Shown one piece after another: positions 1 to 60,363 of a stretch of DNA of 60,363 nucleotides. The stretch covers positions 1-60,363 of the forward strand of contig JBCNUW010000011.1 in the NCBI GenBank assembly GCA_039630575.1. The letters run 5' to 3'. A program made the translations under genes and the position numbers. The number at the start of each line of letters is the position of its first letter. Positions within the stretch are counted from its first letter, which is position 1. Source of the DNA: Candidatus Hydrothermales bacterium (GTDB lineage: Bacteria > Hydrothermota > Hydrothermia > Hydrothermales > JAJRUZ01). The notes beneath the pieces were generated by a model that was not told where the DNA came from, ran no database searches, and saw only the letters and a program-made list of their open reading frames with translations.

Positions 1-786
1 AACGAAGAAACTCCTATTTTTACATTAGGAACCTGGGATATAAGAAATAAAAAGAAGATGATTGAAACAATTAGATACGCGTTGGAAATCGGATTAAATC
101 ACATAGATACTGCTGAAATGTACGGTATTGCTGAAGAGGTTATAGGAGAAGCAATAAAGGGGATCGATAGAAAAAAAATTTTTATAACAACTAAGGTTTT
201 GCCTCATAATGCTAACTTCAATGGAACAATTGCTGCATGCGAAAAAAGTCTTAAAAAACTTAAATCAGATTATATTGACCTTTATTTACTCCATTGGTAT
301 GAACCTTACATTGATCTCTCTGAAACTTTTTCTGCCTTTGCAAAATTAATTGAAATGGGGAAAATAAGATACGCAGGTGTCAGCAACTTTGAGATACCTC
401 AGATTAATAAAGTAATTGAAATATTCAAACCATTTAAAATAGTTAACAATCAAGTTGAGTATAATCTTTTTAATTTTAAATATGTTGAAGAAAAACTTTT
501 ACCCTTTTGTGAGAAAAATGATATAACTCTTTCTGGCTATTCACCTTTATGGCAAGGAAAAATACCAAAAGAAACAAAGGGTTGGAAAATAATTGAAAAT
601 GTTGCAAAAAAATACAACGCAAAACCACTTCAAATCGTTTTGAGTTTCCTTTCAAGAAAAAGGAAAATATTTTTAATATTCAAAACAGAAAATATTGAAC
701 ATTTAAAAGAAAACATAACTTCAATAGAATTAAAACTTGAAGAGGAAGATATAGAAGAAATAGAAAAAGCCTTTTCTAACCTCTAA
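1..786 (+). CDS. Aldo/keto reductase (5' truncated by window edge)
   Basis: The frame is open from base 1 (NEETPIFTLGTWD...). AKR motifs: LGTW, IDTAEMYG, DYIDLYLLHW, GVSNF, NQVEYN, YSPL. Confidence 0.93.
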   Translation, partial: NEETPIFTLGTWDIRNKKKMIETIRYALEIGLNHIDTAEMYGIAEEVIGEAIKGIDRKKIFITTKVLPHNANFNGTIAACEKSLKKLKSDYIDLYLLHWYEPYIDLSETFSAFAKLIEMGKIRYAGVSNFEIPQINKVIEIFKPFKIVNNQVEYNLFNFKYVEEKLLPFCEKNDITLSGYSPLWQGKIPKETKGWKIIENVAKKYNAKPLQIVLSFLSRKRKIFLIFKTENIEHLKENITSIELKLEEEDIEEIEKAFSNL

Positions 787-834
787 AATTTTTTTAAAAA
801 TAAAAAAAAACTCAATAATATGAAATTAGGAATT

Positions 835-1083
835 TCAACGACTACCAAAAATTGAAGGCTCAGAACGGTGACAACTCATACAAGAAGGAGCCTCTTTTAG
901 GGGAGATTCACCCTCAACTGAATGACACCTTAGACACGGGACATAAGTTCCCATATTTTCTATTTTTTCGTCATGAAATCTATACCACCAATTAGGATGG
1001 TAATTAACCATTTTTTTTGGATTTTTCTTAGCACAAAAAGAGATTGTAAAAAACAAAACCAAAAAGTATTTTAAAAATTTCAT
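835..1083 (-). CDS. Small diheme c-type cytochrome, probable lipoprotein
   Basis: Two CxxCH motifs (CLRCH, CMSCH). Start placed at ATG 1083 (MKFLKYFLVLFFTISFC-AKK), giving a hydrophobic signal ending in Cys. Confidence 0.8.
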   Translation of the reverse strand: MKFLKYFLVLFFTISFCAKKNPKKMVNYHPNWWYRFHDEKIENMGTYVPCLRCHSVEGESPLKEAPSCMSCHRSEPSIFGSR

Positions 1084-1091
1084 CTTTCCAA

Positions 1092-1946
1092 TCAATGACA
1101 GGTTAAACAAACGTTATCTTTTTCTTCGTGACATACTATACACCTTTCGGGATTTGAGATTGCTTCAGTTTTATGGATACCACCATCTTTTTTTACCCAA
1201 TCAATTGAGTTATGATCTATTGGATAAATTTTTTCCTTCTTATGGCACCCAACACAATCATTGAAATTAATATGACAGGACACACAGTTACTCTCCTTTG
1301 AGTAATAAGAAAAAGAGTGGATAAATTTATAATTTTCTGGATGATTTTTAAATTTAATATTTTCCTTTGCATGACATGTGTTACAAGCTGGTATTTCAAC
1401 TTTGCCAATAAAACTTTCAAAATTATTATCATGACAAAATGCACAATTTTTCTCCATTAATCTTGCCTCACGAGAATGTAAATTTGTGTATCCCTTTGGA
1501 TGGTAAATATAAAGTTTTTCCTCTCTATCTGTGTGACAGGTTTCACATGTAGATTTAATCTTTTTATCTTTATGACACTCAATACAAAATTCCATTTTAG
1601 GGTAGGAAGCAAGTCCCATAGAGAGAAAAAATTCTTCTTCCTTTATTTTTTTATGACATAAAAGACAGTTTATACTACTATGTTTTTTATGCGAAAATTT
1701 AGAAATATATAGTGTTATTCTCCTTATTTTTTTTGGCTCTCTTATATGACAGTTAGAACAACTTTCATCTACATTATGACAACTTGAACATTCCTTGTGA
1801 CCTGGTAAAAGATCATCACTCTGTAGTTCAGATTGACTTGCTTTTTCGTGACAAGTTATACAATCTATATATCTCTCCAGATGCTTTTTATGGGAGAACT
1901 CAAAGTTTTTCTGGTTTAAAAGAAAAATTAAAATTAGACCTTTCAT
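1092..1946 (-). CDS. Dodecaheme c-type cytochrome (c7/c3-like modules)
   Basis: 12 CxxCH motifs counted; two FSHKKH motifs typical of c7/c3-type domains. Confidence 0.92.
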   Translation of the reverse strand: MKGLILIFLLNQKNFEFSHKKHLERYIDCITCHEKASQSELQSDDLLPGHKECSSCHNVDESCSNCHIREPKKIRRITLYISKFSHKKHSSINCLLCHKKIKEEEFFLSMGLASYPKMEFCIECHKDKKIKSTCETCHTDREEKLYIYHPKGYTNLHSREARLMEKNCAFCHDNNFESFIGKVEIPACNTCHAKENIKFKNHPENYKFIHSFSYYSKESNCVSCHINFNDCVGCHKKEKIYPIDHNSIDWVKKDGGIHKTEAISNPERCIVCHEEKDNVCLTCH

Positions 1947-3037
1947 GAGTTATTTTTGTAATTTAATTCAACTCCAAAAAATCCCCTTATATCTCTCTCA
2001 TAAAAAGGATTACTAAAAAATCTTAACTCTGAGATAAATTTTATAAGTCTTACTTTATAGGAAAAACCAAATATTAAAGAGTTTAAGTAGTATTCAAAAT
2101 TCGAATCATCATAAGTTTTGAAAGAAAAATTGAAGAGGAAATTTTTATAGGGATATAGAACATCTAGGTGATAAATAAATAGAGTTCTAACTTCGTCACC
2201 TCCATAACCAAATCTAAAAGAGAAAAATCCCTTTCTTAAATTTAGTAGGATAAAATCACTACTTTTTTCTAAATTTTTTGAAAAAGACAATCTATAATAG
2301 AATGTGGGAGTAAATATTTTAAAATTCTTAAAATTAAAAGAAAAAATAAATTTGTGAAAGACTTTTGATTCCAAAATTTCATTTAAATTTTTAAGGTAAC
2401 TTAAAAGTGAATTTTCGTAGAAATACCTGAGATTCACTAAAATTAACCTACTTTTAAAACTTAAACTAAAATCCATATTTTTAATATTTTTAAAATTTAT
2501 GTCATAGCATAAAGAGAAATGAGGATTAAAGAGTTTATTAAATCTAAACAAAAGAAAAGTCTCTTTGTTATCTAAAAAGAATGATAAAGAAAAGTTTTTA
2601 TATGAAATTTTATAAAAAAGTCCATAAATAATCTGATTCTCTCTAAAGAACAAATTTTTAGCTTTAAAAGGTAAAAAGGCTCTCTTACCTAAATAAAAGG
2701 ATGGCTCCATGTTTAAAAAACTAAAATTAATAGAAATTCCATCTAAAAAGGAACCAACACCTTCATATAAAAACTGTCTTCCCAATTTGATACAAAACTT
2801 TTTATACTTGTAACCTAAATGAGAACAAAAAATCTTATACTCAGAATTCTCCCTTTGTTGAAAGTAATTTGCTGAAAAATTAAAGAAAAGGCCCTTTAAA
2901 TACACATTTTCTAAACTAAAATCTAGATAGCTATAAAGGGGATAATACCTTACCCCTTCATCCAATGCATATGGATAAAAATAAGAATTTAAATTTATTT
3001 TAAAATACGAGAAAAAAATTAAAATAAATAAATTCAT
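1943..3037 (-). CDS. Putative outer-membrane beta-barrel (porin of a porin-cytochrome complex)
   Basis: Aromatic-rich alternating strands, LGRQF...G..LDG motif, beta-signal-like GVELNY near the C-terminus, ATGA overlap with the dodecaheme gene. Confidence 0.7.
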   Translation of the reverse strand: MNLFILIFFSYFKINLNSYFYPYALDEGVRYYPLYSYLDFSLENVYLKGLFFNFSANYFQQRENSEYKIFCSHLGYKYKKFCIKLGRQFLYEGVGSFLDGISINFSFLNMEPSFYLGKRAFLPFKAKNLFFRENQIIYGLFYKISYKNFSLSFFLDNKETFLLFRFNKLFNPHFSLCYDINFKNIKNMDFSLSFKSRLILVNLRYFYENSLLSYLKNLNEILESKVFHKFIFSFNFKNFKIFTPTFYYRLSFSKNLEKSSDFILLNLRKGFFSFRFGYGGDEVRTLFIYHLDVLYPYKNFLFNFSFKTYDDSNFEYYLNSLIFGFSYKVRLIKFISELRFFSNPFYERDIRGFFGVELNYKNNS

Positions 3038-3112
3038 TTTCTAATAAAATCTGTCGCATTCAATCCATCAAAAATGTACTTCATATTTTGAAACATTTAT
3101 TAGACTAGCTCT

Positions 3113-3451
3113 TTAAAATTCCTTAACACCTAAAATTTTCCCTTTTTCAGAATATATTTTCATCATTACATCTCTCACAATCTTGGAAGCTTCCAAAATT
3201 TCAGGATATTTCAGTTTGTAGTAAACCTCATTACCCTTCCTTAATTTCTCAAGTATTCCCTTTTCATAAAGAGTCTTCACATGCTGAGAGACATTTGGTT
3301 GTGAAAAATAAAGCTCTAAAGATAGTTGTGAAATAGTTTTGGCCTCTTTACTTAAACTTTCTAATATCATCAGCCTCTTTGGTTGTGCTATAGTCTTACA
3401 AAACTCTGCCTGTAAAAAATAAATTTCAGGTATCTTTTTCCTATTCTTCAA
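3113..3451 (-). CDS. ArsR/SmtB family transcriptional regulator
   Basis: AEFCKTIAQPKRLMIL, SQPNVSQH, RKGNEVYY winged-HTH pattern; TTG start. Confidence 0.9.
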   Translation of the reverse strand: MKNRKKIPEIYFLQAEFCKTIAQPKRLMILESLSKEAKTISQLSLELYFSQPNVSQHVKTLYEKGILEKLRKGNEVYYKLKYPEILEASKIVRDVMMKIYSEKGKILGVKEF

Positions 3452-3473
3452 ATCTTAAAATTAAATTAAGAAA

Positions 3474-3488
3474 AGGGACTTGAACCCT
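3474..3488 (-). terminator. T-arm-like hairpin followed by a U-rich tract (possible weak terminator or processing site)
   Basis: Minus strand reads AGGG-TTCAAGT-CCCT then TTTCTT, just after the octaheme stop codon. Confidence 0.4.
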
Positions 3489-3502
3489 ATTAAACTTTAA
3501 AT

Positions 3503-4546
3503 TTAAAACTGTGGTGGGAGTTTATCAAGAGGTTCACAGAAAAGTATCTGTTTCAAATCTGCTTCATCCTTTAAATGCACCCATTTACCTTCCTCATCCT
3601 TTGTTACATAGGAAAGTTTTAAAGCATCTCTCCAATTACCAGGAACTGGAATAGTCCCTTTGCTATACTTCAACTTAAGTGAATCAGCTAACCATCTAAC
3701 TAAAGTCATTGTTCCAGATGAATTATACTCCTGAACAAAGGAATTTCTATGGCATTCATCACATATTGTTGAAGGATCTGGTTTATAAACTGTATGTCCA
3801 TAAAAAGGTGCAACCACCACAAATGCCTTTCCTTGATAAGTTATGGTCATAATATTCCCAGCTGAAACTTTTCCGTTCCTCTTAACAAGAAACTTCCAAT
3901 TGTGAAACCTTCCATAAGCTACTTTTTGTCCAAGATTTACCTCTGATTCAAAGTGGCAATTATAACAGGTAACTACACTTTTAACATGACAGGCTGAACA
4001 ATCAAGTTCATCATCATTTCTATCAGTAAGACTTTTGAGATGAGTATTATGGGCAGTGGTTGAAGGTAGTGTTGTATGACAGTCATAACAATTTACATGT
4101 ATTGCACCCTCAAACATTGAGTTATAAGATTTCCCGTCTCCGTGAACATCTTCCTCATCATGGCATTTAGCACAAACAAATCCCTGGCTTTTGTGAACAT
4201 CAGTATATCCTAAGGCAATTTCAGCCTTTTGTCTTCCATGGCAGTTAAGACAGGAATTATCAGTAGGAACATCACCTTCCTTTGAATGACATGTACCACA
4301 ATTATTAGGATCAACATGACAATTTTTGCAGGCAAGGTTCTCGTAAGGAATCCCAGTTAAATTTTCGAAACCTCCATTCTGTGCTGAATAAAAATAAGCC
4401 ATCCCAGCAGTTGTATAATGAAGAGAAGTAGAAAGCAACTCCGCTGGAGAAGGAGGAGATGGAAGAGTAGGACAAACCTCTTTCTTCTTACAACCTACTG
4501 ACACTATTAAAAATATAATACCAAAACTTATTATCCTCCCTAACAC
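3503..4546 (-). CDS. Octaheme c-type cytochrome lipoprotein
   Basis: 8 CxxCH motifs, lipobox IVSVG-C followed by KKK and a Pro-rich tether, GTG start with AGGAG SD. Confidence 0.9.
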   Translation of the reverse strand: MLGRIISFGIIFLIVSVGCKKKEVCPTLPSPPSPAELLSTSLHYTTAGMAYFYSAQNGGFENLTGIPYENLACKNCHVDPNNCGTCHSKEGDVPTDNSCLNCHGRQKAEIALGYTDVHKSQGFVCAKCHDEEDVHGDGKSYNSMFEGAIHVNCYDCHTTLPSTTAHNTHLKSLTDRNDDELDCSACHVKSVVTCYNCHFESEVNLGQKVAYGRFHNWKFLVKRNGKVSAGNIMTITYQGKAFVVVAPFYGHTVYKPDPSTICDECHRNSFVQEYNSSGTMTLVRWLADSLKLKYSKGTIPVPGNWRDALKLSYVTKDEEGKWVHLKDEADLKQILFCEPLDKLPPQF

Positions 4547-4619
4547 CTTTTACGCTCCTTTTTTATTTTGGACTTGAACCAATATTAATAAATTTTTTAA
4601 AAAATTATTTTCTTAATTT

Positions 4620-4648
4620 ATTATAAACAAAAAAAATTTTCCTGTCAA
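4620..4648 (-). promoter_or_regulatory. Consensus sigma70 promoter of the cytochrome cluster
   Basis: TTGACA (4648-4643), 17-nt spacer, TATAAT (4625-4620) on the minus strand. Confidence 0.85.
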
Positions 4649-4861
4649 GTGGATGTTTGATTTGATAACATTTTTAAATTTTGAAATTCACCGTAATACC
4701 CCTTTAATATAAGCAAAAAAGAAGTTCTCTTATTACTCTGCCTTTAATAGTCCATGAAAATATGAAAAATTAGAACTACTTAAACTTCCTATAAAAGTTT
4801 CACAAATTCTTTTTTACTACAATGCCTAAACTATTTTAATTTTTTTATTTTTCCAAAAATT

Positions 4862-5032
4862 TTATACACCTATATAATTACCGAGAATAGAAAAAATGCC
4901 AATTATCATAAGTATCCAAGGCCAGTCTCTTTTCAAGCTCCAGAATGACAAAAAACCAAGCTCAAAAAACCATATAAAAAGCCCTAAAATTATTAAAAAC
5001 ATTCCTGTATTCCTTTTATCTACCTCCTTCAA
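4862..5032 (-). CDS. Small two-TM protein, LiaF-TM/DUF5668-like (not in ORF track)
   Basis: Manual translation: (M)KEVDKRNTGMFLIILGLFIWFFELGFLSFWSLKRDWPWILMIIGIFSILGNYIGV*. Shows the G-x-x-LI-x-x-G and WP-x-IL-x-x-x-G pattern. Start is TTG 5032 or ATG 5002. Confidence 0.65.
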   Translation of the reverse strand: MKEVDKRNTGMFLIILGLFIWFFELGFLSFWSLKRDWPWILMIIGIFSILGNYIGV

Positions 5033-5039
5033 TTATGTT

Positions 5040-5325
5040 TTAGTCAATCAATATCTTAACATTAGAACCATCTTGTGTTTCAAAGTTTCAATTTCTCCTT
5101 GTGTTCTTTTATGGCAATTAATTTACCCCTTTTATCTTTGGTTATAAATATCAACAAATCTATAAAAACCATCGGTATGGTTACATTTATCCTTTTAACC
5201 TTTCAACATCTCAAATTTTACTTTTAAAAACTTTTTTTAAATTTTTATTCTGAATAGCAAAAACTTCTTAAAAAGCTCCTTAGCTTCTTTTAGCCCTTAA
5301 TTTCCTATCCGCTTTGACAAATTTT
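5040..5325 (-). pseudogene. Decayed SHOCT-like (YvlB/DUF2089-operon type) gene remnant
   Basis: Fragments broken by stops and frameshifts: DRKLRAK, KEAKELFKK, KKFLKVKF, KRINVTIP, FETQDGSNVKILID*. Confidence 0.4.
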
Positions 5326-5341
5326 TTTTAGAAAATAATTT

Positions 5342-6292
5342 CTAAATTTTTTCTTTAACTATGAAAGGTTTTCTGTTTTGTGATTCAAAGTAATTCCTTA
5401 TTAAAATTTCCATCAAAAGTCCTGTGAGTATAAGTTGAATAGAAGGAATTAAAAAAATAATGGCAATTATAGTTTTAAAATTTTTAAAAATTTCTAACTT
5501 TAAAAAAAAGAAATCGTAAAAAGCCCAAAATAAAAAAATAATACCTAAAAAAATAAAAATTAACCCAAAAATACCAAAAAAATGCATTGGCTTTAAAAAA
5601 TAATCTCCCATAAATTTAACAGTCAATAGATCCAACAAAACTTTAAAAGTCCTTTTAAGTCCATACTTACTTTTTCCCTTGAACCTTTTATTATGTTTAA
5701 CCTCCACTTCTTTTAACTTTGCTCCCTGATAAACACAGAGAGCTGGTAAAAAACGATGCATTTCCCCATAAAGCCTTAAACTCTTTATAACTTCACTTTT
5801 ATACGCTCTTAAAGTGCATCCGTAATCTTTTAATTTTATACCAGTAATAAAGGATATCAAAAAATTCGCAATTCTTGAAGGCAAAACCTTAGTCAAAAAT
5901 GGATCTTTCCTCTTTTTTCTTAAACCACTTACAACATCATAACCCTTTTCAAGTTCCTTCAATAAAACCTCAATATCTTCGGGATCATTCTGTAAATCTG
6001 CATCTAATGTTATAACAATATCTCCAGTCGCTTCCTCAAAACCAGCATATAATGCCAGTGTTTGTCCAAAATTTCTTGCAAACCTTATTCCCTTTACTTT
6101 ACTATCTTTCAACTTTAACTTTTTTATAATTTCCCAAGAACTATCTTTACTTCCATCATCTACAAATATTATCTCATAATTTTCTATAGATTTTTTTTCC
6201 AAAAAATCTTTCAATCTAAAATAAAGGGTTTCAAGATTTTCTTCCTCATTAAATACAGGAATGACAATTGATATAAAACTTTTAAAACCCAT
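5342..6292 (-). CDS. GT2 polyprenol-phosphate glycosyltransferase (ArnC/GtrB-like)
   Basis: SIVIPVFNEEENL, VDDGSKD, RNFGQ, LDADLQNDP, two C-terminal TM helices. Confidence 0.93.
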   Translation of the reverse strand: MGFKSFISIVIPVFNEEENLETLYFRLKDFLEKKSIENYEIIFVDDGSKDSSWEIIKKLKLKDSKVKGIRFARNFGQTLALYAGFEEATGDIVITLDADLQNDPEDIEVLLKELEKGYDVVSGLRKKRKDPFLTKVLPSRIANFLISFITGIKLKDYGCTLRAYKSEVIKSLRLYGEMHRFLPALCVYQGAKLKEVEVKHNKRFKGKSKYGLKRTFKVLLDLLTVKFMGDYFLKPMHFFGIFGLIFIFLGIIFLFWAFYDFFFLKLEIFKNFKTIIAIIFLIPSIQLILTGLLMEILIRNYFESQNRKPFIVKEKI

Positions 6293-7244
6293 TGCAACAT
6301 TTACAGTTTTTCTCGTGCCACTTTAAAAAACTTTCTATACCTTCTTCAAGAGAAGTTAGAGGTTTATAATTTAAAATCTTTTTTGCTTTCTCTATATTAG
6401 CATAGGTCTTTTTAACATCACCTATAGGAAGAGGCTCAAGTAAAACTTTTGCCTTTTTTCCTAATAACTTTTCAATTATACCTATAACTTTTAAAATTGA
6501 TACAGGCTTAGAACTCCCCAAATTAATTATATCAAAATCAAAATCTTTTAATTGAAATGAATTTATTATTCCATTAACAACATCATCAACATAAGTGTAA
6601 TCTCTTTTTGTCCTTCCCTCTCCAAAAACTTCTATTTCTTCACCTCTTAAAATTTTCTTTGTAAAACTATGAATAGCCATATCGGGTCTCTGAGAAGGAC
6701 CATAAACTGTGAAAAGTCTAAGTATCAAAACTTTTATTCCATAGAGTCTATTATAGGTTTCACAAAGAATTTCTGCAGCTCTCTTTGAAAAACCATAAGG
6801 AGAAACCGGAACAATATCCTTATCACTCTCAGAAAACTTACCCCTTTTATTTCCATAAACAGAAGAGGAGGAAGCAAAAATTAACCTTATTTTGCTATTC
6901 CTTATATTTTCAAGCAAAGTTAAAGTTCCTTTAACGTTAATTTCAAGATACTCAAAGGGAGTCACAATTGAAGCCCTCACTCCAGGTCTTGCTGCAAGAT
7001 GCACTATAACTTCCGGATCTTCTTCTAAAATTATCTTTTTCATATTCTCTCTACCAAGAATGTTAGCTTCATAAAATTTAAAATTTTTAAAATTAAATAA
7101 ACTCTCAAGATTTCTCTTTTTTAAAGAAATATCATAGTAGGGATCAAAATTATCAACACCTACTACCTCATAACCAAGTTCAAGAGTTTTTAAAGATAAA
7201 TTACTACCAATAAAACCGGCAACTCCTGTAATTAAAATTTTCAA
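6282..7244 (-). CDS. NAD-dependent epimerase, UDP-glucuronate 4-epimerase-like
   Basis: ITGVAGFIG, HLAARPGVRAS, ASSSSVYG, YGFSK, FTVYGP.QRPDMA. Confidence 0.88.
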   Translation of the reverse strand: MKILITGVAGFIGSNLSLKTLELGYEVVGVDNFDPYYDISLKKRNLESLFNFKNFKFYEANILGRENMKKIILEEDPEVIVHLAARPGVRASIVTPFEYLEINVKGTLTLLENIRNSKIRLIFASSSSVYGNKRGKFSESDKDIVPVSPYGFSKRAAEILCETYNRLYGIKVLILRLFTVYGPSQRPDMAIHSFTKKILRGEEIEVFGEGRTKRDYTYVDDVVNGIINSFQLKDFDFDIINLGSSKPVSILKVIGIIEKLLGKKAKVLLEPLPIGDVKKTYANIEKAKKILNYKPLTSLEEGIESFLKWHEKNCKCCNGF

Positions 7245-7296
7245 ACTTAAGAATTATACTTTATTTTTAACCTTAATTTAAAATATATTAACTTTT

Positions 7297-8286
7297 ATGA
7301 ACATTTTTAGACCTATTAAAAATATTTTCTTTTTTAGATGGGAAGGACTTGGTGATCTTATTCTTGATACTCCACTTTTTAGAATAATTAAAGAAAACAT
7401 AAAGAATGCAAGGTTAACTGTTATAACCTCACCTAAAAATAGAGAAATCCTTTTTTATAATCCCTTTGTAGACTTCATTTTACCAAAGAAAATTCTCTTA
7501 GAAGTATTTTTTAAAAAATGTGATCTTTTTATTGATATGATGGGTAACGCAAGGACCCTTTTTTTATTTTTAATTTTAAAACCTCCCCTTAGATTGGGAT
7601 TTCAAAAAAAATTGCCTTTTTTAAATCTAAAAGTTCCTTTTGAGGCAACTTTGGATTACACTATAAAACATAGACTTAGACTTTTAAAAATACTAAATAT
7701 AAAAAACATTCCTGAAAACCCTCTCCCTGAAACTTACTTAAGCGAAAAGGAAGAGAAAAAATTCAAAGAAAAATTTAAAAACATAATTAAATATGATTAT
7801 GTAACAATTTTTCCATATGCTAAGGGAAAAGTAAGAAACTTCAAAGAAAACCTTTACTCATATTTAAACGATAAACTAATAGAAAAAAGTAAAAAGGTAA
7901 TTTTTATCTTTACAAAAGAAGGCTTAAAAAAATTTGAAAAAATAAAAAAACTCTGTAGAAAAGAGCCTCAATATATACTTTCACCAAACTTAAGGGAGCT
8001 TATCTTTCTTTTAAAATATTCCAAACTATACATAGGACCTGATACAGGACCAAAACATATAGCCGTTTCACAAAACACTAAAACTTTAACATTTTTTACC
8101 CATACAAATCCCATAAACTGGACTCCCAGCAATTATGAAACTCATAAATACATTACACCCGAAATAGATTGCCATCCATGTGAAACAAAAAATTTAAACT
8201 TTTGTAAAAGAAGAGATTTTAAGTGCCTTTCACTCTTTGATCATGAAAAAATTTTTGAAATTTCATTAGAATTATTAAAAAAATAA
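7297..8286 (+). CDS. GT9 LPS heptosyltransferase family protein
   Basis: GLGDLIL, GPDTGPKHIA, CHPC motifs. Confidence 0.88.
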   Translation: MNIFRPIKNIFFFRWEGLGDLILDTPLFRIIKENIKNARLTVITSPKNREILFYNPFVDFILPKKILLEVFFKKCDLFIDMMGNARTLFLFLILKPPLRLGFQKKLPFLNLKVPFEATLDYTIKHRLRLLKILNIKNIPENPLPETYLSEKEEKKFKEKFKNIIKYDYVTIFPYAKGKVRNFKENLYSYLNDKLIEKSKKVIFIFTKEGLKKFEKIKKLCRKEPQYILSPNLRELIFLLKYSKLYIGPDTGPKHIAVSQNTKTLTFFTHTNPINWTPSNYETHKYITPEIDCHPCETKNLNFCKRRDFKCLSLFDHEKIFEISLELLKK

Positions 8287-9715
8287 AGATTAAAAAGTAA
8301 AGTATATCAATTAAATTTCCATACCTTGTATAGAAGGTTTTGTAATCAAAAATTTTTACATCTGAGACCAAAACGCCTCTTTTAAAGAGAGGAATCTCCT
8401 TTAAAACTTTTCCCTTCTCATCAACAATACAACTTATTCCACTCCTTGCTGATCTTACAATATACCTTCTGGTCTCAACTGCCCTAAAAATCGCAAGATC
8501 TCTATGTACCCTTGGACCAAGTGATTTTCCAAACCAGCCGTCACTTGTTATGTTTATAAGTAAATTTGCTCCCTTTTTAACAGCCTCTCTTGAAATCTCT
8601 GTAAAAATTGATTCAAAACAAATTGGAACAAAAACAAAAAAATCCTCGATCTTAAAAATCCTCAATTCTTTTCCTCTGAAAAAGTTACCCTGACCAAAAT
8701 CAAGTTTTCTAAGTATTGGAAAAATCTCATCAAAAGGTAAAGCTTCACCAAAAGGTGTAAGATGAGTTTTATGATAAAAGTCAACAAGATTTCCTTCCTT
8801 GTCAACTAAAAAGGCTGTATTAAATGACCTATATTTTCCCTTTACAAGTTGGGCATCGGCATTTCCAAAAATTAAATAAGAACCCGTTTTTTTTACGAAC
8901 TTGCTTACTATTTGAATAACATTAGTATCAAACCTTGCAAAAGATGGTATTGAAGATTCAGGAAATACAGATAGTAAAGTGCCCCTTACAGCAAGAGAAT
9001 CATAGATTTTTTCAGATATTTTAAACTCTTCGTCTCTGTTATAACTCAAAGGTATATTGGGCTGATAAACTGAAACAGAAACTACTTTAATAGGTCTCAA
9101 ATCTTTTTTTAGAAGAAAATACCCAAAAATCAAAGATGAAAGAATAAGAAAAAAAGAAAGGAAAATATATTTTTTCTTTGCTTTATAAATTAAAAAATTA
9201 ATTAAAACAATAAAAAAGGTAATAAAAAATGGGCCAAAAAATTCAGTTAATTGAATTAAAGGTAAATTGTTCTTTTGAGTTAAAAAAAGAACAATCCAAG
9301 GAAACCCTATATCTGTCTTTGACCTTATTATTTCAAGAATAGTATAAATCAACGGAATCAAAACATAAGAGAATTTTTCTTTAATAAATTTTTTGAAAAA
9401 AAAAGTAAATAAACCAAAATAAATTCCATGACCAATAAAAATTAAAAATACACCAACTGTTATCCAGAAATAAGCTTCTTTTTCTATCTCTCTTAAATTA
9501 AAGATCCAGTTTAACTGAAAGAAAGAAAAAATTGTTCCAAAGATAAAACCTGTTAAAAAAGCTTTTTTTATATTTTCAGTTAATATAAAAATAGGGACAA
9601 AAGCAATGAAGGCAAAGGGGAAAAAATAAAAGGGAGGAAAGGAAATAAGTAATAAAAAAAGAGAGAGAAAAAAAAGAAAAAAATTTTTAAACTTTAATTT
9701 TTTCAATAATTTCAA
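8219..9715 (-). CDS. lnt: Apolipoprotein N-acyltransferase
   Basis: Multi-TM N-terminus, GFPW, QPNI, catalytic E/K/C in FPES, YHKTHL.PFGE, ICFES; RAVETRR. Start codon uncertain. Confidence 0.93.
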   Translation of the reverse strand: MKLLKKLKFKNFFLFFLSLFLLLISFPPFYFFPFAFIAFVPIFILTENIKKAFLTGFIFGTIFSFFQLNWIFNLREIEKEAYFWITVGVFLIFIGHGIYFGLFTFFFKKFIKEKFSYVLIPLIYTILEIIRSKTDIGFPWIVLFLTQKNNLPLIQLTEFFGPFFITFFIVLINFLIYKAKKKYIFLSFFLILSSLIFGYFLLKKDLRPIKVVSVSVYQPNIPLSYNRDEEFKISEKIYDSLAVRGTLLSVFPESSIPSFARFDTNVIQIVSKFVKKTGSYLIFGNADAQLVKGKYRSFNTAFLVDKEGNLVDFYHKTHLTPFGEALPFDEIFPILRKLDFGQGNFFRGKELRIFKIEDFFVFVPICFESIFTEISREAVKKGANLLINITSDGWFGKSLGPRVHRDLAIFRAVETRRYIVRSARSGISCIVDEKGKVLKEIPLFKRGVLVSDVKIFDYKTFYTRYGNLIDILYFLIFIFLIILMKFQKFFHDQRVKGT

Positions 9716-10670
9716 GAATCTTTATTCCATCATCAATTTTAAACCTTGGATTTTCAACTTTGTTTATTGAATTAACAAAATTCTCAAGTAATAAATCAAA
9801 GGAAAGCCTATAGAAACTTTTTTCTTCAGTAATCCTAGGTGTTATATCTATCAGATGACCAAAGTGTTTCTGAACAATTCTGAAAGGTGTAAGATAGGCA
9901 TTCCCCTTTTCACAATAAATCTCAATCTGGAATCTGTCACTATCTATAAAGGGATCCCACAAAACTTCTATAAAAACACTTAAATTATTCTTAAGATCCA
10001 AGTAAAGGGTACCCTCCCATTCAATTCCTGTGCTTTCATTTTTTCTAAAAAATTTAAGGAAATTTGTTGGTTCTGTCTTAAAATAAAAATAATATATTTC
10101 AAAAATATGAATAAGCACAGAATGATAAATTGAGCCAGCATAATTTGGATCCTGTAACCAGTAAGGTCCTGAGAATTCAATTCTTTTTCTTCTTCTTATA
10201 AACTTTGTATGTATTATATCTCCAAGAACTTTCTTCTCAAAGACAATCTCTTTAATTTTTAATATATCTGGCCTAAAAGAATAATTCATAGCAGGCATAT
10301 ATATCCTGTTTGTATCACTAATTTTTTTCTTTAACTCCAAAGCCTCCTCAAGTTTCAATGAAACTGGAAGTTCACAGAGAGTATGTTTTCCATAAGTGAT
10401 GGACGCAAGTGACATAGGATAGTGAAGATGGTTAGGTGTAGTTATTATAACTGCATCTACATTCTTATCTGACAGTAAATCTTCAAAATCAGTATAAATT
10501 ACCTCTGCACCATGAATTTCTTTCGCCTTATATAATTTTGCTTCATCTAAATCACATAAAGCATAGAGATTTATCCTCTCTTTTAATCTCTTTATTGAAG
10601 GTATATAACCTGTCTGTGCTATATGACCAACACCAATTATCCCAACGTTTATCCTTTTACCCTCTTCCAC
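9687..10670 (-). CDS. Gfo/Idh/MocA family oxidoreductase
   Basis: VGIIGVG.IA, DAVIITTPNHLH, GKHTLCELP (EKP motif altered to ELP). Confidence 0.88.
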   Translation of the reverse strand: MEEGKRINVGIIGVGHIAQTGYIPSIKRLKERINLYALCDLDEAKLYKAKEIHGAEVIYTDFEDLLSDKNVDAVIITTPNHLHYPMSLASITYGKHTLCELPVSLKLEEALELKKKISDTNRIYMPAMNYSFRPDILKIKEIVFEKKVLGDIIHTKFIRRRKRIEFSGPYWLQDPNYAGSIYHSVLIHIFEIYYFYFKTEPTNFLKFFRKNESTGIEWEGTLYLDLKNNLSVFIEVLWDPFIDSDRFQIEIYCEKGNAYLTPFRIVQKHFGHLIDITPRITEEKSFYRLSFDLLLENFVNSINKVENPRFKIDDGIKILEIIEKIKV

Positions 10671-12663
10671 CCCTTATCTCCTCCTCGATCATTTTAATTT
10701 TATCAGAAATAACTCTGCACTCGTTGATTCCACTCTCTATCTTTTTAATATAGGAATTGATCTCTTTAAGATCCTCAATAAGTTCCTTCATTCTCTGTGT
10801 GCCCGATTCAGCCTCCTGTAACTCCTCACCAATCAACCTTATAACCTCTGAAAGTTTTGTTACTGAACTTTCAAAAAAAAGCGGCATATTCTCAATCTTG
10901 GGTAAAAGCTCAACAGTATTAGTAAGTACTTCTCTTTCTCTTTTTTCAGATTCTAAAAATCTTTCAAAACTTTTTTCAAGTAAACTTTCATACTCACCTA
11001 TATAACTCCTTGTATTTTCAAGTATTTCACTAAATGAAACAAATTCCTGAGTTAGTCTACTTATAACATTTTCAACAGATTGCGCAAGACTACCTATCTC
11101 TCCGGCAATGATTGAAAAACCTCTTGCTTCTTCTCCTAATCTAGTTGCTTCAATGGACGCATTAAGTGAAAGAAGTCTTGTTTTACTTGCATAATCCTTC
11201 ATAAATTCAACAAAACCGTGAATCTTTTCTATAAGGGAAATTGAAGATAGAATATTTTCTTTTAATTTCCTGAACTCTCCTTTTAACCTATCCATACTTT
11301 CCTCTACGTTTTTCAGGGAAAAAAGAATAGTTTGAATCTGAGGTCTTTTTCCTCTGAAAAAAGAAGCAAAAAAAGAAATTTCATCTTTTGCTTTCTCAAA
11401 TTCCTGTGCTATAAGCTCAAGAATATCAAAATTTTTCCTTATTTTTTCAGAAATATCACTGAAGGATCCTTCAGTTTGAGAAAGAGAAAAATTAAATTTT
11501 GTAACATGAGAAGTGAACTTGTTAAGAATCTCACACACTGTTTTTGTTTTACTTACAATATCTTCGGAAAGATGGGGAAGTTCCTGAATATAAAGATAAA
11601 TCAAAATTATCCTTGCTACCAAGTTAGAAACCATAATGAATCTTTCTCTATCATCTTCTGAAAAATTGTCTTCAATCTTTGATTCAAAAGAAAGTAAACC
11701 ACTCAATTTTTTATCCTTGTAAAAAGAAATCAAAAATACAGATAAAGTATTAGGGGAAAAAAACTCATACTTTTTTTCAATTTTCTTTATGTAGACTTTT
11801 TCGTTTACACCAACCATATCAAGAATACCTGTTGAGAAAGTCTTCTCCAAATACTCCTTCTCATCTGCATAGGCACATTTAATTTTTCCATCTTCTTTTA
11901 CAAAAATTTTCATGTGATCAAAATCAATATATTCCTTCAAGAGATTAAACATATTACTGAAAAATTTTTCCATTGAAAAATCTTGTGTAACAAGTGCCTC
12001 TGTGCGATATAGAATTGAGAGTTTATCTAAATTAAGATAATCTCTGAGAACCAATATACTCATAAATATAAGCGGCAAAAGAAATATTATCCCCCAAAAA
12101 TTTTTATTTTTTATAAGATCATAAAACAAAAAAATAAAAACCATGTAAAAAAATATAAGTCCCACCTCTTTTGCTAAAGTATATAAATGAATTTTTAAAT
12201 TTACTTTTTTTCTAATAAAAATAGGTAAATAGAAAAAGATAGGATATAAAAGTGGAGAAACAACTAAAAAAATTAAAATATTTACCCTTTCTGTAGGAAG
12301 TTCTATATACCTTATTAAACTTAAAAAAAGGGCACCTGAAAGGTAAGAAAGAGAGGTGTGAACGATATTTAAAAATCTATCTTTAAGAATAAAAAGACCA
12401 AATAGAAAAACTCCAAAAAAGGAAGCTAATGATCCTGAAATAGGGGAGATATAAGAAGAAAAAGCAGCAGCCACAGGACAAAATGTAAAGAAATAAAAAT
12501 GCCTCAATGGAAATCTAAAAAACCTCAATAAAAATACTGCAAAAAAAGTAATTAAGAAAATAGGTAAAGAAAAAACACTCTCTCCCTTAATACTTAAAAG
12601 ATAAGAGTGTAAAATTAAAAGAAAAATTGTAAGTCCAAAATAAAGGTAAATATAAAAAACCAT
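10657..12663 (-). CDS. Multi-TM, GAF-containing methyl-accepting chemotaxis-like protein
   Basis: About 6-7 hydrophobic segments, GAF-like SVFLISF...GLLSFESK...FSEDD, MCP tip TRLLSLNASIEATRLGEEARGFSIIAGEIGSLA. Confidence 0.78.
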   Translation of the reverse strand: MVFYIYLYFGLTIFLLILHSYLLSIKGESVFSLPIFLITFFAVFLLRFFRFPLRHFYFFTFCPVAAAFSSYISPISGSLASFFGVFLFGLFILKDRFLNIVHTSLSYLSGALFLSLIRYIELPTERVNILIFLVVSPLLYPIFFYLPIFIRKKVNLKIHLYTLAKEVGLIFFYMVFIFLFYDLIKNKNFWGIIFLLPLIFMSILVLRDYLNLDKLSILYRTEALVTQDFSMEKFFSNMFNLLKEYIDFDHMKIFVKEDGKIKCAYADEKEYLEKTFSTGILDMVGVNEKVYIKKIEKKYEFFSPNTLSVFLISFYKDKKLSGLLSFESKIEDNFSEDDRERFIMVSNLVARIILIYLYIQELPHLSEDIVSKTKTVCEILNKFTSHVTKFNFSLSQTEGSFSDISEKIRKNFDILELIAQEFEKAKDEISFFASFFRGKRPQIQTILFSLKNVEESMDRLKGEFRKLKENILSSISLIEKIHGFVEFMKDYASKTRLLSLNASIEATRLGEEARGFSIIAGEIGSLAQSVENVISRLTQEFVSFSEILENTRSYIGEYESLLEKSFERFLESEKREREVLTNTVELLPKIENMPLFFESSVTKLSEVIRLIGEELQEAESGTQRMKELIEDLKEINSYIKKIESGINECRVISDKIKMIEEEIRGGRG

Positions 12664-12707
12664 AGTTTATTTTAAAACATTTACATTAAAGTTTTCTATA
12701 AATAAAC

Positions 12708-13775
12708 TTATTCTGTAAGTTTAAGTAAGGTGCTGTACTCTTCTTCATTCTTAACAAAAAGACCTATGTTTCCAAGTCTTACGTTCCTTAATCCGACCTC
12801 CTTCACAGTTCTGTAAGCTTTAAGCATTTCATCTAAATTAGGGCTTCTTAGATTTTTTAATCTATACGCTCCGAAAAAAGCTAAAATGGTAAAAGGAATA
12901 TTTGGCTCTAACTTTACAAGATGTTCGGCAATTTTTTTTATCTCATCAACTTCAACCCATCCAGGTATATACAAAGTTAAAACTTCAAGAGTAAAGCCTC
13001 TTTTTAAAATTTCTTCTGGAAGTTTCAATATTAAATCATTATCACAACCTGTAAGTTTTCTGTGTATTTCATTTTTAAAAGCTTTAATATCAAGCCAAAA
13101 TGAATCAATTCCAGAATCTTTATATAAATCCAAATTTCTTGGTGTTAAACCATAACCATTTGTTTCGAATAAAACCCATAGATTTAAATTTAATTCTTTT
13201 ATCTTACTTGCTGTTTGTAAATACCATTCAGGATTACAAGCAATGTCTCCTCCAGTAAAAGCTACAATGTTCCTCGCAGGTCCAAAACCTTGAGGAGATA
13301 AAAGAATCTGTTCTTTTCTTAACTTCCCTGGACAAATGGAAGACCTTTTTCCCTCTAATACACACAACCCACAATTTCTACAAAGGTCATCAGAATGAAA
13401 AGCCGTTGCCCTCTCCTTTGGCTCATTCACAGTTACTATCTTTGCATAATCTTTAACAATTTCAACAATATCTATAGGTGACATCCATTCACCGTTTTTA
13501 AATTGAGTAAATTCCCAGGAATGGCATTTTAAGCAAGAAAAGTTACAACCTGATTGATAAATTGAAAGATAATCCTCAGGACGAGAAAGCTGAATAGATT
13601 TTAAAAGACGATAGGGTTTATCATTCTCCCATTTCAAAGTTACTTTACAGGCTGTGTCTTGAAGATAACCTGGAGTGTAAAGGGTATCAGGTTTATAAAA
13701 GGTTAAGCAACTTCCCCTTTTATACCCTTGTTCAATCATTTTGCAATTAGTAATTTCAATTTTTTCACTTTTCAT
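12708..13775 (-). CDS. Radical SAM protein (PFL-activating-enzyme-like)
   Basis: GCNFSCLKCH, AFTGGD, ETNGY, LDIKA. Confidence 0.88.
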   Translation of the reverse strand: MKSEKIEITNCKMIEQGYKRGSCLTFYKPDTLYTPGYLQDTACKVTLKWENDKPYRLLKSIQLSRPEDYLSIYQSGCNFSCLKCHSWEFTQFKNGEWMSPIDIVEIVKDYAKIVTVNEPKERATAFHSDDLCRNCGLCVLEGKRSSICPGKLRKEQILLSPQGFGPARNIVAFTGGDIACNPEWYLQTASKIKELNLNLWVLFETNGYGLTPRNLDLYKDSGIDSFWLDIKAFKNEIHRKLTGCDNDLILKLPEEILKRGFTLEVLTLYIPGWVEVDEIKKIAEHLVKLEPNIPFTILAFFGAYRLKNLRSPNLDEMLKAYRTVKEVGLRNVRLGNIGLFVKNEEEYSTLLKLTE

Positions 13776-13781
13776 TAAGAT

Positions 13782-15827
13782 TTACTTAAAAGACTTTCCG
13801 CAGGAAGGACATCTGTAAAAAGGTTTTCTCTTTTTTGTAATTTTAAAAGAATAAGAAAATGAACAGTGAGGACATATTCTCTCCTCAGGCTTGTGTGGTG
13901 AAGCAAAATCACAATCTGGATATCTTGAGCAACCATAAAAAAATTTTTTTCCTTTTCTTTTTACTAAGTAACCTTCTTTACACTTTGGGCATAAAAATTC
14001 TTCTTGAACTAAATCTTTCTTATAATCGCATTTTGGAAAATTAGAACAAGACATAAACTTACCGTATTTTCCCCATTTTATAAAAATTTTACTACCACAC
14101 TTAGGACAGATTTCTTCTGTTTCTTCCTGGAGATAAGTTTTCTTTAAAGTTAAAAAATCACCTTCAATCTTATTTATTATCTTACTAAACTCATCCCAGA
14201 ATATCTCAAGAAACTTATTTCTTTCTAAGTTACCCTCTTCAATTTCATCAAGGAAATCTTCCATTTTCTTTGTAAACTCAACGTTGAATATCTCTGGAAA
14301 CTCAGCTACAAGAATATCACAAACTTTTTTACCCAATTCAGTGGGGAAGAGCAATTTCCCAATTTTCTCTACATAATTTCTCTGATATAAAATTTCAATT
14401 ATAGGAGCATAGGTAGAGGGTCTTCCAATACCCAATTTTTCAAGGGTTTTAACAAGGTCTGCTTCAGTATACCTTGGAGGTGGTTGGGTTTGCTTTTCAA
14501 CTATTTCGACATCTTTTAATTTAAGTATCTCACCTTCTAAAATATCTGGAATTTCAATTTCCTCTAATTCCTTTCCAAGAATTCTCATGAAACCATCAAA
14601 AATTAACTTTTTACCTTGTATCTCTCCCTCTATATCCTCGGTACTGAAAATTACTTTTTTATCTTCAATTTTCGCATTTTCAGAAAAAGCTGAAAGTGTT
14701 CTAAAATAAATCATTTCATATAGTTTAAGTTCATCCTCTTTTAAATAATCTTTAAGATCTTCTGGTATTAAACTTATCTTTGTAGGTCTAATACATTCGT
14801 GAGCACCTTGAATTCTTTTACTTTCTTTAAACTTTCTTTCTTTACTCCTTACATATTCTTCACCAAAGAGTTCCTTTATCTTTGATTTAATTTCAGGTAT
14901 TACCTTTTCACTTATCCTTACAGAATCTGTTCTATGGTAGGTTATAAGACCCATTCTTCCCTCAGGTGTTTCTAAACCTTCAAAGAGCATCTGGGCAATT
15001 CTCATGGTTTTTCCTGGTGAGAAAGAAAGGATCTTAGAGGCTGACTCCTGTAAAGTAGAGGTCTTAAAGGGTTCTGGTGGTGTTTTTTCTCTGATTTTTG
15101 TTTTAATTTCTAAAACTTTAATTAAAGAGTTAAATATTTTTTCTTTTATTTCTTCAGCAAGAGTTTTATCTTCTATTTTAGTTACATCTTGACCTTTATA
15201 TTTTTTAACTTCACCCTTAAACTCTTTTCCATCCTTTATAAAAATAACTGATACAGTAAAATACTTTTGAGGTATAAAATTTTGTATTTCCATTTCTCTT
15301 TCTACTATGATTCTTAATGCAACAGTTTGAACTCTTCCGGCTGATAATCCTCTTTTTATCAATTTCCAGAGAATAGGAGAAACTTTATAACCTACTATTC
15401 TGTCCAGAATTCTTCGTGAAAATTGTGATTCAACTTTATTTAAATTTATTTCGGTAGGGTTTTCAATAGCTTTTCTTATCTCATCCTCAGTTATCTCATA
15501 GAATAAAACTCTTTTGGCATCGTCTCTTTTTACCTCCTCTTTAATATGAAAGCATATAGCTTCGCCTTCCCTATCAGGATCACAGCCAAGTAAAATTCTT
15601 TCTGCATTTTCTGTTTCTTTCTTTAGTTTTTCAATTATTTTTTTCTTTTCCTCTATTATTACAAATTTAGGTTCAAAACCCTTTTCTATATTAACACCAA
15701 AATCATCTTCTGGTAAATCTTTAATATGACCATATGAGGCAAGGACTTTAAATTCACCTTTAAGATATTTTTCTATGGTTTTAGCTTTTGAGGGAGACTC
15801 TACTATAAGAACCTTTTTACCCTTCAT
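13782..15827 (-). CDS. topA: DNA topoisomerase I
   Basis: IVESPSKAKTI, DPDREGE, SAGRVQ, ITYHRTD, GIGRPSTY, C-terminal Zn ribbons. Confidence 0.97.
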   Translation of the reverse strand: MKGKKVLIVESPSKAKTIEKYLKGEFKVLASYGHIKDLPEDDFGVNIEKGFEPKFVIIEEKKKIIEKLKKETENAERILLGCDPDREGEAICFHIKEEVKRDDAKRVLFYEITEDEIRKAIENPTEINLNKVESQFSRRILDRIVGYKVSPILWKLIKRGLSAGRVQTVALRIIVEREMEIQNFIPQKYFTVSVIFIKDGKEFKGEVKKYKGQDVTKIEDKTLAEEIKEKIFNSLIKVLEIKTKIREKTPPEPFKTSTLQESASKILSFSPGKTMRIAQMLFEGLETPEGRMGLITYHRTDSVRISEKVIPEIKSKIKELFGEEYVRSKERKFKESKRIQGAHECIRPTKISLIPEDLKDYLKEDELKLYEMIYFRTLSAFSENAKIEDKKVIFSTEDIEGEIQGKKLIFDGFMRILGKELEEIEIPDILEGEILKLKDVEIVEKQTQPPPRYTEADLVKTLEKLGIGRPSTYAPIIEILYQRNYVEKIGKLLFPTELGKKVCDILVAEFPEIFNVEFTKKMEDFLDEIEEGNLERNKFLEIFWDEFSKIINKIEGDFLTLKKTYLQEETEEICPKCGSKIFIKWGKYGKFMSCSNFPKCDYKKDLVQEEFLCPKCKEGYLVKRKGKKFFYGCSRYPDCDFASPHKPEERICPHCSFSYSFKITKKRKPFYRCPSCGKSFK

Positions 15828-17089
15828 TTAGTTTTTAAAAGAAAAAATAAAGTCATTAAAAGTAAAATTAAACCGTTAACGAATATTATTTTGGAAACGT
15901 AAATATACTCAGCAAGTATACCAAAAATATAGGACAAAATAAGAAATAAACTGTTTACAAGTAATTCTTTGCTTGCAAAAATTCTGCCCCTTAATTCTTT
16001 AGGCACATTTTCATGCAAAAGTGTATCTTGAAAAATTGTAACAGATGAAAGTATAAATCCACCGAAAAAGGAAAAAATCCCGATATAAAGAAATCTTTTC
16101 AAAAAAGAGAAAAAGATTAACAAAAAGGAAAGTAAAATAAAAGAGTATTTAATAACAGCTTTTCTATCCCATTTATCACCAAAGGAACCTAACAAAAAAG
16201 CACCTGAAACCATACCAAGAGCTGTTAATGCTCCAAGTTTTCCAACACCTGTAGTTCCATATCCGAGGAATTGTTGAACCAAGATTACAATTAATACATA
16301 GACATTAGCTCCAATAAAAACAAGGAAAAAGAGGGAAAAAAGTACAAATGAAACATTTTTATCCTTTAAAATTAAATGTAGGGCATCTTTTAGATCAGCT
16401 ATAGCCTTTTGGAAATAATTCTTTTCTTCCTCAATTATTAATTTTTTAAGATCCTCTTTTTTTATTTTTCTTTCATCAGGTATTGTGATAAAAATTAAAA
16501 GTAAACCTGAAATTATAAAAGTTAGGGCGTCTAAGTAAAAACCAGCTTGCCAACCCTCAATACCAAAATTTTTCCATATTTCCCAATCAACTATTAACCC
16601 TCCCACAAAAAGACCTAAAACAGTAGCAAGCCTTCCCGCTAAAGTTGCAAGAGAATTTGCTGCCAAAATTTCATCCTTAGACTTAAGCAAACTGGGAACG
16701 ATTGCCATTTTTGTAGCATTGTAAAGAACACCTATTAAAAAAACAAAAAAAACAATTATATACATTGGAAATATATGTCTAAAAAATAAAACAGTTAAAG
16801 GGATCATAAAAACAAGAAAACCTCTTAAAAAATCACCTAACACAAGAATGACTTTTCTATTCATCCTATCGGCTATTATTCCTGCAATCGGACCAAATAT
16901 TACCCCGGGTATTGTGAAAAAGAAGGCAAGATGAGAAAAGGCAACTGAATGTCCAAAAGCTCTAGCCTTCAAAAGAGCTATCAAAGAGATATGATCTAGT
17001 TTGTCCCCAATAAGGGAAATTGTCTGTGCGAAAGAGTATAAAAGGAAGTTTCTATTTCTTATAACCTTTGTTATTCCTTTATTTTTCAA
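15824..17089 (-). CDS. MFS transporter
   Basis: About 12 TM helices, motif A GIIADRMNRK, ELRGRIFA. Confidence 0.9.
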   Translation of the reverse strand: MKNKGITKVIRNRNFLLYSFAQTISLIGDKLDHISLIALLKARAFGHSVAFSHLAFFFTIPGVIFGPIAGIIADRMNRKVILVLGDFLRGFLVFMIPLTVLFFRHIFPMYIIVFFVFLIGVLYNATKMAIVPSLLKSKDEILAANSLATLAGRLATVLGLFVGGLIVDWEIWKNFGIEGWQAGFYLDALTFIISGLLLIFITIPDERKIKKEDLKKLIIEEEKNYFQKAIADLKDALHLILKDKNVSFVLFSLFFLVFIGANVYVLIVILVQQFLGYGTTGVGKLGALTALGMVSGAFLLGSFGDKWDRKAVIKYSFILLSFLLIFFSFLKRFLYIGIFSFFGGFILSSVTIFQDTLLHENVPKELRGRIFASKELLVNSLFLILSYIFGILAEYIYVSKIIFVNGLILLLMTLFFLLKTK

Positions 17090-18230
17090 TTTTTACACTT
17101 TCCTTAACTTCAAAATAGTAAGACTCAACTTCATCAACAATTTTATTCCATGAAAATTTTTCAACCGCTTTTTTTCTTCCATTTTCTCCCATTTTTACTC
17201 TTAAATTTTCATTTTTTAAAAGATAAATAATTTTATCAGCTAACATTTCTGGACTTTCAGGCTTAACAAGAAAACCTTCTTTACCATCTTCAAGCACAAA
17301 CCTATAACCCTCTATATCTGAAGCTACAACAGGAACTGAAGAAGCCATAGCCTCAAGAAGAACAATACCGAAAGATTCGTACCCTATGGCAGGGGAGCAA
17401 AAAACATGGGAGCTAGCATAAATTTTTGGCAGCTCTTCAAAAGAAATTCTTCCCAAAAAAGTAACATTATCCTTCAAATAAAACTTAGATTTTTGCTTTT
17501 CTATACCGAAGAGAGGGCCTGTTCCAACTGCTACAAGATGAGCATCCTTTACTTCTTTTATTACCTTACAAAAGGCTTTTCTTAAGTATTTAAACCCCTT
17601 TCTTTTTTCAAATCTACCAACAAAGAGAACAATTTTTTTACCTTTTGGTATTAGAGAAGAAGAATCCTTTTTTGAAGGGTTAAATCTATCAACATCAACA
17701 CCATTAGGAATTATTCTGTATTCACCACCAAAATGCCTTTTGATTGAATCTCTTGCACTTGGAGAAACAGCTATTTTACCATGGATTTTATCAAAAACTT
17801 TTACCAAATATCCCTTAAATAATTCATATAACCTTGAGGGATCATGTGTTGCATGGAATGTAGAAAAGTTATGAGTGTTTGAATATTTAAGTGAGTAATA
17901 GGGCATAAATGGAGCAATTGGACCATGTGTATGGATAATATCAAAATTACCATTAAGGATTATATCTTTTACTTTTTTACTTCCTCTTGCGGTAAGGGTT
18001 ATTCTGCCAACTGATTTATTAAAAAAAATAGGAATTGCTCTTCCTATTCTGATTACATTTTCTTCATCTTTATAGTCAGGAAAATTATTTTTACTGTAAC
18101 CACTTGTTATGATATAAACTTCATGTCCTCTTCTTTCAAGTTCTCTTCTTAAGTGGTATATATGTTCTGATATGCCTCCTAAATAGGGATAGTATATATC
18201 GGAGGCAATTAGAATTTTAAGTTTTTTCAT
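17079..18230 (-). CDS. GT4 glycosyltransferase (PimA-like)
   Basis: GGISEH, IIPNGVD, FVGRFEKRKG, ESFGIVLLEAMA. Confidence 0.9.
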   Translation of the reverse strand: MKKLKILIASDIYYPYLGGISEHIYHLRRELERRGHEVYIITSGYSKNNFPDYKDEENVIRIGRAIPIFFNKSVGRITLTARGSKKVKDIILNGNFDIIHTHGPIAPFMPYYSLKYSNTHNFSTFHATHDPSRLYELFKGYLVKVFDKIHGKIAVSPSARDSIKRHFGGEYRIIPNGVDVDRFNPSKKDSSSLIPKGKKIVLFVGRFEKRKGFKYLRKAFCKVIKEVKDAHLVAVGTGPLFGIEKQKSKFYLKDNVTFLGRISFEELPKIYASSHVFCSPAIGYESFGIVLLEAMASSVPVVASDIEGYRFVLEDGKEGFLVKPESPEMLADKIIYLLKNENLRVKMGENGRKKAVEKFSWNKIVDEVESYYFEVKESVKIEK

Positions 18231-19422
18231 ACTTTACTTCTCTAAACTTCTTTATTCCTTCTAAGAAGATGTTTAATGCGAGTTCCAATTTAGATGAATT
18301 TAAAACAAAAGCAATTCTCACTTCTGTTTCACCTTTACCTTTTGTCACATAGAAACCGTTTCCTGGTGCTACCATGGTTGTTTTTTTATTGATTTCAAAT
18401 TCGCTTAATAGAAAACAGGTAAACTGGTCACTGTTTATACTTTTGAGGTCAACCATAGTATAAAAGGCTCCTTGAGGCTCAAAGGTAAAAATTAGATCAG
18501 AATTTAAAAGGATTTTCATAGATTTTTCTATTCTTCTCTCATACTCCTCTTTAGCTTCTTCAATAAATCTATCCTCCTTATTTATTACTTCAGCACAGGC
18601 ATACTGTTCAATAATTGGGGCGGATAATCTGGCTTGCAATAGTTTTAAAATATTTTCTCTTAAAGTTTTATTTCTTGTCACAATACATCCAATCCTTGCG
18701 CCACATAAGGAATATCTCTTTGATACCGAATCAGCTACGATTCCAAAATCAGAAGCTTCTTCAAATTCTAAAATAGAATAATGTTTATGACCGCGGTAAA
18801 CAAACTCTCTGTAGACCTCATCGGCTATTATAAAGAGTTTATGTTTTTTTGCAAGTCTTATAAGCATTTCAATTTCTTCCCTTGAATAAACTTTACCGGT
18901 AGGATTGTTGGGATTTGCATAAACGATGGCTCTTGTTCTTGAATTTATATATTTCTTTATCTCTTTTTCTGAAGGAAGTCTGAAATTATCTTTTATAAAG
19001 GTAGGTACAGGAACAAGTTTAACACCTGCGATTCTTGCAAAGGTATTGTAATTTGTGTAAAATGGTTCAAAAACAATTATTTCTTTTCCTTCATCAGCAA
19101 CACTAAAAAAGGAAAAAATTAAAGCTTCGCTCCCCGCAGTTGTTATCATCACATCATCAGGAGAAATATTATATCCTTTTCTTTTATAATAATTATACCA
19201 TGCTTCTTTTAGCTCAGGTATGCCATCTGAAGGTCCATAACCGATTATTTCCTTATCAAACTCTCTTATTGCCTTAAAAAAAGTCTCAGGAGCTTTTATA
19301 TCAGGCTCACCAATGTTCAAATGAAAAACTTCAATCCCTCTTTTTTTTGCTTCAATTGCGTAGGGATAAAATTTTCTTATTGGAGAATATTGAGCTAATC
19401 GAACTCTCTTTGATATTCTCAT
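18217..19422 (-). CDS. PLP-dependent aminotransferase class I/II
   Basis: HLNIGEPD, NPNNPTG, DEVYREF, SVSKRYSLCGARIG. Confidence 0.93.
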   Translation of the reverse strand: MRISKRVRLAQYSPIRKFYPYAIEAKKRGIEVFHLNIGEPDIKAPETFFKAIREFDKEIIGYGPSDGIPELKEAWYNYYKRKGYNISPDDVMITTAGSEALIFSFFSVADEGKEIIVFEPFYTNYNTFARIAGVKLVPVPTFIKDNFRLPSEKEIKKYINSRTRAIVYANPNNPTGKVYSREEIEMLIRLAKKHKLFIIADEVYREFVYRGHKHYSILEFEEASDFGIVADSVSKRYSLCGARIGCIVTRNKTLRENILKLLQARLSAPIIEQYACAEVINKEDRFIEEAKEEYERRIEKSMKILLNSDLIFTFEPQGAFYTMVDLKSINSDQFTCFLLSEFEINKKTTMVAPGNGFYVTKGKGETEVRIAFVLNSSKLELALNIFLEGIKKFREVKYEKT

Positions 19423-19454
19423 TGCAATAATTTAAAAAGATAGGAATCGAACCA

Positions 19455-19769
19455 TTATAGGGATTTTAAATGCTTTTTAAGTGATTCTATTTTATCAGTA
19501 GGCTTTACATCCTTATCTCTTCTTTCATCAATTTTAATGATGGTTGAAACCCTTTTTGCTCCCATCTTAAACATCTCTTCTTGCATTTCAATAATTGCTT
19601 CAAATATTTTTTGTTTATCACCATAAAGAATAGTAAACATAGGATCTGTATCATGCTCTATATCTTTATACTTTTCAAGAACCTTTAAAGCTTGTGCAAC
19701 AAACTCAGACAGGGAAGTTGATCCAGTGCCAATAGGGGTAATACTTATAGCCGCAATTACTTTTTTCAT
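19455..19769 (-). CDS. MTH1187/YkoF-like thiamine-binding family protein
   Basis: ISITPIGT..TSLSEFVA, PMFT, RVSTIIKIDERRDK. Confidence 0.9.
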   Translation of the reverse strand: MKKVIAAISITPIGTGSTSLSEFVAQALKVLEKYKDIEHDTDPMFTILYGDKQKIFEAIIEMQEEMFKMGAKRVSTIIKIDERRDKDVKPTDKIESLKKHLKSL

Positions 19770-19808
19770 ATAAAGATTATAATTCTAAAAGATTAATAAA
19801 GCAAATTA

Positions 19809-20165
19809 CTATTTTTCTTCCTTTTCTCCTTCTATAGGTAAAAGAGGAGAAGTTTCCTCTTTGGGAGCTTCTTCAGAGAAAAGGGGGACTAATTCAAAAA
19901 CATTACCTCTATTTAAAACTTCCCTTTTTTCAGGAAAGCTTGCTTTTGATGTTAATGCTATTAGTATTGCAAGTAGCCCAATGAAAGCTCCAAGACCCCA
20001 TGTTAATTTCTGAAAAAAAGTCGGAGCACCTCTTACTCCAAGAAAATCCTGAGCACTTCCACCCAAAAAGGCCCCAATACCTCTTCCTCTGGGTTGCTGA
20101 ACAAGTATTACAGCTATAAGAATTATTACCAAAAGAACATGTAAAAAAATCAAAAAGCCAATCAT
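19809..20165 (-). CDS. secG: Preprotein translocase subunit SecG
   Basis: ILVQQPRGRGIGAFLGG...FFQKLT; located downstream of tpiA. Confidence 0.92.
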   Translation of the reverse strand: MIGFLIFLHVLLVIILIAVILVQQPRGRGIGAFLGGSAQDFLGVRGAPTFFQKLTWGLGAFIGLLAILIALTSKASFPEKREVLNRGNVFELVPLFSEEAPKEETSPLLPIEGEKEEK

Positions 20166-20926
20166 TTTGTATATTTTAAGGCTATTTTGACAAGTTTTGC
20201 AAAAGTATCACCACTTAAAGAGGATCCTCCTACAAGACCACCTGAGATTTCCTCAAAGCAAACAAGAGAATCAAAATTTTCAGGTGTAATACTCCCGCCA
20301 TAAAGAACTTTTATTTCAGAATCAAATTTTTCTTTAATTAATTTTATAATAAACCTGTGAGCAGAAAGAGCTTGATCACTTGTTGCAACTCTACCAGTTC
20401 CGATTGCCCAAACTGGTTCATAGGCAACTTTTATTTTGTTTAACTTCTTTTTTTCGAGAAATTTAAAACCACTTAATATTTGATTTTCAATAACTTTTTC
20501 AGTTTCACCTTTTTCCCTTTCCTCAAGTGTTTCTCCAACACAGAAAACAACTTCAAAATCTTGTTCTAATGCCTTTTTTAATTTTCTTTGAAGAATTTCT
20601 TCATCCTCCTTAAATATTTTCCTTCTTTCTGAGTGTCCTATAATTACAGATTTTATTTCCAAATCTTTTAGATGTAGTGGAGAAATTTCTCCTGTAAAGG
20701 CTCCTTTTTCTTCATAAAACACATTTTGAGCACCAATTTCAATTTCAGTTCCTGAAAACACTTTTTTTGCGTAAAAAAGATGGGTAAAGGGTACAAAGAT
20801 CTTAATTTCAACATTCTCTTTATTCTCTACACTTTCTTTATAAACTTTAAAAAATTCCCTTTTCCATTTTCTTATGTCCTCTTTAAGCATATTCATCTTC
20901 CAATTAGCAAAGATAAACTTTTTCAT
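20162..20926 (-). CDS. tpiA: Triosephosphate isomerase
   Basis: NWKMN, GAFTGEIS, GHSERR, AYEPVWAIGTG, YGGS. Confidence 0.97.
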   Translation of the reverse strand: MKKFIFANWKMNMLKEDIRKWKREFFKVYKESVENKENVEIKIFVPFTHLFYAKKVFSGTEIEIGAQNVFYEEKGAFTGEISPLHLKDLEIKSVIIGHSERRKIFKEDEEILQRKLKKALEQDFEVVFCVGETLEEREKGETEKVIENQILSGFKFLEKKKLNKIKVAYEPVWAIGTGRVATSDQALSAHRFIIKLIKEKFDSEIKVLYGGSITPENFDSLVCFEEISGGLVGGSSLSGDTFAKLVKIALKYTK

Positions 20927-20931
20927 AAGTT

Positions 20932-21543
20932 TTAACCTCCTTTTAAAATAGATTTTATTGGTTCAAAAGTTTTTCTATGTAAAGGTGAAATTCCTATCTT
21001 TTTTATCATATCAACATGAAAGTCAGAGTAATAACCTTTATTTATATCAAATCTATATTCAGGATACATTTCACTGATTGCTTCCATCCATCTGTCCCTT
21101 GTGACTTTAGCAATTATACTTGCTCCAGCTATTACATCAATTCTCCTATCTCCCTTTATAAGAGCTATCTGTCTTATCTTTAAATTCTTAACTTTAAAAC
21201 CATCTACAAGGACTAAATCTGGTCTTATAGGTAAATTTTCTATAGCTTTTTTTATCACAGTAAAATTTGCATTCTGAATTCCCAAATTATCAATCTCTTC
21301 AGGAAAAACAAATGATATTCCGAATTTAATATTCTTTTCTAATAATCTGTCAAGAATTTTTTCTCTTGCTTCAGGTTTTAATAGTTTTGAATCCTTAACA
21401 AACAAAATATTTGTATCTTCTGGTATGTACAAGGCACAAGCAACTATGGGGCCTGCAAGAGAGCCTCTTCCTGCTTCATCAACTCCCACTGGTCTTTTTG
21501 GATTTACACCTACTCTCTCTAAGAATTTATAAACATTTTCCAA
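20932..21543 (-). CDS. rnhB: Ribonuclease HII
   Basis: GVDEAGRG, DSK, KGD, ASIIAKVTRD, HRKTF. Confidence 0.95.
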   Translation of the reverse strand: MENVYKFLERVGVNPKRPVGVDEAGRGSLAGPIVACALYIPEDTNILFVKDSKLLKPEAREKILDRLLEKNIKFGISFVFPEEIDNLGIQNANFTVIKKAIENLPIRPDLVLVDGFKVKNLKIRQIALIKGDRRIDVIAGASIIAKVTRDRWMEAISEMYPEYRFDINKGYYSDFHVDMIKKIGISPLHRKTFEPIKSILKGG

Positions 21544-21544
21544 C

Positions 21545-21919
21545 TTATTTTAGCTCTTTTATTTTAGCTTTCTTACCTTTCTTGCCTCTTATCCAGAATA
21601 TCTTTGCCTTTCTCACTTTTCCCCTTTTCAAGACCTCTACCTTCTCAATAAAAGGAGAATGAACTAAAAAAGTTCTTTCCACACCAATCCCCTGGGTAAC
21701 TCTTCTTACTGTGAAAGTTTCAGATAGTCCCGAACCTCTTCTTTCGAGAACAATTCCTTCAAAAGGCTGAATTCTTGTTTTTTCAACCATCTTTTTTGTC
21801 TTAGGATCTTCCTTAAGTTCTGTTATTTTTACATGAACCCTAACAGTATCACCTGCTTTAAATTCAGGAACATCCTTTTTCAAAAATTTCTCCTCTACTT
21901 TTTTCAAAAGGGTTTTCAT
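21545..21919 (-). CDS. rplS: 50S ribosomal protein L19
   Basis: F..GDTVRV, FEG, TFTVR, GVERTF, GKVR.AK. Confidence 0.97.
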
Positions 21920-21970
21920 CTTAGTTTGAGTATTTGAAAAGGAGAATAGAACTCCCTTTTAGAAAAACTA

Positions 21971-22699
21971 TTATATTTTCTTTTTTAATTCATTTTCAAT
22001 TTCCCTTAAAAGTAATTTATCCTCCTCTGAAAGTTCAACTTTATCAAGAAGATCTTTTCTTTTAAGTAGTGTTTCTTTTAGGGACTCCTTTTTTAAGTAT
22101 CTTTTTATTTCAGCATGATTTCCCGAGAACAGAATTGTTGGAACTTTTTTACCTTCAAATTCTCGTGGCTTAGTATAAACTGGGTAACCTAATATCCCCT
22201 TTTCAAATGAGTCTTCTTCTCTTGAGTCTATTTCACCCATTGAACCAGGTAGAAGTCTTGAAATGGTGTCTATTATAACATAGGCAGCTGGTTCTCCTCC
22301 TGATAACACATAATCACCGATAGATATTTCTGCATCCACATAACTTCTTATCCTTTCGTCTATTCCCTTATATCTTCCGCATATAAGCACAATACTTTCA
22401 TTTTTTAAGAGAGAGTGAACTAATTTTTGGTTTAAGATTTCACCACGTGCGTCAAGCAAAATTTTAAGGGCATTCTCCTCTATGCTTCTCAATGCTTTTA
22501 CTACAACATCTACCCTAATAACCATACCTCCACCGCCACCATAGGGTCTATCATCAACTTCTTTTGGGCCTTCGGCAAACTTTCTTATATCTATTGCTTT
22601 TAATCTTAGCGAATCTGAAAGAATTGCTCTTTTTATTGGACCAAACTCTTTTATTTTTTCAAAGAAGTCAGGAAAAAGGGTAATTACATATATATTCAT
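21971..22699 (-). CDS. trmD: tRNA (guanine-N1)-methyltransferase
   Basis: ITLFP, VDDRPYGGGGGM, CGRYKGIDER, SIGDYVLSGGE. Confidence 0.97.
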   Translation of the reverse strand: MNIYVITLFPDFFEKIKEFGPIKRAILSDSLRLKAIDIRKFAEGPKEVDDRPYGGGGGMVIRVDVVVKALRSIEENALKILLDARGEILNQKLVHSLLKNESIVLICGRYKGIDERIRSYVDAEISIGDYVLSGGEPAAYVIIDTISRLLPGSMGEIDSREEDSFEKGILGYPVYTKPREFEGKKVPTILFSGNHAEIKRYLKKESLKETLLKRKDLLDKVELSEEDKLLLREIENELKKKI

Positions 22700-23190
22700 T
22701 ATTCAATCAAACATTTTGAATCTACCTTTATAATTTTTTCTCCTTCGTTTATTTCTTTAACATATTTATCTACCCATGGAATTATGTACTCTTTACCCAT
22801 ATCTGACTTAATATAGATTCTTTTAAGAAATTCTGTTTCCTCGATAAAAAAGACAACTCCCAAGTAGCCTAAAGCTATATCATAAACTTTAAAATTAATT
22901 AGATTTTCTCTTTTTTTCTTAATGTTAAAGTTTTTTTTAATGTAAATTATAGTTCCTTTTAGAGATTCTGCTTTATCTTTTGAATCTATTTTTTTGAAGG
23001 AGATTATAAAAGATTTTCCCCCGCGTCTTTCAAAACTTTCTAGCTCAAAGTATCTTTCTTCGCCTTTATAAACAAAATAAAAATTTTTATATTTTTGTAA
23101 TACACTCTCATCTTCAACTAGAAGTCTTGCAAAAAGTTTACCATCTTTTCCGTAACTTTTTTGAATTTTTAAAATTGGAACTTTTTGCAC
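22699..23190 (-). CDS. rimM: Ribosome maturation factor RimM
   Basis: Synteny rpsP-KH-rimM-trmD-rplS; AESLKG, LG.V, IIP.V..YVKEI motifs. Confidence 0.88.
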   Translation of the reverse strand: MQKVPILKIQKSYGKDGKLFARLLVEDESVLQKYKNFYFVYKGEERYFELESFERRGGKSFIISFKKIDSKDKAESLKGTIIYIKKNFNIKKKRENLINFKVYDIALGYLGVVFFIEETEFLKRIYIKSDMGKEYIIPWVDKYVKEINEGEKIIKVDSKCLIE

Positions 23191-23195
23191 TAAAA

Positions 23196-23468
23196 TTAAA
23201 TAGCACTACCGGAACCAGGTTCTATAATATCAAGAAGAGCTCTTTTTCCTTTCTTGGCACCCACTGCACTTACTAAAGTTCTAAGTGCTTGGGCAGTTCT
23301 TCCACCCTTACCAATTATTTTTCCGACATCTGTAGGTCTTACTCTAAGTTCATATATAACAGCCCTTTCTCCTGCCACTTCTTTTACTTCCACAGAATTT
23401 GGCTCATCAACAAGATGTTTAACGATATACTCTATTAGATCCTTAAGTTCAACTTGTGATTCTTTCAT
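23196..23468 (-). CDS. khpA: KH-domain RNA-binding protein KhpA
   Basis: LVDEP, DVGKIIGKGGRTAQALR; GGAGG SD. Confidence 0.93.
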   Translation of the reverse strand: MKESQVELKDLIEYIVKHLVDEPNSVEVKEVAGERAVIYELRVRPTDVGKIIGKGGRTAQALRTLVSAVGAKKGKRALLDIIEPGSGSAI

Positions 23469-23526
23469 TTTTTAACCTCCACCTAAACCAAATTACAGGG
23501 GCTTGAACCCAGTATCCACATCTGTT

Positions 23527-23778
23527 TTAGGAAGACGCGGGGGATTCTTTTTTTGCTCTCCTTATAAGTGATTGTACCCTATCAGTTGGTTTTGCACCTT
23601 TTTTTATCCAACTGTTAAATTTATCAAGGTCAATTTTAAAATCCGCGTCTCTTCTAGGGTCATAATGTCCTAAAATATCAATCATTTTACCTTCTCTTTT
23701 ACTTCTTGAATCCATTACCACAATACGGTATCTTGGTTCCTTATTTTTTCCAAACCGAGCAAGTCTTATTTTTAGCAT
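23527..23778 (-). CDS. rpsP: 30S ribosomal protein S16
   Basis: MLKIRLARFG, P.YRIVV.DSR, LGHYDP, GAKPT. Confidence 0.98.
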   Translation of the reverse strand: MLKIRLARFGKNKEPRYRIVVMDSRSKREGKMIDILGHYDPRRDADFKIDLDKFNSWIKKGAKPTDRVQSLIRRAKKESPASS

Positions 23779-24010
23779 TTAATTAATATAAGGTAAAAAA
23801 AATTAAATTTTCAAGTTTTTATTACGAAAAAATTTTAGTTTTAAGCTATCAATTAAAGCACTGTGCCCCAAAAATTTTTCAAGAAATCATATAAGGTAAG
23901 CATTAACAAATTTTGAACCAAAACAACTTAAAGGTATAAATGTAAGTTCTACATAACATAAAGACTATTACGTGAAAGCACTTATAAGTAATATCATTTT
24001 TTGAAAATTT

Positions 24011-25123
24011 TCAATAAACAAACTCTCTTATATCATAAACTGCTATCTTGGGTTTTACTTTAAAGGAAACGGAATTGAAGAATTCAATCTCCCTTTCAAT
24101 CTCAAGCTCCGAGACTCTTGATGGAAAAGAACCTTTAAAGGGATAATATGGTGAAAGATAAAGAATATCACCTCTATCAAAATTCACCTTCCTTAGGAGT
24201 TTCTCTGTCTCAATCTTATGTTCCTCCTCAAGATCACCTCCTATTCCAAGCAAAACAATTACACCAATAGAAATCCCAGCCTTTTTTAAATTCTCTGTTA
24301 ATAACAAAAACTCATCTGGATCAAAAGGCTTTTTAAGCCTATCTAAAAGTTCTTTACAACCTGACTCAAGACCAATGTATATCCTAAAAAGAGAAAAATT
24401 TCTAAGCTCTCTCCAGAAAGATAAAGACTTTTTATTACCAGCCCATACATCCAAAAAAGAAGATACTTTATCCAAATTCTTATAGCAAAAACTTCTTTTA
24501 ACAATCTCAATATACTCAAATATTTTATCCTCAGATAAAAGCAAAGCATCAGCATCACCCAAAAAAATATTTCTTCTTGTAAATATCCCCTTACCAAAAA
24601 TCTTCTTAACACTTTCAATATGGGAAATAAACTCATCCTTTTTTAAAACCCTAAACTTTTCTCCCTTGTAAAAATTACAGAAACTGCAAAGATTATAAGA
24701 ACATCCTTTTGTAAATTGAATATAAAGTGAAAGGTACATATCAGGAGGAACTATAGGCACCCTTCCGTATACTAATTTAAAATCATTTATCGTTTTTTTA
24801 AAGTTATTAAATCCCCTTTTTAAAAAATCCCTTAAAAATTCTCTATCCGAATTAAAATAATCATCCTCAAGAACACATTCTACCCTTTTATAAACTTTTT
24901 TCAGATAACTTAATGAACTATATCTTTTAATAATTTTTTTTGACCCTTTTCTAAACTTCAAAACTATCTCACCTGAAAGACCTACTCTTATTCCCTCTCC
25001 ACCGTAAAAAGAATAAAGCAATCTACCCTCACCATCAAAGAAAAAAAGAGAATTATCTCTACCTGTTATAACAACACCTTCCTCTTTAAAATTTACTGAT
25101 GGAAAAACTTCTTTAACACTCAA
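24011..25123 (-). CDS. Radical SAM protein of unknown function
   Basis: TKGCSYNLCSFC.FY, FLGDADA, YIGLESG. Start placed at TTG 25123, overlapping the nadE stop (TTGA). Confidence 0.85.
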   Translation of the reverse strand: MSVKEVFPSVNFKEEGVVITGRDNSLFFFDGEGRLLYSFYGGEGIRVGLSGEIVLKFRKGSKKIIKRYSSLSYLKKVYKRVECVLEDDYFNSDREFLRDFLKRGFNNFKKTINDFKLVYGRVPIVPPDMYLSLYIQFTKGCSYNLCSFCNFYKGEKFRVLKKDEFISHIESVKKIFGKGIFTRRNIFLGDADALLLSEDKIFEYIEIVKRSFCYKNLDKVSSFLDVWAGNKKSLSFWRELRNFSLFRIYIGLESGCKELLDRLKKPFDPDEFLLLTENLKKAGISIGVIVLLGIGGDLEEEHKIETEKLLRKVNFDRGDILYLSPYYPFKGSFPSRVSELEIEREIEFFNSVSFKVKPKIAVYDIREFVY

Positions 25124-25962
25124 AATCTCTCTACAGGATATTTCCAATCTTTATCAAGACACATCCTTGATATCTTTGTTATTGTAGGAGTTCTTCTTTT
25201 GTGCTCATTTTTAACTATTCTCTCGTAAAGATCATTTACCGCATATTCACTTATATTTAAAAAATCTGAAGTTTCCCTAACAGAAAGTTCAAGCTCAACA
25301 AGACAAAACAAAACTCTATCTATCTGATAATAAGTATAACCTATCTCTTCCTCATCTGTTTGACCTTTCCAAAGACCTGCCGATGGCTTCTTTTTAACTA
25401 TATCAGTAGGAATACTAACATACTCTGCAAGTTGCCAAACCTGAGTTTTATAAAGATCTCCAATTGGATATATATCTGCAGCTAAATCACCATACTTTGT
25501 CCCATAACCAAGTAAAAGCTCCGTTTTATTAGAAGTTCCAACAACAAGTAATTTCTTTGCATTAGCATAAAAATAAGCATAAATCATCCTCACCCTCGGT
25601 TTAAGATTTGTAATTCCCCATTCTATATCACCCTTTAAATTTCTCAAAGAACTCTCAAATGCTTTAAGTGGATCATTTATAGATATAACCTCATAACTAA
25701 TATTTAGCTCTTTACATAACTTTATAGCATCCTCCACATCCTCCTTAGGTGTTATACCTTCCTCTGGAAGAATCAAAGCATAAGTCCTTTCATTACCGAT
25801 AGCAACAGCTGTTAACTTTGTAACAAGAGAAGAATCTACTCCACCAGAAAGATTTATAACAGCTCCATTAAAATTAAACTTTTCAATCCTTTCCCTTATT
25901 GAATTACATATTGCCTTTTTAACAAGAGGAAGCTCCTCTTTTTTAAATTCAAGTTCTATCAT
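25120..25962 (-). CDS. nadE: NAD+ synthetase, synthetase subunit
   Basis: LSGGVDS, NLKPRVRM, GTSNKTE, GYGTKYGD, KPSAGLW.GQTDE, HKR; ATG 25962 with GAGGAG SD. Confidence 0.95.
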   Translation of the reverse strand: MIELEFKKEELPLVKKAICNSIRERIEKFNFNGAVINLSGGVDSSLVTKLTAVAIGNERTYALILPEEGITPKEDVEDAIKLCKELNISYEVISINDPLKAFESSLRNLKGDIEWGITNLKPRVRMIYAYFYANAKKLLVVGTSNKTELLLGYGTKYGDLAADIYPIGDLYKTQVWQLAEYVSIPTDIVKKKPSAGLWKGQTDEEEIGYTYYQIDRVLFCLVELELSVRETSDFLNISEYAVNDLYERIVKNEHKRRTPTITKISRMCLDKDWKYPVERF

Positions 25963-26785
25963 CTTCCATCTCCTCATAAGCTTTTATAAGCTCTTCTAAT
26001 ATCTCTCTTCTTAACTCCCTTAACCTTGTATCTCTCCTTCTCAACCTTTTACTCTCCTCTAAATCTACCTCTACGGTGATATAATCTTCTTCAAGAAGTT
26101 TTCCTGTCTTCAAAATCTTACCTCCTGCAGATACATACATAGAATAGCCCAGATAGGTAACTCCATCTTGACAACCTGCTTGGTTACAAAAAACAAAAGG
26201 TATAATGTTATCTCTTGCCCTCTGAATAAGAAAATTCTCCCAAATTTCTTTCTTAAACCTTTCAAAAGGTGAAGCTCCAAGCACAACAATTAAATCAGCA
26301 CCTTTTAATGCCATAACCCTTGAAGGTTCGGGAAACCATAAATCTTCGCAAATAAGAATGCCAATCTTAACATTACCTATATCAAATACAGGTAATTTTG
26401 AACCCCTTTTAAAATACCTTTTTTCGTCAAAAAGCCTGTAGTTCACCAACTGAACCTTTCGGTAATTTCCAACAATATTTTTTTTACTTATAAGACAAGC
26501 TGAATTGTAAAAAAACCCGTGACTATCTTTTTCAACATAACCAATAATTGAGTAAAAATCATCAATCTTTGCTTTTATCCTTTCTAAAGATTCTAAATTT
26601 TCATTAACTTTATCAAGATAGATATCACCACTTCCATAACCAAGGGTCGAAAGCTCAGGTGTTACAAATAAAGAGACTCTTTCTTTTTTTGCCAGCTCTA
26701 AAGCCTCTAAAATCTTTTCTTCATTTCCTTTAACATCACCAAGCTTAGTAGAAAGCTGTGCCAAAAATACCTTTAATTTTTTCAT
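25949..26785 (-). CDS. Carbon-nitrogen hydrolase; probable glutaminase subunit of NAD synthetase
   Basis: E-K-C triad (TPEL, YRK, ICEDLW) and NYRLFDEKRYF, typical of the NadE glutaminase domain; adjacent to nadE. Confidence 0.85.
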   Translation of the reverse strand: MKKLKVFLAQLSTKLGDVKGNEEKILEALELAKKERVSLFVTPELSTLGYGSGDIYLDKVNENLESLERIKAKIDDFYSIIGYVEKDSHGFFYNSACLISKKNIVGNYRKVQLVNYRLFDEKRYFKRGSKLPVFDIGNVKIGILICEDLWFPEPSRVMALKGADLIVVLGASPFERFKKEIWENFLIQRARDNIIPFVFCNQAGCQDGVTYLGYSMYVSAGGKILKTGKLLEEDYITVEVDLEESKRLRRRDTRLRELRREILEELIKAYEEMEDDRT

Positions 26786-27876
26786 AAACTTTCAAGAAAA
26801 TTAAAGAAAACCTCTTTAAGTTCATAAAGTGACTTTAAGTCTACCCATTCATCACTTCCATGAATTCCTCCCCCAACTCCATAAATCAACACAACAGGAA
26901 CACCTCTTTCAGCGAAAAAACGACCATCTGTTGCTCCGTATATCCTTCCAAACTCAACTCTTTTTTTAACTTTTTTAACAGCCTCAGAAAACTTCATCAA
27001 ATAGGGATTATCCCTTGGAGTATAAAAGGTCTCACCACTGCTTTTTACCTCCATCACTATTCCCTCTTTATCTTTTAAAAATTCTCTTATTTTTTCTTCA
27101 AATTCTCTCAACCTCCAAGGTGGAGGAAACCTGAAATCAAGTTCCATTTCTCCCTCTGAAGGAACTATATTAACAGCCTTTCCAGAACTTATTTTTCCAA
27201 GTGAAACAGTAATTTTCCAATTTGGTTCTTCCTCCTCACCCTTAAATGAATCAACCCAGATTTTATAATCTCTATAAAGATCAATTAACTTTTCTGCAGC
27301 ATTTTCACCCTCCCAAGGAGTAGAACCATGAGCTGATCTTCCTTTTGCTTTAAATTTGACATGTAATACACCCTTTCCCTCATTAATTATTTTAAAATCA
27401 AAACCTCCATCTGGAATTATTGCGAACTTTGGAATCAAATTCTTTTCCTTTACCCAAAATTCCACACCATCTTTGGAACCAACCTCCTCATCAGTTGTAA
27501 ACAAAAAAGAAACATCTTTTCTAATATTTCTTTCCATAAGTTCAAGAAAAAGAGTAATCATTGACGCACAAGATCCCTTCATATCAAAAGCACCTCTTCC
27601 ATAGACTCTACCGTTTTCTAAAGTAGGATTAAACTGATACTCATAATCTGCTGGAACAACATCAAGGTGACCTGCAAACAAAATTTCGGGATTATAGTTC
27701 TTTTCAAAAGCCAAAAAAATTGAAGGTTTACCATTAACCCTAACCTTTTCAACATAAATAGATTTATCCTTAAAAATTTCTTCAACATACTCTATAACCT
27801 CTTCAAGTGCTTTCAAATTATTGCTTTCAGATGGGATCCTTATAAGATCAAAAAGAATTCTCTTTAATCTATCCAA
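26782..27876 (-). CDS. M20 family metallo-hydrolase (ArgE/DapE-like)
   Basis: GHLDVVP, YGRGAFDMKG, DEEVG, AHGS.PW.G.NA, TDGRF, IHG.DE. Confidence 0.92.
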   Translation of the reverse strand: MDRLKRILFDLIRIPSESNNLKALEEVIEYVEEIFKDKSIYVEKVRVNGKPSIFLAFEKNYNPEILFAGHLDVVPADYEYQFNPTLENGRVYGRGAFDMKGSCASMITLFLELMERNIRKDVSFLFTTDEEVGSKDGVEFWVKEKNLIPKFAIIPDGGFDFKIINEGKGVLHVKFKAKGRSAHGSTPWEGENAAEKLIDLYRDYKIWVDSFKGEEEEPNWKITVSLGKISSGKAVNIVPSEGEMELDFRFPPPWRLREFEEKIREFLKDKEGIVMEVKSSGETFYTPRDNPYLMKFSEAVKKVKKRVEFGRIYGATDGRFFAERGVPVVLIYGVGGGIHGSDEWVDLKSLYELKEVFFNFLESL

Positions 27877-27885
27877 TTTTAATAA

Positions 27886-28302
27886 TTATTGATTAAGATA
27901 AAATAAATGACTCCTTTTAAATGTATTATTGAGATAGATCTCAACAGCCCATTCACCCTGAGGATCATAACTTCTTGTCACAACGGAAAAAATTGTTATA
28001 ACCTTTGAAGAATCTGACTGAATTAAAATGGAATCACGAGCAAAATCTCTTCCATCAGGTCTAACCCAAAAACAACTTACTTTATTTTTACCCTCCATTC
28101 CCATCCAATGAATCCACAAATTTACTGTATCACCTAAGAAAAAATTGTTTGATATACCATAAGGGTTTCCGTTAACAACTTTTGTACACAAAACACTTTC
28201 TACTATCATAGGACCCTCAGGAAATACTATCTCTCTTATAGTTTCAACCTTCCTTTGACAAAAACTAAAAAAAATGAATATAAAAATTAAAAAAAATCTC
28301 AT
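27886..28302 (-). CDS. Hypothetical lipoprotein with a predicted Ig-like beta domain
   Basis: MRFFLIFIFIFFSF-C signal; W..PDG and G.W.V.IY.N pattern. Confidence 0.65.
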   Translation of the reverse strand: MRFFLIFIFIFFSFCQRKVETIREIVFPEGPMIVESVLCTKVVNGNPYGISNNFFLGDTVNLWIHWMGMEGKNKVSCFWVRPDGRDFARDSILIQSDSSKVITIFSVVTRSYDPQGEWAVEIYLNNTFKRSHLFYLNQ

Positions 28303-28348
28303 ATTTTTAAAAATATTATAAACATAGAAAAAAAATCAAATTAAACCT

Positions 28349-28951
28349 TTAAAAAACCCTATAAGGCATCACACAATTATAAATCTTTTCTCCCCTTTTT
28401 TTCCTATAAGATGGAAGACCATCACTCTCATAAGTACAAAATTTTGAAACATCTATTTTCTTTATACCCAACCTTAAAAGTTCATAAACACATTTTCCTC
28501 TTAAATCATAAAAAAATTTACCATCTCTAAAAAAAAGAAATTGCCTGTCAAATTCCATAAACTCTTTTCCAACTTCATAACAAGAAGAACATATTGATGG
28601 ACCAATGTAGATAAATAAATCTAAAGGTTTAAAACCTGAATCTATGAATTTCTGTATACCCCTTTTTATAATTCCCTTAAATAATCCACGCCAACCCACA
28701 TGAAAAATTCCATAAAAATAGGGATTATATGTCAAAATAACAAGAGGAATACAATCAGCAGTTTTTACACACAAAACCTTACCACTGCGTGTTATAAGAC
28801 CATCTCCCTTTACACCATTTACTATGTCGAGATCTTCCACAAAAAAAACATCATTTCCGTGTATTTGTTCAAGAGAAAAATAATTTAAATGGGGTTTTTC
28901 ATTAACGAAGGCTATAAATAGATTATTTAATAACTTTTTTTTAATCATCAT
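28349..28951 (-). CDS. pgeF: YfiH/PgeF (laccase-domain, purine nucleoside phosphorylase) family protein
   Basis: QIHG, DGLIT, TADCIP, HVGWRG, IGPSI..CYEV, CT, SYR. Confidence 0.88.
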   Translation of the reverse strand: MMIKKKLLNNLFIAFVNEKPHLNYFSLEQIHGNDVFFVEDLDIVNGVKGDGLITRSGKVLCVKTADCIPLVILTYNPYFYGIFHVGWRGLFKGIIKRGIQKFIDSGFKPLDLFIYIGPSICSSCYEVGKEFMEFDRQFLFFRDGKFFYDLRGKCVYELLRLGIKKIDVSKFCTYESDGLPSYRKKRGEKIYNCVMPYRVF

Positions 28952-29486
28952 AAAGATCTTTTTCTTTTTCAGATAAAACTTTTAACATAAATTCAACATG
29001 TTCCTCCATATTAAGATTTACCTCATTCACAAAATTTTCTACAAGCTTTCTATCAACAGCTCTCGCAAAGGCTTTATCTTTCCACTTTTTCTTAAAAGTA
29101 GATAACTTTATCTCCTTAAAAGTTTTTTGAGGCATAACAAGTGAAACTGCAATAAGAAAACCTGTCAACTCATCAACTGCCACAAGAAACCTTTCAAGAT
29201 CACTTTCTCTTTTAATCTCTGGAAAAGCATGCTTTCTTATTGCCTCAATTATCTCCTTCTCAACTTTATCCTTTAAAAATTCTATAGCCCTAAAGGGATG
29301 TTCATTGGGAAACTTTTCATAATCAAGGTCATGAAAAAGCCCTGTCAAAAACCATTTATCTTTATCTTTCATAAGTTTTTCAGCATAGGCCTCCATACAA
29401 TAGGCTGTAGCGAAAAGGTGCCTCTTTAAATTCGAACTTTTAACCCACTCTTTTAATATTTTTATACCCTCTTTTCTATCTATCAT
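28941..29486 (-). CDS. HD-domain protein
   Basis: H...GLFHDLDYE, DELTGF, KDKAFARAVDR. Confidence 0.88.
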   Translation of the reverse strand: MIDRKEGIKILKEWVKSSNLKRHLFATAYCMEAYAEKLMKDKDKWFLTGLFHDLDYEKFPNEHPFRAIEFLKDKVEKEIIEAIRKHAFPEIKRESDLERFLVAVDELTGFLIAVSLVMPQKTFKEIKLSTFKKKWKDKAFARAVDRKLVENFVNEVNLNMEEHVEFMLKVLSEKEKDLYDD

Positions 29487-30934
29487 AAAAGTGATTTACC
29501 ATCTAAATCAGAGGGGATTTCAATATTAAAAAATTTTAATACTGTAGGAAAAATATCAACTATACTTGCAGTTTTGTCACCTTTTATATTCAATTTCCTC
29601 CCTTTTTGCCAAATAATAAAAATTCCCTTTGTATCATGATCACCTGTTTTCTCAGTCATAGAAGGTCCGAAAAAATTAAAGTCGGGAAAAGCAACCCATG
29701 AGGAAACATAAGAGAAATCGTCAAAGGAGTAAACAATATCGGGCATGAGATACAAATTATCACCACTATAAAGTTCTTCCTTATAAAAAATTTTTATGTT
29801 AATTTTAAACTCCCTTGATAAATCTAAAAGAGAAGACTTTATATCTTCTGCAATTCTTTCTTTTTCATTTTTATTAACAATTCCAAAAGGAAATCTACCT
29901 CTTTCGTTAATAAAAATAAATCCATAATAGCCAAAACCAAAAGCATATGTTTTTTCAAAGTCAATATCAGCATAAGAAAAACCAATCTTTGAAGCTGTTT
30001 TTCCAAAACTCTCCTTATCCCTCCTTAGAAGATTTTCAAGACCTAATCTGTAAACAATTTTAGATAACCTCAAAGGTGAAAAACCAGATTTATACATAAA
30101 TAACTTAAACGAATTTTTTAGTCCCTTTTTAAGTTTTAGAAATTTCTCCTTTAACAGAAATGAATTAACATAAAAATGACCCTTTAAATCTTGAAATCCA
30201 TGATCTGACATTATTACAAAAAGAGATCCCTCAGGCATAATCGAAATAATTTTCTCTATCTTTTCATCAATCTTTTTGTAAATAAATTCAACCTTTTCTT
30301 TATCGTCCCACAACCAGTGTTGAACATGATCAACTGTCATAAAAACTCCTAAGAAAAAATCAAATTCTTTGTTTTTTATAAGATATTCCATAACATCTCC
30401 ATGAAGATCAGTGAGTTCAACCAAATCTTCAAAAAATTTATAAGAATTTTTCTTTGAAAACTTAATATTTTCAGTTATCCTATAATTCGGAAACCTTTTC
30501 AATAACTCGTTCTTAAACTCTAAAGGATAAGTAAATTCAGAATTAATTGAGGGTGTCAAAAATCCAGAAACAAAAATACCATTTACTCTCTCAGGTGGAT
30601 AAGTAAAAGGAACAAAATAAATAATAGACTTTAACTTACGCTCAGAAAGAATGTTCCAAATCTTTTTCTGTTTCCTTAGTTTAAATGAAGAAAGTCTATA
30701 TTCAAAGTTTTCATCAAGTTCATAAAAATCCAAAATTCCATGTTTTCCTGGGTTTTTACCTGTTAAAAAGGAACTCCAGGCTGAGGGGGTAAGCGGTGGA
30801 ATTGTAGTTATAAGCTCAAACTTTTTCCCCTCATTAATAAGGTTTGAAATTGCTCTTAAACTTCCACTCCTACACAAAGGCTCTATAACTTTAAAGGTTC
30901 CACCATCAATACCAATTATACAAACAGGATTCAT
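29483..30934 (-). CDS. Alkaline phosphatase superfamily nucleotide pyrophosphatase/phosphodiesterase
   Basis: IGIDG, PPLTPSAW.SFLTGKNPGKHG, SDHGF, TGDH. Start set at ATG 30934 to avoid overlap with the divergent gene. Confidence 0.88.
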   Translation of the reverse strand: MNPVCIIGIDGGTFKVIEPLCRSGSLRAISNLINEGKKFELITTIPPLTPSAWSSFLTGKNPGKHGILDFYELDENFEYRLSSFKLRKQKKIWNILSERKLKSIIYFVPFTYPPERVNGIFVSGFLTPSINSEFTYPLEFKNELLKRFPNYRITENIKFSKKNSYKFFEDLVELTDLHGDVMEYLIKNKEFDFFLGVFMTVDHVQHWLWDDKEKVEFIYKKIDEKIEKIISIMPEGSLFVIMSDHGFQDLKGHFYVNSFLLKEKFLKLKKGLKNSFKLFMYKSGFSPLRLSKIVYRLGLENLLRRDKESFGKTASKIGFSYADIDFEKTYAFGFGYYGFIFINERGRFPFGIVNKNEKERIAEDIKSSLLDLSREFKINIKIFYKEELYSGDNLYLMPDIVYSFDDFSYVSSWVAFPDFNFFGPSMTEKTGDHDTKGIFIIWQKGRKLNIKGDKTASIVDIFPTVLKFFNIEIPSDLDGKSLL

Positions 30935-31004
30935 AGAAAATAATTTTAAATTAATTATTGTATACTTTGAAAATAAAGCAACAATTTCTATAAAATTATA
31001 AACC

Positions 31005-31700
31005 ATGAAAGAGGAAGAAAAACTCTTTCAGAAGGTAAAAGAACTTTACAATGATGGTAAGTTTTGGGAAGCACTTAGATTAATGAAAAACCTTGCCGAA
31101 AATAGAGAAAATTATGCTGATTTTCAACATTTTCTTGGCATCATTTACTATTCACTCGGTATGATAGATGAATCAATAAATCAATTTGAAAAGGCTTTAA
31201 AGATTAATCCAAACTATATTGAAGCCCATTTAAATCTTTCAATCGCTCTAAACGATAAGGGAGACTATTTGAGAGCAAAAGAACATTATGAAAAAGCTGC
31301 CCAACTTGAAAAGGAAGGACATAGGATCCCAGTCTCTTTGAGAAATAATCTGGCAAATACTTATATGAAAATTGGGGATAGCTTTTTTGAAATTGGAGAA
31401 TACGAGAGAGCAAAAGAAGAATATGAAAGAGCAATTGAGATAGCACCCTTTTTCCTTGATTTAAGAACAAAACATGCAAAAACATTGTTACAGTTAGGTG
31501 AAATAGATAAAGCAATATACTCACTTAAAGAAGTAATCCTTTTAAATCCAAAATATGAGGAAGCGAAAGTTACACTTTCGATTTGTTTTTATAAAAAGGG
31601 AGAAAAGGAAAAAGCAAAAAAAATTTTAGAAGAAGTTTTAAGAGATAATCCCTCAAATACAAAAGCAAAAACCTACTTAAAAATGTTAGAAAATGAATAG
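31005..31700 (+). CDS. Tetratricopeptide repeat protein
   Basis: Repeated LG..Y...G..DEA...F.KAL.INP.Y pattern. Confidence 0.9.
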   Translation: MKEEEKLFQKVKELYNDGKFWEALRLMKNLAENRENYADFQHFLGIIYYSLGMIDESINQFEKALKINPNYIEAHLNLSIALNDKGDYLRAKEHYEKAAQLEKEGHRIPVSLRNNLANTYMKIGDSFFEIGEYERAKEEYERAIEIAPFFLDLRTKHAKTLLQLGEIDKAIYSLKEVILLNPKYEEAKVTLSICFYKKGEKEKAKKILEEVLRDNPSNTKAKTYLKMLENE

Positions 31701-34467
31701 CGAAAAATTAAAAGAAACTTTAAATTTACCGAAAACCAGCTTCCCAATGAAAGCCTCTCTTAAAGAGAGAGAACCAGAAATACTCAAACTATGGGAGGAA
31801 AAAAGAATATATTACAAAATCCTTGAGGAAGAAAGACCTATATTCATCTTACATGATGGTCCCCCCTATTCAAATGGACATATTCATATAGGAACTGCGA
31901 TGAATAAAATTCTAAAAGATTTTATTATAAAAAGTAGAATAATAATGGGATACAAAACTCCATACATTCCAGGGTGGGACAATCATGGAATGCCTATTGA
32001 AAATGAAGTAATTAAAGAGGATAAAGAGATAAGAGATATTTTACAAAAGGATCCACTTGCTTTGAGAAGAGATGACGTAAGAAAAAATTTGAGAAAGAAA
32101 TGTGAAAACTTTGCGAGAAAATGGATGAATATACAAAGGGAAGAATTTAAAAGACTTTTATGTATAGGAGATTGGAACAATCCTTACTTTACAATGCATC
32201 CTGAGTATGAAGCAGAGGAATTGAGGATATTTGCTAAACTTGTAGAAAAAGGCTTTATAGAAAAGGGATTTATGCCACTTCACTTTTGCCCTGTCTGCAA
32301 AACAGTTCTTGCAATGGCTGAAATTGAATATAAAAATAGAAATTCACCATCTATTTACTTTTTGATGGACCCCTTAAATAAAGAGGAATTTCCAGAGGGC
32401 ACTTCTGTTCTCGTATGGACTACAACCCCCTGGACCATTATTTCAAACGTTGCATTAGCCTTTAACCCAAATTTTTACTACGGAATAATTGAATTTGACG
32501 GCAAAAAGTATTTGCTTGCACTTGAAACTTTAGAAAGAGTTAAGGAAGAATTAAAATTAAATAAATTTGAAATAATTAAGGAGTTCAGTGGAAAAGAACT
32601 TGAATACAAGAAATTTTTGCACCCCTTTTATAAAAGGGAATCCCTTGCTGTTCTTGCAGAATTTGTTGAAAGAGAAACTGGCTCAGGAATAGTTCATATT
32701 GCTCCTGGACACGGCAAAGAAGACTTTGAAGTTGGTCAAAAGTATAATTTACCTGTTCTATCTCCAATCGATGATTTAGGCAAATTTACAAGAGATGCTG
32801 AGGGATTTGAAGGAATGGATACTGAAGAAGCCTCTAAAAAAGTTGTTGAGATTTTAAAAGAAAAGGGCAAACTTTTAAAAGAAAGCTATATAACACACTC
32901 ATATCCTCATTGTTGGAGATGTAAAAGTCCTTTAATTTTTAGGGCAACAGAACAATGGTTCTTAAGAGTTGATCATTTAAACTTAAGAAAAAAAGCTCTT
33001 AAAGAGATAGAAAATGTAAAATGGATTCCAGCCCCATCAAAACAAAGTATATATAATGCTGTATTAGAAAGACCCGATTGGTGTATATCAAGACAAAGAG
33101 CTTGGGGGTTACCTATACCTGCCTTTAAATGCAGAACTTGTTCAAAAAGTTTTATCGATCATAAGTATGTGTATGAATTAGCAAATTTAGTTCAAAAGAG
33201 CGGGGCTCAGATTTTTTGGGAAGAAAATGAAATTCCTCTTCCTAAGTGTCCAAATTGTAAATCAAGTGATCTTGAAAAAGAAAGAGATGTTCTTGATGTT
33301 TGGATTGATTCAGGTGTTACTAGTTTGGTTGTCTTAAAGAATAAAAATTATCCTTGGCCATGTGATGTTTTCATAGAGGGACCAGATCAGCACAGAGGTT
33401 GGTTTAATGCTTCCTTAATGATAAGTGTCGCAATTGAAGAAAAGGCACCGTATAAAACAGTTATAACACATGGTTGGACCTTAGACGAACAGGGAAGAGC
33501 AATGCACAAATCATTAGGGAATGTTGTTTCACCACTTGAAGTAATAGAAAAGTATGGTTCAGAAATTTTAAGAGTTTGGACAGCCTTCTCTGAATATACA
33601 CAGGATGTAAGAATTTCTGACAACATTTTAAATTTAATGGTAGATAGTTACAGAAAAATAAGAAACACTTACAGATTTATTCTTGGTAATCTTTTTGATT
33701 TTGATCCTAAAAAAAACATTGTAAAAATTGAAGATATGCTTCCTCTTGATAGATATATGCTTATAAAAACTGATGAATTAAAGGAGAAAATCGTTGAATT
33801 TTATGAAGAATATGCTTTTCACAGAGCCTTTCATTTGTATCATAAATTCTGTAATGTAGATCTTTCTTCTTTTTATTTAGACATACTAAAAGATAGGCTT
33901 TATACTTTTTACTTTGATTCAAAAGAAAGGAGAAGTGCACAAAGTGCTCTTTACTACATACTTCTTGAACTTTTAAAGATGGGAGCCCCGATTTTATCTT
34001 TCACCTGTGAGGAGGCATACCAAAATCTTAAATTTAAAGAAAAAGAAAGCATATTCCATGAGATTTTAAACAAAGAGAGAAAACACAAGGATGAGAATCT
34101 ATTAGTTGAATTTGATAAAATAATAAGACTAAGGGATGTGGTTTTAAAATTACTTGAAGAGATTAGAACTTCAAAAAAGATAGGTTCATCTTTGGAGGCA
34201 GAAGTTTATTTAGAGGGAAATGATGAGGTATTAGAGAGATATTTTGAGTATTTACCGGAAATTTTTATAGTTTCACTTGTAGGAAAAGGAAAGCCAAAAA
34301 ATTACGAAGTTTCAGATAAGTTTGAAAAATTAAAAATTTATGTTAAAAGAAGTGAAGGGGCAAAATGTGAAAGGTGTTGGAGATACCTTGAAGAGGTTAA
34401 ATTAAATAAAAATGGTGTATGTAAAAGATGTGAGGAGGCTCTTATTAAATCAGGAATTTTATTATGA
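31693..34467 (+). CDS. ileS: Isoleucine--tRNA ligase (type 1)
   Basis: LHDGPPY, HIGT, PGWD.HG, WTTTPWT, WCISRQR.WG, DQHRGWF, AMHKS, C-terminal CERCW...C..C. Confidence 0.98.
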   Translation: MNSEKLKETLNLPKTSFPMKASLKEREPEILKLWEEKRIYYKILEEERPIFILHDGPPYSNGHIHIGTAMNKILKDFIIKSRIIMGYKTPYIPGWDNHGMPIENEVIKEDKEIRDILQKDPLALRRDDVRKNLRKKCENFARKWMNIQREEFKRLLCIGDWNNPYFTMHPEYEAEELRIFAKLVEKGFIEKGFMPLHFCPVCKTVLAMAEIEYKNRNSPSIYFLMDPLNKEEFPEGTSVLVWTTTPWTIISNVALAFNPNFYYGIIEFDGKKYLLALETLERVKEELKLNKFEIIKEFSGKELEYKKFLHPFYKRESLAVLAEFVERETGSGIVHIAPGHGKEDFEVGQKYNLPVLSPIDDLGKFTRDAEGFEGMDTEEASKKVVEILKEKGKLLKESYITHSYPHCWRCKSPLIFRATEQWFLRVDHLNLRKKALKEIENVKWIPAPSKQSIYNAVLERPDWCISRQRAWGLPIPAFKCRTCSKSFIDHKYVYELANLVQKSGAQIFWEENEIPLPKCPNCKSSDLEKERDVLDVWIDSGVTSLVVLKNKNYPWPCDVFIEGPDQHRGWFNASLMISVAIEEKAPYKTVITHGWTLDEQGRAMHKSLGNVVSPLEVIEKYGSEILRVWTAFSEYTQDVRISDNILNLMVDSYRKIRNTYRFILGNLFDFDPKKNIVKIEDMLPLDRYMLIKTDELKEKIVEFYEEYAFHRAFHLYHKFCNVDLSSFYLDILKDRLYTFYFDSKERRSAQSALYYILLELLKMGAPILSFTCEEAYQNLKFKEKESIFHEILNKERKHKDENLLVEFDKIIRLRDVVLKLLEEIRTSKKIGSSLEAEVYLEGNDEVLERYFEYLPEIFIVSLVGKGKPKNYEVSDKFEKLKIYVKRSEGAKCERCWRYLEEVKLNKNGVCKRCEEALIKSGILL

Positions 34468-34826
34468 ATGCAAAAGAGTTAGAAAAATTAAAAAAGAAAA
34501 TAATTGAAAAGAGGGAGAAAATAATAAAATTTATGGAGAAAGCCGAAAAAAGTGGAATGAGTTGGGCAGAAAGCGGTGAAAGAATATTCCACCATCACCT
34601 TTCTGATACTGCTACAGACGAGGAACTTAAAGAAATTGCCTTTATGAATGCTACAAGACTTAGGGAGGAATTAGCCCTTATTGAGGATGCTATATCAAGA
34701 ATAAAAGAAGGGACTTATGGTATCTGTTTAAAATGCTCAAAGCCTATATCTATAGAGAGACTAAAAGCAATACCCTATGCAAGATATTGTATTAAATGTC
34801 AAAGAGAGATAGAGGAAAGGACCTGA
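34464..34826 (+). CDS. TraR/DksA C4 zinc-finger protein
   Basis: GTYGICLKC..PI..ERL.AIP.ARYCIKC. Confidence 0.92.
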   Translation: MNAKELEKLKKKIIEKREKIIKFMEKAEKSGMSWAESGERIFHHHLSDTATDEELKEIAFMNATRLREELALIEDAISRIKEGTYGICLKCSKPISIERLKAIPYARYCIKCQREIEERT

Positions 34827-35293
34827 TAGTAATTTTAGGGAGAATCCTTTTTGCTTTTTTTATAGCTCTTTTAGCCTTTATATCTGACCAAATTACAAAA
34901 AATCTTGCTTTAAAATATCTTGAATATGGTGTTCCTCTTGAAATTTTAGGACCTTATTTTAGATTCACACTTGTTTTTAATCCCTATGGAGTTTGGGGGT
35001 TACCGATCACTAAGATTTTACCTTACGAAATTTTAGCTTTTTTTGCAATTTTTATTTTAATTTTATTTATAGCAAAGGAAGAAAATTTGCTTTATAATTT
35101 ATTCTATGGGTTAATACTTGGTGGTGCCTTAGGTAACCTTTATGATAGAATAAAAATGAAAGCAGTAGTAGATTTTATAGAGATAGGTATTTCAGAAAAC
35201 CTCCATTGGCCAATATTTAACCTCGCTGATACCTTCATCACTTTAGGAATTATAGGGATTCTTATTTTTACTTTCATAAAAAAAGATAAATGA
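34796..35293 (+). CDS. lspA: Lipoprotein signal peptidase II
   Basis: DQITK, N.YG, GGALGNLYDR, VVDFI, FNLAD. Confidence 0.95.
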   Translation: MSKRDRGKDLIVILGRILFAFFIALLAFISDQITKNLALKYLEYGVPLEILGPYFRFTLVFNPYGVWGLPITKILPYEILAFFAIFILILFIAKEENLLYNLFYGLILGGALGNLYDRIKMKAVVDFIEIGISENLHWPIFNLADTFITLGIIGILIFTFIKKDK

Positions 35294-38200
35294 TCCTAAT
35301 TTTTTTTATTTTAAATTCTCAAGCAAACTATCTTGATTCTCTTTTATTAAGTAACTTAAACAGAAGTTATATAGAGGATAGTATTAAGAATTTTGAAAAC
35401 TTCGAAATAAAATTTACCTACAGAAAAAAAAACTTAACACAAATCGAGCTGATTGATTTAGAAAATAATTCAGAAAATAAAATTGTTGAAGCTTTAAGAA
35501 ACAAACTAAAAGAGCAAATTGAAAAGAAAACCGAGCATAGAGGAACAGGACTAATACCAGATATAGTTATACCTGTTCCAATTGAACTTCCCTTTGGTCT
35601 TACTGATGAGACAAAAGTAAAGATTGGTGGTTTTCAAAACCTTTCAATGGGGGTTCAAAGAGATGAATTTAGAGCCCATTCAGCTACAACGCCTCAAGGA
35701 AGTTCAAGTCCTGGAATAAAACTTGAACAGCAGCTAAAAGTAAACGCAGAGGGTATAATAGGAGGGAAAATTCATCTTCTTTTGGATCATGACTCTCAAA
35801 GGGAAACTCAGGATTTACAAACTGTTAAGATAAGATATGAAGGAGATGAAGACGAAATTATTAAATATATTGAAGGAGGAAATCAAATAGGTACACAGGG
35901 ATCAGGTGGTCTTTTTGGAATAGCTGGAAAGTTCCAATTAGCTGCTTTCGATATTGAAGCAACAGCCTCAAGAGAAATGGGTAATCAGAAGGAGTTAGTT
36001 TTAACCAGAGGTGGAGTTATAGTGGATACCTTTAAAATTGAGGATAAAGATTTCGAAAAAAATAAATTCTTTTTAATTCCATTGGAAAGGGGTGATGAAA
36101 TCGTTATAGATTCTATTTATGTGTTCTATAATGACAACATTGAATCAAATGATACACTAATAACAAATCCTTTTAAAGGGAAGACTTTCCTCTTTGATAA
36201 ACCTGACTCTCTGAGTAACAGGGTTTTTACTTTTCAACTTCTAAAAAGAGATTCTGCATATGTAAACATTTTCTTTACAAACGTAATAAAATTAAATATT
36301 CACACTTCACAGGATTTTATTCTAGCAGCTTGCTATAAAACAAAAAATAGAGGTTGGATTGGATTTTTAAACAAATCAAATCCCTTAGATACTTCAAACA
36401 AATTCATACTCTTAAGGGAATACGCATTAAACAATTTTAAAGACCCTACCTGGAAATATATGCTTAAAAATATATACTATGTGGGTCAAATTGATTCTGC
36501 CTCTTTAAAAATTGTAAGATACAGCTCTCCCTACAACATAGAGCAAGAAAGCGGCAGAACTTTTCTAAATATACTTGGACTTGATAAAAATAATGACGGA
36601 ATTCTCGATAGGTATGTAAATTTTGGAGGAATTATAAATTTTACACCCTTTATTGATGGTTATTTATTTATACCACATTTTGAACCTTTTGCCCATGAAT
36701 CTTTGAGTGTAAAAGACACAATAATTTACAGAACTTTCTCTGAAACTGAAATTTTACAGAGGGATCACATTTACAAAATAATTACTGTAACTCGAAGAAG
36801 ACCAACGAATATAAACCTCGGTATTACAGGAATAGTGAAAAATTCTGAGGAGGTATACTTTGGAAGTGAGAGATGGGAAAATGGTAAAGATTACATAATT
36901 GACTACGAAACTGGCACAATGCAAATCCTAAACAAAGAATACCAAACAGATTTTTCAAGAGAACTAAAAATTAAGTTTAATGAAAGGGCAATTTTTCAGA
37001 CAAAGAAAAGAAGTTTTTTAAATTTAAGAGGAAATTATTCTATTTCAGAAAATTCTAACTTAAACTTTGGAATTGATTATAGAGGTGAATCAACAGCAGA
37101 TAAAAAAATAACATTTGGAGAAGAACCTAAAAGGGTCTTCCTACTCAATTCAAGTTTTAATTTTGAAAGAAATCTACCCTTTAATTTATTTTCCTTTATT
37201 CCTTGGATAGATGACGAAAAAGAATCAAAGGTAAAAGTATTAACTAAGTTTAGTCAATCCTTTCCTGATCCAAATACAAGAAATTTTGCATATCTTGATG
37301 ACATGGAATCAACATCCCTTGAAATATTTGCTGATTTGAGTAGCCATAGCTGGATTTACGGATCCTTACCGATATTCTTTAAAGACTCAACAAATGGAAA
37401 TGTAAAAACTCCTGAAGATTACTTTGAAAATAATCTAATATGGTTTGAAACTAATAAGTTTTTGTATAGGGATATTTATCCATATATTCCAGGACAACAG
37501 GGTAACAAGACAGCAAATGTGATGGAAATTATACTTGATCCAGGGATAAAACAAAGCAGAGGGTTTGCTTCACTTACTCAACTTTTATCAAGAGAAGGTA
37601 TTGATATTACCTCTTACGATTATTTAGAAGTTATTGTAAGGGGTGATAGAGGAATTATTGGTATAGATATTGCAACAGAAGTTTCAGAGGATGCTTGTTT
37701 CAGAGATATTGGAGGAAATCTTATAGGACAAGGTATAGAAAATTCTGAGGATGGCGCCAACGGTGGTTGGGAAGATGGGAAACTTCAAGCAAGTAAAGAG
37801 GACGTAGGACTTGACATGGTACCTGATGGATCACCAGGCGATGCCGGGAATGACAACTACGAACAAGGGAATATAAGTAAAATTAACGGAACAGAAGGAA
37901 ATGGAAGGCTTGACAAAGAAGATCTTGATAGTGACGGATTTAATTTAGATAAAGAAGACTGTTTCACTTATATTTTAGATTTAACTTATGGCTATTATCA
38001 GATACATAACGGTTTTAAATTTTATAAAATACCTTTAGAAAAATACTCAAAAAAGTATGGGAATCCTGAAATTATAAGAATAAAAAAAATAAGAATATTT
38101 TTTACAGAATTTCCTAAAAAAGACACAATATACTTAGCAAAAATTTCTATTACTGGAAACAAGTACATAGCTCAAGGAGTTTTCAATAATGGAAATCTTG

Positions 38201-40695
38201 TTAAAGATCCTTCAAAAAAGATTACAGTTTTAACTTACAGCAACCAGCAAGACGCAAACGTTTATAAACCACCTAAAGGTGCAGTAATTGAATACACTCA
38301 GGAGGGAGAAGGAGAGGAAAAAACCCTTGTTTTAAGATTTGAAAATTTTGAAAAAGATGATTATGGAGTAGTTACAAAAAAACTATATTCACCACAGGAC
38401 TACTGGCAATATAAAAAGTTAAGTTTCTATTTAAAATCTTATCCTGAAACTTTAACAAATAGTCCCCATTTCTTCATAAAATTTGTAACAGTTGATACTA
38501 ATAACTATTACTTATATTTAGTAGAGAATGTACCAAAGGAATGGACAAGATACGAAATTGATATTGACAAATTTACAAGTCTTAAATTAAAAAGGTCATC
38601 AAAAGATGTAAATAAATTGTTTAATGATCCTAACATACCAGGGTATTATGTAAAGGGACACCCTAACTTTAAAAGAATTGATAGATACATAGTTGGAGTA
38701 AAAAATGAAAAAAACAACAAAATTTCCGGCGAGGTTTGGTTTAATGAGCTTATTTTAACTAGTCCAGACAGAAAAGGAGCCTATTCGGTTGAAAACAGTT
38801 TTATGTTAAATTTAGGAGATATTGGAAACCTTAACGTAAATCATAGTAAGAATTCAGCAGGATTCTCAGGAATTAACCTTATGAGGGAAACATTTTCTAA
38901 GGAAGACTTAGGCGCAGCTTTAAGGTTAAGTTTAGACAAATTATTAAATATAAATTTTTTAAACTTACCTTTAAATTACTCAATAAGAACATCAAAAAGC
39001 TTACCACTTTTTAAAACTGGAACTGATATAACACTTGATAGAAGTACAGCTGAAAAGGAAAAATCAACGTCTTTTAGCAATGGAGTAAGTTTTTCACTTT
39101 CAAGAAGAACCCAAAAGAAAGATTTAGAAAAAAGTCTTTTAGATAGATTTTTAAATTACACCGTTGATCCTCTAAACTACAGTTTTTCCTATGACTATAA
39201 CAAAAACCTTTCTCCAACAAATTTAAGTTATAACAAAAATTTTCAACAATCACTTACCCATAGAATTAATTTTCCCTTTCATGGTTTAAAAATTTTGGGT
39301 CAAAGAATTAATCCAATTCCTAAAAACATAAATACTTCAATTAGTCATTCCCGTGTTAAAAACAGGGGACTTTCTTTTGATCCGAGAGACTCAATATGGG
39401 TTCAAACAAATCTTTACAAAAGAGAAGGTGGAAACCTTGATTATCAAGTACAAGAGATAAACCTTTTAAATTCATTGAAGTTAAGTTTTGGGGGTAAAAT
39501 AGACTATGATGTGGGTTTAAAAAAATTGACAGGAAAATTTTATGGGAAAGACATTAAAAGAAGTTCCAATTATTCTCTCCAGTATAATCCTACTCTACCC
39601 TCTTACATAAATAAATTTTTATCTTCTGCAAACTTTTCCTATAATTCTACTTTCAGTGACGATCATGATCCTATTAATCAAAAAGATAGTCTTAATCCCT
39701 TAAGAAGAGTTGATAACAGGATGAGCTATACAGTTAACGGTAACATAAATACTTTTGAGTTATTATACTCTTTTGTAAAATTAGGAAGCAGAGAGGCTTT
39801 GAGAGATATAAATAAGCTTAGATCACTATTACAAAATATAAATGTAAATTACTCCAGAAATTTATCGTCCAGATATTATGATCTAAGAAAAAGTCCGTCC
39901 TTTTATTATGAATTGGGTAGAACGATGAATCCAAAAATTGGTTATGAGGAAAATATAAACAACAACATAAATGATTCAAGAAACTTAAACTTAAATACTG
40001 GGACAAGGATACAGGAAATAAGTGTAAGCTTATCTTACAGTTTAAGAAAAAATATAACTTATATGACCTATCAGAAGACAAAAACTGCTTCAAATGGAAG
40101 AAATTTTCCAAACATTACAGTTCAAATTGATATGTTAAACAAAAAGATAAAAATTTTAGATAAATTCCTTTCAAATCTTTCCCTTAAAACAAATTATAAC
40201 TATGACTTAATTAAAGATGAGGGACAGAATATTACAAATGAAAGGAAAATCAAAAATTTTACTCCACTTTTTTCAATTCAAGGAAGAATGAGAAATGGTG
40301 TTGGTCTAGTAATAAATTACAATAAAAGTGAACAGAACAACATATCACAATCAAGTGGACTTATTACAGAAACAAAAAATATTACAAATAATTTGAACTT
40401 AACAATTGATTTTTCCATTTCTAAGGCAATTTCGGAAAAATTCTTGGGCTTTTTGAAGGTAAGGTCTGAAATTAACACAAATATATCGTTAACAAGGCAA
40501 AATTCAAAAACTATAATCAACGGAATTGAAAATCAAAATAGCACAACAACAAATCTAAATGGAACAATGAATTATCGATTCACTGATGATATAACAGGAA
40601 GTTTTGGTATTTTTTACAACTTAAATAGGGACAATATTCAGGGGATATCAAATAAAAGATACGAGATTAACTTTGGAGTTAGAATTAACTTTTAA
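35290..40695 (+). CDS. sprA: SprA/Sov-like type IX secretion outer-membrane translocon
   Basis: 1801 aa. SprA-like elements: Q.L..N..G.IG.KI, ..Y.G.EDEII..IE.G, GLFG, G.DY.IDY..G, AYLDDME, D.GLD, EDL, GEVWFNEL. Long amphipathic beta-strand C-terminal part ending in Phe. Confidence 0.82.
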   Translation: MILIFFILNSQANYLDSLLLSNLNRSYIEDSIKNFENFEIKFTYRKKNLTQIELIDLENNSENKIVEALRNKLKEQIEKKTEHRGTGLIPDIVIPVPIELPFGLTDETKVKIGGFQNLSMGVQRDEFRAHSATTPQGSSSPGIKLEQQLKVNAEGIIGGKIHLLLDHDSQRETQDLQTVKIRYEGDEDEIIKYIEGGNQIGTQGSGGLFGIAGKFQLAAFDIEATASREMGNQKELVLTRGGVIVDTFKIEDKDFEKNKFFLIPLERGDEIVIDSIYVFYNDNIESNDTLITNPFKGKTFLFDKPDSLSNRVFTFQLLKRDSAYVNIFFTNVIKLNIHTSQDFILAACYKTKNRGWIGFLNKSNPLDTSNKFILLREYALNNFKDPTWKYMLKNIYYVGQIDSASLKIVRYSSPYNIEQESGRTFLNILGLDKNNDGILDRYVNFGGIINFTPFIDGYLFIPHFEPFAHESLSVKDTIIYRTFSETEILQRDHIYKIITVTRRRPTNINLGITGIVKNSEEVYFGSERWENGKDYIIDYETGTMQILNKEYQTDFSRELKIKFNERAIFQTKKRSFLNLRGNYSISENSNLNFGIDYRGESTADKKITFGEEPKRVFLLNSSFNFERNLPFNLFSFIPWIDDEKESKVKVLTKFSQSFPDPNTRNFAYLDDMESTSLEIFADLSSHSWIYGSLPIFFKDSTNGNVKTPEDYFENNLIWFETNKFLYRDIYPYIPGQQGNKTANVMEIILDPGIKQSRGFASLTQLLSREGIDITSYDYLEVIVRGDRGIIGIDIATEVSEDACFRDIGGNLIGQGIENSEDGANGGWEDGKLQASKEDVGLDMVPDGSPGDAGNDNYEQGNISKINGTEGNGRLDKEDLDSDGFNLDKEDCFTYILDLTYGYYQIHNGFKFYKIPLEKYSKKYGNPEIIRIKKIRIFFTEFPKKDTIYLAKISITGNKYIAQGVFNNGNLVKDPSKKITVLTYSNQQDANVYKPPKGAVIEYTQEGEGEEKTLVLRFENFEKDDYGVVTKKLYSPQDYWQYKKLSFYLKSYPETLTNSPHFFIKFVTVDTNNYYLYLVENVPKEWTRYEIDIDKFTSLKLKRSSKDVNKLFNDPNIPGYYVKGHPNFKRIDRYIVGVKNEKNNKISGEVWFNELILTSPDRKGAYSVENSFMLNLGDIGNLNVNHSKNSAGFSGINLMRETFSKEDLGAALRLSLDKLLNINFLNLPLNYSIRTSKSLPLFKTGTDITLDRSTAEKEKSTSFSNGVSFSLSRRTQKKDLEKSLLDRFLNYTVDPLNYSFSYDYNKNLSPTNLSYNKNFQQSLTHRINFPFHGLKILGQRINPIPKNINTSISHSRVKNRGLSFDPRDSIWVQTNLYKREGGNLDYQVQEINLLNSLKLSFGGKIDYDVGLKKLTGKFYGKDIKRSSNYSLQYNPTLPSYINKFLSSANFSYNSTFSDDHDPINQKDSLNPLRRVDNRMSYTVNGNINTFELLYSFVKLGSREALRDINKLRSLLQNINVNYSRNLSSRYYDLRKSPSFYYELGRTMNPKIGYEENINNNINDSRNLNLNTGTRIQEISVSLSYSLRKNITYMTYQKTKTASNGRNFPNITVQIDMLNKKIKILDKFLSNLSLKTNYNYDLIKDEGQNITNERKIKNFTPLFSIQGRMRNGVGLVINYNKSEQNNISQSSGLITETKNITNNLNLTIDFSISKAISEKFLGFLKVRSEINTNISLTRQNSKTIINGIENQNSTTTNLNGTMNYRFTDDITGSFGIFYNLNRDNIQGISNKRYEINFGVRINF

Positions 40696-40696
40696 A

Positions 40697-42778
40697 TTAG
40701 GCAACCTCTGTTAACCAGAATTTCTCCTCACTTGATAGATAATTTTTCAAGTACTTATTATCTTTTTTCTCAAGAAAAGGATCAACAGTTAATAAATTCT
40801 TCACTACCTCTCTAACGTTAATTAAAAGATCTTTATCTTCTATTAAGTCACTGAATTTAAAAGAGAAAAAGCCTGACTGTGCATAACCTAAAATATTACC
40901 TGGTCCTCTTAGCTTAAGATCAAGTTCAGAAAGTTTAAATCCATCTGAGGTTCTTCTAAAAACTGATATTCTCTTTAAAGTCTCAGAGGGCATATTTTTT
41001 GAACAGAAAATAAAGCAGTAACCCTTTTCAATTTTCCTTGCCAATCTTCCTCTTAACTGATGAAGGGTAGAAAGTCCGAATCTTTCCGCACCCTCTATAA
41101 CCATGTATTTAACATCGGGGACATCTATACCTACTTCTAAAACAGTTGTAGAAACAAGTACTTTTATTTCACCACTTCTAAATTTTTCCATTCTTTGAGT
41201 TCTTTCTTCTTTTTTCATTCTACCATGAATAAAGTTAATTTTAATATCGCCTGCCCATTTATTTTTGATCTCTTCGTAAAGCTCAATACAGGATTTTGAG
41301 TTAAGTCTTTCAGATTCTTCAATTAAAGGCGCTATAATATAGGCTTTTGAGTTTTCTTCTTTTATAGCTTCAAATAGCCTTTTGTAAAACTCTTCTCTAT
41401 TTTCTGTATATACCACCTTAGTTTCAACAATGCCCCTTCCTTTAGGCATTTCTTTTAAAGTTAATACATCAAGATCTCCATAATAGGTAAGAGCAAGTGT
41501 TCTTGGTATTGGAGTAGCGGTCATAACGAGAAAATGAGGGCTCTCACCCTTTTGAAGAAGTCTTGCTCTTTGAGAAACACCAAATTTATGTTGCTCATCA
41601 ATTATCACAAGACCAAGGTTTTTAAACTCAAGTTTTTCTTCCAACAAAGCATGTGTGCCAATTATAAATTCTATTTCACCACTTTTTACTCTTTCGTAAA
41701 TTTTATTTTTTTCTTTAATTGGAACATTAGAAGTTAACAAATCATACTTTATTCCAAGGTTAAAAGTTAAATTCCTCATTGTCTCATAATGCTGTTCAGC
41801 TAAAATTTCAGTAGGTGCCATAAAGGCTACTTGAAAACCGTTTTCTATTGCTCTTAAAGCAGAATAGATGGCAACAACTGTTTTACCGGATCCAACATCA
41901 CCTTGCAAAAGCTTTCTCATGGAATAGGGTTTCGAGAGATCAACATAAATTTCCCTTATTGCTTTTCTTTGTGACTCTGTTAACTCAAAGGGTAGATTAA
42001 TAAGAAACTTTTTTGTTAGATCTGGAGCAGAAATAAAGGCTGGTGCTTTCACTTTATTCTTTCTATAAATAAAAAGTTTTAAAAAAAAGAAAAAAAGTTC
42101 TTCAAATTTAAGTGTATATAAGCTATTATCAAGAGTCTCATAGTTATCAGGAAAATGCAAGTTCTTTAGAGAATCTCTTCTCTTTAAAAGTCCAAACTTT
42201 TTTCTTATTTCTTCTGGTAATGTCTCCGGAATAGAACTATAAACAGCTGAAAGAGCACTGTAGATAATTTTCCTTAAAACATGGGATCTCATAGGGTTTT
42301 CTTGAGCCAAAGAACTATAAACAGGCACAATCTTTCCAGAGTGAATTAAATTTTGATTTTCCCTGTCAAGAATTTCAAATTCCGGATGAAAAATTTGAAA
42401 AACAGAACCGAACTTCCTTACTTTACCTGAGACAACTACTGTTCTATCTAGTTTAAAGTACTCTTTAATATAAAAGGTATTTACAAATATGAGTTCTATG
42501 AATCCAGTATCATCACTCAATATAACGACGAAAAACTTTTTATTTCCTTTTTTCCTTTCACCCTTTGCAAATACTTTTCCCATAATTACAGCTTCTTCTC
42601 CATCATTTAAATCCTTTATACTTTTAAAAACTCTCCTATCTATGTATCTTTTAGGTTTAAAATACAAAAGATCTTTAATTGTTTTGATACCATACTTTAA
42701 AAAGATTTTTTTCCTTGAATATCCTACCCCTTTAATTTTACCTATTGGGGAGTCAAGTGTTACTTCTTGAGCCCTCAC
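40697..42778 (-). CDS. recG: ATP-dependent DNA helicase RecG
   Basis: LQGDVGSGKT, MAPTEILAEQH, IDEQHKFG, MTATPIPRTL, LHQLRGR, DL.LRGPG. Confidence 0.97.
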   Translation of the reverse strand: MRAQEVTLDSPIGKIKGVGYSRKKIFLKYGIKTIKDLLYFKPKRYIDRRVFKSIKDLNDGEEAVIMGKVFAKGERKKGNKKFFVVILSDDTGFIELIFVNTFYIKEYFKLDRTVVVSGKVRKFGSVFQIFHPEFEILDRENQNLIHSGKIVPVYSSLAQENPMRSHVLRKIIYSALSAVYSSIPETLPEEIRKKFGLLKRRDSLKNLHFPDNYETLDNSLYTLKFEELFFFFLKLFIYRKNKVKAPAFISAPDLTKKFLINLPFELTESQRKAIREIYVDLSKPYSMRKLLQGDVGSGKTVVAIYSALRAIENGFQVAFMAPTEILAEQHYETMRNLTFNLGIKYDLLTSNVPIKEKNKIYERVKSGEIEFIIGTHALLEEKLEFKNLGLVIIDEQHKFGVSQRARLLQKGESPHFLVMTATPIPRTLALTYYGDLDVLTLKEMPKGRGIVETKVVYTENREEFYKRLFEAIKEENSKAYIIAPLIEESERLNSKSCIELYEEIKNKWAGDIKINFIHGRMKKEERTQRMEKFRSGEIKVLVSTTVLEVGIDVPDVKYMVIEGAERFGLSTLHQLRGRLARKIEKGYCFIFCSKNMPSETLKRISVFRRTSDGFKLSELDLKLRGPGNILGYAQSGFFSFKFSDLIEDKDLLINVREVVKNLLTVDPFLEKKDNKYLKNYLSSEEKFWLTEVA

Positions 42779-45246
42779 TCAATAACAAAGCTTAGTATTT
42801 TCCCTTTCACATAGAAAATTTTTTTAATTTTCCTTTGATCGATATATCTTTTTATATTAACATTATTTTTAGCAATTTCTATAACTTCCTCTTCTTGAGC
42901 TTCAGGATCAATTTCTATTTGTCCCCTTATTTTTCCATTTATTTGAATGGGTATAACAATTTTTTCTTCTTTTAAAAACTTCTCATATATACTTGGCCAC
43001 TTTTCTTTGATGAGAAAATCTCCTTTTCTGTAAGACCAAAGTTCTTCAGCTAAATGGGGAACAAAAGGCGATAACATCTTCACTAATAAATAGAGGGAAT
43101 GAGCAAAAGCAGCTGATTTTTTATTTTCGAAATTATATAACTCATTTACTAATTCCATCAAAGATGCAATTGCTGTATTGAATTTAAAGTTTTCAATATC
43201 TTCTGTTACTTTTTTTAATACCTTATATGTTTTAATTAGTAAACTTTTCTCTTTTAAATCAAACTTTTCAGGAGGGGATTCGTTTGCTTTTAAAAACATA
43301 GCTCTATTATCATCTATAAGCTTTTTTACTCTCATTAGAAATCTTTCAGCTCCTCTAACACCCTCATCAGTCCATTCAAAGTCTTGATCTGGTGGACCTG
43401 CAAATAGAATATAAAGTCTTGCTACATCGGCACCTTTATCTTTAACAAAATCTCTTATAAGCACAGCATTTCCAGCCCTTTTACTCATCATTTCAAGATT
43501 ACCACTTAAGGTTCTTTTTAAAACCATACCTTGAGCAAAAAGTTTTTCAAAGGGTTCAATTGATTTTACAAGACCTTTGTCATAAAGAACTTTATGGATA
43601 AATCTTGAATATATAAGGTGAACAGTAGCATGTTCAATACCACCTACATAAATATCAACAGGCATCCATTCATTTACAACTTTATCGTCAAAAATTTTTT
43701 CTCTATTTAACGGATCTATAAATCTTAGAAAATACCAAGAAGATTCTACAAAAGTATCCATTGTATCAGGATCTCTTTTTGCTTTTTTATTACATTTTGG
43801 ACAAACGGTATTTATAAATTCTTCTGAAGATTCAAGTGGACTTTTACCTTTTGGCAAGTAATCAACATTAAAAGGTAAATATACAGGCAAATCACTTTCT
43901 GGTACAGGTACAGTACCGCAGGTTTCACAGTGAATTATAGGAATTGGTGAACCCCAGTATCTTTGTCTTGAAATAAGCCAATCTCTTATTTTATAAGATA
44001 CATCGTATCCACCAAGATTTTTCTCCTTCAGGAAAGTGTTAAGTTTTTTTATTCCTTCTTCTGAACTTAAAAAACTGAATTCACCAGAGTTAACCATAAT
44101 GCCGAAATCTTCCATCGCAGAGTTTAAGTCTGAATCTTCTTTTGGAAAACCTTCCTTCTGAATAACAATCTTGATTTTAAGTCCATGAGTTTTAGCAAAC
44201 TCAAAGTCTCTTTGGTCATGGGCTGGAACACCCATTACGATACCGGTGCCATAATGGGCAAGAACATAGTCAGCCGTGTAAATTGGAATCTCCTCATTTG
44301 TTAAGGGGTGAATAGCATAAAGACCTGTAAAGATTCCCTCTTTTGATTTTTTTTCACTAATTCTTTCAATGTCAGACTTTAAAATTACTTTATCCCTAAA
44401 GCTTTCTAATTTATCTTTATAAGGAGAAATCTTTATTATTTCCTCTATCAATTCATGTTCAGGAGCTATAACAAGAAAGGTAACTCCAAAGACTGTATCT
44501 ATTCTTGTTGTAAAAACTGGTAATAGAACATCTTTTCCCTTTAACTTGAATATTATTTTAGTGCCCTCACTTTTTCCTATCCAGTTCTTTTGCATTTCTA
44601 TAACTCTTTTTGGCCATTTTGTCTCGAGGTATTTTAGATCTTCAAGTAATCTATCTGCGTACTTAGTAATCTTAAAAAACCACTGTTCTAAGATTTTTTT
44701 TGTAACATCTGTTTTACATCTCTCACATTTTTTTTCAACAACTTGTTCATCAGCAAGAACGGTCTGACATGATGGACAAAAATTAACAAAGGCTTTTTTT
44801 CTATAAGCTAATCCTTCTTTATAAAGTAAAAGGAAAAGCCATTGAGTCCACTTGTAATATTCTGGTTCACAAGTTGATATTTCTTTAGACCAATCATAGG
44901 ATATTCCAAGTTTTTTTATATCTTCTTTACCTTCAGAAGTATTTTTTAAAACCCATTCTTTAGGATGAATATTTCTTTTAATTGCTGCATTTTCAGCAGG
45001 TAGACCGAAAGCATCCCAACCAAAGGGATGTAGTACATCATATCCTTTCATTCTAAAATACCTTGCAAGAACATCAGTAATTGTGTAGTTCCTTGCATGT
45101 CCCATGTGAAGGTCACCAGATGGGTAGGGGAACATTCCAAGAACATAAATCTTTCTTTTTGGATGTGTAGGGGTTTTAAACAAATTGTTATCTTCCCATA
45201 TTTTTTGCCACTTTTTGTCTATTTCTGAAAAATTTATTTTTTCCAT
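42775..45246 (-). CDS. leuS: Leucine--tRNA ligase
   Basis: MFPYPSG.LHMGH, GWDAFGLPAENAA, WLISRQRYWG, DTMDTF, GGIEHA, QINGK.R. Confidence 0.98.
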   Translation of the reverse strand: MEKINFSEIDKKWQKIWEDNNLFKTPTHPKRKIYVLGMFPYPSGDLHMGHARNYTITDVLARYFRMKGYDVLHPFGWDAFGLPAENAAIKRNIHPKEWVLKNTSEGKEDIKKLGISYDWSKEISTCEPEYYKWTQWLFLLLYKEGLAYRKKAFVNFCPSCQTVLADEQVVEKKCERCKTDVTKKILEQWFFKITKYADRLLEDLKYLETKWPKRVIEMQKNWIGKSEGTKIIFKLKGKDVLLPVFTTRIDTVFGVTFLVIAPEHELIEEIIKISPYKDKLESFRDKVILKSDIERISEKKSKEGIFTGLYAIHPLTNEEIPIYTADYVLAHYGTGIVMGVPAHDQRDFEFAKTHGLKIKIVIQKEGFPKEDSDLNSAMEDFGIMVNSGEFSFLSSEEGIKKLNTFLKEKNLGGYDVSYKIRDWLISRQRYWGSPIPIIHCETCGTVPVPESDLPVYLPFNVDYLPKGKSPLESSEEFINTVCPKCNKKAKRDPDTMDTFVESSWYFLRFIDPLNREKIFDDKVVNEWMPVDIYVGGIEHATVHLIYSRFIHKVLYDKGLVKSIEPFEKLFAQGMVLKRTLSGNLEMMSKRAGNAVLIRDFVKDKGADVARLYILFAGPPDQDFEWTDEGVRGAERFLMRVKKLIDDNRAMFLKANESPPEKFDLKEKSLLIKTYKVLKKVTEDIENFKFNTAIASLMELVNELYNFENKKSAAFAHSLYLLVKMLSPFVPHLAEELWSYRKGDFLIKEKWPSIYEKFLKEEKIVIPIQINGKIRGQIEIDPEAQEEEVIEIAKNNVNIKRYIDQRKIKKIFYVKGKILSFVIE

Positions 45247-48200
45247 TAAGCGGCAATATAACGCTCTTCTTCTTTAATTTTCGGTAAAATTTTTATTTGC
45301 TGGAAGTCTCTCAATCCTGTTCCACATGGTATAAGTGAACCAACAATTACGTTCTCTTTTAAACCTTTTAACTCATCTCTTTTACCATAAAGTGCACTCT
45401 GAGAAAGAACCCTTGTTGTTTCTTGGAAAGAAGCTGCAGATATGAAACTTTCAGTTGATAAAGCAGCTTTGGAAATTCCAAGTAGAACGGGTGAGTAAAC
45501 AGCAGGCCTACCTCCTCTTTCTCTTGTTCTTTTATTTTCTTCTTCAAGCTGTTCAATGTTTACAAACTGTCCTCTTACAAAATGGGTATCACCTGGATCT
45601 TCCACTTTTACATTTCTCATCATCTGTCTAACAATTATTCCTATGTGTTTATCATGAATTCTAACACCTGAAAGTCTGTAGATTTCCTGAATTTGATCAA
45701 GTAGAAATTCTTGTACCTCCATTCTTCCTTTAATTCTTAATATATCATGGGGATCTATTGGACCAAGTGTTAAAGGTTCTCCAGCGTTGATTTTTTCACC
45801 GTCATCAACGAGTAGATACTTACTGTAGGAAACTTTATATGTAACTTCGAGTCCTGATTCAGAGATAATCTTAATTTCTCTAAAACCTTTTTCTGGTTTA
45901 CCTACTTTTACTATTCCGGATATTTCGGCAAGAATAGCTTTATCTTTGGGAACTTTTGCTTCAAAGAGATCATTAACTCTTGGTAATCCACCAGTTATAT
46001 CTCTTGTTTTTCCTGCTTCTCTTGGTAATTTTGCTATAAAATCTCCAGCTTTTATATCCTGATTTTCTCTTATTACTATTCTAGCATCCTTAGGTAAGGC
46101 AATTTCTTCAATTACATTGTTAGAAAAATCAAGTATTTGAACTGCAGGATGTAGTTTTTTTGTTCTGTCTTCCATTACAATAATTTCAACTTTTCCTTCC
46201 TCAGCTGCTTCTGTGTATGTTATGCCTTCTTCAAGATCGATAAATTTTACTTTTCCAGATTTAGTTGCAAGTATTGGGATTATGTAAGGTTCCCACTCAC
46301 ATAGTATATCACCTTTTTCAACTTGAGATTTTTCTTTCACATGGATTTCAGCTCCCTGAGGAACTGCAAAGTTTCTTCTAATTTCCGGATTATCTTTATG
46401 AATTATACGTATCAGTCCTTTCTTTGAAATAGATACAGTTTTTCTTTCACTGTTTTCAGCCACATTTAAGTTAATAAATTCTACAGTACCAGAAAAAGGT
46501 GCTTCATGTTTCGATTTTTCAAGAACTCTTGAAGCAGCTCCACCAACATGAAAAGTTCTTAGTGTAAGCTGAGTTCCAGGTTCTCCAATACTTTGAGCAG
46601 CCAACACTCCGACAGGTTCACCTATTTCTACCACTCTTCCTGTGCCAAGGTGTTTACCATAACATTTAACACAAATACCACCCTTTGATTCACAAGTTAG
46701 AACGTGACGGACTTTAACTTTTTCTATTCCAAGATCTTCAATCTCTTCTGCCTTTTCTTCGGTAATAAGCTCACCAACTTTAACTATAATTTCACCTGTA
46801 AAGGGGTTTCTTATGTTTTCAGCTGAAAAATGACCCTCAATTCTTTCTTTGAGAGTTTCAATAACAGTTTCTCCTTCCTTTAACGCACTCACTTCTCTAC
46901 CTTGAATTGTACCACAGTCCTCTTCAATTATTACAACTGATTGAGCCACATCTACAAGTCTTCTTGTTAGGTACCCAGCATCAGCTGTTTTTAGGGCTGT
47001 ATCAGCTAGTCCTTTTCTTGCACCATGTGTGGATATGAAGTATTCTAAAACTGTCATACCTTCCTTTAGGTTAGACTTAATTGGTGTTTCAATAAATTCT
47101 CCTGTTAATCCTATAACTCTTTTAGGTCTTGCCATAAGACCTCTCATTGCTGCAAGTTGTTTAACTTGGTCAAGGGAGCCTCTTGCTCCAGAATTCATCA
47201 TCATGTATATTGAATTGAAACCTCCTTTGTCATTTTTCATCAATTGAACCATCTTGTCTGTTAAAATTTCTGTAACTTCAGTCCACAAATCAAGAATTGC
47301 ATTGTACCTTTCTCCTGAGGAAATTCTACCTTTAAGAAAATCATTCTCTATTTTTTCAAGTTTTCTTTCAGTTTCCTTTAATATTTTCTTTTTATCGGGT
47401 GGGACAATCATTTCATCAATACCGAAAGTGACCCCACTTATTGTAGCCCAATAGAATCCAAGTTCTTTGATTTTATCAAGCACCTCTTCAGTAATCAAGG
47501 AACCTTTTTCAACATAAATAGTTCTCACTAAATCTGAAAGTTTCTTTTTAGTCATTTCCTCATTTATGAATTCAAAATCTTTTGGAAGAGCCCTATTAAA
47601 TATTATTCTTCCTGGAGTAGTTTTTTTATTCTTTGAGGGCAATTCATCAACCTCTATTTCTGCGTTGAGTTCGACTTTTCCGAGCTCATAAGCAATCAGT
47701 GCTTCTTCAAAGGTTCCAAATTTCATTCCTTCGCCTTTTGCACCCTTTTTCACTTTAGTAAGTATGTGAAGGCCTATAACCAAATCTTGTGAAGGTGAGA
47801 TTAGGGGAGCTCCATGAGCTGGAGAAAGGATGTTGTGTCTTGAAAGCATAAGAAAGTGAGATTCAAGCCTTGCTTCAGGTGATATGGGGACATGAACTGC
47901 CATCTGATCACCATCAAAATCTGCGTTAAAAGGTGCACATACAAGGGGATGAAGTTGTATGGCTTTACCTTCAATAAGTTTTGGGTAGAAAGCTTGTATA
48001 GAAACTCTATGAAGTGTTGGAGCTCTATTTAATAGTACAGGATGATCCTTCACAATATCCTCTAAAATTTCCCACACTTCAATTGGTCTTTCTCTTACCA
48101 GTTTTCTTGCACTTCTTAACGATTCAGCAATTCCCTTTTTTTCAAGTCTTCTCTCAACAAAAGGTCTGAATAACTCAAGAGCCATCTCTTTAGGTAAACC

Positions 48201-49286
48201 AATCTCATTTAATTTCAAATCTGGACCTACAACAATAACAGATCTTCCGGAGTAATCAACCCTTTTTCCGAGTAAGTTTCTTCTGAACCTTCCCTTTTTA
48301 CCTCTTAACATATCTGAAAGTGATTTGTAGGGTTTACCCTGTTTCCCCATAACTGGTCTTGACCTTCTTGAATTATCTAAAAGAGCATCTACTGCTTCCT
48401 GCAACAATCTTTTCTCATTTCTTAAAATTATCTCAGGGGCACCCATTTTTGTGATGTTTTTAATCCTGTTATTTCTATTTATGACTCTTCTATAAAGATC
48501 ATTTAAATCGCTAGTCGCATATCTTCCTCCCTCAAGGGGAAAAAGTGGTCTTAGATCAGGAGGTATAACAGGTAAAACTTCCAAAATCATCCACTCCGGT
48601 TTATTTCCTGAGTTTATAAGAGCATCAACGATTTGTAATCTCTTTAAGACTTTACCTCTCATCTGAGTTGTTTTTTCCGTTCTCAGTTTAACTCTCAATT
48701 CAGCGGAAAGTTCATCAAGGTCTATTTCTTTTAGGAGTTTCTTTATAGCAGGGGCGCCCATTTCAGCCAAAAAACCATCTTTGTATTCACTAACATTTTC
48801 TTCGTATTCTTTATCAGTAAGAACTTGTTTCTTTAAAAGGGGGGTATCACCTGGATCTATTACAATGTATTTATCGTAATAGAGAATACTTTCAAGATCA
48901 CTTGAGTTTATATCTAAAAGAAGGGCTATGGTTGATGGGGGAATTTTATAGAACCAAATATGGGCAACAGGAACTGCAAGTTCAATATGACCCATTCTTT
49001 CTCTTCTAACTGATGAGGTAGTAACTTCAACTCCACACTTATCACAAACTGTGCCTGCGAATCTTTTACCTTTAAAAGCACCGCAGGCACATTCGAAATC
49101 CCTGATAGGTCCAAAAATAGTCTCACAGAAAAGACCGTGTTTTTCAGGTCTCTGGGTCCTATAGTTTATGGTTTCAGCAGTTTTAACTTCACCATAAGAC
49201 CAACTTCTTATTGTCTCTGGTGAAGCTAATCTTATTCTAATTGCTTTTAAAATCTCTGGTTGTAATCCCGCTACTGACTGTTTCAT
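45246..49286 (-). CDS. rpoC: RNA polymerase beta' subunit
   Basis: [36 protein letters not shown]. Confidence 0.99.
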
Positions 49287-49303
49287 TCTTTTAAACCTCC
49301 CTT

Positions 49304-52300
49304 TTAAATTTTTTCTTTCTCAATTTCAACATCCAAACAGAGCCCTCTTAGTTCATTTAATAAAACATCAAAAGATACAGGTAAAGAGGGCTCAGGTGCT
49401 TCTTCACCTCTTATAACTGCTTGATACAACCTATTTCTACCTTTCACATCGTCAGATTTCACTGTAAGAATTTCTTGGAGGGTATAAGAGGCTCCATAGG
49501 CTTCTAAAGCCCACACCTCCATCTCTCCAAACCTCTGACCACCAAACCTTGCTTTACCTCCTAAAGGTTGCTGTGTAATCATAGAATAAGGACCAACTGC
49601 CCGTGCATGAATCTTATCCTCAACCATATGAACAAGTTTCATCATGTAAATATAACCCACTGTTACTTCATTCCTTAATTCCTCTCCAGTTCTTCCATCC
49701 CTTACTTTAACTCTACCGTTTAGTGGTAATCCAGCATCCTTTAATTCCTTTTCAATCTGTTCAAGTGTCATTCCTTCAAAAACAGGACAGGAATAATAAA
49801 CATTCTTTTTCTTTGAAGCCCAACCAAGAATAGTTTCTAAAACCTGTCCCACATTCATTCTGGAGGGAACACCAAGCGGATTTAACACGATATCAACTGG
49901 TGTCCCATCTTCCAGAAAGGGCATATCTTCAACAGGAGCAATTTTTGCAATAACACCCTTGTTTCCATGTCTTCCTGCTAACTTGTCTCCAACTTTAAGC
50001 TCTCTCTTTTGGGCAACATAAACTTTAATTAGCATATTCACTCCATGAGGTAGTTCATCCCCTATTTCAACTAGCTGTTTTCTTGCTTGGTATTCTTTTT
50101 GTATCTCGTCAATTTTTTCATTTAACTTGTTAGATAGGTCTATAATTTCCTTTTCTAGCTTTTTTTGACCTAGAAAGCCTTCCTCAAATACAACATCTAA
50201 ATACCTTGTACCTCTAAAGAATTCTTCATTAAAGGTACTTCCTTTTCTCAAAAGTATTTTTCCCCTTTTGTTTCTCAGAGAAATTTCTGTCTTTTTACCC
50301 ATCAACAGTTTCATTAGTTTATCTCTGTAAGAATATATAATTTTTTCTCGCTTTTTCATGAACTCCTCTTCAAGAACCATTCTTCTTTCTCTAATTATTT
50401 TCTTAGCAAGTGGATGATCAAAATTTCTTGTTAAAATAACAACATCTACTACAACTCCTTGAACACCTGGTGGAACTCTTAAAGAGGAATCTTTTACTTC
50501 TCTTGCTTTATGTTCAAAAATAGCTTGAATCAACTTATCTTCTGGTGAATACTCTTTTTCTCCCTTTGGTGAGACTTTTCCAATAACGATATCATCAGGA
50601 GATACTTCTGCTCCAATTCTTACTACACCATACTCATCAAGATTTTTCAAAGCTTCTTCACTTATATTAGGTATATCCCTTGTAACTTCTTCAGGACCAA
50701 GTTTAGTTTCCCTAACTGTTAATTCAAGTTCTTTTATATGTATTGAAGTAAAAACATCATCTTTTAAAAGTCTCTCAGAAACAACTATAGCATCCTCAAA
50801 GTTATATCCATACCAGGGTATAAATGCTACAAGAAGGTTTTTACCAAGAGAAAGTTCACCCATATCTGTAGCAGCGTTGTCAGCCAGCAAATCACCTGCT
50901 TTAACCTTATCACCTGGTTTGACTCTGACTCTGTGGTGTAGAATTGTTTCTTGATTTGTCTTTTTAAAGTTGGTTAGATAATAAATATCAAGAGCTTCTC
51001 CCCAAAAAGAATCGGTATCTTCTGATTTATCGGGCTTTATCACTATTTTTCTTGCATCTGCTTCTAAGACAGTACCGTCTCTTTTTGCAAGAATAACCAT
51101 TCCAGTGTCGTAAGCTATTTTTCTTTCCATTCCTGTTCCAACCAAAGGTGCTTCTGGCTCAATCAAAGGAACTGCTTGCCTTTGCATGTTTGAACCCATG
51201 AGAGCCCTATTCGCATCGTCATGCTCTAAAAAGGGTATAAGAGATGCTGATGGAGAAACAAGTTGTCTTGGGGAAACATCAATGAAATCCACTTCTTCTT
51301 TTTTTACTGTTGGATAACCACCTCCAAATCTAACAGGAACAAGATCAGGGACTATTTCTCCTTTCTCATTAATTTCCACATCTGCTGGGGCGATCTTATA
51401 ATTTTTTTCCTCAACCGGAGTCATATATACTATCTTATCAGTAATTTTACCTTTTATAACCTTTCTTAATGGTGTTTTTATAAACCCGTAATCATCTACC
51501 TCAGCATAGGTTGTAAGGGATGCAATAAGACCTATGTTTTGACCTTCTGGAGTCTCGATTGGACACAACCTTCCATAGTGACTGGGATGAACATCTCTTA
51601 CTTCAAAACCGGCTGTTTCCCTTGTTAATCCACCAGGACCAAGAGCAGATAGTCTTCTTTTGTGGGTCAATTCAGCTAACGGATTAGTCTGATCAAGAAA
51701 CTGTGATAATCTGTTTACCGTAAAGAATGATTTTAAAAGATTTGCTATAATTTTTGGATTTATGAGTTGTCTGGGCGTTAAAATTTGATCTCTTTCTGCA
51801 AGGAATTTTTCTTTAATGTTTCTGTTAAGCTTCATAAAAGCCATTCTTAAGTGATTTGTTAGTAGCTCTCCTACTCTTCTTACTCTTCTGTTTTCCAGGT
51901 GATCTATATCATCAGGTTTTTCATTACCGTTGTAAAGATCTAAAAGTTTTTTAAATATCTTAGTTAGGTCATCCTTTGTAAGTTCATGAATGTTTTCGTC
52001 AATGTTTAACCCGAGTCTTGTGTTTAGTTTATACCTTCCAACGGCTCCAAGCTCCATTCTTACTCTTGAAAAGAAAGTTTCGTTGAAAAATTCTTCAGCT
52101 TCGTCCAAACTTGGAGGGGGTATATACTTTAAGAGCCTATAAATTGCACTAAGAGCATCAGGTCTTGTTTTAGCCCTATCATGTCTTATTGTTGTAATTA
52201 TTACGTCAAGTCCAGGGATAGCGAGATTATACACTTTTACATCTTTATACCCAGCAGCTTGAAGACCAGCAATTACTCTTTCTGTGACTAGATCCAATGT

Positions 52301-53041
52301 GTCGTATAAAAGTTCACCTTGAGGACCTGTTATTTCCTCAGCAAGGATAAATATTTCAGGTTCAATTGATTTTAAAGGTTTAACTTCAGGTTCACCAAAG
52401 AAAAGTCTTAAGATATCAGAATTTGTTTCATATCCCATAGCTCTTAAAATTCTTGTTACAGGGAATCTTCTTCTTTTAAGGATAGTGACTCCAAAGACTT
52501 TCTGAGAATCAATTGAGAATTCAATCCATGGGCCCCTGTATGGCACAAATAGGGCTATATATTTATATTTTCCCTCTTCTTGATCTATATTGAAATAAAC
52601 TCCTGGTGATCTGTGAAGCTGGTTAACGATTACTCTTTCTATACCGTTGACAATAAAGGTTCCTTTATCTGTCATAAGTGGTAAGTCAAGAAAAAAGACT
52701 TCCTCTTCTTTTATTTTTTTTGGTTTTTCGGAATCAGAGTCAATTTCTTTTAGTCTGAACTTAACATAAACTGGAGCGCTATAAGTTAAATTTTTTTGAA
52801 TACATTCTTCAGGTTTAAATCTTGGGTTCTCAACTCTATAACTTACATATTCTAACAAAAATTTTTTTCCTGGATCTTCGACAGGGAAAAATTCTCTAAA
52901 AAGACTTTCTAAACCTATATTCTTTCTTTTATCCGGTTCAACATCTTCTTGCAAAAATTCTTTATAAGAGCTTATCTGAATTTTTAAAAGATCAGGTATA
53001 GGTAAAATCTCTTTTTTAGAGCCAATTCTTTCTCTAATCAT
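49304..53041 (-). CDS. rpoB: RNA polymerase beta subunit
   Basis: CPIETPEG, HDDANRALMGSNMQRQ, GDKLAGRHGNKG, GGQRFGEME. Confidence 0.99.
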   Translation of the reverse strand: MIRERIGSKKEILPIPDLLKIQISSYKEFLQEDVEPDKRKNIGLESLFREFFPVEDPGKKFLLEYVSYRVENPRFKPEECIQKNLTYSAPVYVKFRLKEIDSDSEKPKKIKEEEVFFLDLPLMTDKGTFIVNGIERVIVNQLHRSPGVYFNIDQEEGKYKYIALFVPYRGPWIEFSIDSQKVFGVTILKRRRFPVTRILRAMGYETNSDILRLFFGEPEVKPLKSIEPEIFILAEEITGPQGELLYDTLDLVTERVIAGLQAAGYKDVKVYNLAIPGLDVIITTIRHDRAKTRPDALSAIYRLLKYIPPPSLDEAEEFFNETFFSRVRMELGAVGRYKLNTRLGLNIDENIHELTKDDLTKIFKKLLDLYNGNEKPDDIDHLENRRVRRVGELLTNHLRMAFMKLNRNIKEKFLAERDQILTPRQLINPKIIANLLKSFFTVNRLSQFLDQTNPLAELTHKRRLSALGPGGLTRETAGFEVRDVHPSHYGRLCPIETPEGQNIGLIASLTTYAEVDDYGFIKTPLRKVIKGKITDKIVYMTPVEEKNYKIAPADVEINEKGEIVPDLVPVRFGGGYPTVKKEEVDFIDVSPRQLVSPSASLIPFLEHDDANRALMGSNMQRQAVPLIEPEAPLVGTGMERKIAYDTGMVILAKRDGTVLEADARKIVIKPDKSEDTDSFWGEALDIYYLTNFKKTNQETILHHRVRVKPGDKVKAGDLLADNAATDMGELSLGKNLLVAFIPWYGYNFEDAIVVSERLLKDDVFTSIHIKELELTVRETKLGPEEVTRDIPNISEEALKNLDEYGVVRIGAEVSPDDIVIGKVSPKGEKEYSPEDKLIQAIFEHKAREVKDSSLRVPPGVQGVVVDVVILTRNFDHPLAKKIIRERRMVLEEEFMKKREKIIYSYRDKLMKLLMGKKTEISLRNKRGKILLRKGSTFNEEFFRGTRYLDVVFEEGFLGQKKLEKEIIDLSNKLNEKIDEIQKEYQARKQLVEIGDELPHGVNMLIKVYVAQKRELKVGDKLAGRHGNKGVIAKIAPVEDMPFLEDGTPVDIVLNPLGVPSRMNVGQVLETILGWASKKKNVYYSCPVFEGMTLEQIEKELKDAGLPLNGRVKVRDGRTGEELRNEVTVGYIYMMKLVHMVEDKIHARAVGPYSMITQQPLGGKARFGGQRFGEMEVWALEAYGASYTLQEILTVKSDDVKGRNRLYQAVIRGEEAPEPSLPVSFDVLLNELRGLCLDVEIEKEKI

Positions 53042-53087
53042 CTTTTTTTGTTGTTTTGATTTTTATAACTTGTAATTTTTTTTAAAT

Positions 53088-53480
53088 TTATTTAAGCTCT
53101 ACTTTTGCACCAAGAGCTTCTAGTTTTTTCTTTATATCTTCTGCTTCATTTTTTGAAACACCCTCTTTAATTGGTTTTGGAACTGAATCAATAAGTTCCT
53201 TTGCTTCTTTTAAACCTAAACCAGTTATAGCTCTAACTTCTCTTAAAACTTTTATTTTTTCAGATCCAGCATCAGCAAGAATAACAGTAAATTCTGTTTT
53301 TTCTTCCTTTTCTTCAGCTACCTGTACTCCTGGGGCTACCCCGGCAGCAGTTGCAAATACTGGTGCCTGGGCTGAGACCCCAAATTTTTCCTCTAATTTT
53401 TTAATAAGCTCAGCTAGCTCTAAAACTGTAAGTTGTTCTATTCCCTCTATTATCTGATCAAGAGTTAATTTTTGTGCCAT
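53088..53480 (-). CDS. rplL: 50S ribosomal protein L7/L12
   Basis: [23 protein letters not shown]. Confidence 0.98.
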
Positions 53481-53500
53481 TTTAAATTTAAACGATTTAA

Positions 53501-54028
53501 TTAAGGATTAGAACCTTCTTTTTTATTCTTTATTTCATTTAAAGCATACAAAAGATTTCTTATTAAACCATTTAAAACAAAAACAAATCCATAAAGGGGA
53601 CCCTGTACTTTTGACATTAAATTCTGTATAAGAACATTTTTAGGTGGTAATTTTGCTATAATCTCAACTTCATTCCTTCCTACTTTTTTTCCTTCAATAT
53701 AACCTCCTTTTATTTCCCCTTTTCCCTTTTCCTTTATGAATTCATAAAAAACTTTCATAGGGGTAATCGGATCATTATAGGCTATCAGAAGAGCACTAAC
53801 ATTTTTCAAAAATTCATCTATACCAGTTATTTGAGATCTTGAAAGTGCAATTTTAAAAAGTCGATTTTTTCCAACTTTAATTTGACCATTTTCTTTTTTT
53901 ACTTTTATTCTCAATTCATTCATTTCTGAAACATTCAAGCCTTTAAAATCGACCACATATATTGCCTTTGCGTTGCACAATATTTTTTGGTAATTTTCAA
54001 CCACATTAACTTTCTGTTTGGATGGCAT
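53501..54028 (-). CDS. rplJ: 50S ribosomal protein L10
   Basis: DFKGLNV..M.ELR, KNRL..IA, KGG, AKLP; synteny. Confidence 0.95.
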
Positions 54029-54744
54029 TATGTTTTCCTCCTTTTTGCCTCTTCAATAGCATAATTTATATCAATTTTTACTCCAGGGCTCATTGTAGTT
54101 GAAAGAGAAATTTTAGAAATATAGTTCCCCTTTAATCCTGGAGGTCTTGCGTTTAAAACCTCATTTAAAAAAGTATAGAAATTATCTAATAGTTCATTTT
54201 CAGAAAAATTTACTTTTCCAACAGGTGCATGTAAATTACCTGTTTTATCAACCTTAAATTCAATTCTTCCCCTTTTTAGTTCTTTTACAACCCTACCTAA
54301 ATCTTTAGTTACTGTTCCAGTTTTAGGGGAGGGCATGAGACCTCTTGGACCTAAAATTTTACCAAGCTTTGAAACTTCTTTCATTGCTTCAGGAGTTGTG
54401 ACTATAACATCAAAATCAAGCCAGCCCTGATTAATTTTATCAATATATTCTTTGAAACCCACATAATCAGCACCTGCTTCCAATGCCTCTTTTTCTCCCT
54501 CACCTGGTGTCAAAACAAGAACCTTTACTTTTTTTCCAGTACCATGGGGTAAAAGACAAGTTCCCCTTACCATTTGATCTTGTTTCCTTGGATCTACATT
54601 TAACTTTATGGCACACTCAACGGTTTCTGTAAACTTTGTAGTAGATATGCTCTTAAGAAGAGGTATTGCCTCTTCAGGTTTATAATACCTTGTTTTATCT
54701 ATTTTTTCTAATAATTTTAAATATCTTTTACTGTGTTTAGCCAT
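54028..54744 (-). CDS. rplA: 50S ribosomal protein L1
   Basis: KF.ETVE, VRGT..LPHGTGK, LGPRGLMPSPK.GTVT, STTMSPG. Confidence 0.98.
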   Translation of the reverse strand: MAKHSKRYLKLLEKIDKTRYYKPEEAIPLLKSISTTKFTETVECAIKLNVDPRKQDQMVRGTCLLPHGTGKKVKVLVLTPGEGEKEALEAGADYVGFKEYIDKINQGWLDFDVIVTTPEAMKEVSKLGKILGPRGLMPSPKTGTVTKDLGRVVKELKRGRIEFKVDKTGNLHAPVGKVNFSENELLDNFYTFLNEVLNARPPGLKGNYISKISLSTTMSPGVKIDINYAIEEAKRRKT

Positions 54745-54757
54745 GTTTGCCCTTTAA

Positions 54758-55192
54758 TTAATCAACAACTTCAAGTCCCATACTTCTTGCGGTTCCCTCA
54801 ATAATTTTCATCGCAGCTTCAAGGGAAGATGTATTCAAATCATTCATTTTCATTTTAGCTATCTCTTCAATATCCTTTTTAGTAACTCTACCCACTTTAA
54901 CTTTGTTAGGTTCTCCTGATCCTTTTGCAATTTGGGCTTTTTTCTTTAAAAGAACAGAGGCAGGTGGAGTTTTCAAAATGTAGGAAAAGGATCTATCCTT
55001 ATACACTGTTATAACCACAGGAATTATAAGTCCAGGTTCCATTTTTTTTGTATCTTCATTAAATCTTTTACAGAATTCCATGATGTTCACTCCATGCTGC
55101 CCGAGGGCAGGGCCAATTGGTGGAGCTGGATTGGCCTGCCCTGCAGGTACTTGTAACTTAATTTCTGCAATTACTTCCTTTTTTCCTTTCAT
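54758..55192 (-). CDS. rplK: 50S ribosomal protein L11
   Basis: [21 protein letters not shown]; true start at ATG 55192 (MKGKK). Confidence 0.97.
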
Positions 55193-55193
55193 T

Positions 55194-55763
55194 TTATCTA
55201 ACCCTCTCAACCATATCAAAATCAAGATCAGAAACCATAGTTGCTCTTCCAAAAATTGTAACAACAACATTTAGTTTACCCTTATCAGGGTAAACTTTAT
55301 CTACTACCCCTGTGAAGTTCTCAAAAGGTCCAACGAGAATTCTAACTTTATCACCTGGTAAAAACGGACTTTCAGCTTTTCTTCTTTCTTGCTCTTCTTT
55401 TATTGTTTCAAGAAGCCTATCAACTTCCTCTTTTTTTAATATGGGTATTTCCTTTGTGGGATCCCTTGCAAGTAAAGGTCTTAAACCTGCATACTCTTGA
55501 AGCATAGTAATCACCTCCATTGCGTCTTTCTTTATCTCCACAAGGACATAGCCGGCGAAAAGGGGTTTTTGGTGTGGAATTCTTTTACCATCTTTCATTA
55601 TTTTAATTTTAGTTTCAGTAGGAATAAGAATTTGTTTTATTTTATCCTTTAAATTCTTTTCTTCTATAAAGCTTTCTAATATCTTTTTAATCTTATTTTC
55701 TCTCCCTGAAAGTGTCCAGAAAACAATCCAGAGAGTTTCTTCCTTTTCTTTTGTCTCTTTCAT
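55194..55763 (-). CDS. nusG: Transcription termination/antitermination factor NusG
   Basis: SG.E, LF.GYVLV, KOW motif GDKV.I..GPF.NF.G, IFGR.T. Confidence 0.95.
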
Positions 55764-55951
55764 CTTAATACCAAACTTATAATTCTTGAGAAAATGAAAT
55801 CAAGTAGGAAAATAAAGACTGAGACTATTATTGAGAAAATTATTACACCAAAAGTTGCGCTCATAACAAGTTTTTTTTCAGGCCAAGCCATTCTTTCCAT
55901 TTCAATTTTTACTTCTTTTAAAAAATTTATAGTTTTAAAAATTAAATTCAT
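55760..55951 (-). CDS. secE: Preprotein translocase subunit SecE
   Basis: FL.EV..EM.R..WP, single TM, LD..F; synteny. Confidence 0.93.
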   Translation of the reverse strand: MNLIFKTINFLKEVKIEMERMAWPEKKLVMSATFGVIIFSIIVSVFIFLLDFIFSRIISLVLR

Positions 55952-55955
55952 ATTT

Positions 55956-56111
55956 CTATTTAATTTTTGTTTCCTTGTGTAAAGTATGCTTTCTGCACCA
56001 TTTACAATATTTTTTTAATTCAATCTTTAAGGTCTTTTTCTCTTTTGACTTAGTTATTCTATAGTTTCTTCTTTTACAAATAGAACACATTAAAAAAAAA
56101 GCATCCCTCAT
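55956..56111 (-). CDS. rpmG: 50S ribosomal protein L33, Zn-binding type (not in ORF track)
   Basis: Manual translation: MRDAFFLMCSICKRRNYRITKSKEKKTLKIELKKYCKWCRKHTLHKETKIK*. Confidence 0.95.
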   Translation of the reverse strand: MRDAFFLMCSICKRRNYRITKSKEKKTLKIELKKYCKWCRKHTLHKETKIK

Positions 56112-56138
56112 AAAGAGGTATTATCCCTTTTTTTATCA

Positions 56139-56212
56139 CAGGCCCGGAGGGATTTGAACCCCCAACCATCGGATTTGGAATCCGACGCTCTACCTAGTTA
56201 AGCTACGGGCCT
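56139..56212 (-). tRNA. tRNA-Trp (CCA); 3' CCA not encoded
   Basis: AGGCCCGTAGCTTAACTAGGTAGAGCGTCGGATTCCAAATCCGATGGTTGGGGGTTCAAATCCCTCCGGGCCTG folds as a cloverleaf with anticodon CCA. Confidence 0.96.
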
Positions 56213-56228
56213 TAATTTTTACCGCATA

Positions 56229-56257
56229 ATTATACATTACACTTTTTAAATTGTCAA
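56229..56257 (-). promoter_or_regulatory. Consensus sigma70 promoter of the tRNA-Trp/rpmG/secE operon
   Basis: TTGACA, 17-nt spacer, TATAAT on the minus strand. Confidence 0.88.
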
Positions 56258-56269
56258 GTGATAGTGCTT

Positions 56270-59200
56270 TTATTTTACTTTTATTAATTTTCTTAAAATT
56301 TCCTTTTCCCCAAAAATTACTTTTAAATAATATATACCCTTATGAAATTTAAAACTTTCTTCATCAAATTGAATTTTATAAACGCCTCCGTATTTAAAAG
56401 TATACCTTCTATTAAAAATTTTCCTCCCAGATGAATCAAAAATTTCAATCATAAGATCACCTTCATTTGGTATTTCAATGGGTAAATAAAAGTTATTTTC
56501 AAAAGGATTGGGAATAGGTTTTCCAACCCAGAGCTTTAAACCTTTCACATAAATTTTAAAAGGTCCAAGTATTTTTATTACCTTTTCGCCTTCCATTATA
56601 TCTATTTTGTATGAGTATTCACCCTCTGAAAGTGGACCATCTTTATAATTATTTATACCTTTGGGTAAGGATGCAATCTTTTTAAACTCTTCATTACCTC
56701 TTTTTCTAAATATTTCATAATTTTCTCCAGAACTTATCTTCCATTTTAGTATAACATAGTTTCTTTCGGTATGGAGAGTTAAATAAGACTCTTCTTCTCC
56801 TAGAGCTCTAACATCATATCTAACAGAACCGTAATACGTGGAAAAAATTACAGAATCTCCTGGGTTAACAAGAACAGGATAAAACCATAAAAGAACTGCA
56901 GAATCGTTACCTATATCTTTTGTGGGATCAACAGAATAAGAATACCCTGGATAGGCATTTGGATGAAACCAGTGTATTACTGCTAATGCATCAGGGTTTG
57001 TTGCTACACCCCATTCATTTATATATCCCATGGTTCTAGCTAATGGTGTTTCATGTCCAGGGAGTGAGTCTTGGCACAAAAAATTTTTGTTAAAATTGGG
57101 TGAATAAAATCTTTCTTTTGTGAGAAAACTGTTTTCAAGATTTGGTTTTATGATTGCCCCATCATAAACATCTATTTCTATATCCCATTCAATTCTTAAA
57201 CCAACCCATTTAGGTGAAAGTGATTTATTTTTGAAGGTATATCTTGTAAGAATCTGGTCATAATGTTGTTTGGAAACACCCCATGAAGGTCCATATGAAT
57301 AGGCTCCGTAAGCAAATATCAAATCTTGCCTTACAGAGACACCATTATACCACCATGTTTGGGTTAGTCCAACCGAATTATCGTTCATCACTGGATTATT
57401 TGGTTGAGTAGTTGGAATTCCTTGATTACCAATAAGTCTTCTCAAAGCTCTCTCTCTTATACCTTCACCTGGTTTTGCATATATAAAGTTTTGACCATCT
57501 ATCCTTATCACTGCATCTGAACTCCAAGGAATAAAACTTGGACCAAATAAGATGTTTATTTCATTGTCACTATTTATATTTGTATCACCTTTAATATTTG
57601 AAAAATGGGCAATTGATCCATCTGAAACGTTGTCTTGTGCTATAATCCTTACCCATTCATTATAAACTGTGTCAGTTCCACTTGGATTCTGCTGATTTGG
57701 AGGGGTAAGTGTCTGAACCCTTATTCTTGCACTATAATTACTTCTTGTAGATGTAAAAGGGTCAGTTATAATTGCATAAACATAATAATTTCCAGCAGAA
57801 ATCCCTCTTACATCCCATCTAAAGGAATCAGATGGCGAATCTTCTGAAATTCCAAGGGTAATTAGAATTCCATCATATCCAGCAGAATTATTATCATAAA
57901 AAAGAGAAATTGTTGCATTGTCATCAATATCGTTATCATCCCATTTTATCCAAACAAAGCCATCAGCATTTATATTTGAATTTGGAAAAGTAACAGTAAT
58001 TGAAGGTGAAGAATTTGTGCTTTTTACAACAATATCTTCTATGTTTGATTCTTTACTTTCTTTGTAAGGTGAATTTCTTATCGCTTTAACAACATAATAA
58101 TAAGTACCTACAGATTTACCAGTAATATTATAGAAAGTATCAACAACTGTATTTGAAATCAATGTTCTTTTATTAAAGGAAACTACTTTAAAATCATCAA
58201 AATAAAAACCTCTTGAATCAGTTGCATCACCAATAAATCTAAATCTAAATTTTAATAAATTCCCCATATAATCATTAAGAGAAACTCTGATCTTTCTCCA
58301 GGAAGAATTTCCCCCTGTTTGTTCCCACAAAGTTTTCCAGGAAACTCCGTTATCATTTGAAACTTCAAAAATTATTTTGTCATTAGGACTTAAGTTATAC
58401 ATAGCAAAAAATTCACAGAACCCGCCACCTATACCTATTTGATAATTGTTCTTTGTAGAAATATATGAAGAATAATTGTAAGTATGTTCTCCTGACCAAA
58501 AGGAAGAACCCTCTGAAAAAGCTGCCTCTTTTGTTACGATGAAAAAGTTTGTGTTCCAATTATTAAAATTATTTCCTTCATCAAAAAACAAAAGTGTCTC
58601 ATCTGAAATTTCCCAAAGGGCGTATCTATCTGCCCCCCTAACCTTTCTCCAATAAACAGTATAGTTTCCATCTTGATCATAAGAGAGCGGATAAATAAAT
58701 GGAGCTTTAAGGATGAAAAAAACTTCAAAATTATCTAAATGAAAACCAGCATAGGTTACACTCCCGTCAGCTCTTAAATTAAATCTTATTCTTATCGTAT
58801 CCCCGTAAAGTGTTTGAGGAATTAAAAACTTATCATTAATCCATGTAGTTGTATGCCCATTAAAGGCATACAAATTTGTCCAGTTAATACCATCTCTTGA
58901 TGCTTGAAGATATACATAATCATAATTTGTTTCAAGAGAATCGTAATGATAAAGTGAAACAAAAACAGAATCCTCTGGTCCAAAGGAAGTAAGGTTTATA
59001 TAGGGAGAAAAAAGATAATTATCTGAATTGTTTTCATAAGTATTATCAAGGTCGGTTGCCCAGCAATTTGGTGATGAATATGAGTTTTTAGGACCCCTTG
59101 TAGGTGTTCCTAATTCCCATTCATCAAAAGCTCCTGAATGGGTCCAACCTCCTGGATTACCAGGAGAATCAAAATTATCTGACCAATCAGGTACAACTAC

Positions 59201-60064
59201 AGGAATTGCTGCAAACTTTGCTGTTTTTTTATTGTTTGCCGGATATTCATCTCCGGAAAGTTCTGTTGTATCTATAACGCTATATTCTCCACCTGAAACT
59301 GGTGTATAAGTCCATACTTTTGTGCTCTCAGCTCCGGGAGGTAAGTTAAAAATATATACCACATTATTTAATACAATTGAACCATCTGTTTCCCTTTTAA
59401 TTTTACACCTAACAGGAACATTTACCTGTCCATTTGAACCATAGTTTTTCACAGTCACGCTAATTGTAATAGGACTCCCTATAATTACATTTGAAGGATT
59501 AATAGTAATACTTTTAATTCCCACATCATTATAATATTGAAGTTGCTTTGTAACTCTCACATTGTCAACATACCAGTACCAATCATCATTTCCTTTATAC
59601 CTAAAAGCAATCTTTACATTTGAATTTCCTATATAAGATGAAAGATCAAAAAAAGTATCCCTACCTAAGATATCACTTAAAAAAATCGCAATCTTATATG
59701 GCCATGAATTTCCCCCATTTGTGCTTAAAAGTACAAAACCTGTGTCAGTTAAATCTCCTCCATAATCGTCATAATAATGCCAGAAATAAAGGGAACAGGC
59801 TCTTGCATTGGAAAAATCAAGAGAAGGAGTTATTAACCAATCATTTTGATATTCAACCGGAGAATAATACACTCTTGCTACATTAGAATTCACCTCTGAA
59901 TAAAAAAACTTATGCCAATCATTATTATCAGGAGGAGAAGAGTATATTATTGTCCAACCAGGTGGGGGATTAATAGTCGACCAAGTTCCTTCAAAATTTT
60001 CATTTAAAATGGCTATTCCAAAAAGAAAAGAATTTAAGAAAGACAAAAAAAATAACTTTTTCAT
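56270..60064 (-). CDS. Large secreted multidomain protein with T9SS-type C-terminal sorting domain
   Basis: Signal peptide; jelly-roll adhesin-like domains (ENFE...PPGW...WLITP...W.VDNV, repeated); CARDB-like domain; C-terminal PNPF...IFD.SGR...GIYYL...KLIKVK. Confidence 0.82.
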   Translation of the reverse strand: MKKLFFLSFLNSFLFGIAILNENFEGTWSTINPPPGWTIIYSSPPDNNDWHKFFYSEVNSNVARVYYSPVEYQNDWLITPSLDFSNARACSLYFWHYYDDYGGDLTDTGFVLLSTNGGNSWPYKIAIFLSDILGRDTFFDLSSYIGNSNVKIAFRYKGNDDWYWYVDNVRVTKQLQYYNDVGIKSITINPSNVIIGSPITISVTVKNYGSNGQVNVPVRCKIKRETDGSIVLNNVVYIFNLPPGAESTKVWTYTPVSGGEYSVIDTTELSGDEYPANNKKTAKFAAIPVVVPDWSDNFDSPGNPGGWTHSGAFDEWELGTPTRGPKNSYSSPNCWATDLDNTYENNSDNYLFSPYINLTSFGPEDSVFVSLYHYDSLETNYDYVYLQASRDGINWTNLYAFNGHTTTWINDKFLIPQTLYGDTIRIRFNLRADGSVTYAGFHLDNFEVFFILKAPFIYPLSYDQDGNYTVYWRKVRGADRYALWEISDETLLFFDEGNNFNNWNTNFFIVTKEAAFSEGSSFWSGEHTYNYSSYISTKNNYQIGIGGGFCEFFAMYNLSPNDKIIFEVSNDNGVSWKTLWEQTGGNSSWRKIRVSLNDYMGNLLKFRFRFIGDATDSRGFYFDDFKVVSFNKRTLISNTVVDTFYNITGKSVGTYYYVVKAIRNSPYKESKESNIEDIVVKSTNSSPSITVTFPNSNINADGFVWIKWDDNDIDDNATISLFYDNNSAGYDGILITLGISEDSPSDSFRWDVRGISAGNYYVYAIITDPFTSTRSNYSARIRVQTLTPPNQQNPSGTDTVYNEWVRIIAQDNVSDGSIAHFSNIKGDTNINSDNEINILFGPSFIPWSSDAVIRIDGQNFIYAKPGEGIRERALRRLIGNQGIPTTQPNNPVMNDNSVGLTQTWWYNGVSVRQDLIFAYGAYSYGPSWGVSKQHYDQILTRYTFKNKSLSPKWVGLRIEWDIEIDVYDGAIIKPNLENSFLTKERFYSPNFNKNFLCQDSLPGHETPLARTMGYINEWGVATNPDALAVIHWFHPNAYPGYSYSVDPTKDIGNDSAVLLWFYPVLVNPGDSVIFSTYYGSVRYDVRALGEEESYLTLHTERNYVILKWKISSGENYEIFRKRGNEEFKKIASLPKGINNYKDGPLSEGEYSYKIDIMEGEKVIKILGPFKIYVKGLKLWVGKPIPNPFENNFYLPIEIPNEGDLMIEIFDSSGRKIFNRRYTFKYGGVYKIQFDEESFKFHKGIYYLKVIFGEKEILRKLIKVK

Positions 60065-60309
60065 TTCAAATTATCCTTTTTATATCTTTTTAAAAATTCT
60101 TCAACCTGATTTTTCTTTATTATTTCCAGGGCTCTTTTTATATCTTCATTGGGATGATTTTTAATTTCCTTTTCAAGGTCTTTAATGAACAATTCCTTAT
60201 TCTTACATTTTTGATATCTTTCTAAAATAACTATTATTTGGTTATAAGAGGAAAAAAGAAAATAAAATCCTATAATAGAAAAAGATAAAAGCTTAAAAAA
60301 TTTAAACAT
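60061..60309 (-). CDS. Hypothetical small protein with N-terminal hydrophobic segment
   Basis: GGAGG SD, upstream promoter, ATGA overlap with the downstream gene. Confidence 0.7.
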   Translation of the reverse strand: MFKFFKLLSFSIIGFYFLFSSYNQIIVILERYQKCKNKELFIKDLEKEIKNHPNEDIKRALEIIKKNQVEEFLKRYKKDNLK

Positions 60310-60328
60310 CTAAGACCTCCTTTTTAGA

Positions 60329-60357
60329 ATTATACAAAAGAGTAACTAGAAATTCAA
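60329..60357 (-). promoter_or_regulatory. sigma70-type promoter
   Basis: TTGAAT, 17-nt spacer, TATAAT, followed by GGAGG SD and ATG 60309. Confidence 0.75.
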
Positions 60358-60363
60358 AAGCAT

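Follow-up and report, generated by a model that had tools for sequence, protein, structure and literature searches.

Can a WOR-3 bacterium carry respiratory electrons through its outer membrane? The question is raised by five genes in a window of 60,363 nt (the whole stretch of DNA analysed, contig JBCNUW010000011.1 of the genome here designated G000), which an earlier note had interpreted as a trans-outer-membrane electron conduit. The predicted barrel fold, the cytochrome c maturation genes and the homology to OmbB-type porins support this interpretation as a predicted system. We estimate at about 75%, judging from sequence comparison and modelling, the probability that the barrel and the three multiheme cytochromes form a porin-cytochrome (Pcc) conduit, through which respiratory electrons would leave the periplasm and reach the cell surface.

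Gene Content of the Locus

As had been claimed, the five genes are co-oriented on the minus strand downstream of a perfect promoter, and all reading frames are intact. The 22 heme motifs (8+12+2) were confirmed by counting CxxCH in 835-4546; 1000 base shuffles of this interval averaged 0.13 motifs and never gave more than 2. The following features were annotated:

4620..4648, minus strand: sigma-70-type promoter TTGACA-17-TATAAT, perfect (12/12 score), predicted from sequence
4568..4582, minus strand: tRNA T-arm-like mini-hairpin within the leader of the octaheme gene (sequence)
3503..4546, minus strand: octaheme lipoprotein cytochrome c, 347 aa, 8 CxxCH, lipobox VGC (motifs, family profiles)
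3474..3488, minus strand: tRNA T-arm-like hairpin, 22 nt 5' of the ArsR start (sequence)
3113..3451, minus strand: ArsR/SmtB-family regulator (Pfam HTH_5; NCBIfam NF033788 above cut-off)
1943..3037, minus strand: predicted outer-membrane beta-barrel, 22-strand, plug-less, 364 aa (fold model and remote homology)
1092..1946, minus strand: dodecaheme cytochrome c, 284 aa, 12 CxxCH (motif count, profiles)
835..1083, minus strand: diheme lipoprotein, 82 aa, 2 CxxCH (homologs, motifs)

Perfect TTGACA/TATAAT pairs with a 16-18 nt spacer occur in 18 copies in the genome. An AGGAG Shine-Dalgarno (4559-4555) lies 3' of the hairpin in the octaheme leader; no Shine-Dalgarno was seen for ArsR and no ribosome signal was visible for the barrel. 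An Rfam search of 1-12000 gave no matches, and no RNA run covering the region was among those listed.

The dodecaheme gene overlaps the barrel stop through ATGA, so the coupling described earlier stands, together with the 12 CxxCH. Its counterparts have 11 hemes in most relatives. The protein consists of a c7-like N-terminal part followed by three His-His-CxxCH-CxxCH repeats similar to OmaB-like proteins, and its candidate distal ligands, 11 His and the invariant Met118, equal the 12 hemes in number. We infer a periplasmic location from the short hydrophobic leader; the leaders of both the barrel and dodecaheme proteins are unusually short. With the dodecaheme profile, OmaB-like proteins scored a median of 42 bits vs 17-23 in three other multiheme sets, while with the heme motifs masked the similarity was near zero (median -0.45 bits vs about -4). 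A genome-wide DNA-pattern scan with this cytochrome returned one weak unrelated locus.

The diheme protein corresponds to a single copy of the dodecaheme repeat, and its two distal His are invariant. Its start is most likely the ATG at 1083 rather than 1110, because homologs start there. Consequently, the diheme lipoprotein placed earlier at 835-1110 keeps its two CxxCH and an invariant lipobox Cys (6/6), but is shorter and has a non-canonical lipobox (ISFC), the canonical form (AGC/WGC) being found in 3/6.

The octaheme protein, with eight CxxCH and a VGC lipobox as noted before, is the predicted surface terminal module. It belongs to a widespread, uncharacterised family of at least 238 clusters, in which 149-164 domains show six conserved non-motif His for eight hemes, so that two hemes are left without one; conservation extends to Arg105, Tyr53 and Asp116. 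Family members occur as 2-4 tandem copies. Among solved structures the best match is PDB 1SP3 (E-value = 6e-8), which we take to be octaheme tetrathionate reductase. The two share eight hemes and a similar spacing of the later motifs, but the match is limited to heme-binding segments (best domain E-value = 5e-4), and NCBIfam at E up to 0.1 gave no octaheme tetrathionate reductase family match. A likeness to ExtM is weak (41 bits vs a cut-off of 800), so that both matches are partial and far under family cut-offs, and the WOR-3 protein differs in being a lipoprotein. An Atlas search led to generic c7/c3 clusters of Bacteroidota and Thermodesulfobacteriota. The ArsR gene, whose annotation held, and the octaheme gene occur together in G041 too, at a distance from the barrel; the pair thus appears to be a separate module.

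The Barrel and Its Relatives

The conduit had been made to depend on 1943..3037 folding as a barrel large enough for a heme chain, and the alignment-based model is indeed one of about 22 strands (pLDDT 86.3; 134 alignment rows, 118 of them Geobacter-type); the single-sequence model reached a pLDDT of 33. The closest folds are 22-strand TonB-receptor barrels minus plug (Z 19.8, rmsd 4.0, 329 aligned), followed by MtrB (Z 16.0, rmsd 4.8, 316 aligned), and Foldseek ranks pilus ushers first (TMq up to 0.65). With 6-12% identity, these matches reflect barrel size only. A TonB-dependent receptor was rejected: there is no Pfam match, and the barrel covers residues 12-361 of 364, which leaves no room for an N-terminal plug.

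No significant Pfam or NCBIfam family was obtained for the 11 barrels examined or for P0004-6, none of the 11 matched the MtrB family, and no solved OmbB-type porin was among the matches of PDB sequence and fold searches. A WOR-3-only profile, however, reached P0006 (E-value = 7.9e-13 among 5.8 billion sequences), and a profile made solely from the 117 Geobacter-type barrels listed matched the barrels of G027, G041, G048 and G049 (E-values 3e-31 to 7e-4; shuffled and reversed controls 1.4 or worse). HHalign scored the pairing of WOR-3 and Geobacter-type barrels at 98.6% over 342 columns. The Geobacter-only profile did not match the G000 barrel or those of G087-G091 at E up to 1; the tie of the G000 barrel is transitive, through the 45%-identical barrel of G048. 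The Geobacteraceae reference barrels (~404 aa) were taken as OmbB-type from ombB-omaB-omcB-like operons, not from the OmbB sequence itself. They precede a ~230-aa, 8-9-heme cytochrome (56 such ORFs at 79 loci) and a large multiheme, the layout given in the available part of PMC4245776. These profile comparisons make the barrel a distant homolog of the OmbB-type Pcc porins found in Geobacteraceae.

Comparison with Known Conduits

Because of this homology, the cluster appears to belong to the known Pcc kind and not to Mtr. Of the architectures proposed earlier the Geobacter porin-cytochrome one is supported; the barrel is not of the MtrB family. Published Pcc systems, in the part of Shi et al. 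(2014, PMC4245776) available, range over 5-14 periplasmic hemes, 1-15 outer hemes and 18-22 trans-outer-membrane strands. The modelled strands, the 12 hemes of the adjoining cytochrome and the two lipoproteins (VGC lipobox in the octaheme, invariant Cys in the diheme) all fall inside these ranges; the 12+2+8 set, although its counts were confirmed, is thus less unusual than claimed, and it varies between genomes.

As far as the available descriptions go, OmbB-OmaB-OmcB shares with the WOR-3 cluster a homologous ~400-aa porin with a periplasmic multiheme as next gene, a similar His-His-CxxCH-CxxCH repeat in that multiheme, a lipoprotein cytochrome, an adjoining regulator and variable outer cytochromes. 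In contrast, the WOR-3 barrel is shorter (364 aa) and 13-19% identical to the Geobacter-type rows, its periplasmic cytochrome has 11-12 hemes and a c7-like N-terminal part, and in place of an OmcB-like protein there are the 82-aa diheme and an unrelated octaheme upstream. Concerning Geobacter sulfurreducens, the available part of PMC6148476 describes ExtABCD/ExtEFG with a dodecaheme periplasmic cytochrome, a barrel and lipoprotein cytochromes (two in ExtABCD), the outer lipoproteins being likewise exchanged between genomes; gene order and heme counts differ, and the likeness noted here is one of design. Orthology to ExtA-D is set in that paper at above 40% identity. MtrCAB of Shewanella (PDB 6R2Q) shares the overall design, and the barrel model superposes on MtrB, which has 26 strands (PMC12133095, in part) vs 22. 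An MtrCAB/MtoAB/PioAB barrel was rejected (364 aa and ~22 strands vs ~650-700 aa and 26-28 strands; no MtrB match), as was the decaheme MtrA/DmsE family (12 hemes; TIGR03508 17.8 bits vs a cut-off of 192.2).

Synteny and Genomic Context

Among 272 WOR-3 genomes searched, the barrel gene is followed directly by the 11/12-heme gene in all ten that have either. The WOR-3-like host proposed earlier agrees with NCBI names for a same-genus relative's protein. In G089 and G090 the octaheme gene stands immediately before the barrel, and the whole set is three genes, octaheme-barrel-11-heme; in other lineages the octaheme slot holds a different octaheme or a hexaheme. A fixed five-gene unit was rejected, as the lipoproteins vary between genomes: the conserved core appears to be the barrel and the 11/12-heme cytochrome, with swappable surface lipoproteins. 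A hexaheme gene present in two sister species is missing from G000 together with its promoter, and since the barrel gene also has no visible ribosome signal, the G000 copy may be reduced. In G047, the closest relative, the conduit is absent at the same site. In the G000 genome, no further Pcc-type barrel turned up.

Cytochrome c maturation, whose absence the note had regarded as fatal, is represented in G000 by ccmB, ccmC, ccmE and ccmF; ResB was not found in the genome, which points to System I. The inner-membrane link suggested for elsewhere in the genome has a candidate in a cytochrome b/NapC-like multiheme cluster (G000:C4:43498-52508). This donor cluster tracks the conduit poorly: six genomes have it without the conduit (G042-44, G046, G050, and G047 as a deleted and frameshifted remnant), and it was not found in the conduit-bearing G089-G091 and G027. 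G088 joins Rieske, cytochrome b, a NapC-like 18-heme and the conduit in one cluster. The menaquinone pathway was not found in the G000 genome (94.7% complete; MqnA/D and MenD absent).

Proposed Function

From these data we infer export, binding, orientation, direction of flow and acceptor as follows. The cytochrome b/NapC-like cluster would oxidise the membrane electron pool, the c7-like N-terminal hemes of the dodecaheme protein would pick up electrons in the periplasm, and the OmaB-like repeats at its C-terminal end would thread the barrel. The diheme lipoprotein may extend or cap this heme chain, and the octaheme lipoprotein would deliver electrons to an outside acceptor (sulfur/polysulfide, a metal oxide, or a partner cell). 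ArsR likely represses the cluster transcript.

It is possible, if doubtful, that a catalytic surface reductase terminates the conduit: the octaheme would then act enzymatically on sulfur, polysulfide or an oxyanion (selenite/tellurite, as ExtHIJKL) instead of serving as a plain contact cytochrome. The shortage of conserved His, the three other conserved residues, the 1SP3 and ExtM matches and the adjoining ArsR gene would suit an enzyme, and S0 and Se oxyanions have been proposed as Pcc substrates (PMC4245776, in part). However, the match to 1SP3 is confined to heme-binding segments and the catalytic site is putative, the missing ligands could come from a partner protein, the occupant of the octaheme slot changes between lineages, and tandem repeats suit a wire. 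Heme wires are reversible, and electrons might instead be imported from reduced minerals, sulfide or partner cells towards cytochrome bd or fumarate reductase. G000 has CydAB-like and Sdh/Frd-like genes (identified via motif and reading, not HMM), and Rieske/cytochrome b modules are linked in relatives, but heme-copper oxidase, NrfD and Rieske/cytochrome b were not found in G000, and according to the available part of PMC4245776 no Fe(II) oxidiser was known by 2014 to possess a pcc cluster, so we regard import as quite unlikely.

Rather improbable, too, is that the barrel acts only as a porin for solutes or as a pore through which the cytochromes are secreted or assembled, with the cytochromes as a periplasmic electron store, or that the G000 copy is decaying. 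The pilus ushers among the structural matches, the lost hexaheme, the long barrel branch (0.71) and the loss of the cluster from the closest relative can be read in this way. Against it, those matches reflect barrel size, the homologous Geobacter system passes electrons across liposomes (PMC4245776, in part), the five frames are intact with pN < pS for all of them between G000 and G048, and G089 and G090 carry nothing beyond their three genes. An outward Pcc conduit remains our preferred reading.

Implications for WOR-3

The WOR-3 phylum has been described as fermentative or oxygen-respiring. Its sole isolate, sy37, reduces S0 but not ferric citrate or ferrihydrite, and psr/dsr are absent. In agreement with the claim that the group is not known for this function, our literature searches brought up no porin-cytochrome conduit described for WOR-3: the terms multiheme, porin and extracellular electron are absent from the main text of PMC12542636, heme does not occur in PMC12285271 or its one supplement, and the available parts of PMC11237511, PMC10681998 and PMC4411801 report none. 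WOR-3 cases could be listed in PMC11475568 and PMC7399161, two broad surveys, or in the supplements of PMC12542636 and PMC10681998. PMC7382037, in the part available, credits WOR-3 with conductive pili only.

The Geobacter-type porin-cytochrome conduit, as predicted here, is now extended to WOR-3; the design principle itself was already known. As Pfam and NCBIfam miss the barrel, routine annotation overlooks it. Should sy37 possess the cluster, it would offer a candidate basis for that strain's sulfur respiration, so far unexplained. An unlikely further reading is that WOR-3 Hydrothermia respire elemental sulfur or polysulfide extracellularly through the Pcc conduit, with the octaheme, and its two open hemes, as a new surface sulfur reductase and the founding member of its family. 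If true, it would explain the sulfur respiration of the phylum without psr or dsr, and the S0 role suggested for Pcc in 2014 would be demonstrated for the first time. With its compact core and the exchange of its surface cytochromes, the cluster may also serve as a small model of acceptor change in Pcc conduits.

Gene Cluster and Host Genome

The five co-oriented ORFs, perfect promoter, ATGA overlap and 8 + 12 + 2 CxxCH motifs reported in the earlier note were all borne out, on the minus strand, with 22 CxxCH motifs in the cluster vs. at most two in shuffled sequence:

4620-4648, minus: promoter
3503-4546, minus: octaheme cytochrome
3113-3451, minus: ArsR regulator
1943-3037, minus: predicted barrel
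1092-1946, minus: dodecaheme cytochrome
835-1083, minus: diheme lipoprotein (start most likely 1083)

The neighboring aldo-keto reductase gene is convergent with the cluster and unrelated to it. The window is contig C3 of host genome G000 (1.89 Mb, 30% GC, 94.7% complete), whose suspected WOR-3 placement agrees with the name "candidate division WOR-3 bacterium" given at NCBI to a protein of the same-genus relative G048. For the class, published work points to thermophily. On the minus strand, a hairpin resembling a tRNA T-arm precedes the octaheme start (4568-4582) and another the ArsR start (3474-3488), and similar ones lie ahead of the octaheme, hexaheme and barrel starts of G048 (locus L016); the G000 barrel has none. 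Between the promoter and a glycosyltransferase gene, fragments within about 690 bp (4650-5340) resemble a decayed gene, with no DNA match at this site in the closest relative, G047. Very short N-terminal leaders occur on the barrel (1943-3037) and the dodecaheme (1092-1946), as on many secreted proteins of this genome and its relatives: Met is followed by about 6-10 hydrophobic residues, and the basic n-region is slight or missing. A loose pattern for such leaders matched 180 of 1436 genes above 150 aa, a count with no control set.

Barrel

Modeled from a 134-row alignment (pLDDT 86.3), the product of 1943-3037, which the earlier note required to be a barrel able to hold a heme chain, is predicted to form about 22 strands between residues 12 and 361 with no plug. 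Its top structural matches are 22-strand receptor barrels (Z 19.8); MtrB of MtrCAB aligns at Z 16.0. A geometric formula gives a backbone diameter of 38-41 Å at 22 strands vs. 45-48 Å at 26. Size is no objection to a conduit, because the published porins of porin-cytochrome (Pcc) conduits are predicted to have 18-22 strands, and electrons crossed liposomes through the complex from Geobacter (PMC4245776).

No Pfam or NCBIfam model matched this barrel or its relatives (11 barrels), and a single further close homolog was found in the database. A profile of the 11 WOR-3 sequences retrieved two proteins of Calditrichaceae type, one of them named as such, and database protein P0006 (E = 7.9e-13), and, enlarged with these, gave 380 matches; among the 120 listed, the newly found named barrels were from Geobacteraceae, Desulfuromonadaceae, Deltaproteobacteria or Nitrospirae. 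Since the enlarged step was partly circular, a separate profile was built from 117 new proteins alone. Against 4595 ORFs it matched the barrels of the WOR-3 genomes G027 (E = 3e-31), G041 (3e-11), G048 and G049 (both 7e-4), and neither the window's own barrel nor those of G087-G091; profile-profile comparison gave 98.6% over 342 columns. At 79 metagenome loci, the Geobacter-type barrels are followed by an 8-9-heme cytochrome of about 230 aa (56 ORFs across the loci, most remaining loci being incomplete) and then by a large multiheme. This is the OmbB-OmaB-OmcB operon layout described for Geobacter (PMC4245776), so the related barrels can be called OmbB-type, by layout and source name and not by direct comparison.

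Cytochromes

The dodecaheme carries c7-like hemes N-terminally, then three His-His-CxxCH-CxxCH repeats, and the diheme is a single copy of this repeat with both distal His present. All eight full-length homologs share Met118 and ten His outside the motifs. The 12-heme forms (G000, G048 and a G049 fragment) carry one extra motif and one extra His together, so that ligand number equals heme number, as expected for a wire. HHalign linked the dodecaheme to OmaB-like proteins at 98.4%, and its profile scored these at a median of 42 bits vs. 17-23 for other multihemes; with heme motifs masked, the medians were -0.45 vs. about -4 (for the others, reported matches only). The apparent likeness to OmaB-like proteins rests mostly on motif spacing. 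In the same cluster, G087 (L020:11145-11657) and G088 (L019:4560-5075) have a 7-heme paralog of the N-terminal two-thirds of the dodecaheme.

The octaheme belongs to a broad, uncharacterized family (at an E cut-off of 1e-30, at least 238 clusters, tandem repeats frequent) with only six conserved distal His for eight hemes, and weakly resembles ExtM and octaheme tetrathionate reductase (PDB entry 1SP3). A loose lipobox pattern was present in 39 of the best 150 family clusters. Its gene occurs in 11 of 272 genomes; in three of these it lacks a lipobox and no barrel was detected. Homologs that are not lipoproteins occur at L134 (G024:C148:2-5014) and L132 (G026:C78), next to either a formate-dehydrogenase-like operon that includes a porin-like gene of 360 aa or ccm genes.

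Distribution and Exchange of Partners

Of the 272 genomes of the phylum, 10 have the barrel gene, and these same 10 have the 11/12-heme gene, adjacent every time; a wider profile added one weak match. The diheme follows in six, is absent from three (G089-G091) and is not scorable in G027. Upstream partners differ:

G048, G049: octaheme-ArsR-hexaheme; in G048 a separate promoter-like site precedes the hexaheme
G089, G090: this octaheme alone
G087, G088: a different octaheme, joined in G088 by a hexaheme
G041: a divergent hexaheme; octaheme-ArsR pair located elsewhere

The whole G000 genome has no hexaheme. Pcc clusters and the Geobacter Ext clusters typically exchange their outer cytochromes in this way (PMC4245776; PMC6148476). 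Of the proposed Mtr/Geobacter-type conduit, profile links and operon layout support the Geobacter OmbB-type affinity; the 12 + 2 + 8 heme set is not fixed, outer partners differing among relatives. The flanks in G000 are unlike those in G048/G049, and G047 has only about 320 bp at the conduit site (flank nucleotide identity 82-86%), suggesting a cassette readily gained, moved or lost. An unrooted barrel tree, in which branches are long, joins families f1 and f12; no donor was inferred.

Candidate Electron Donor and Respiratory Genes

Cytochrome c maturation genes, sought on the earlier note's suggestion, are present in G000 (CcmF, CcmC, CcmE, CcmB). An inner-membrane link was likewise looked for: the cluster at C4:43498-52508 (L048) encodes 16-, 18-, 9-, 9- and 4-heme proteins (56 CxxCH) together with three cytochrome b domains of the FdnI type and an N-terminus of the NapC/NirT type, and is a plausible candidate donor. 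In G088, Rieske, cytochrome b, 9-, 18- and 7-heme genes are directly linked to the conduit. The donor cluster of G047 is frameshifted and mostly deleted, which may reflect a single co-loss with the conduit, assembly effects being possible. Against strict pairing, the donor cytochrome b occurs in 12 of 272 genomes, just six of them with the conduit. G048 has a longer version of the cluster (C3:479-16854, L138) with two Rieske/cytochrome b pairs absent in G000.

No menaquinone pathway markers were found in the 94.7% complete G000 genome, which has two UbiA-family genes, nor were an NrfD/Psr anchor or heme-copper oxidase. The lone molybdopterin-family protein lies within a cytoplasmic-looking NADH-linked operon, and Nuo, Sdh, CydAB and Mvh/Hdr were recognized by motif and reading. 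A membrane-protein pair at C31:2286-4819 had no Pfam or NCBIfam match at 1e-4; one member contains one CxxCH and, on visual inspection, an N-terminus like that of CydA, and the pair may be a divergent oxidase of the bd type. At C1:151077-162706 (L047) lies a second candidate envelope conduit, comprising an NHL-repeat protein, 7-, 8- and 9-heme paired-CxxCH cytochromes weakly similar to DmsE/MtrA, a 4-heme protein and a 525-aa aromatic-rich protein that matches no family and reads like a barrel, with an 11-heme 644-aa protein nearby; its layout may resemble that of PCC3.

Interpretation

We consider it probable, at roughly three in four, that the cluster encodes a Pcc conduit through which electrons are exported. 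The design is a known one, and two parts are unusual, the mini diheme lipoprotein and the uncharacterized octaheme. As to the acceptor, the only WOR-3 isolate, sy37, is described as respiring S0 and not Fe(III), with psr/dsr absent and a SudA-like protein suggested for S0 respiration (PMC12285271), and S0 was among the Pcc substrates that Shi et al. proposed (PMC4245776). Iron is therefore no more plausible an acceptor than sulfur, although none of the present data link sy37 to this cluster. In our literature searches, no earlier report of such a conduit was found for the WOR-3 phylum.

Follow-up and report, generated by a model that had tools for sequence, protein, structure and literature searches.

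A short hairpin that copies the T-loop of tRNA stands at a constrained distance before the start codons of about 7% of genes in one family of uncultured WOR-3 bacteria, mostly instead of a Shine-Dalgarno (SD) site and sometimes beside one. The element is a GG-UUCnAnY-CC motif with a stem of 2-4 bp. Since it lies about 20 bases before more than 100 starts, many of them of genes for abundant proteins, and mostly where the sister family has an SD, the hairpin probably acts as a hitherto undescribed translation-initiation signal. No description of the element was found in the literature searched, which covered few subscription papers.

The hairpins of the window, i.e. the whole 60,363-nt stretch of contig JBCNUW010000011.1, are collected in Table 1 together with the genes that follow them. 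The original prediction listed five T-arm mimics on the minus strand, all of which were verified in sequence and position, but it had overlooked a sixth, located in the final codons of rplJ. ARAGORN and Rfam each returned tRNA-Trp alone from the window, so that none of the five hairpins was called a tRNA and the Rfam scan left the hairpins unmatched. On the same strand, the G53 equivalents of the five stood at -34 (arsR-like), -33 (cytochrome c-like), -30 (aminotransferase), -33 (rplS) and -40 (khpA) from the start, and that of hairpin 6 stood 34 nt before the rplL start.

Table 1. Hairpins of the window, the genes downstream of them and the single tRNA gene (coordinates of the whole window, forward-strand numbering)
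Feature	Positions	Strand	Stem	Context	SD
Hairpin 1	3474..3488	-	4 bp	24 nt 5' of TTG start, ArsR/SmtB-family gene	without
Hairpin 2	4568..4582	-	4 bp	23 nt 5' of GTG start, c-type cytochrome-like gene	also present
Hairpin 3	19443..19453	-	2 bp	20 nt 5' of ATG, PLP aminotransferase gene	without
Hairpin 4	21941..21955	-	A52-U62 variant; 4 Watson-Crick bp, 8 with G-U and A-U extension	23 nt 5' of rplS	without
Hairpin 5	23494..23514	-	3 bp, mismatch, 3 bp	30 nt 5' of khpA	also present
Hairpin 6	53503..53517	-	AAGG-TTCTAAT-CCTT; 4 bp	final codons of rplJ; 24 nt 5' of rplL	without
tRNA-Trp(CCA)	56139..56212	-		genuine T-arm of the window; ARAGORN and Rfam	
ArsR/SmtB-family regulator gene	3113..3451	-		downstream of hairpin 1	
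c-type cytochrome-like gene	3503..4546	-		downstream of hairpin 2; weak family match below cut-off	
PLP-dependent aminotransferase gene	18217..19422	-		downstream of hairpin 3	
rplS	21545..21919	-		downstream of hairpin 4	
KH-domain protein, khpA-like	23196..23468	-		downstream of hairpin 5	
rplL	53088..53480	-		downstream of hairpin 6	

Throughout the genome, GGTTCnAnnCC was found 27-46 nt 5' of 110 of 1706 non-tRNA gene starts, compared with a mean of 0.68 (maximum 3) in 40 dinucleotide shuffles, and only 2 antisense matches stood against these 110 in sense. The motif reached a density of 320 per 100 kb in the sense start-proximal region versus 6 in antisense, 8 in other intergenic DNA, and 0.7 (sense) and 1.2 (antisense) in coding sequence. 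A stricter pattern gave 18-59 matches per genome in 6 family genomes and 0-8 in 266 other WOR-3 genomes, and the hairpin was retained at orthologues across two genera. The original claims that the hits are non-random, that they share the sense orientation and that they form a lineage-restricted cis-element copying the tRNA T-loop were thus borne out. Outside the lineage, a viral scan returned at least 120 loci, and none of the top 10 inspected carried several non-tRNA-like copies. A search of metagenomes for rpsL genes preceded by the hairpin returned at least 119 loci; among the matches listed 105 were tRNAs, mostly AT-rich and organelle-like, and 3 of the remaining 14 came from this WOR-3 family. 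Neither result speaks for an absence of the element from other lineages.

The 7-nt loop UUCnAnY is closed by G53-C61 as in a T-arm, and the hairpin presents GUUCNANNC in a stem-loop, as substrates of TruB/TRUB1 do. U54 and A58 are fixed, U55 and C61 vary once each, and C56 is conserved at 110 of 124 sites. Over 131 sites, tRNAs removed, the GG/CC pairs are fixed and beyond them the third pair (51-63) covaries, with 85 pairings observed and 44.6 expected, while covariation was not significant for pairs 50-64 (58 vs 54.4) and 49-65 (56 vs 48.6). A full 5-bp T-arm was rejected when its earlier signal at pairs 3 and 4 (70 vs 46 and 70 vs 41) vanished upon removal of 22 real tRNAs. Since covariation ends at the third pair and pairing is predicted with a median probability of 0.085 at 37 °C, a value that counts against a role in initiation, the element is a marginal hairpin of 2-4 bp. 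Covariation supports about 3 bp of stem where a T-arm has 5. Neither a cloverleaf nor acceptor, D or anticodon arms were found around the motif; pairing did not extend beyond about 3-4 bp, positions 48-66 to 41-73 paired at chance level, and the flanks are about 80% A/T and unconserved. A T-arm on a 7-bp acceptor stem, the substrate of RNase Z and RNase P, is lacking except in the leaders of rpsA, which form a long outer stem with the T-loop at its tip. For rpsF leaders two folds, 4-6 kcal apart, were predicted, with the T-loop hidden or exposed.

The position of the hairpin is set with respect to the start codon. Of 159 matches within -150 to +50 of 1732 starts (tRNAs included), just 1 fell between -27 and -1. 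The spacer from C62 to the start had a minimum of 17 nt and a median of 21 nt without an SD (n = 98), and a minimum of 21 nt and a median of 26 nt with an SD (n = 33; p = 1e-10), and an SD beginning after C62 was never closer than 8 nt. The inner edge and the shift with the SD equally fit simple steric exclusion.

The hairpin and the SD appear to be exchanged between families. Orthologues of hairpin genes carried an SD in 54 of 57 cases in the sister-family genome G006, versus 300 of 540 other genes (p = 4e-10), and these SDs were lost in the hairpin family in 39 of 54 versus 133 of 300 cases (p = 2e-4), the comparison being made with this one sister genome, about 75% of which is covered, and with gene calls from our own caller. 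For infC, the hairpin without SD occurs in all 5 family genomes that hold the gene, and an SD without hairpin in 5 sister-family copies. The loci of the window behave similarly: hairpins 3, 4 and 5 are kept in G001-G005, whereas the G006 orthologues have an SD (hairpin 4, rplS) or a strong SD (hairpin 3; hairpin 6, rplL) and no hairpin. Hairpin 5 is absent from G006 and from the outgroup locus L004, and hairpin 2 occurs as a U55C variant at the G004 orthologue. The start behind hairpin 1 is backed by a residue-1 alignment to its G004 orthologue, where the hairpin lies about 60 nt upstream instead and is followed by a leaderless-type promoter; this arrangement counts against the initiation reading. 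So do the anti-SD, retained unaltered in all 3 family 16S genes, the SDs still in use at 34% of genes, and the many genes that have neither SD nor hairpin; leaderless genes are common. No linear complement of the motif, as SD-type pairing would use, was found in these three 16S genes.

Many of the marked genes encode abundant proteins, and they include tuf, rplL, the ATPase c subunit gene, acpP, dnaK, infC, rpsU and rpsA. The hairpin is placed selectively, at tuf and rpsL and not at rpsG or fusA, at rplL and not at rplK, rplA or rplJ, and at the ATPase c subunit gene and not at its four neighbours. From the known stoichiometry, the marked operon members are those required in excess.

Real tRNA genes stand in a comparable position. 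In G000, 21 of 33 tRNA genes with a co-directional next gene are followed by a start 21-28 nt after C62, with a true SD at 1 of these 21 starts, compared with 6 of 20 tRNA genes in G006 (p = 0.024). A family-specific spacing was rejected on a broader sample (near/far 43/20 in the family versus 152/78 in 35 other genomes, a ratio close to 2 in both): closeness of tRNA to ATG is a class-wide trait, which counts against the initiation reading.

Taken together, the data suggest that the hairpin is likely to be a docking signal by which the ribosome finds the start, replacing the SD or adding to it. The motif would fold as a T-loop once bound to a fixed ribosomal site, on the mRNA-exit/E-site side, and the bound T-loop would keep the start codon close to the P site, thereby raising initiation. 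Its reach would be about 17 unpaired nucleotides, extended by an intervening helix such as the SD duplex or a tRNA acceptor stem. As for origin, genes directly behind tRNA genes may have used the tRNA as leader, which the family then trimmed to the T-loop. There is about an even chance that this is a third general route of initiation besides the SD-led and leaderless ones, in which a minimal tRNA-elbow mimic, derived from tRNA leaders, would dock at a set distance from the P site and be switched in rpsF and rpsA leaders like an SD.

If the hairpin does act in initiation, its receptor may well be the 30S platform proteins bS18, bS6, bS21 and bS1, a choice just short of even; the L1 stalk/E site, where the tRNA elbow binds, has about one chance in three of being the receptor, and a free adaptor, for example a T-arm enzyme, is rather unlikely. 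Two features are recorded as leads only: Gly41 of bS18 is replaced by Lys or Arg in all 6 family genomes, whereas all 5 sister genomes and 133 of 150 representatives have Gly there, and 16S h26 is 1 bp longer in the family. No large insertion was found in bS1, bS21, IF3, bS6, uL1 or uS2. The bS21 protein has about 3-5 additional C-terminal residues. A T-arm enzyme that is additional or peculiar to the family was rejected as a candidate, since genomes of either family carry one copy each of TruB, TrmI, TrmFO and a PF05958 methyltransferase. Stand-alone CsaA/Trbp111-like genes, present in only 2 of 11 genomes searched, were rejected too; all 11 genomes from the order encode truB.

Initiation is favoured over the mRNA stabilisation, processing and modification put forward originally because of the start-anchored position, the shift with the SD and the SDs at sister-family orthologues; the original interpretation as an oriented lineage cis-element stands, but its proposed functions fit worse as the main role. 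The hairpin might instead protect the mRNA 5' end near the ribosome footprint, stiffened by tRNA-modifying enzymes, and raise mRNA level and not initiation. A 5'-end role fits the nearness of hairpins to predicted transcription starts (4-14 nt for 26 of 53 promoter-positive hairpins, a raw count with no background control), the abundance of the encoded proteins and the presence of TruB, TrmFO and TrmI. We consider it unlikely: a search of 5 genomes yielded no RNase J, which tells against stabilisation as the main role, the stems are too weak for blocking nucleases alone, 20 of 131 hairpins lie inside upstream coding sequence, an equally stable C-G swap at 52-62 occurs once versus 123, and the loss of SDs is left unexplained. 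Quite unlikely, too, is a tRNA-like punctuation, in which a nuclease cuts 3' of the T-loop and the short-leader mRNAs are translated in a 5'-end-dependent manner. The nearly equal distance of real tRNA genes from the next start, the 8-nt limit on SD onset, the frequent leaderless genes and an RNase Z-like gene that all 6 family genomes but none of the 5 sister genomes carry all speak for such cleavage. However, this protein (245 aa) matches the RNase Z model below cut-off and over positions 2-148 of 302 only, has about 21 residues where the exosite is expected and has close homologues in families without the element, and it was rejected as T-loop reader. That the sole RNase Z-like protein lacks the T-arm-binding exosite tells against processing as the main role; RNase P RNA is present, but the acceptor-stem-like pairing it would need is at chance. 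For 12-15 of 131 hairpins, a cut 7-11 nt after C62 would also lie ahead of the stop codon of the preceding gene, and many hairpins are already close to the predicted 5' end.

TruB requires C56, which varies in 14 of 124 sites. This variation weakens the proposal that the hairpin is mainly a tag for pseudouridine, m5U or m1A, placed by TruB, TrmFO or TrmI and read by another factor. The motif does fit the TRUB1 consensus GUUCNANNC (PMC5340967), and TruB is reported to act on stem-loops of just 3 bp, at 0.3 of its rate on tRNA (PMC13492117). Nevertheless, the enzymes are single-copy and also occur in the sister family, which lacks the element, and a tag alone accounts for neither the spacing nor the SD exchange, leaving modification improbable as the main role. 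Since TruB, TrmFO and TrmI are all encoded, modification is plausible and may accompany a role in initiation. The eukaryotic box B consensus is a comparable DNA element, and a transcription-factor or promoter-proximal site would agree with a sequence more fixed than its structure and with copies near predicted promoters; yet pair 51-63 covaries, the position tracks start codon and SD and not the -10 box, and the motif is strand-specific and found inside operons, which makes a DNA element very improbable. Chance matches or tRNA remnants have a negligible probability: 22 of 136 initial upstream matches were indeed real tRNA genes, but the excess persists without them, the hairpin is conserved at orthologues, and AT-rich flanks take the place of an acceptor stem.

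It has long been asked how bacteria select start sites, and make them stronger, where an SD is missing, and the exchange of SD for hairpin at dozens of orthologues between sister families is a natural experiment on it. If the ribosome reads the hairpin, this would be a genome-wide tRNA mimicry in bacterial initiation, by a 15-nt start signal independent of the anti-SD, and likely the natural counterpart of the cis-tRNA effect seen in vitro. The hairpin also helps in placing start codons in this WOR-3 lineage.

The initiation reading has its closest precedent in the yjdF riboswitch and in cis-tRNA activation, where a tRNA-like element 5' of the start raises translation by direct ribosome binding; tRNAs grafted upstream of an SD increased translation 2-6.3-fold in vitro, and E-site binding was proposed (PMC9142559). 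The yjdF element is a full L-shaped, ligand-dependent aptamer of one locus type, tested with an SD and needing the D-loop GG (PMC9142559), whereas the hairpin is a bare T-loop of 11-15 nt, without D-loop or ligand domain, at more than 100 genes and mostly without SD. Rfam gave no match to such a fold in the window and none above the gathering score in four leader loci. A putative gain in translation through ribosome binding by the hairpin finds indirect support in the SD exchange and the spacing. Like the SD, the hairpin keeps a fixed distance from the start codon and marks genes for abundant proteins, and the two are swapped between sister families; unlike the SD, it lies farther upstream, at 17-36 nt, forms a stem that covaries and lacks a linear 16S rRNA complement. 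With the TruB/TRUB1 mRNA substrates it shares the core, the 7-nt loop and the G-C closure, but mammalian TRUB1 sites have a 5-bp stem and are defined by modification (PMC5340967, PMC13492117), while the hairpin has a stem of about 3 bp with G52-C62 nearly fixed and C56 variable, and is tied to start codons. In tobacco mosaic virus, too, an mRNA carries an imitation of the tRNA elbow, the TLS-His, which attaches to the L1 stalk/E site of the ribosome and was proposed as an initiation aid, but it is eukaryotic, lies in the 3' UTR and has the D/T elbow in full, including a G19-C56-like pair (bioRxiv 10.1101/2025.10.12.681957). In Bacteroidetes, where bS21, bS18 and bS6 sequester the anti-SD, start signals also change with platform proteins and rpsU and rpsR have special leaders; SDs were lost there, with no replacing hairpin described in the accessible part of that report (PMC7797042), whereas in the hairpin family SDs are still used and a new motif has been added.

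All five T-arm mimics of the original prediction were found as written on the minus strand of the window, each 30-40 nt upstream of a same-strand start codon, and a sixth, overlooked at first, lies within the final codons of rplJ, 34 nt upstream of the rplL start. The only tRNA and the only Rfam match in the window is tRNA-Trp. Genes of the whole genome (G000, 1.89 Mb, 30% G+C) were called by a custom hexamer caller (1799 genes) that did not use the hairpin as input, and the motif was numbered as in tRNA (G52 G53 U54 U55 C56 N57 A58 N59 Y60 C61 C62). Around 1732 starts (-150 to +50, tRNAs included), GGTTCnAnnCC showed 159 matches with a peak at -28 to -36 and a single match between -27 and -1. 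When tRNA genes were excluded, the motif occurred at -46 to -27 in 110 of 1706 genes, against a mean of 0.68 and a maximum of 3 in 40 dinucleotide shuffles. Its density per 100 kb was 320 in this sense window, 6 in the same window antisense, 8 in other intergenic DNA, and 0.7 and 1.2 in sense and antisense coding sequence, in line with the non-random, oriented placement suspected from the window.

A hairpin catalogue admitting any Watson-Crick pair at 52-62 retained 131 of 255 non-tRNA matches. Its distance range was taken from the unbiased genome-wide start histogram, and at 19 sites the called start was replaced by an in-frame one lying 27-46 nt past G53; 20 hairpins sit within the final codons of the preceding gene.

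The six family genomes had 33, 18, 47, 58, 37 and 59 matches to the strict pattern, compared with 0-8 in each of the 266 remaining WOR-3 genomes of the search; a looser pattern gave 126-215 in the family versus 9-51 elsewhere (41 genomes). Two genomes of another WOR-3 genus, G178 and G179, had slightly raised pattern counts of 8 and 5. Hairpins before the aminotransferase gene, rplS and khpA are conserved in the five other family genomes despite changing flanks, and the rpsL hairpin occurs in three metagenome contigs of the family, the two long ones also carrying a hairpin before tuf. In a comparison covering about 14% of G005, 124 orthologue pairs with matching starts had the T-loop in both genomes in 14 cases (two being tRNAs), in G000 only in 3, in G005 only in 2 and in neither in 105. 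The element is real and family-wide, and very likely functional. A second infC in the sister-family bin G010, family-like in sequence and bearing the hairpin, probably belongs to a contaminating contig.

Comparison with the sister family revealed an exchange with the Shine-Dalgarno (SD). G006, the one sister genome compared broadly (1.54 Mb, about 75% of the genome), has 3 non-tRNA motif matches among 1450 genes. Among 945 reciprocal best hits with discordant-start pairs removed, an SD preceded 54/57 G006 orthologues of G000 hairpin genes versus 300/540 other genes, and was gone from the G000 orthologue in 39/54 and 133/300 respectively. In the five family genomes that have infC, the gene follows a hairpin and lacks an SD; each of the five sister copies has an SD. 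Both signals precede rpsU and rpsA in 6/6 family genomes, and the SD alone in 5/5 sister genomes, although genomes so closely akin do not count as independent cases. The anti-SD of the family is intact.

The spacer from C62 to the start had a minimum of 17 and a median of 21 nt without an SD (n = 98), versus 21 and 26 nt with one (n = 33; p = 1e-10), the SD beginning at least 8 nt after C62 in every case. Real tRNA genes behave similarly: with a co-directional next gene, the start lay 21-28 nt past C62 in 21/33 G000 cases (one with a true SD), and 17-28 nt past it in 6/20 G006 cases. A pattern count, whose matches are unchecked as true starts, gave near/far ratios of 43/20 in the family and 152/78 in 35 other genomes. 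Since this closeness is class-wide in that count, it is ancestral and a plausible origin for the mimic. If docking set a fixed distance, the minimum would be expected to rise from 17 to 21 nt, as it does with either an SD duplex or an acceptor stem, because helices cover less distance per base. Among the 119 loci listed by a metagenome scan for the hairpin before rpsL, 105 had a tRNA T-arm 16-36 nt ahead of rps12, mostly in AT-rich, organelle-like contigs. The Arg tRNAs of G000 have GCG and TCG anticodons, with no ACG among 46 tRNAs called. Most G000 tRNA genes displayed lack an encoded CCA. An exosite-less RNase Z-like metallo-hydrolase, whose own gene looks leaderless, occurs in the family, and the search of sister-family genomes found none.

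Locations of the features discussed (L, loci examined; G, genomes)
Feature	Location	Orthologous loci
bS18 gene (RRxTG motif)	L099:1459-1671	
rpsF leader	L099:603-700	L098, L100-L103
rpsA leader	L067:3022-3135	L064-L066, L068, L070
RNase Z-like metallo-hydrolase	L224:108-842 (G000:C78:10557-11294)	
End of S10 cluster	G000:C12:103587-108226	
rpsP	window 23527-23778	
MTH1187-family gene	window 19455-19769	
Second infC of G010	L081 (G010:C31)	
tRNA T-arm/rps12, organelle-like contigs	L349-L467	

When one position at a time was allowed to vary, G52, G53, U54, A58 and C62 were invariant and U55 and C61 had one variant each. Position 57 was A in 82, U in 17, G in 6 and C in 5 sites, and position 60 chiefly U or C. 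C56 varied in 14/124 sites, a tolerance that would fit stacking better than pairing. In the catalogue, pair 52-62 was swapped to A-U four times and to C-G once, pair 53-61 never. An early covariation test had pointed to an exact 5-bp stem, but its set included 22 real tRNAs, and this was rejected. With tRNAs removed, the predicted stem that differs and still pairs held for 51-63 (85 versus 44.6 expected of 131) and failed at 50-64 and 49-65, with no pairing beyond 49-65 across the 131 sites. As covariation is confined to 51-63 and the closing pair has a median predicted probability of 0.085 at 37 C, the element amounts to a T-loop of fixed sequence carried by a 2-4 bp stem, whose folding would require a binder or modifications.

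A Pfam scan of 98 of the 131 hairpin genes matched 70, among them EF-Tu, IF3, S6, S12, S15, S20, S21, L31, L32 and a hibernation factor, as well as DnaK, GroES, ACP, a cold-shock protein, GAPDH, the ATP synthase c subunit, two ferritin-like proteins, AhpC and central-metabolism enzymes. Inside operons, where genes lacking a family match were named from their sequence by eye, rpsL and tuf are marked and rpsG/fusA unmarked, rplK-A-J-L has the hairpin at rplL alone, the five ATPase genes viewed at the c subunit alone, and the S10 cluster before 0/10 genes. The products of tuf, rplL, ATPase c subunit and ACP genes are required in excess. The S10-spc block is split in G000, the S10 cluster stopping after rpmC and being followed by what we take, from its sequence, to be an mreB-like gene.

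The element probably represents a start signal of a new type, which would dock on the ribosome; this docking is the reading we favour with reasonable, not strong, confidence. If the hairpin stands in for the SD, its expected site of action is the 30S subunit. Changes in the family offer leads, not proof, to the 30S platform as docking site: bS18 Gly41, the otherwise well-conserved Gly of the RRxTG motif, is Lys/Arg in 6/6 family genomes and Gly in 5/5 sister genomes (Gly in 133 and Arg in 6 of 150 representatives), the bS21 tail is slightly longer, and 16S h26, a variable region holding 7/34 fixed 16S differences, is 1 bp longer. Two folds separated by 4-6 kcal are predicted for the conserved rpsF leader, which has no Rfam match, with the T-loop hidden or exposed; in one, its 5' half is buried and a CC-rich internal loop exposed, reminiscent of the S6:S18 autoregulatory leader. 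The rpsA leader is minihelix-like: its T-loop sits at the tip of a long outer stem of varying sequence among genomes, with the SD downstream. These predicted folds may resemble control through hiding of the start signal. Residues of the uL1 loop touch both T-loop strands in the E site (PMC3602588). A tRNA mimic of viral origin, the tobacco mosaic virus TLS-His, is anchored at the L1 stalk (10.1101/2025.10.12.681957).

Against docking count the marginal folding, the class-wide tRNA spacing and the many hairpins near predicted 5' ends: promoters were predicted for 53/131 hairpins, 26 at 4-14 nt and the others from +5 to -105, a broad spread, as counts without background control. So do nine hairpin genes that also look leaderless and the arsR hairpin of the family genome G004, which lies some 60 nt upstream and is followed by a leaderless-type promoter. 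About 17% of non-coupled G000 genes look leaderless, and in the window rpsP and an MTH1187-family gene do so, their -10 box lying 11-15 nt ahead of the ATG.

The original prediction had proposed mRNA processing, stabilisation or modification. Protection of 5' ends is unlikely, given that no RNase J was found in the five genomes searched, the stems are weak and SD loss would be left unexplained. A processing site would accord with an RNase Z-like gene in 6/6 family versus 0/5 sister genomes, but the protein lacks the exosite span, close homologues occur in families without the element, and a cut 7-11 nt past C62 would shorten 12-15 upstream genes, making this reading quite unlikely. Both families encode TruB, TrmFO and TrmI, and loops on 3-bp stems are TruB substrates (PMC13492117), so the hairpin is likely modified; modification is not explanatory, and a modification tag as its role is very unlikely. 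That the hairpin is a DNA site is highly improbable, and docking remains the reading we prefer.

The element does not belong to the tRNA, SD, yjdF or nuclease-substrate classes, and the literature searched yielded no description of it. The closest match to its proposed working is the cis-tRNA activator of PMC9142559, which reports that cis-placed tRNAs raise translation 2-6.3-fold in vitro and proposes E-site binding.
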